18,868 bases of DNA from Leidyana gryllorum EB-2025a (lineage: Eukaryota; Protista; Apicomplexa). How positions within the stretch are numbered: the first letter of the stretch is position 1; each line of letters begins with the position of its first letter. Under the pieces are notes generated by a model. It worked only from the letters and a program-made list of their open reading frames with translations. It ran no database searches and had not been told where the DNA came from. A program made the translations under genes and the position numbers. The stretch is from contig JBLWGC010000171.1 of NCBI GenBank assembly GCA_048772705.1, positions 1 to 18,868 of the forward strand, written 5' to 3'. Of this stretch, positions 1 to 18,868 are shown piece after piece.

Positions 1-61
1 GGAATCGAACCCAGGACTCCTTCCACCCTAAGGAAGGATCATACCACTAGACCAAACAGCC
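1..61 (-). tRNA. tRNA-Pro: tRNA-Pro(AGG), 3' end beyond window
   Basis: GGCTGTTTGGTCTAGTGGTATGATC CTTCC-TTAGGGT-GGAAG ...GGTTCGATTCC; matches copy at 14295. Confidence 0.9.
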
Positions 62-150
62 GCCTAGCCGGTGGTTCAACCCGCTGGGTACAGTCGAGAG
101 ACTCGTCTCACTATGTGAAGTATCACTCAATGCCATGAGGTAGGCACAGC

Positions 151-222
151 GGGAGGCTAGCCCAGATGATGAAACGGTGCTTAGTATACGAAAGGTTCTG
201 GGATCGATTCTCAGCCCATCCG
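151..222 (+). pseudogene. Degraded tRNA-Ala
   Basis: Aligns loosely to Ala(AGC) at 1542 (CTGGGATCGAT T-arm retained). Confidence 0.6.
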
Positions 223-290
223 AACTACATAGATGGAACCCTCGCCGGAGTAGTCTACTTGGCCTATCATTGGCCAATCACCACTCTACT

Positions 291-370
291 TCCGGTGGGA
301 CGGAATCGAACCGCCGACTATCTGATGCCAGCACTACAGTCAGATGCTCTACCAACTGAGCTACCCCCGG
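291..370 (-). tRNA. tRNA-Tyr: tRNA-Tyr(GTA) with 7-nt intron (327-333)
   Basis: C1-G72, A73; TCTGA-CTGTAG[tgctggc]A-TCAGA; GGTTCGATTCC. Confidence 0.93.
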
Positions 371-411
371 CCGTCCAACAGCTCCGGGGTTCGAACGGCT
401 CAACCCCAGAT

Positions 412-470
412 CCTCGCCCTTTCGGACTGCGGTCTGAGCACAGCGCCTTAGACAACTCGGCCATCTTGCC
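412..470 (-). pseudogene. tRNA-Leu(CAG) 5' part, T-arm and 3' acceptor strand lost
   Basis: GGCAAGATGGCCGAG...CTGTG-CTCAGAC-CGCAG TCCGAAAGGG then diverges. Confidence 0.8.
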
Positions 471-564
471 ACAATGTTGTTGGTTCGCCGCTCCACGCGT
501 TTTCTGTGCTTGGAATCTCAAAATGGAAGGACTTTTGGGGTTGGAGGCCGGCGTGTGCAGAGCG

Positions 565-635
565 TCCGAGATACTATAGTGCTTAGTTCTTTCGCCAAGC
601 ACGCGGAAGACCAGGGTCGATTCCCCGTCTCGGAG
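565..635 (+). pseudogene. Degraded tRNA-Asp
   Basis: TCCGAGA...TCTCGGAG ends kept; D-loop and anticodon mutated versus 7375. Confidence 0.85.
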
Positions 636-690
636 CACACTTGGTTGCGCTTAGGATTGTTTCCTTTGGATCTCGCTGAAAGTTGCGAGC

Positions 691-763
691 TACAGCCACC
701 GAGGATCAAACTCGGGAACTTCTGCGTGTAAAGCAGACGTCGTAACCACTAGACCATAGCTGT
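691..763 (-). tRNA. tRNA-Val: tRNA-Val(TAC), T-loop C56>T
   Basis: TCTGC-TTTACAC-GCAGA; acceptor ACAGCTA/TGGCTGT; T-loop TTTGATC. Confidence 0.75.
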
Positions 764-838
764 GCGGACTGGGCGAAGGGGCATGTGTTTTTGAAATCAA
801 GTATCCTCAGAATGTGTAAGCTCAGAAAACTTGGGCGG

Positions 839-917
839 CCCGAAGTACGTCAGCTGGTACAACATCTGAATAGTGCTGGCATCAGATCATTGGCGGTCCG
901 CTTCCCTTCCACCCGGA
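839..917 (+). pseudogene. Degraded tRNA-Tyr retaining intron
   Basis: CATCTGA..TAGTGCTGGCATCAGAT core matches Tyr copies. Confidence 0.8.
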
Positions 918-1015
918 GTGGGAGTGTGTTCCGATCACCACGCACTTCATCAGATGCTCCTGTTGGATGCCATCCCAAGTGACCTTGACTACCTTTATAG
1001 CCTCACCTGGAGATT

Positions 1016-1087
1016 GTCCGAGTCGTCTGGTGGTTAGGACAGCACGTTGTGGCCGTGCAAACCCAGGCTCGATTCCTGGCTTGGATA
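1016..1087 (+). tRNA. tRNA-His: tRNA-His(GTG), non-canonical G14/C54
   Basis: GCACG-TTGTGGC-CGTGC; T-arm CCAGG-CTCGATT-CCTGG. Confidence 0.8.
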
Positions 1088-1207
1088 GTATGTCCCCGAT
1101 GTCTCGAATGGGAAATGTGGGCGAAGTCTGTTTACACCCACCATCGGGCGTAGCTGCCCATGTCCTGTCTTGATCGCTACACACTCCCATTTGACGGCTC
1201 CGCTAGT

Positions 1208-1280
1208 GGCGCTATGGCCTAATGGATATGGCACCGGTCTACGGAACCGGGGTTTCTGGGTTCGAGTCCCAGTAGCGTCT
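1208..1280 (+). tRNA. tRNA-Arg: tRNA-Arg(ACG)
   Basis: CCGGT-CTACGGA-ACCGG; GGTTCGAGTCC; GGCGCTA/TAGCGTC. Confidence 0.93.
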
Positions 1281-1380
1281 GGACGAATGGCCGGGTTGCA
1301 GCCTTTGAGTCAACAACTCAGATCCTGTCTTAGCTGTCCCGGATGGGTCGAGTGCCGTGTTGCGTCAACAACTATCAGAC

Positions 1381-1452
1381 GAGCTGTTCTGGGAATCGAA
1401 CCCAGGACTCCTTCCACCCTAAGGAAGGATCATACCACTAGACTAAACAGCC
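1381..1452 (-). tRNA. tRNA-Pro: tRNA-Pro(AGG)
   Basis: CTTCC-TTAGGGT-GGAAG; full cloverleaf, two substitutions versus 14295. Confidence 0.88.
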
Positions 1453-1541
1453 GCCTAGCCGGTGGTTCAACCCGCTGGGTACAGTCGAGAGAGTGGTCAT
1501 ACGATGTTGAGAACAAAAAAATGCGATGGGGTCTGCACAAT

Positions 1542-1614
1542 GGGCGACTAGCTCAAATGGTAGAGCGCTCGCTTAGCATGCGAGAGGTACTGGGATCGAT
1601 GCCCAGGTCGTCCA
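1542..1614 (+). tRNA. tRNA-Ala: tRNA-Ala(AGC)
   Basis: G3:U70; CTCGC-TTAGCAT-GCGAG; eukaryotic ATCGATG T-loop. Confidence 0.95.
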
Positions 1615-1716
1615 AAGTACGTACGGCTGTAACTGCCGGTGTTTAAATACATATTTGCGACCTTGGAAGGGTCCAAGAGCATAAGTGCCGTCTAGAGAGT
1701 ACGGTGCCGCAGAACT

Positions 1717-1789
1717 CGGTCCTGGCAGGTTTCGAACCTGCGACTTTGTGGTTAACAGCCACACGCTCTGCCGACTGAGCTACAAGACC
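1717..1789 (-). tRNA. tRNA-Asn: tRNA-Asn(GTT)
   Basis: TGTGG-CTGTTAA-CCACA; GGTTCGAAACC; G73. Confidence 0.95.
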
Positions 1790-1911
1790 CAGTGACAATC
1801 TTTCAGAGGTTAGTAGGGATATCCTTCATCTTCTACCGAAGAATTTTGCAGCCCTCTCAGGTCGTTATCGAGACCTTAGAGACCAGCCAGAAAAGCTTAA
1901 GCTCGTGAGCA

Positions 1912-1983
1912 AGCCTTCTGCCGGAATCGAACCAGCGACCTTTCGCTCACTGAGCGAATGCTCTGCCGCTCAGCTAAGAAGGC
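1912..1983 (-). pseudogene. tRNA-Thr(AGT), degenerate
   Basis: Full length but anticodon loop TC-AGT-GA (U33>C, A37>G) and D-arm changes. Confidence 0.75.
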
Positions 1984-2061
1984 AATGCAAGCCGAAGATT
2001 ACAAATCAGTCACTATTGACGGAGATTACTGTGGAGCACTTTGCTCGAGTAGTTCAATGAC

Positions 2062-2126
2062 TTCCACTGCCGGGACTCGAACCCGGATAGTGTGCCGCAT
2101 TTCCTAGCCGCTCAGCCTACAGTGGA
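2062..2126 (-). pseudogene. tRNA-Glu pseudogene, anticodon loop deleted
   Basis: TCCACTG...CAGTGGAA ends kept, internal deletion versus 14993. Confidence 0.85.
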
Positions 2127-2380
2127 CTATTTGCCGAGTTGAGGCTTCTTGAGCGAGTGAACTTCACACCTTCTGGGTCCGGTCCTTAGTGGCTCAAATT
2201 CAGCAGTCAGTTGTCATGCGCTGTGAAAATCGCTGTGGCTGAGGGTCACAGACTCCTCATCTGCGTCGAAACATGCATTTCATTGGTGGAGCGCGTTTGC
2301 TCCGTGATCGAGAAAAAGCGGGCTGCGGTTACTTGGTTCATGTCTCAGCGCGTGCTGCAGCCTCTGTCAAGCTCTCACAT

Positions 2381-2440
2381 GCACCTGTGGTCGAAGGGTA
2401 AGACGTGACCCCTTCAAGGTGGTGGGTTCTGGCAGCTGGA
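2381..2440 (+). pseudogene. Degraded tRNA-Gly(TCC-type)
   Basis: GCACCTGTGGTCGAAGGGTAAGAC matches 5' half of the 3171 gene. Confidence 0.7.
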
Positions 2441-2460
2441 GACGAAGATTCCAGAGAGTT

Positions 2461-2533
2461 TGGACGACCTGGGTATCGATCCCAGTACCTCTCGCATGCG
2501 AAGCGAGCGCTCTACCATCTGAGCTAGCCGCCC
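2461..2533 (-). tRNA. tRNA-Ala: tRNA-Ala(CGC)
   Basis: G3:U70; CTCGC-TTCGCAT-GCGAG. Confidence 0.94.
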
Positions 2534-2604
2534 ATCCGCTCATCATCCGCTCTACATGGAAGACCTATTGCATCCAGTGGCTGACCGAGGGCCGATACAA
2601 CGGC

Positions 2605-2684
2605 TGACAAGAGTGGGATCCGAACCCACGCCCTTTCGGACGGCGGCCTTAAGACAGCGCCTTGGACCACTCGGCCATCTTGCC
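2605..2684 (-). pseudogene. tRNA-Leu(AAG), degenerate
   Basis: Full length; two anticodon-stem mismatches and A58>G versus 3024. Confidence 0.78.
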
Positions 2685-2803
2685 GGAGTGTTCTTGGCTC
2701 GCCACTTTACACGTTTTCTGTTCGCGAAGTCTCGAGAAGGGAGGCTTTTGGGGTTGAAGATGTCGTTCTGGGTGCGGTGTACCGCCCCGAAATACTATCA
2801 CGG

Positions 2804-2883
2804 CCCGCGGTGCTTACATTACAACCCATCTGATTGTAGTGGTGGCATCAGATATTCGACGGGTAAATGCCGTCCCACCCGGA
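2804..2883 (+). pseudogene. Degraded tRNA-Tyr retaining intron
   Basis: CATCTGATTGTAG-tggtggc-ATCAGATA...CCGTCCCACCCGGA. Confidence 0.75.
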
Positions 2884-3023
2884 GTTGAGGAGTGGACTTC
2901 TTACAACGTAATTCGTCTGAGGCTCCTGTTCCATTCCATACTCCGGTCGTCAACCCCAAAAGTCCTCCCTTCTCGAGACTTCACAGACAGAAAGCGTGTA
3001 AAGTGGCGAGCCAAGGGCGCTCC

Positions 3024-3103
3024 GGCAAGATGGCCCAGTGGTCTAAGGCGCTGTGTTAAGGCCGCAGTCCGAAAGGGCGTGGGTTCGAATCCCACTCTTG
3101 TCA
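3024..3103 (+). tRNA. tRNA-Leu: tRNA-Leu(AAG)
   Basis: CTGTG-TTAAGGC-CGCAG; variable arm TCC-GAAA-GGG; GGTTCGAATCC. Confidence 0.92.
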
Positions 3104-3170
3104 ACCGTTGTATTGTATTGAGTCGTCCCCTCTCTTCACCGATAGACAGGTCGTTCGAGCTACAAACGGC

Positions 3171-3241
3171 TGCACCTGCCGGGACTCGAACCCGGGTTAC
3201 GACCTTGGAAGGGTCGCATCTTACCCTTAGACCACAAGTGC
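3171..3241 (-). tRNA. tRNA-Gly: tRNA-Gly(TCC)
   Basis: CGACC-CTTCCAA-GGTCG; GCACTTG/CAGGTGC. Confidence 0.94.
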
Positions 3242-3317
3242 AATTGCGAAAGATCTGCAGCACCCCGAGAGACTCGGGCAATTTCTGCTTCCAGCTGTCT
3301 GCAACCTACTCAAGAAC

Positions 3318-3385
3318 GGACTGTTCGGGGATCGAATCGAGCACTTCCACAGACGAAGGAAACTGATACCACTAGCACTTCAACT
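3318..3385 (-). pseudogene. Highly degraded tRNA-Pro
   Basis: Remnants CTGTTC.GGGATCGAA...GAAGGAA...ATACCACTAG. Confidence 0.55.
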
Positions 3386-3464
3386 CGACATACGGGGCAG
3401 CGGCTCTCATACAGCTAGCAAGCTTGCCTCGGTCGAAACGGAACGTCGTCCGAGTGAGAGGATA

Positions 3465-3537
3465 TGATGCGGATCGGCCTCGGACCCACAACTCCCGGTT
3501 CCGAAGACCGATGCCCTATCCAGTAGGCCACCGCACC
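3465..3537 (-). pseudogene. tRNA-Arg(TCG) with damaged T-arm
   Basis: TCGGT-CTTCGGA-ACCGG intact; T-arm GTGGG-TCCGAGG-CCGAT. Confidence 0.8.
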
Positions 3538-3645
3538 ATGGAGAGGCTTCGGTCATCTCGATACTCGTGAGGTGAAAGAAGTCTTCGATCTCAGAACCTC
3601 CCCCAAACCGTTGTGAAAAAGTGCCAGCGAGTAAGACATGTCGTC

Positions 3646-3727
3646 GGCAAGGTGGCCGAGTGGTTAAGGCGGCGGCCTGCTAAGCCGTTGGGTTCTACCC
3701 GCGTGAGTTCGAATCTCACCCTTGTCG
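3646..3727 (+). tRNA. tRNA-Ser: tRNA-Ser(GCT)
   Basis: GCGGC-CTGCTAA-GCCGT; long variable arm; G73. Confidence 0.95.
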
Positions 3728-3918
3728 GTAGCATTCGGGGAGAGCGCATCTGCTTCAATGATTGAACTGAGGATTTTGGCCGACTCGAATCCAACTCTTT
3801 ACGCTGGGGGCTGTATACAAAAGCCAGTTACAATACTTCAGAGGTTAGTAGAGAGACCCGTGTTTCATGTGTCCAGTTGAGGAAGCGCTAGTCCGACTCT
3901 TCTGGGATGGGCTGAACC

Positions 3919-3988
3919 GGTTGCGTCCTTGGTGGTTAGCACTCGACACTTTGGATTTTCCGACCTGGGTCCGATCCCGGCGCGACCC
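3919..3988 (+). pseudogene. Degraded tRNA-Gln
   Basis: GGTTGCG...CGCGACC ends; D and anticodon arms mutated. Confidence 0.8.
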
Positions 3989-4015
3989 TTGAACTGGGCT
4001 GCGGGGACTATCCAT

Positions 4016-4088
4016 GCAGCCATGGTCTAGTGGTTACGACGTCTGCTTAACACGCAGAAGGTCCCGAGTTCGATCCTCGGTGGCTGTA
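4016..4088 (+). tRNA. tRNA-Val: tRNA-Val(AAC)
   Basis: TCTGC-TTAACAC-GCAGA; identical to 7498 and 9969 copies. Confidence 0.95.
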
Positions 4089-4143
4089 GCTCGCAACTTT
4101 CAGCGGGCACCAAAAAAGACAATCTTAAGCGAGATCAACTGTG

Positions 4144-4215
4144 CTCCGAGACCGGAAATCGAACCCGGGTCTTCCGCGTGACAGGCGGAAATACTAACCA
4201 CTATACTATCTCGGA
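4144..4215 (-). tRNA. tRNA-Asp: tRNA-Asp(GTC)
   Basis: TCCGC-CTGTCAC-GCGGA; one T-stem C>T (G:U). Confidence 0.92.
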
Positions 4216-4309
4216 CGCTCCGAACACACCGGCCTGAAACCCCAAAAGTCCTTCCATCTTGAGATTCCACGGATAGAAAACGCGTGGAGCGGCGAGCCAA
4301 CAACATCCC

Positions 4310-4389
4310 GGCAAGATGACCGAGGGGTCTGAGGCGCTGTGCTCAGACCGGAGTCCGAAAGGTCGTGGGTTCGAATCCCACTTTTGTCA
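4310..4389 (+). tRNA. tRNA-Leu: tRNA-Leu(CAG), several stem mismatches (possible pseudogene)
   Basis: CTGTG-CTCAGAC-CGGAG; G10>A; T-arm intact. Confidence 0.7.
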
Positions 4390-4425
4390 GGCTGCGCCCC
4401 AACCGGGAAAAACATAGAGTCCGGT

Positions 4426-4497
4426 TGAGCCCAGAGTGATTCGAACACCCAACCTTCTGATCTGGAGTCAGACGCGCTACCGTTGCGCCATAGGCCC
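4426..4497 (-). tRNA. tRNA-Trp: tRNA-Trp(CCA)
   Basis: TCTGA-CTCCAGA-TCAGA; GTTCGAATC. Confidence 0.95.
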
Positions 4498-4525
4498 AAA
4501 ACCATCCCCCGTTTCAGACTCATTT

Positions 4526-4589
4526 ACCGGCAATCGGCCGGCTTCTTAGGCGTGACATTCGAAAATAGTAACCACTATGCTATCTCGGA
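4526..4589 (-). pseudogene. Degraded tRNA-Asp
   Basis: TCCGAGATAGCATAGTGGTTA..TGTCACGC remnants. Confidence 0.7.
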
Positions 4590-4669
4590 GCCTCTGAACA
4601 CGCCACGGACATTCCATTCGTTCAGAAAACGGCCGTTACCGTGTACGAGCTTCAACAACAAGGTGTGAC

Positions 4670-4740
4670 GCATCTGTGGTCTAGTGGTAGAATGTCTCGT
4701 TGCCATCGAGGCGACCCGGGTTCGATTCCCGGCAGATGAT
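4670..4740 (+). tRNA. tRNA-Gly: tRNA-Gly(GCC), last 2 nt replaced at a junction
   Basis: TCTCG-TTGCCAT-CGAGG; ends CAGATG-at instead of CAGATGCA. Confidence 0.8.
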
Positions 4741-4745
4741 ACGAG

Positions 4746-4819
4746 AGGAGTGTAGCGCAGTCAGTAGCGCCTAGGTCTCATAATCCTGAAGTACGAGAGT
4801 TCAATCCTCCCCACTCCGC
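4746..4819 (+). pseudogene. Degenerate elongator tRNA-Met(CAT)
   Basis: TAGGT-CTCATAA-TCCTG; D-loop and stem mismatches versus 10755. Confidence 0.8.
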
Positions 4820-4969
4820 ACGGTACGGCTATCGGAAGCGCCGACTAACTCGTATGGGGCGCCACCTGAGAAGAGTGGACTCCAGCTGTCCGCTAGTGTC
4901 TGAGATGTTTGAGTCCGGCTGAGGGGGAAGTCCAGCATCCGGCTCGGTGCCATCTGTCGTGGCAGAAGT

Positions 4970-5044
4970 GGTCGCGTAGCTCGGTCGGTTAGAGCGTGAG
5001 CCGAATGAGCTTAACGTCCCCGGTTCAGAGCCCGGGCGTGACCA
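4970..5044 (+). pseudogene. Degenerate tRNA-Ile(AAT)
   Basis: Matches 18342 gene; A14>G, U33>G, T-loop insertion. Confidence 0.82.
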
Positions 5045-5150
5045 AGTGAGTGGATCTTCATAATGAAAGAGTCGCCCTGCACTCGAGCAACCCCCAACAG
5101 TTACTGGCGACCAATACGAAAGGTACGTGTTATAAAGTCCTCACTTCCCT

Positions 5151-5222
5151 GCCGCGCGCAGCTCCGTCGGTAGAGCGCAAAACTTTCAATGGATGAGACC
5201 GCGGGTTCGGGCAGCGCCAGCA
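5151..5222 (+). pseudogene. Degraded tRNA-Lys
   Basis: GCCGC..AGCTC.GTCGGTAGAGCGCAA...CGCGGGTTCG similar to 5938 gene. Confidence 0.7.
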
Positions 5223-5355
5223 GTCCGAGTCAAGCTTGTGCGCTAACGATTCAGAAAACGGCCGTTACCGTGTACGAGCTTCAACAAGAACCACTAAATG
5301 CTATGGGGTCTGCACAGCGGGCGACTAGCTGGAATGATATAGCACAAGGTGTGAC

Positions 5356-5426
5356 GCATCTGTGGTCTAGTGGTAGAATGTCTCGTTGCCATCGAGGCGA
5401 CCCGGGTTCGATTCCCGGCAGATGCA
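5356..5426 (+). tRNA. tRNA-Gly: tRNA-Gly(GCC)
   Basis: GCATCTG/CAGATGC; TTGCCAT loop; GGTTCGATTCC. Confidence 0.95.
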
Positions 5427-5491
5427 GAGGACACATGGTTGCTTTTCCACCATTCAGAAATAAGGGTGTTTAACCCTCCAACCACATCGCA

Positions 5492-5573
5492 CGACAACTG
5501 CTGGATTTGAACCAGCGCGGCCCCGGCCCAGTAGATTTCTAGTCTACCCCCTTAACCACTCGGGCAAGTTGCC
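5492..5573 (-). tRNA. tRNA-Ser: tRNA-Ser(AGA)
   Basis: GTAGA-CTAGAAA-TCTAC; long variable arm with one mismatch. Confidence 0.85.
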
Positions 5574-5634
5574 GTTGTCGAACTTGGCATTTTGCGGCCA
5601 GTGGCTTCACATACGGTTCAGCAAGCTTTACTAG

Positions 5635-5706
5635 GACTGCTCGCGCCGCCCGAACTCGCGGTTCTCCCTTCAAAAGTCTTGTGCTCTACGACGGAGTTGG
5701 GGCGGC
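5635..5706 (-). pseudogene. Degraded tRNA-Lys
   Basis: GCCGCCCC...GTAGAGCACAAGACTTTTG; homologous to 5938 gene. Confidence 0.68.
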
Positions 5707-5804
5707 AAGAAAGCTCGGACTTGGTAACAAATTCCAGTCGTATTGATGGTGGAATCTTTCCGAGACGGTTCGGCTCTCGGCCGAAGCCTAAACTCGAGCA
5801 CTTG

Positions 5805-5877
5805 TCCACTGTAGTCTAAGTGGCTAGGATATGCGGCTTTCACCCGCACGATCCGGGTTCCAGTCCCGGCAGTGGAA
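5805..5877 (+). tRNA. tRNA-Glu: tRNA-Glu(TTC), T-loop 57>C
   Basis: TGCGG-CTTTCAC-CCGCA; TCCACTG/CAGTGGA. Confidence 0.88.
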
Positions 5878-5937
5878 CTCCAGCTGAGTGTGCTTGTAGG
5901 CAACAGTTCCATTCTTACTCCCAGGGAAATAGATGCA

Positions 5938-6010
5938 CACCGCCCGCGGGGCTCCAACCCGCGACTGCAAGATTAAGAGTCTTGCGCTCTACCGACTGAG
6001 CTAGGGCGGC
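5938..6010 (-). tRNA. tRNA-Lys: tRNA-Lys(CTT), C56>G
   Basis: CAAGA-CTCTTAA-TCTTG; T-loop TTGGAGC. Confidence 0.85.
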
Positions 6011-6086
6011 AGGAATGCAAGGACACAAAACCCGATAGCCCGACATCTTAAGTGGCTTTGGTACCCACCAGCCTCACTTGAAGATT

Positions 6087-6159
6087 GTCCGGGTCGTCTA
6101 GGTGCTTACAACAGCAAGTTGTGGCCGTGCATACCCAGGCCCAAATCCTGGCTTGGATA
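6087..6159 (+). pseudogene. Degraded tRNA-His
   Basis: About 10 changes versus 1016 copy; GTG retained. Confidence 0.85.
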
Positions 6160-6278
6160 GTATGTCCCCGATGTCTCGAATGGGAGATGTGGGTGAAGTC
6201 TGTCCAGACCCACCATCGGGCGTAGCTGCCCATGTCGTCTTGATCGCTACACACTTCCATTTGACGGCTCCGCTAGTC

Positions 6279-6351
6279 GGCGCTATGGCCTAATGGATAT
6301 GGCATCGGTCTACGGAACCGGGGATTCTGGGTTCCAGTCCCAGTAGCGTCT
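6279..6351 (+). tRNA. tRNA-Arg: tRNA-Arg(ACG), T-loop 57>C
   Basis: TCGGT-CTACGGA-ACCGG. Confidence 0.87.
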
Positions 6352-6452
6352 GGGCGAATGCCCGGGTTGCAGCCTGTTGAGTCAACAACTCAGATCCTGT
6401 CTTAGCTGTTTGGGATGGGTCGAGTGCCGTGTTGCGTCAACAACTATCAGAC

Positions 6453-6524
6453 GGGCTGTTCTGGGAATCGAACCCAGGACTTCTTCCACCCGAAGGAAGA
6501 ATCATACCACTAGACCAAACAGCC
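6453..6524 (-). tRNA. tRNA-Pro: tRNA-Pro(CGG)
   Basis: CTTCC-TTCGGGT-GGAAG; intact cloverleaf. Confidence 0.95.
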
Positions 6525-6616
6525 CCCTTTGGGTGCCTCAGGTACTGGCAGGTTCCAAACCTGCGGCTTCGTGGCTAAGGGACTTACCGCTTGCAGGTGC
6601 CTAATCGATGCAGTCG

Positions 6617-6688
6617 AGCCTTCTGCCGGAATCGGACCGGCGACCTTTCGCTTACTAAGCGAATGCTCTGCCCCTAAGCTAAGAAGGC
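6617..6688 (-). tRNA. tRNA-Thr: tRNA-Thr(AGT), U55>C
   Basis: TTCGC-TTAGTAA-GCGAA; GCCTTCT/AGAAGGC. Confidence 0.85.
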
Positions 6689-6776
6689 AATCCAGGCCGA
6701 AGATCAAGAATCAGTCACTATTGACGGGGATTACTGAGGCACTTTGCTCAAGTATTCCACTGACTTCACCACTGAC

Positions 6777-6847
6777 TTCCACTGCCGGACTTGAGCCCGG
6801 AGCTTGCGGGTGAGGCCGCATATCCTAGCCACTCAGACTACAGTGGA
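6777..6847 (-). pseudogene. tRNA-Glu pseudogene (CTC-like, 6-nt loop)
   Basis: TGCGG-CCTCAC-CCGCA; T-arm deletion. Confidence 0.82.
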
Positions 6848-6911
6848 CAACATTCCTCAGCGAAGGCAGCTAGTCAGCCAAATCATCGAAGTAAAGTGCT
6901 GAGCATTTGCC

Positions 6912-6984
6912 TACCTACGGCGAGACTCGAACTCGCAACCTTTGGATTAGAAGTCCAACGCGCTATCCATTGCGCCACGTAGGC
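6912..6984 (-). tRNA. tRNA-Arg: tRNA-Arg(TCT)
   Basis: TTGGA-CTTCTAA-TCCAA; GCCTACG/CGTAGGT; no intron. Confidence 0.95.
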
Positions 6985-7073
6985 CGCGGCTTTTCGACTA
7001 GATTGAAATATCAACATTCACATTTTTGGACCACGCGCCAGTCGTTTCTCTGCAGCCAAAGTTGCATGGAGTT

Positions 7074-7146
7074 TGGACGACCTGGGTATCGATCCCAGTA
7101 CCTCTCGCATGCAAAGCGAGCGCTCCACCATCTGAGCTAGCCCCCC
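7074..7146 (-). tRNA. tRNA-Ala: tRNA-Ala(TGC), one acceptor mismatch
   Basis: CTCGC-TTTGCAT-GCGAG; G4:G69 mismatch, A21>G. Confidence 0.8.
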
Positions 7147-7204
7147 ATCCGCTCTACATGGAAGATCTATTGCATCCAGTGGCTGACCGAGCCGATACAA
7201 CGGC

Positions 7205-7283
7205 TGACAAGCGTGGCTTCGAACCCACGCCCTTTCGGACTGCGGCCTAAACACAGCGCCTTAGACTACTCGGCCATCTTGCC
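7205..7283 (-). pseudogene. tRNA-Leu(TAG), degenerate
   Basis: CTGTG-TTTAGGC-CGCAG; G18>A, 1-nt deletion in T-arm. Confidence 0.78.
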
Positions 7284-7374
7284 GGAGTGCTCTTGGTTCG
7301 TCCCTCCACGCTTTTTTTGTTCGTGAGCCGAAATAAAAAGACTTCTGGGATTGGAGGCCGGCGTGTTCCGAGCG

Positions 7375-7446
7375 TCCGAGATAGTATAGTGGTTAGTATT
7401 TCCGCCTGTCACGCGGAAGACCCGGGTTCGATTCCCGGTCTCGGAG
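7375..7446 (+). tRNA. tRNA-Asp: tRNA-Asp(GTC)
   Basis: Intact cloverleaf, G73. Confidence 0.96.
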
Positions 7447-7497
7447 CATAGGTGATCTCGCTTAAGATTGTCTTGGTGCCCGCTGAAAGTTGCGAGC

Positions 7498-7570
7498 TAC
7501 AGCCACCGAGGATCGAACTCGGGACCTTCTGCGTGTTAAGCAGACGTCGTAACCACTAGACCATGGCTGC
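7498..7570 (-). tRNA. tRNA-Val: tRNA-Val(AAC)
   Basis: Intact, identical to 4016. Confidence 0.95.
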
Positions 7571-7634
7571 ATGGATGGTCCCCGCAGCCCAAGAGAAGTG
7601 GCGAAGCTTGAGGGAGTAGTGAGGACCAGTTCAA

Positions 7635-7704
7635 GGGTCGCGCCGGGATCGAACCCAGGTCGCAAAATCCAAAGTGTCGAGTGCTAACCACCAAGGAGGC
7701 AACC
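7635..7704 (-). pseudogene. Degraded tRNA-Gln
   Basis: Shares lesions with 3919 copy. Confidence 0.8.
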
Positions 7705-7861
7705 GGTTCAGCCCATCCCAGAAGAGTCGGACTAGCGCTTCCTCAACTGGACACATGCAACACGGGTCTTGTATACAGACCCCAGCGTCAAGAGTTGGAT
7801 TCGAGTCGGGAAAAAACCTCAGTTCAATCATTCAACCAGTTGCGCTCTCCCCGAATGCTAC

Positions 7862-7943
7862 CGACAAGGGTGAGATTCGAACTCACGCGGGTGGCACCCA
7901 ACGGCTTAGCAGGCCGCCGCCTTAACCACTCGGCCACCTTGCC
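7862..7943 (-). tRNA. tRNA-Ser: tRNA-Ser(GCT)
   Basis: Differs from 3646 only in variable loop. Confidence 0.95.
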
Positions 7944-8051
7944 GACGACATCTCTTACTCGCTGGCACTTTTCACAACGGTTTGGGGTCCTAGTCAAGCT
8001 TGCTGAACCGTATGTGACATCACTGGCCGCAAAATGCCGAGTTCGACAGGT

Positions 8052-8133
8052 GGCAACTTGCCCGAGTGGTTAAGGGGGTAGACTCGAAATCTACTGGGCC
8101 TGGCCCGCACTGGTTCAAATCCAGCAGTTGTCG
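8052..8133 (+). tRNA. tRNA-Ser: tRNA-Ser(CGA), one T-stem mismatch
   Basis: GTAGA-CTCGAAA-TCTAC; variable arm GGGCC-T-GGCCC. Confidence 0.88.
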
Positions 8134-8197
8134 TGCGATGTGGTGGAAATGATGCAATTCCCAGCATCAAAAACTCATATGGGTCGAGACAGGGAAT

Positions 8198-8269
8198 GCC
8201 TCCTTAGCTTAGGGGCAGAGCATTCGCTTTGTAAGCGAAAGGTCGCTGGTTCGATTCCGGCAGGAGGCT
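8198..8269 (+). tRNA. tRNA-Thr: tRNA-Thr(TGT)
   Basis: TTCGC-TTTGTAA-GCGAA; GCCTCCT/AGGAGGC. Confidence 0.95.
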
Positions 8270-8304
8270 TCAGTCATTAGCCTAAACATGGTTGCAATCA
8301 TCCG

Positions 8305-8352
8305 CCCGCATTTTCGGACGGCGGCTTGCACACAGCACTCGGCCATCTTGCC
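8305..8352 (-). pseudogene. tRNA-Leu remnant
   Basis: GGCAAGATGGCCGAGTG-CTGTG...GTCCGAAA with deletions; related remnant at 16688-16730 (+). Confidence 0.65.
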
Positions 8353-8447
8353 GGAGTGTTCTTGGCTCGCCGTTCCACCCATTTCCTGTCGGTGAAATCT
8401 CAAAATGCGGGGACTTCTGGGGTTGGAGGCCGGCGAGTTTACTAGCG

Positions 8448-8519
8448 TCCGAGATAGTATAGTGGTCAGTATTTCCGCCTGTCACGCGGAAGACCCGGGT
8501 TCGATTCCCGGTCTCGGAG
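8448..8519 (+). tRNA. tRNA-Asp: tRNA-Asp(GTC)
   Basis: Intact cloverleaf. Confidence 0.95.
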
Positions 8520-8569
8520 CACAGATGGCTTCGCTGAAGATTCTTTGGTTCTCGATGAACGTCGCGAGC

Positions 8570-8643
8570 TACAGCCACCGAGGACCGAACTCGGGACCTT
8601 TTGGGTGTTGAGCAGACGTCGTAACCACTAAACCGTTGACTGC
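8570..8643 (-). pseudogene. Degraded tRNA-Val
   Basis: Aligns to Val(AAC); acceptor and anticodon stems broken. Confidence 0.85.
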
Positions 8644-8707
8644 ATGAATGGGCCCCGCAGCCCAAGAGGAGTGGCGAAGTTTTACGGAGCAGTGAGGACC
8701 AGTTCCA

Positions 8708-8778
8708 AGGTCGCGCCGGAAATCGAACCCAGGTCGGGAGATTCAGAGTCTCCAGTGCTAACCACTCACCACGCAACC
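8708..8778 (-). tRNA. tRNA-Gln: tRNA-Gln(CTG), 1-nt D-arm deletion
   Basis: GGAGA-CTCTGAA-TCTCC; GGTTGCG/CGCGACC, U73. Confidence 0.8.
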
Positions 8779-8963
8779 GCTTCAGCCCATCCCAGAAGAG
8801 TCGGTAGAACTATCCGGACTAGCCCTTTCTCAAATGAACACACGCAACACGAGTCTCTCCACTGACCGCTGAAATAATTAACTGGCTCCTGTATATAGCG
8901 CCCAGCGTAGAGCGTTCTATTTGAGTCGGACAATCATTGAAGCACGCTCTCCGCGAATGCTAC

Positions 8964-9017
8964 CGACAAGGGTGAGATTCGAACTCACGCGGGTGAAACC
9001 CAACGGCTTAGCAGGCC
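8964..9017 (-). pseudogene. tRNA-Ser(GCT) 3' two-thirds, 5' end lost at junction
   Basis: Matches 7862 gene up to AGGCC then switches to tRNA-Trp upstream flank. Confidence 0.88.
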
Positions 9018-9086
9018 CAAAAACACCCCCCGCTCCAGACTCATTGCCATGTGGTCCAACATCTCCGATCGTTCCAAACCATCTTC

Positions 9087-9158
9087 AGGGCACGCGCGGA
9101 GTTGAACCACGGACTTGCTGATCTGCAGTCAGCTGTTGTACCACTGAGCTACGTACCC
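9087..9158 (-). tRNA. tRNA-Cys: tRNA-Cys(GCA), D-stem mismatches
   Basis: GCTGA-CTGCAGA-TCAGC; GGGTACG/CGTGCCC, U73; D-stem GCTC/CAAC. Confidence 0.8.
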
Positions 9159-9254
9159 ACAAACTACCCGTCATACTCGCTCAACTCGATTCTGTCTTCT
9201 CTTCTGAAGCAAAACGGCCGGTATTGTGCACGAGCACAAACAACAACGAGTTGT

Positions 9255-9325
9255 GCATCTGTGGTCTTGTGGTAGAATGTGTCGTTGCCACCGAGACGAC
9301 CCAGGTTCGATTCCCGACAGACGCA
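9255..9325 (+). pseudogene. Degenerate tRNA-Gly(GCC)
   Basis: About 6 substitutions versus 10951 breaking stems. Confidence 0.82.
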
Positions 9326-9398
9326 GGAGGCACGCCTCAAACCGCCGTGGCAGATTGACAGAGACGCTGACAAGCTTCGGCACGAGGCCCGATCAGGG

Positions 9399-9441
9399 GG
9401 CTGTTTGGTCTGCAGGTATGATTTTTCCTCGCTTGGAAGAA
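9399..9441 (+). pseudogene. tRNA-Pro 5' fragment
   Basis: GGCTGTTTGGTCT..GGTATGATT..TGGAAGAA. Confidence 0.7.
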
Positions 9442-9452
9442 CATTGCAACTG

Positions 9453-9525
9453 GGTCTTGTAGCTCAGTCCGCAAAGCGTGTAGCTGTTTACCACAAAGTC
9501 GCAGTTTCGAAGCCTAGCGGTGCCG
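9453..9525 (+). pseudogene. Degraded tRNA-Asn
   Basis: GGTCTTGTAGCTCAGTC...CTGTT.ACCACAAAGTCGCAG matches 1717 gene. Confidence 0.82.
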
Positions 9526-9595
9526 GGAGGTGCGATATGCGATGCTCTGTTAGAGGTCTCTGTATTTAACTACCGGCAGGTCGCCCTACTGAGTT

Positions 9596-9668
9596 TGGAC
9601 GACCTGGGTATGGATCCTAGTACCTCTCGCATGCAAAGCGAGCGCTCTACCATCTGAGCTAGCCGCCC
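9596..9668 (-). tRNA. tRNA-Ala: tRNA-Ala(TGC), damaged T-arm (possible pseudogene)
   Basis: CTCGC-TTTGCAT-GCGAG; T-arm CTAGG-ATCCATA-CCCAG. Confidence 0.72.
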
Positions 9669-9728
9669 ATCCGCTCTACATGGAAAACCTTCTGCATCCA
9701 GTGGCTGACCGAGCACCGATACAACGGC

Positions 9729-9808
9729 TGACAAGAGTGGGATTCGAACCCACGCCCTTTCGGACTGCGGCCTTAACACAGCGCCTTAGACCACTCGGCC
9801 ATCTTACC
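9729..9808 (-). tRNA. tRNA-Leu: tRNA-Leu(AAG)
   Basis: CTGTG-TTAAGGC-CGCAG; intact arms, C3>T. Confidence 0.92.
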
Positions 9809-9968
9809 GAAGTGTTCTTGGCTCGCCACTTTACACGTTTTCTGTCCGTGAAGTTCTCGAGAAGGAAGACTTCTAGGGTTGAAGACGCGGAAGACGCGGG
9901 TTCGATGCCCTGTCTCGAAGACAGCACGTTTCCTCGCTTTGGGTGGAGCTCACTTCACATGTTCGAGC

Positions 9969-10041
9969 TACAGCCACCGAGGATCGAACTCGGGACCTTC
10001 TGCGTGTTAAGCAGACGTCGTAACCACTAGACCATGGCTGC
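9969..10041 (-). tRNA. tRNA-Val: tRNA-Val(AAC)
   Basis: Intact, identical to 4016. Confidence 0.95.
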
Positions 10042-10105
10042 ATGAAAGCTTTCCGCAGACCAAGAGAAGTTGCGAAGTTTCAAGACGTAGTGATGACTAG
10101 TTGCG

Positions 10106-10177
10106 AGGTCGCGCCGGGAATCGAACCCAGGTCGGGAGATTCAAAGTCTCCAGTGCTAACCACTACAACACGGAACC
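10106..10177 (-). tRNA. tRNA-Gln: tRNA-Gln(TTG), two mismatches
   Basis: GGAGA-CTTTGAA-TCTCC; C5:C68, G10>T. Confidence 0.82.
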
Positions 10178-10369
10178 ATTCACGACCAAGATTCAAAAGA
10201 GTGAGTGAGGCCATTGGGACTGGAAATAAATGCGGTCAAGGGCTCGAATGTTTCCGTGCCATTGAGACGACCCGCGTACGATACGAGGCGGCTTCAAATC
10301 TGGGTAAGTGCAAAAAATCTCATCTCGAGATGGTACGGCTTTCGTCCAAAGCTGCAGCTGAAGAAGTTG

Positions 10370-10442
10370 TCCACTGTAGTCTAAGTGGCTAGGATATGCG
10401 GCTTTCACCTGCACGATCCGGGTTCAAGTCCCGGCAGTGGAA
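10370..10442 (+). tRNA. tRNA-Glu: tRNA-Glu(TTC)
   Basis: TGCGG-CTTTCAC-CTGCA; GGTTCAAGTCC. Confidence 0.92.
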
Positions 10443-10517
10443 GTCATTTAACTACTCGAGCAAAGTGCTCCACTAATCTCCGTTGATAGTGCTTTTTCGT
10501 CATACCCGGCTTACATT

Positions 10518-10589
10518 GCCTTCTTAGCTTAGGGGCGGAGCGTTCGCTTCGTCAGCGAGAAGTCGCCGGTTCGACTCCGGCAGAAGGCT
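10518..10589 (+). tRNA. tRNA-Thr: tRNA-Thr(CGT), A37>C (possible pseudogene)
   Basis: TTCGC-TTCGTCA-GCGAG; acceptor and T-arm intact. Confidence 0.75.
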
Positions 10590-10655
10590 TTGATGCATCG
10601 ATAGGCTTAAGAGGAATGGCTGTCACCACGCGCAAGATTCACAAGATCGTGTTCT

Positions 10656-10710
10656 GCATCTGTGGTCTAGTGGAAGAGTCGCTCGCTGTGTGCGATTCCC
10701 GACAGATGCA
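10656..10710 (+). pseudogene. tRNA-Gly with internal deletion
   Basis: GCATCTGTGGTCTAGTGG...CGATTCCCGACAGATGCA; related remnant at 13248-13301. Confidence 0.8.
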
Positions 10711-10754
10711 AAACGATAGCATGATGAGTTTGTCGGCGGTTTCGATTCCGACCG

Positions 10755-10827
10755 TGGGAGTGGAGAGGATCGACCTCTCGACTTCAGGATTATGAGACCT
10801 ACGCGCTACCGACTGCGCTACACTCCC
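10755..10827 (-). tRNA. tRNA-Met: Elongator tRNA-Met(CAT), T54>G
   Basis: TAGGT-CTCATAA-TCCTG with U31:U39 typical of eukaryotic elongator Met; GGGAGTG/CACTCCC. Confidence 0.87.
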
Positions 10828-10950
10828 TAGTGAAACTACTCTCGATGCATCTCCTCCTGTCAAAAGGGTGCACGGGGATGCTGTATCAAAGGCCCAAAAC
10901 CATCCCCCGCTCCAGACTCATTACTTTGTGGTCAGGAATGGAGGTGTCAC

Positions 10951-11021
10951 GCATCTGTGGTCTAGTGGTAGAATGTCTCGTTGCCATCGAGACGACCCGG
11001 GTTCGATTCCCGGCAGATGCA
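10951..11021 (+). tRNA. tRNA-Gly: tRNA-Gly(GCC)
   Basis: Intact; TCTCG-TTGCCAT-CGAGA. Confidence 0.96.
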
Positions 11022-11171
11022 GAGGACACATGGTTGTTTTTCCACCATTCCAGAAATTCCGTCCCGCCGGGAGTTGAGGAGTGCACTTCTTACAACGTAG
11101 TTCGTCTGACACTCCTGTTCCTTTCCACCCTGATCGATGCTTCGCTACATCTACAGCCTCGCTCAAAGATT

Positions 11172-11243
11172 GTCCGAGTCGTCTGGTGGTTAGGACAGCA
11201 CGTTGTGGCCGTGCAAACCCAGGCTCGATTCCTGTCTCGGACA
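11172..11243 (+). tRNA. tRNA-His: tRNA-His(GTG), G14/C54, one T-stem mismatch
   Basis: GTCCGAG/CTCGGAC; GCACG-TTGTGGC-CGTGC. Confidence 0.8.
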
Positions 11244-11322
11244 AGCAGTTTAAAGTGCATTGCTCTTCGCCCCGGAATGTTGAAAATATCGTTGCAGCCA
11301 TGGTCAAGTCTGTACGATCGGC

Positions 11323-11395
11323 TGCACCTGCCGGGACTCGAACCCGGATCGTGCGGGTGAAAGCCGCATATCCTAGCCACTTAGACTACAGTGGA
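11323..11395 (-). pseudogene. Chimeric tRNA: Glu(TTC) body with Gly(TCC) 3' acceptor strand
   Basis: 5' TCCACTG...TTC..., ends CCCGGCAGGTGCA plus the Gly(TCC) flank seen at 3161-3171. Confidence 0.88.
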
Positions 11396-11577
11396 CAAGT
11401 GCTTGAGTTGAGGCTTCGGCCGAGAGCCGTACCGTCTTGGAAATCAGTGGTACCCAGCTCGTGCAATCTTACCGGAATCCGAGTGTGGCACCTTGGACCA
11501 CCCCGAAATCCGTGCTGTACTTGTGACACTGTTGAAGGTTTGAGGTTGAGCCTTCGAATCTCGCAGCAGTTGGACGA

Positions 11578-11657
11578 CCGGGGGTAGCTCAGTTGGTAGA
11601 GCATCTGACTGTAGTGCTGGCATCAGATAGTCGGCGGTTCGATTCCGTCCCACCGGA
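11578..11657 (+). tRNA. tRNA-Tyr: tRNA-Tyr(GTA) with 7-nt intron (11615-11621)
   Basis: Identical to 291-370 copy. Confidence 0.93.
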
Positions 11658-11845
11658 AGTAGAGTGGTGGTTGGCAGACTACTACTCAACCTGATGGGTT
11701 TTGCAGACATCGTTGATGGGCCAACTGGAATGAATCTGGCGGAGATTCCATGCATATACAACTCAAATCTTGTCTCAGCTGTCGGAGCAGCATATCTTAG
11801 ACAACCTTGAAGAGACGTGGCCTATTGAGTCAACAACTGACAGAC

Positions 11846-11917
11846 GGGCTGTTCTGGGCATCGAACCCAGGACTTCTTCCACCCAAAGGAAGAATCATAC
11901 CACTAGACCAAACAGCC
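11846..11917 (-). tRNA. tRNA-Pro: tRNA-Pro(TGG)
   Basis: CTTCC-TTTGGGT-GGAAG. Confidence 0.92.
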
Positions 11918-12005
11918 GACTGGTCGGTGGTGCAAATTGCTGGTAGAGTCGGGACACTGGCCATAATATGTCAAGAACCACTAAATGCTATGGTGTCTGC
12001 AAAGC

Positions 12006-12078
12006 GGGCGACTAGCTCAAATGACATAGCACTCGCTTAACATGCGAGAGATACTGGGATCGATGCCCAGGTCGTCCA
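12006..12078 (+). pseudogene. tRNA-Ala-derived gene with AAC anticodon, damaged D-arm
   Basis: GGGCGAC/GTCGTCC with G3:U70; CTCGC-TTAACAT-GCGAG; D-loop lacks GG. Confidence 0.82.
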
Positions 12079-12153
12079 AGCCTCTAACGGCTGCACCCGC
12101 GGTATATGAAAACAGAGTCACGACGAAGGGAGTTGATGCCCGATCACATCACA

Positions 12154-12235
12154 CGACAACTGCTGGATTTGAACCAGCGCGGGCCAGGCCCAGTAGATTT
12201 CGAGTCTACCCCCTTAACCATTCGGGCAAGTTGCC
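12154..12235 (-). tRNA. tRNA-Ser: tRNA-Ser(CGA)
   Basis: GTAGA-CTCGAAA-TCTAC; G15>A only. Confidence 0.92.
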
Positions 12236-12431
12236 AACGGTCAAACTCGGCAACCCGCAGACAGTGGCTTCACGTACGGTTCAGCAAGCTTGACTCATCT
12301 CCTGTCTCAAATAAGATAACGAGTCTTTCGAACTCCGCCTGCCACGTCACTCGACAGCTGCTAGATTCGAACCAGTGGGGCCAGGCGATACTGACGACTC
12401 AGGCGTTTGAGACAGTGAGGCTGTGGGTTGT

Positions 12432-12504
12432 GCGGTGGTGGCGCAATGGATAGCGTGTTGCCCTCCGGAGGCAAAGGTTGTGGGTTCGAGTCCCGCCCAC
12501 CGTT
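12432..12504 (+). tRNA. tRNA-Arg: tRNA-Arg(CCG)
   Basis: TTGCC-CTCCGGA-GGCAA; A20 in D-loop; GGTTCGAGTCC. Confidence 0.93.
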
Positions 12505-12771
12505 CTCGTGGTCTCGCTCAACAGTGGAATCGAGAAGAGTGGCTGCCATTCGGAGCCATGCAGACTTGCGCCATCCAAACTCAAGTTTGGGACCGCGGGC
12601 CACCACCCGATCTGTGCACTCTACTCTTTGAGCTAGAGGTCTCTTACTTCGAAGAGCTATTGCATGCCGTGCTTGGTGAGTGGACGATTGCCCATTGAAA
12701 ATCTGCGGAACGCTGCTGGTAAGCTCGAGTCGCACGGCTGCGAGGGATGACACCAAATGTCACAACCTCTC

Positions 12772-12844
12772 TGCCTCGGCCGTGGATCGAAGACGGGACT
12801 TTCAGATCTTCAGTCTGGCGCTTTCCCAACTGAGCTACCGAGGC
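12772..12844 (-). tRNA. tRNA-Phe: tRNA-Phe(GAA), three substitutions including G53>C (possible pseudogene)
   Basis: CCAGA-CTGAAGA-TCTGA; compare intact 16214 copy. Confidence 0.75.
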
Positions 12845-12931
12845 GGTAGGTAGTCACGGGAGGCGGTGAAAATAAGCACTTATCGCGGCCGTATGTGGGG
12901 CCACTCCTCGCCGCATGCCGGAATCGACAGT

Positions 12932-13007
12932 TGTCAACTTGCCCGAGTAGGGAAGGGGGGAATTCAACTGGGCCTGGGCCGCGCTGGTGCAGATCCAGCA
13001 GTTGTCG
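12932..13007 (+). pseudogene. tRNA-Ser pseudogene, anticodon arm disrupted
   Basis: CAACTTGCCCGAGT...CTGGGCCTGGGCCGCGCTGG...CAGTTGTCG. Confidence 0.82.
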
Positions 13008-13108
13008 TGCGATGTGATAGGGGTCAGACACCAACTCACGCATGAATTCTGTGGTGGAGATGATGCTATTCCCAGCATCAAACCCTCATATGGACCGAGA
13101 CAGCGAAT

Positions 13109-13180
13109 GCGTTCTTAGCTTAGGGGCAGAGCATTCGCTTAGTAAGCGAAAGGTCGCCGGTTCGATTCCGGCAGAAGGCT
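13109..13180 (+). tRNA. tRNA-Thr: tRNA-Thr(AGT), G3:G70 mismatch
   Basis: TTCGC-TTAGTAA-GCGAA; GGTTCGATTCC. Confidence 0.87.
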
Positions 13181-13345
13181 TTGATGCATCGATAGGCTTA
13201 TAAGAAATGGCTGTCACCGCGTACAAGATTGAACAGGGTCCTGTTCTGTATCTTCTCTCGCTACCATCGAGATAACCCGTGTCCGATTCCCGACAGATGC
13301 AAAACGATAGCATGATGAGTTTGTCGGCGGTTTCGATTCCGACCC

Positions 13346-13418
13346 TGGGAATGGAGAGGATCGAACTCTCGACTTCAGGATTATGAGACCTACGAGCCAC
13401 CGACCGCGCTACACTTCC
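13346..13418 (-). pseudogene. Degenerate elongator tRNA-Met(CAT)
   Basis: Anticodon and T-arms intact; A14>G, D-stem and acceptor mismatches. Confidence 0.78.
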
Positions 13419-13494
13419 CCTCCGACTTTTTCCGAAGAATTACCCGAACCCACAAGCATGCTGCCAGCCAGGTTGGGTCAAGATACAACAAACC

Positions 13495-13566
13495 GGGCTG
13501 TTCTGGGATTCGAGCCCAGGACTTCTTCCACCCGAAGGAAGAATCATACCACTAGACCAAACAGCC
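13495..13566 (-). tRNA. tRNA-Pro: tRNA-Pro(CGG), T54>C
   Basis: CTTCC-TTCGGGT-GGAAG. Confidence 0.87.
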
Positions 13567-13655
13567 GACAACCCACCATCCCGGTACAGCCTACAGTACT
13601 GTGGAATCAGTCGGCACAGCACGCGTTTCGGCTCCCTCTTTCATGTTGGACACTG

Positions 13656-13727
13656 AGCAGCGTGGCTCAGTTGGAGAGTGTTGGGCTCATGACAGGAATG
13701 TCCGTCGGTCGAAACGACGCACTGCTA
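13656..13727 (+). pseudogene. Degenerate initiator tRNA-Met
   Basis: A1-U72 (AGCAGCG...CTGCTA), GGG-CTCAT, TCGAAA T-loop; 3' anticodon stem no longer pairs. Confidence 0.8.
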
Positions 13728-13786
13728 AGCGTCAACAGGAGGACACACTTATAGAAATGATACAGGCGTCTTTTTGATTGAAGAGC

Positions 13787-13858
13787 TCCCCGATCTGGCT
13801 ATCAACCGCTACACGTTTGGCGTGCAAAGTCACCTCTCTACCACTTGAAATAGCCGCC
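13787..13858 (-). pseudogene. Highly degraded tRNA-Ala(TGC)
   Basis: Remnants TGCAAAG...CTCTACCA...TAGCCGCC align to 9596 copy. Confidence 0.5.
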
Positions 13859-14050
13859 AACCCGCCAAACCCAACTGAACTTTCCCCGACTCGGTTCCTC
13901 AACAGTGGCACTTCGAGCTCTCAAGCTCAACACTGCGGCACAGATCGCGGGGTGGTCGGAGATGCCAAACTCGAATTTGGATCGCGTAAGTCTGCATGGC
14001 TCGGAATGTCAGCCACTCTTATCGATTCCGCTGTAGAGCGAGACCACGAG

Positions 14051-14123
14051 AACGGTGGGCGGGACTCAAACCCACAACCTTTGCCTCCGGAGGGCAACAC
14101 GCTATCCATTGCGCCACCACCGC
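14051..14123 (-). tRNA. tRNA-Arg: tRNA-Arg(CCG), C56>T
   Basis: One change versus 12432. Confidence 0.85.
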
Positions 14124-14294
14124 ACAATCCACAGCCTCACTGTCTGCGACCCCTGAGTCGGTGATATCGCCTGGCCCCGCTGGTTCGATTCAGCAGTTGT
14201 CAAGTGGACGTAGTAGGCGGACTTCGAAAGACTCCTTACCTTATTTGAGACACGGGTATCAACTCTGCTAGACCCTCGTCAGAGCCTAGCAAAA

Positions 14295-14366
14295 GGGCTG
14301 TTCTGGGAATCGAACCCAGGACTCCTTCCACCCTAAGGAAGGATCATACCACTAGACCAAACAGCC
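14295..14366 (-). tRNA. tRNA-Pro: tRNA-Pro(AGG)
   Basis: Intact cloverleaf. Confidence 0.95.
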
Positions 14367-14454
14367 GACTGGTCGGTGGTGCAAATTGCTGGTAGAGTCG
14401 GGACACTGGTCATAATATGTCAAGAACCACTAAATGCTATGGTGTCTGCAAAGC

Positions 14455-14527
14455 GGGCCGCTAGCTCAAATGACATAGCACTCGCTTGACATGCGAGAGA
14501 TACTGGGATCGATGCCCAGGTCGTCCA
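14455..14527 (+). pseudogene. tRNA-Ala-derived gene with GAC anticodon, damaged D-arm
   Basis: Shares D-arm lesions with 12006; loop TTGACAT. Confidence 0.82.
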
Positions 14528-14606
14528 AGCCTCTAACGGCTGCACCCGCGGTATATGAAAACAACAGAGTCACGACCGAAGGGAGTTGATGCCCGATCAC
14601 ATCGCA

Positions 14607-14688
14607 CGACAACTGCTGGATTTGAACCAGCGCGGGCCCGGCCCAGTAGATTTCGAGTCTACCCCCTTAACCACTCGGGCAAGTTGCC
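14607..14688 (-). tRNA. tRNA-Ser: tRNA-Ser(CGA)
   Basis: Intact cloverleaf with variable arm. Confidence 0.95.
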
Positions 14689-14750
14689 GCTGTCGAACTT
14701 GGCATTTTGCGGCCAGTGGCTTCACATACGGTTCAGCGAGCTTTACTAGG

Positions 14751-14822
14751 ACTGCTCGCGCCGCCCAAACCCGCGGATCTCCCTTCAAAAGTCTTGCGCT
14801 CTACTGACGGAGTTGGGGCGCC
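14751..14822 (-). pseudogene. Degraded tRNA-Lys
   Basis: Same remnant as 5635-5706. Confidence 0.68.
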
Positions 14823-14992
14823 AAGGAAGCTCGCCCCGTACCCGAGGAAGGCCCAATATTCCACGATCAATACAAATGGAATTGGTTACTAAGTCCGAAT
14901 CTGTATCAGAGATCCACTCACTTGATCACGCCGACATACCATGTTTTCCAAGACGGTACGGCTCTCGGCCGAAGCCCCAACTCAACCACTCG

Positions 14993-15065
14993 TCCACTGT
15001 AGTCTAAGTGGCCAGGATATGCGGCTTTCACCCGCACGATCCGGGTTCAAGTCCCGGCAGTGGAA
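14993..15065 (+). tRNA. tRNA-Glu: tRNA-Glu(TTC)
   Basis: Intact cloverleaf. Confidence 0.95.
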
Positions 15066-15141
15066 GTCATTGAACTACTCTAGCAAAGTGCTCCACTAAT
15101 CTCCGTCAATAGCGATTGTTTCGTCATCTCCGGCTTCCATT

Positions 15142-15213
15142 GCCTTCTTAGTTTAGGGGCAGAGCGTTCGCTTCGTAAGCGAGAAGTCGCCGGTTCGATT
15201 CCGGCTGAAGGCT
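15142..15213 (+). tRNA. tRNA-Thr: tRNA-Thr(CGT), two substitutions
   Basis: TTCGC-TTCGTAA-GCGAG; T7:T66 mismatch. Confidence 0.83.
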
Positions 15214-15343
15214 CGACTGCATCGACTGGGTACCGGCAAGCTGCTCGCAAACTCCAATAATCGTAGCTCAGCCATCAGAGGTAAGTCTCTCAGCCACGAA
15301 GTCGCAGGTTTGGAACCTGCCGATACCTGAGGCACCCACAGGG

Positions 15344-15415
15344 GGCTGTTTGGTCTAGTTATATGATTCTTTCTTCGGCTGGAAGAAGTCCTGGGTTCAA
15401 TGCCACGTCTCTCCA
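15344..15415 (+). pseudogene. Degraded tRNA-Pro(CGG), 3' end replaced (Ala-like)
   Basis: GGCTGTTTGGTCTAG...TTCGG...CTGGGTTCAA then TGCCACGTCTCTCCA. Confidence 0.75.
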
Positions 15416-15516
15416 AGGTCGGCTACTATACGCGGCTCCCACTCGTACAATCCCGAATGAAGTCCAGACCAGCTGAGACAAAATCTGAGTTGCACCAGTT
15501 GTGAGGGCTGGAACTG

Positions 15517-15588
15517 CTCCGAGACCGGGAATCGAACCCGGGTCTTCCGCGTGACAGGCGGAAATACTAACCACTATACTATCTCGGA
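15517..15588 (-). tRNA. tRNA-Asp: tRNA-Asp(GTC)
   Basis: Intact, identical to 7375. Confidence 0.96.
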
Positions 15589-15681
15589 CGCTCCGAACAC
15601 ACCGGCCTGAAACCCCAAAAGTCCTTCCGTCTTGAGATTCCAGGATAGAAAACGCGTGGAGCGGCGAGCCAACAACATCCC

Positions 15682-15761
15682 GGCAAGATGACCGAGTGGT
15701 CTGAGGCGCTGTGCTCAGACCGGAGTCCGAAAGGTCGTGGGTTCGAATCCCACTTTTGTCA
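15682..15761 (+). tRNA. tRNA-Leu: tRNA-Leu(CAG), stem mismatches shared with 4310
   Basis: CTGTG-CTCAGAC-CGGAG. Confidence 0.72.
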
Positions 15762-15797
15762 GGTTGCGCCCCAAGCGGGAAAAACATAGAGTCCGGT

Positions 15798-15869
15798 TGA
15801 GCCCAGAGTGATTCGAACACCCAACCTTCTGATCTGGAGTCAGACGCGCTACCGTTGCGCCATAGGCTC
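15798..15869 (-). tRNA. tRNA-Trp: tRNA-Trp(CCA)
   Basis: GAGCCTA/TGGGCTC; CTCCAGA loop. Confidence 0.95.
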
Positions 15870-15897
15870 AAAACCATCCCCCGTTCCAGACTCATTT

Positions 15898-15957
15898 ACC
15901 GGCAATCGGGCCCGCTTCTTAGGCGTGACATGCGAAAATAGTAACCACTATCTCGGA
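15898..15957 (-). pseudogene. Degraded tRNA-Asp
   Basis: Same remnant as 4526-4589 with an extra deletion. Confidence 0.65.
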
Positions 15958-16037
15958 CGCTCTGAACACGCCACGGACATTCCATTCGTTCAGAAAACGG
16001 CCGTTACCGTGTACGAGCTTCAACAACAAGGTGTCAC

Positions 16038-16108
16038 GCATGTGTGGTCTAGTGGTAGAATGTCTCGTTGCCATCGAGACGACCCGGGTTCGATTCCCGG
16101 CAGATGCA
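16038..16108 (+). tRNA. tRNA-Gly: tRNA-Gly(GCC), G5:G68 mismatch
   Basis: One change versus 10951. Confidence 0.88.
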
Positions 16109-16213
16109 GAGGACACGTGCTTGTTTTTACCATTCCAACAATTCATGCGTAAGTTGGCCCCACATACGGTCGCGCTAAGTGCTTATTTTCACCGCCTTCC
16201 ATGACTTTCTAGC

Positions 16214-16286
16214 GCCTCGGTAGCTCAGTTGGGAGAGCGCCAGACTGAAGATCTGGAAGTCCCGTGTTCGATCCACGGCCGAGGCA
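16214..16286 (+). tRNA. tRNA-Phe: tRNA-Phe(GAA)
   Basis: CCAGA-CTGAAGA-TCTGG; G20; CCGTG-TTCGATC-CACGG. Confidence 0.96.
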
Positions 16287-16765
16287 GAGAGGTCGTGACA
16301 TCTGGTGTCAGAATTCCTCGCCCCTCAGCTAACCAGGCAGGCCCTGTCTCGATCACATGAGGGGCAGTGGAAGTCCTTGGAGTACTTCAACAACCTCCCT
16401 CAACGGGCTTAGATGCGTGATTTCCTTCTTGGATTGCCTTGTAAGCTTAGGGGCAGAGCGTTTGAGTGGTGAGGTTTCACAAAGTAGTGCATTTGGCCAT
16501 GTTGCCAGCTCGCTTTCTGTCCCGTCACTCCAACCTTTGTAGTCTGTTGGGCTGACACGCGACTCCCACATACTACGGAAGTTCCAGCTCTGGGAGTAGA
16601 GCCACTTCACATGTCAGGCTATCGGGTTTTGTGCCCTTTGATCCATCGATAGGCTGTCTAACACGGACAGGAAACGGGTAACACTTCGGCAAGATGGAGT
16701 GCTGTGCAAGCCGCCGTCCGAAAATGCGGGCGGATGATCGCAACCATGTTTAGGCTAATGACTGA

Positions 16766-16837
16766 AGCCTCCTGCCAGAATCGAACCAGCGACCTTTCGC
16801 TTACAAAGCGAATGCTCTGCCCCTAAGCTAAGGAGGC
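16766..16837 (-). tRNA. tRNA-Thr: tRNA-Thr(TGT)
   Basis: One T-stem change versus 8198. Confidence 0.9.
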
Positions 16838-16941
16838 ATTCCCTGTCTCGACCCATATGAGTTTTTGATGCTGGGAATTGCATCATTTCCACCACAGAAT
16901 TCATGCGTGAGTTGGCGTGTGACCCCTCCAATCACATCGCA

Positions 16942-17024
16942 CGACAACTGCTGGATCTGCACCAGCGCGGCCCAGGCCCAGTTGAATTCCAATCTACCCC
17001 CCTTCCCCACTCGGGCAAGTTGGC
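16942..17024 (-). pseudogene. Degraded tRNA-Ser
   Basis: Shares lesions (GGTGCAGATCC) with 12932 copy. Confidence 0.82.
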
Positions 17025-17112
17025 AACTGTCCATTCCGGCATGCGGCGAGGGGTGGCCCCACATACGGCCGCGATAAGTGCTTATTTTCACCGCCTCCCG
17101 TGCCTACCTACC

Positions 17113-17185
17113 GCCTCGGTAGCTCAGTTGGGAAAGCGCCAGACTGAAGATCTGAAAGTCCCGTCTTCGATCCACGGCCGAGGCA
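17113..17185 (+). tRNA. tRNA-Phe: tRNA-Phe(GAA), same three substitutions as 12772 (possible pseudogene)
   Basis: Identical to 12772 copy. Confidence 0.75.
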
Positions 17186-17450
17186 GAGAGGTTGTGACAT
17201 TTGGTGTCATCCCTCGCAGCCGTGCGACTCGAGCTTGCCAGCAGCGTTCCGCAGATTTTCAATGGGCAATCGTCCACTCCAAGCACGGCATGCAATAGCT
17301 CTTCGAAGTTGGAGACCGCTAGCTCAAAGGGTAGAGTGCACAGATCGCGTGGTGGCCCGCGGTCCCGAACTTGAGTTTGGATGGCGCAAGTCTGCATGGC
17401 TCCGAATGGCAGCCACTCTTCTCGATTCCACTGTTGAGCGAGACCACAAG

Positions 17451-17523
17451 AACGGTGGGCGGGACTCGAACCCACAACCTTTGCCTCCGGAGGGCAACTC
17501 GCTATCCATTGCGCCACCACCGC
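17451..17523 (-). tRNA. tRNA-Arg: tRNA-Arg(CCG)
   Basis: One D-stem change versus 12432. Confidence 0.87.
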
Positions 17524-17719
17524 ACAATCCACAGCCTCACTGTCTCAAACGCCTGAGTCGTCAGTATCGCCTGGCCCCACTGGTTCGAATCTAGCAGCTG
17601 TCGAGTGACGTGGCAGGTGGAGTTCGAAAGACTCGTTATCTTATTTGAGACAGGGCATGAGTCAAGCTTGCTGAACCGTATGTGAAGCCACTGTTCGCGG
17701 GATGCCGAGTTCGACCGTT

Positions 17720-17801
17720 GGCAACTTGCCCGAGTGGTTAAGGGGGTAGACTCGAAATCTACTGGGCCTGGCCCGCGCTGGTTCAAATCCAGCAGTCGTC
17801 G
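17720..17801 (+). tRNA. tRNA-Ser: tRNA-Ser(CGA), one acceptor mismatch
   Basis: GTAGA-CTCGAAA-TCTAC. Confidence 0.88.
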
Positions 17802-17865
17802 TGCGATGTGATCGGAGGGTCAAACACCAACTCACGCATAAAACTCAACCATGTGTCACCTCCTC

Positions 17866-17955
17866 TGCATCTGCCGGGGGGCGAACCCGGGTCGTCTCGA
17901 TGGCAACGAGACATTCTACCACTAGACCACAGATCTACCACTAGACCACAGATGC
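17866..17955 (-). pseudogene. tRNA-Gly(GCC) with 19-nt internal tandem duplication and altered T-loop
   Basis: TCTACCACTAGACCACAGA twice (17915-17933, 17934-17952). Confidence 0.87.
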
Positions 17956-18095
17956 ATAATATCTTGTTGTTTTAGCAGCTGACTGCATATCAGCGCAAGC
18001 CCGTGTTTGAACTCCGCGGGTGCTCTGAAGATGACCTGAAACGCTCAAAGATGTTGGATCTCCATTCCTGATCACGATGCAATGAGTCTGGAGCG

Positions 18096-18165
18096 GGGCC
18101 TGTGGCGGAACATAGCGGGTCTGACTTCAGCTTAGAAAATTGGGCGTTCGAATCACTCAATTAGA
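18096..18165 (+). pseudogene. Degraded tRNA-Trp (anticodon reads TCA)
   Basis: GGGCCTGTGGCG...TCTGA-CTTCAGC-TTAGA...GTTCGAATCACTC; 3' acceptor strand lost. Confidence 0.75.
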
Positions 18166-18341
18166 CCTCATGTTCTTCCCGTACGGGGCGCAACCTGAGA
18201 AGAGTGGGGATTCGGGCCGACGCCCTTCCAGCGCTTTGCGCTGTCTACAGCTTCTTGCCAAGGTCGGAATGGCTCTGATGTTTGATTCTAGCTCAGGGGG
18301 GATCCAGCATCCGGGTCGGCGCCATCTGTCGTCGCAGAAGT

Positions 18342-18416
18342 GGTCGCGTAGCTCAGTCGGTTAAGAGCGTGAGCCTAATAAGCTCAAGGTCCCCGGTTCG
18401 AGCCCGGGCGTGACCA
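18342..18416 (+). tRNA. tRNA-Ile: tRNA-Ile(AAT)
   Basis: TGAGC-CTAATAA-GCTCA; GGTCGCG/CGTGACC. Confidence 0.93.
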
Positions 18417-18516
18417 AGTGAGTGGATCTCTGATAAAGTGTTGCCCTGGACCCGAGGAAGCCCCAACATTCTGCGACCAATACGGGAGGAACTAGTTACT
18501 AAGTCCGAGCTTCCTT

Positions 18517-18588
18517 GCCGCGCCAGCTTCGTCGGTAGACCCCTAGACTTTCAATGGAGAGACCGCGGCTTCGAGCAGCGCGAGCAGT
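18517..18588 (+). pseudogene. Degraded tRNA-Lys
   Basis: Same remnant family as 5151, 5635, 14751. Confidence 0.62.
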
Positions 18589-18651
18589 CCGACTCAAGCT
18601 TGCTGAACCGTATGTGAAGCCACGGGGCGCAAGATGCCAAGTCCGACAGGT

Positions 18652-18732
18652 GGCAACTTGCCGAGTGGTTAGGGGGAACTCGAGTATTCTTACTGGGCCT
18701 GGCCCTCGCTGGTTCAAATCGAGCAGTTGTCG
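18652..18732 (+). pseudogene. Degraded tRNA-Ser(CGA)
   Basis: GGCAACTTG...CAGTTGTCG ends; indels in D and anticodon arms. Confidence 0.82.
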
Positions 18733-18801
18733 TGCGATGTGACTGGAGGGTCAGACACCAATTCACGTAGAAGGCGCAATCAACCTTGGCGCGATCTCCT
18801 C

Positions 18802-18868
18802 TGCATCTGCCGGGAAGCAAACCTGGGTCGTCTCGGTGGCAACGACACATTCTACCAAGAGACCACAG
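18802..18868 (-). pseudogene. Degraded tRNA-Gly(GCC), 5' end beyond window
   Basis: GTAGAATGTGTCGTTGCCACCGAGACGACCCAGG shares lesions with 9255 copy. Confidence 0.8.

Follow-up and report, generated by a model that had tools for sequence, protein, structure and literature searches.

The 18,868-bp stretch analyzed here (the window, which is the entire contig G000:C171) is one continuous array of tRNA genes and their relics in the 15.5-Mb assembly of a gregarine-like apicomplexan, whose HSP70 is nearest to those of Gregarina and Protomagalhaensia (77%), so that Blastocystis was discarded as the source. In this genome, about 10.5 kb of distinct sequence, with a full eukaryotic set of tRNA genes, recurs as some 2 Mb of duplicated, inverted, and deleted blocks. 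With a probability of roughly 0.55, we read this array as the organism's own tRNA complement expanded about 200-fold into a repeat compartment, maintained by gene conversion and selected as a pool. Under this model, recombination at the DNA level would have expanded an ancestral compact full-set cluster, and short-tract conversion, acting on identical 72-bp bodies present by the hundreds, would have kept a functional consensus while swapping anticodons.

Content and extent of the array

A first-pass annotation had described more than 100 tRNA-derived elements in the window, covering 20 amino acids and about 36 anticodons on both strands, with no protein genes and no fixed repeat unit, and this description held. 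ARAGORN called 75 tRNA genes and Rfam 74, while querying with consensus genes derived from the array itself revealed 124 elements making up 45% of the bases, against 0 to 1 in shuffled windows. By class, 52 elements are at most 1 base off consensus, 15 have 2 to 4 differences (together, 67 of 124 are intact or nearly so), 38 are degenerate but full length, and 19 are fragments. Nearly all family consensus genes fold into canonical cloverleaves. All 20 amino acids are represented by 36 anticodons, some of them on damaged bodies (Leu-TAG at 7202 and Val-TAC at 691), with 34 genes on the plus strand and 41 on the minus strand. No protein gene was found in the window, where open reading frames reach at most 178 amino acids and overlap tRNA genes, and the 8 tested had no Pfam match. 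A single 19-bp doublet was the only tandem unit found. The main features of the window are as follows, with strand given for single genes.

1-18868: continuous tRNA gene array (124 elements) with mosaic structure; about 35 blocks, 0.06 to 1.7 kb each, 85 to 98% to other array contigs
291-370, minus: tRNA-Tyr(GTA) with a 7-nt intron; second copy at 11578-11657, plus
999-2695: longest block in common with another contig (96.8% to C163), His-Arg-Pro-Ala-Asn-Thr...Ala-Leu
4015-4740: recurrent cassette Val-Asp-Leu(CAG variant)-Trp-Asp relic-Gly; Asp-to-Gly part again at 15515-16106 (96.5%)
4310-4389, plus: Leu-CAG variant with broken D-stem and anticodon-stem pairs; near-unchanged copy at 15682-15761
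4423-4498, minus: tRNA-Trp(CCA) with a T4+ terminator; other genes with terminators at 5356, 10951, 14295, 15795, and 16038
5151-5224, plus: old Lys-like relic, 72 to 74% to consensus, now spacer copied with its block; also at 5636, 14751, and 18517
7204-7990: Leu-Asp-Val-Gln relic-Ser block, inverted copy of 3601-4390 (84%)
11324-11395, minus: chimera of a Glu(TTC) body with a 3' acceptor end matching that of Gly(TCC) at 3168-3242, fused at the common T-arm
12006-12079, plus: degenerate Ala body with a mutated anticodon, labeled Val-AAC by ARAGORN
12140-13181: left arm of a 1.05-kb inverted duplication (Ser-Arg-Leu relic-Phe-Ser relic-Thr), 94.9% to 16765-17815
13656-13727, plus: degenerate initiator tRNA-Met, the sole iMet in the window, 86% to consensus
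16765-17815: right arm of the 1.05-kb inverted duplication; the Thr anticodon differs between arms (AGT versus TGT)

Two points of the first-pass annotation needed qualification. The initiator tRNA that it listed exists only as the degenerate copy above, as all 3 ARAGORN Met calls in the window are of the elongator type. The isoacceptors it recorded as missing (Arg-CCT, Gly-CCC, Ile-TAT, Leu-CAA/TAA, Ser-TGA, Val-CAC, Lys-TTT, and Glu-CTC) have no intact gene in the window but were found on sister array contigs, so these gaps reflect sampling. The exception is Sec, for which a general survey of 139 kb showed no tRNA.

The same array occurs on at least 88 of the 237 contigs of the assembly, continuous over 77 to 90 kb on single contigs, and totals about 2.2 Mb (1.5 to 3.5) as estimated from marker density rather than by census. 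Exact marker matches number 306 for Asp and 126 for Trp genome-wide. C104 and C230, both megabase gene contigs, have none of the 45 Leu-TAA matches, and none of the 100 Trp matches listed falls on C104 or C169. In a sample of about 6% of the array, with some of the contigs bearing marker matches inspected, the array seems to carry the complete tRNA gene set of the organism. Other sequenced apicomplexans have 14 to 231 annotated tRNA genes, against an estimate of at least 8,000 detectable ones here (3.9/kb over about 2 Mb). Contigs C66 and C98 have 8.5 kb in common at 99.4% in mirror image; they are possibly haplotigs, which would inflate the array size.

Block shuffling and probable conversion of gene bodies

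The order of genes is cassette shuffled rather than random. Distinct sequence saturates at about 10.5 kb in 129 kb of sampled array, 99% of window bases have homology elsewhere, and neighboring genes form only 191 pair types versus 563 in shuffles, with 376 pairs in tandem, 227 convergent, and 223 divergent. Self-matches of at least 100 bp within the window are evenly split between direct (47) and inverted (47). Junctions between blocks are of two kinds, lying either within shared tRNA bodies, as homologous exchange would leave them, or bluntly in spacers. Bodies hold 53 of the 65 long-overlap junctions, compared with 36% expected. Counting against the proposed model, 45% of all junctions lie in spacers, and junction calls are not independent of each other. 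The spacers themselves are complex sequence and tRNA relics rather than short tandem repeats (STRs). Two long inserts had no match in Rfam. The original conjecture that a compact, near-complete cluster was amplified and shuffled is supported by this saturation, by the recurrence of neighbors, and by the existence of 10- to 15-kb complete eukaryotic clusters in metagenomes.

Could the scramble come from chimeric reads or from the collapse of a simple unit? No public sequencing run contains more than 7% of the sequence words, and the mirror-image segments of C66 and C98 would suit an artifact of assembly or amplification. However, blocks and junctions recur as copies that are 85 to 97% identical, which argues against misassembly. 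Another copy spans 100 of 168 junctions, inverted arms are 94.9 to 96.7% alike rather than identical, copies differ by 3 to 24% with a transition-rich spectrum, and the array, far larger than the window, runs through contigs of 77 to 90 kb. We consider an artifact very improbable.

Even less credible is the spread of tRNA-derived SINEs or retrocopies by resident retrotransposons, a process that the gypsy elements and solo-LTR-like inserts within and beside the array might bring to mind. The tRNA-Tyr(GTA) gene retains its intron and is thus not a retrocopy, CCA follows the discriminator in only 5 of 631 cases, A34>G changes number 0 of 106, no A58 footprint is present, and multigene blocks were copied together with their spacers. 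Retroposition was rejected on these grounds.

Gene bodies change more slowly than their surroundings. Pairs in the same context diverge by 4.0% in bodies versus 8.2% in flanks, and body divergence plateaus near 5% while flanks climb to 15%. Mutations are blind to structure (stem C>T, 33; G>A, 35), and the analysis of mutation positions saw no sparing of stems, A-box, or B-box in decaying copies, leaving purifying selection on single copies or on promoter boxes unsupported. Isoacceptors are mixed within single flank contexts (Glu TTC 8 and CTC 4; Leu AAG 5 and CAG 3), and flank reassortment cycles were found in 7 families. Slow bodies, structure-blind mutations, and anticodon swaps within one context together point to gene conversion, rather than selection on each copy, as what probably keeps bodies alike. 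A naive contrast of perfect genes with spacers is biased and was given no weight. From its broken stems, the Leu-CAG variant appears to be a lineage of a dead or altered gene, its copies being passengers of block duplication.

Terminators, dosage, and chromosomal position

The array departs from the canonical Pol III type 2 unit in that the oligo-T terminator directly after the gene is mostly missing. A T4 run lies within 25 nt downstream in 30 of 334 intact genes (9%), which equals background (32 in the upstream control), and the other 91% lack one, with a median distance to T4 of 320 nt. Degenerate T5-like motifs add just 9 of the 334, and terminators follow 6 of the 57 intact genes scored in the window and about 30 Asp copies genome-wide. 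Neither an alternative terminator motif nor a common upstream motif was evident around array genes. RPC5/C37, the subunit that serves Pol III termination, is present and open, and its loss was accordingly rejected.

If the tRNA complement was expanded as we propose, thousands of copies would place selection on the pool rather than on single genes, and terminators may have eroded for that reason. Mature tRNA would then derive from some of the copies, probably by way of Pol III transcripts that have long trailers or read through and are cut by the usual processing nucleases. Against this reading, neither strand asymmetry nor a near-flank excess of mutations, the marks of transcription-associated mutagenesis, was found, so most copies may be silent. 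Also against it, Gly-GCC copies with a terminator are better preserved than those without, which hints at selection on some lineages. More tentatively, a recombining megabase array with genes on both strands and no terminators might provide the whole tRNA supply as polycistronic, read-through Pol III RNA and, with nests of retrotransposons, form chromosome ends or centromeres convergently with Entamoeba.

In an unlikely alternative, the array would persist for a structural role, either as a chromosome-end cap replacing telomere repeats or as a centromere or heterochromatin boundary of dense TFIIIC sites. Two large contigs begin with the array: C43, with markers to about 134 kb of 553 kb, and C2, on which it adjoins a Ty3/gypsy Gag-Pol. 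The assembly contains no triple TTAGGG, a single internal TTTAGGG dimer, and no canonical telomere repeat array that we could find, and for Entamoeba, whose chromosomes each carry an array as a cap at one end, a telomere-replacing role has been proposed. In a fragmented assembly, these positions are suggestive only: repeats break assemblies at contig ends, telomere repeats may have diverged or be missing from the assembly, and A- and B-boxes are not preferentially kept in decaying copies.

It is also quite unlikely, in our estimation, that the array is a dosage reservoir, with thousands of active copies selected to supply a very large, fast-growing, single-nucleus trophozoite. About half of the elements are intact or nearly so, and intact copy number tracks codon demand (Spearman 0.60, 43 anticodons, P = 2e-5). 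However, it correlates as well with the proportions seen in compact clusters that are unrelated (0.53), so the pattern may be inherited, and Cys (11 copies versus 80 codons) and Ile (6 copies versus 331 codons) are outliers. Selection on single copies was not seen, and terminators are mostly missing. Annotated tRNAs number 14 in the giant gregarine Porospora gigantea and 231 in G. niphandrodes, although short-read drafts could hide arrays.

Relation to known tRNA gene arrays

In literature searches of partial coverage, we found no earlier account of such an array in gregarines. Entamoeba offers one of the closest parallels: in both parasites almost every tRNA gene lies in arrays that exceed 10% of the genome (by estimate, in our case), and the gregarine array may perhaps sit at chromosome ends as well. 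Entamoeba arrays consist of 25 to 28 uniform head-to-tail units of 1 to 5 genes, with STR spacers in E. histolytica and E. dispar (Tawari et al., PMC2652664; bioRxiv 10.64898/2026.07.06.736064). In contrast, and as first noted from the window, the gregarine array has neither a uniform unit nor STR spacers; it is one mixed pool of all isotypes in both orientations, about half decayed. It would be a second, independent protist case of more than one-tenth of a genome as tRNA arrays, differently built from that of Entamoeba, where what the arrays do is a long-standing question. A bacterial or phage array, doubted from the outset, was ruled out by A34 (inosine-type) anticodons, intron-bearing Tyr genes, the eukaryotic genome, and mixed orientation.

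By organization the array is a tRNA gene island: it has at least 5 genes per 5 kb, of many isotypes side by side, in mixed orientation and lacking a repeated motif. Such large multifamily clusters of variable orientation are known from Chlamydomonas and metazoans, forming a minor share of the repertoire in metazoans, while singletons are nearly exclusive in the protists surveyed (EMBO J review, PMC13578239). Unlike known islands, this one spans about 2 Mb of recopied cassettes and apparently the whole repertoire. Trypanosomatids likewise keep the majority of their tRNA genes (66 to 120 per genome) in heterogeneous clusters, but these are small, with 2 to 10 genes each, and have T-run terminators (PMC2695483).

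Compact complete clusters also occur in aquatic metagenome contigs (L115, L080, L053, L120, L060, and L068), with a full eukaryotic set (38 to 46 anticodons) at 5 to 7 genes/kb over 10 to 15 kb, often on both strands. They differ from the array in being only 5 to 26% self-covered and in the 76% of genes with a T4 terminator, versus 9%. In a comparison omitting the Ala family, their genes are about 78% identical to gregarine genes, which makes them analogues of the inferred ancestor rather than close kin. Some human tDNAs with distant or noncanonical terminators similarly lack T4 in the near 3' flank and yield read-through pre-tRNAs (PMC3141230), whereas in the gregarine 91% of intact genes lack T4 within 25 nt. 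The array offers thousands of natural replicates for studying gene conversion between isoacceptors and the need of Pol III for an oligo-T terminator.

Gene content and extent of the array

The 18.9-kb window contains 75 tRNA genes according to ARAGORN and 74 according to Rfam, and a search with consensus genes built from the array recovered 124 tRNA-derived elements covering 45% of its bases (52 with at most one difference from consensus, 15 with 2 to 4, 38 degenerate full-length copies, and 19 fragments). The same search returned 0 to 1 elements in five shuffled windows; the array is real and far beyond chance. The first-pass annotation had described more than 100 elements for all 20 amino acids and about 36 anticodons on both strands, lacking protein genes and a fixed repeat unit. 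All of this held: 36 anticodons serve all 20 amino acids, 34 genes lie on the plus strand and 41 on the minus strand, no window ORF tested matched Pfam, and no tandem unit was found in the window. The reported iMet is also present, as a single degenerate copy:

13656-13727, degenerate iMet, the only iMet in the window

Isoacceptors listed as missing from the window were, with the exception of Sec, all supplied by sampled sister stretches. One Leu-CAG lineage, in which pairs of the D- and anticodon stems are broken (4310-4389 and 15682-15761), has been copied almost unchanged (seven copies sampled), and ARAGORN reads a CTA (amber) anticodon in one array copy from a comparison locus (L003:2949-3021), probably one point mutant among many.

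The window is one entire contig (C171) of a 15.5-Mb, 237-contig assembly. Eukaryotic rDNA and an HSP70 whose best single-domain matches (77%) come from Gregarina niphandrodes and Protomagalhaensia wolfi indicate that the source is a gregarine-like apicomplexan. Searching the whole genome returned 11,591 rough tRNA candidates, and array sequence appeared in 15 of 20 fetched stretches, including both ends of 77- to 90-kb contigs, and on at least 88 contigs. Exact 20-mers matched 306 times for Asp and 126 times for Trp; extrapolation from how often they occur in 129 kb of array puts its size at 2.0 to 2.3 Mb (pooled Poisson range by our arithmetic, 1.5 to 3.5 Mb). Because none of the 45 Leu-TAA matches falls on C104 or C230, the megabase contigs that carry genes, we infer that the array constitutes the tRNA complement rather than an addition to one.

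Contigs C2, C104, and C230 also carry about 40 HSP70-family matches, many as tandem runs of divergent copies. Two rDNA loci are unusual: a fold-back (C73:805-3957), in which a truncated LSU is flanked by two mutually facing 5.8S genes, is either a real inversion or an assembly artifact, and a unit on C157 (7169-10321) has its SSU broken by unrelated sequence. C157 also has an array-type tRNA-Arg match at 1403.

Scrambled cassettes and known tRNA arrays

The window matches itself over 80% of its length (47 direct and 47 inverted matches) and is a mosaic of about 35 blocks, the longest 1.7 kb and each 85 to 98% identical to some other contig, so that 99% of its bases have a homologue elsewhere. 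Distinct array sequence plateaus near 10.5 kb, neighboring genes form 191 pair types versus 563 in shuffles, and 84% of adjacencies belong to types occurring at least three times, versus 26% in shuffles. Because blocks tile, sequence saturates, and neighbor pairs recur, the array appears to be built of scrambled multigene cassettes whose repertoire equals a single compact full-set cluster in size and seems to have been amplified about 200-fold, much as the first-pass annotation had proposed.

Misassembly or collapse, named there as the alternative, is not what the assembly sequence indicates. Read chimeras or collapse are made unlikely by copies that differ by 3 to 24% with an excess of transitions, by inverted duplications whose arms are only 94.9% and 96.7% alike, and by junctions spanned by another copy in 100 of 168 cases. 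Public sequencing runs shared at most 7% of words with the window. An 8.5-kb mirror-image match between C66 and C98 (99.4%; positions 1503-10000 of both L019 and L020, the stretches read) may be a recent duplication or haplotigs.

Entamoeba arrays occupy more than 10% of the genome and cap one chromosome end, and this array is estimated to be of similar scale, yet it is not a member of that class, as the first-pass annotation had argued: Entamoeba arrays are uniform tandem units of 1 to 5 genes, and no tandem unit exists here. The array qualifies as a tRNA gene island, one far larger than trypanosomatid clusters of 2 to 10 genes; other apicomplexans have 14 to 231 annotated tRNAs. We found no description of such a layout in gregarines in literature of incomplete coverage, and the array is a variant of protist tRNA arrays that appears to be new. 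Scanning metagenomes with a Pro pattern yielded 46 dense tRNA loci, some of them compact complete eukaryotic sets (60 to 85 genes, 38 to 46 anticodons in 10 to 15 kb):

L115, L080/L071, L053, L120, L060, L068, L106: compact complete tRNA clusters on aquatic metagenome contigs, from many distinct organisms

These clusters, of which we found no published description, have T-run terminators on 76% of genes and about 78% identity to the gregarine genes, and L115 includes Sec. They are analogues of the compact ancestor proposed for the array.

Exchange among gene copies

Among 168 junction calls, which are not mutually independent, 65 have overlaps of 41 to 110 bp, 82% of these inside a tRNA body (36% expected), and 63 are blunt, mostly in spacers. 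Because tRNA sequence holds 55% of all junctions, where about 41% would be expected, tRNA bodies are favored, though not exclusive, sites of exchange. In seven families, the flank types on the two sides of the gene reassort through its body, and isoacceptors alternate inside a single flank context. Same-flank pairs diverge by 4.0% in bodies and 8.2% in flanks. Mutation in near-perfect copies is nevertheless blind to structure: these copies carry 33 wobble-tolerated C>T versus 35 G>A stem mutations, stems take 54% of mutations versus 55% of sites, and no sparing of A- and B-boxes was seen. Short-tract gene conversion, which would homogenize the many near-identical bodies, is a better fit than per-copy selection. 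The gene pool as a whole has been under selection, because almost every family consensus gene is a canonical cloverleaf. Retroposition through an RNA intermediate is rejected because neither intron loss, encoded CCA, A34>G change, nor an A58 footprint is seen.

Around the T-arm, copies of Gly-GCC (e.g., window 10951-11050) and Asp-GTC (e.g., 8448-8545) have about 20 bp in common, and their 3' flanks are related, which suggests cross-family exchange. Gly-GCC copies with a terminator are better preserved than those without.

Expression, dosage, and chromosomal setting

The turnover mechanism is reasonably supported, and a function for the array is offered as a proposal. T4 occurs within 25 nt of only 30 of 334 intact genes (upstream control, 32). 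The median distance to T4 is 320 nt, and a T4-dependent polymerase is computed to run through a further intact gene on its own strand in 35% of cases and through an antisense one in 49%. Terminators are retained in Trp and in most Gly-GCC contexts, and some 30 Asp copies across the genome keep one as well. Most copies may be silent, read through, or terminated noncanonically, as are some human tDNAs (PMC3141230); RPC5/C37 is present in the genome.

Selection matching copy number to codon demand would agree with a Spearman correlation of 0.60 between demand and intact copies (5,300 codons, ten ORFs), but dosage selection is not demonstrated, because copy number also tracks unrelated tRNA clusters (0.53).

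The array may serve at chromosome ends or as a boundary, judging from contig layout. Array sequence begins C43, where markers reach about 134 kb, and C2, where an open 1,277-aa Ty3/gypsy Gag-Pol adjoins it (L006:5715-9903); searches of the assembly turned up no canonical telomere repeat array. At the L006 border, nonarray sequence begins about 20 to 25 bp upstream of a tRNA gene, and two further inserts likewise lie upstream of tRNA genes, at about 65 and 95 bp; the number is too small to assess tRNA-targeted integration. Solo-LTR-like inserts of 600 to 800 bp interrupt the array (L001:4208-4811, L006:433-1239 and 3941-4522, and L007:4030-4631), two of them 94 to 98% identical to a stretch of C6, a retrotransposon-bearing contig.
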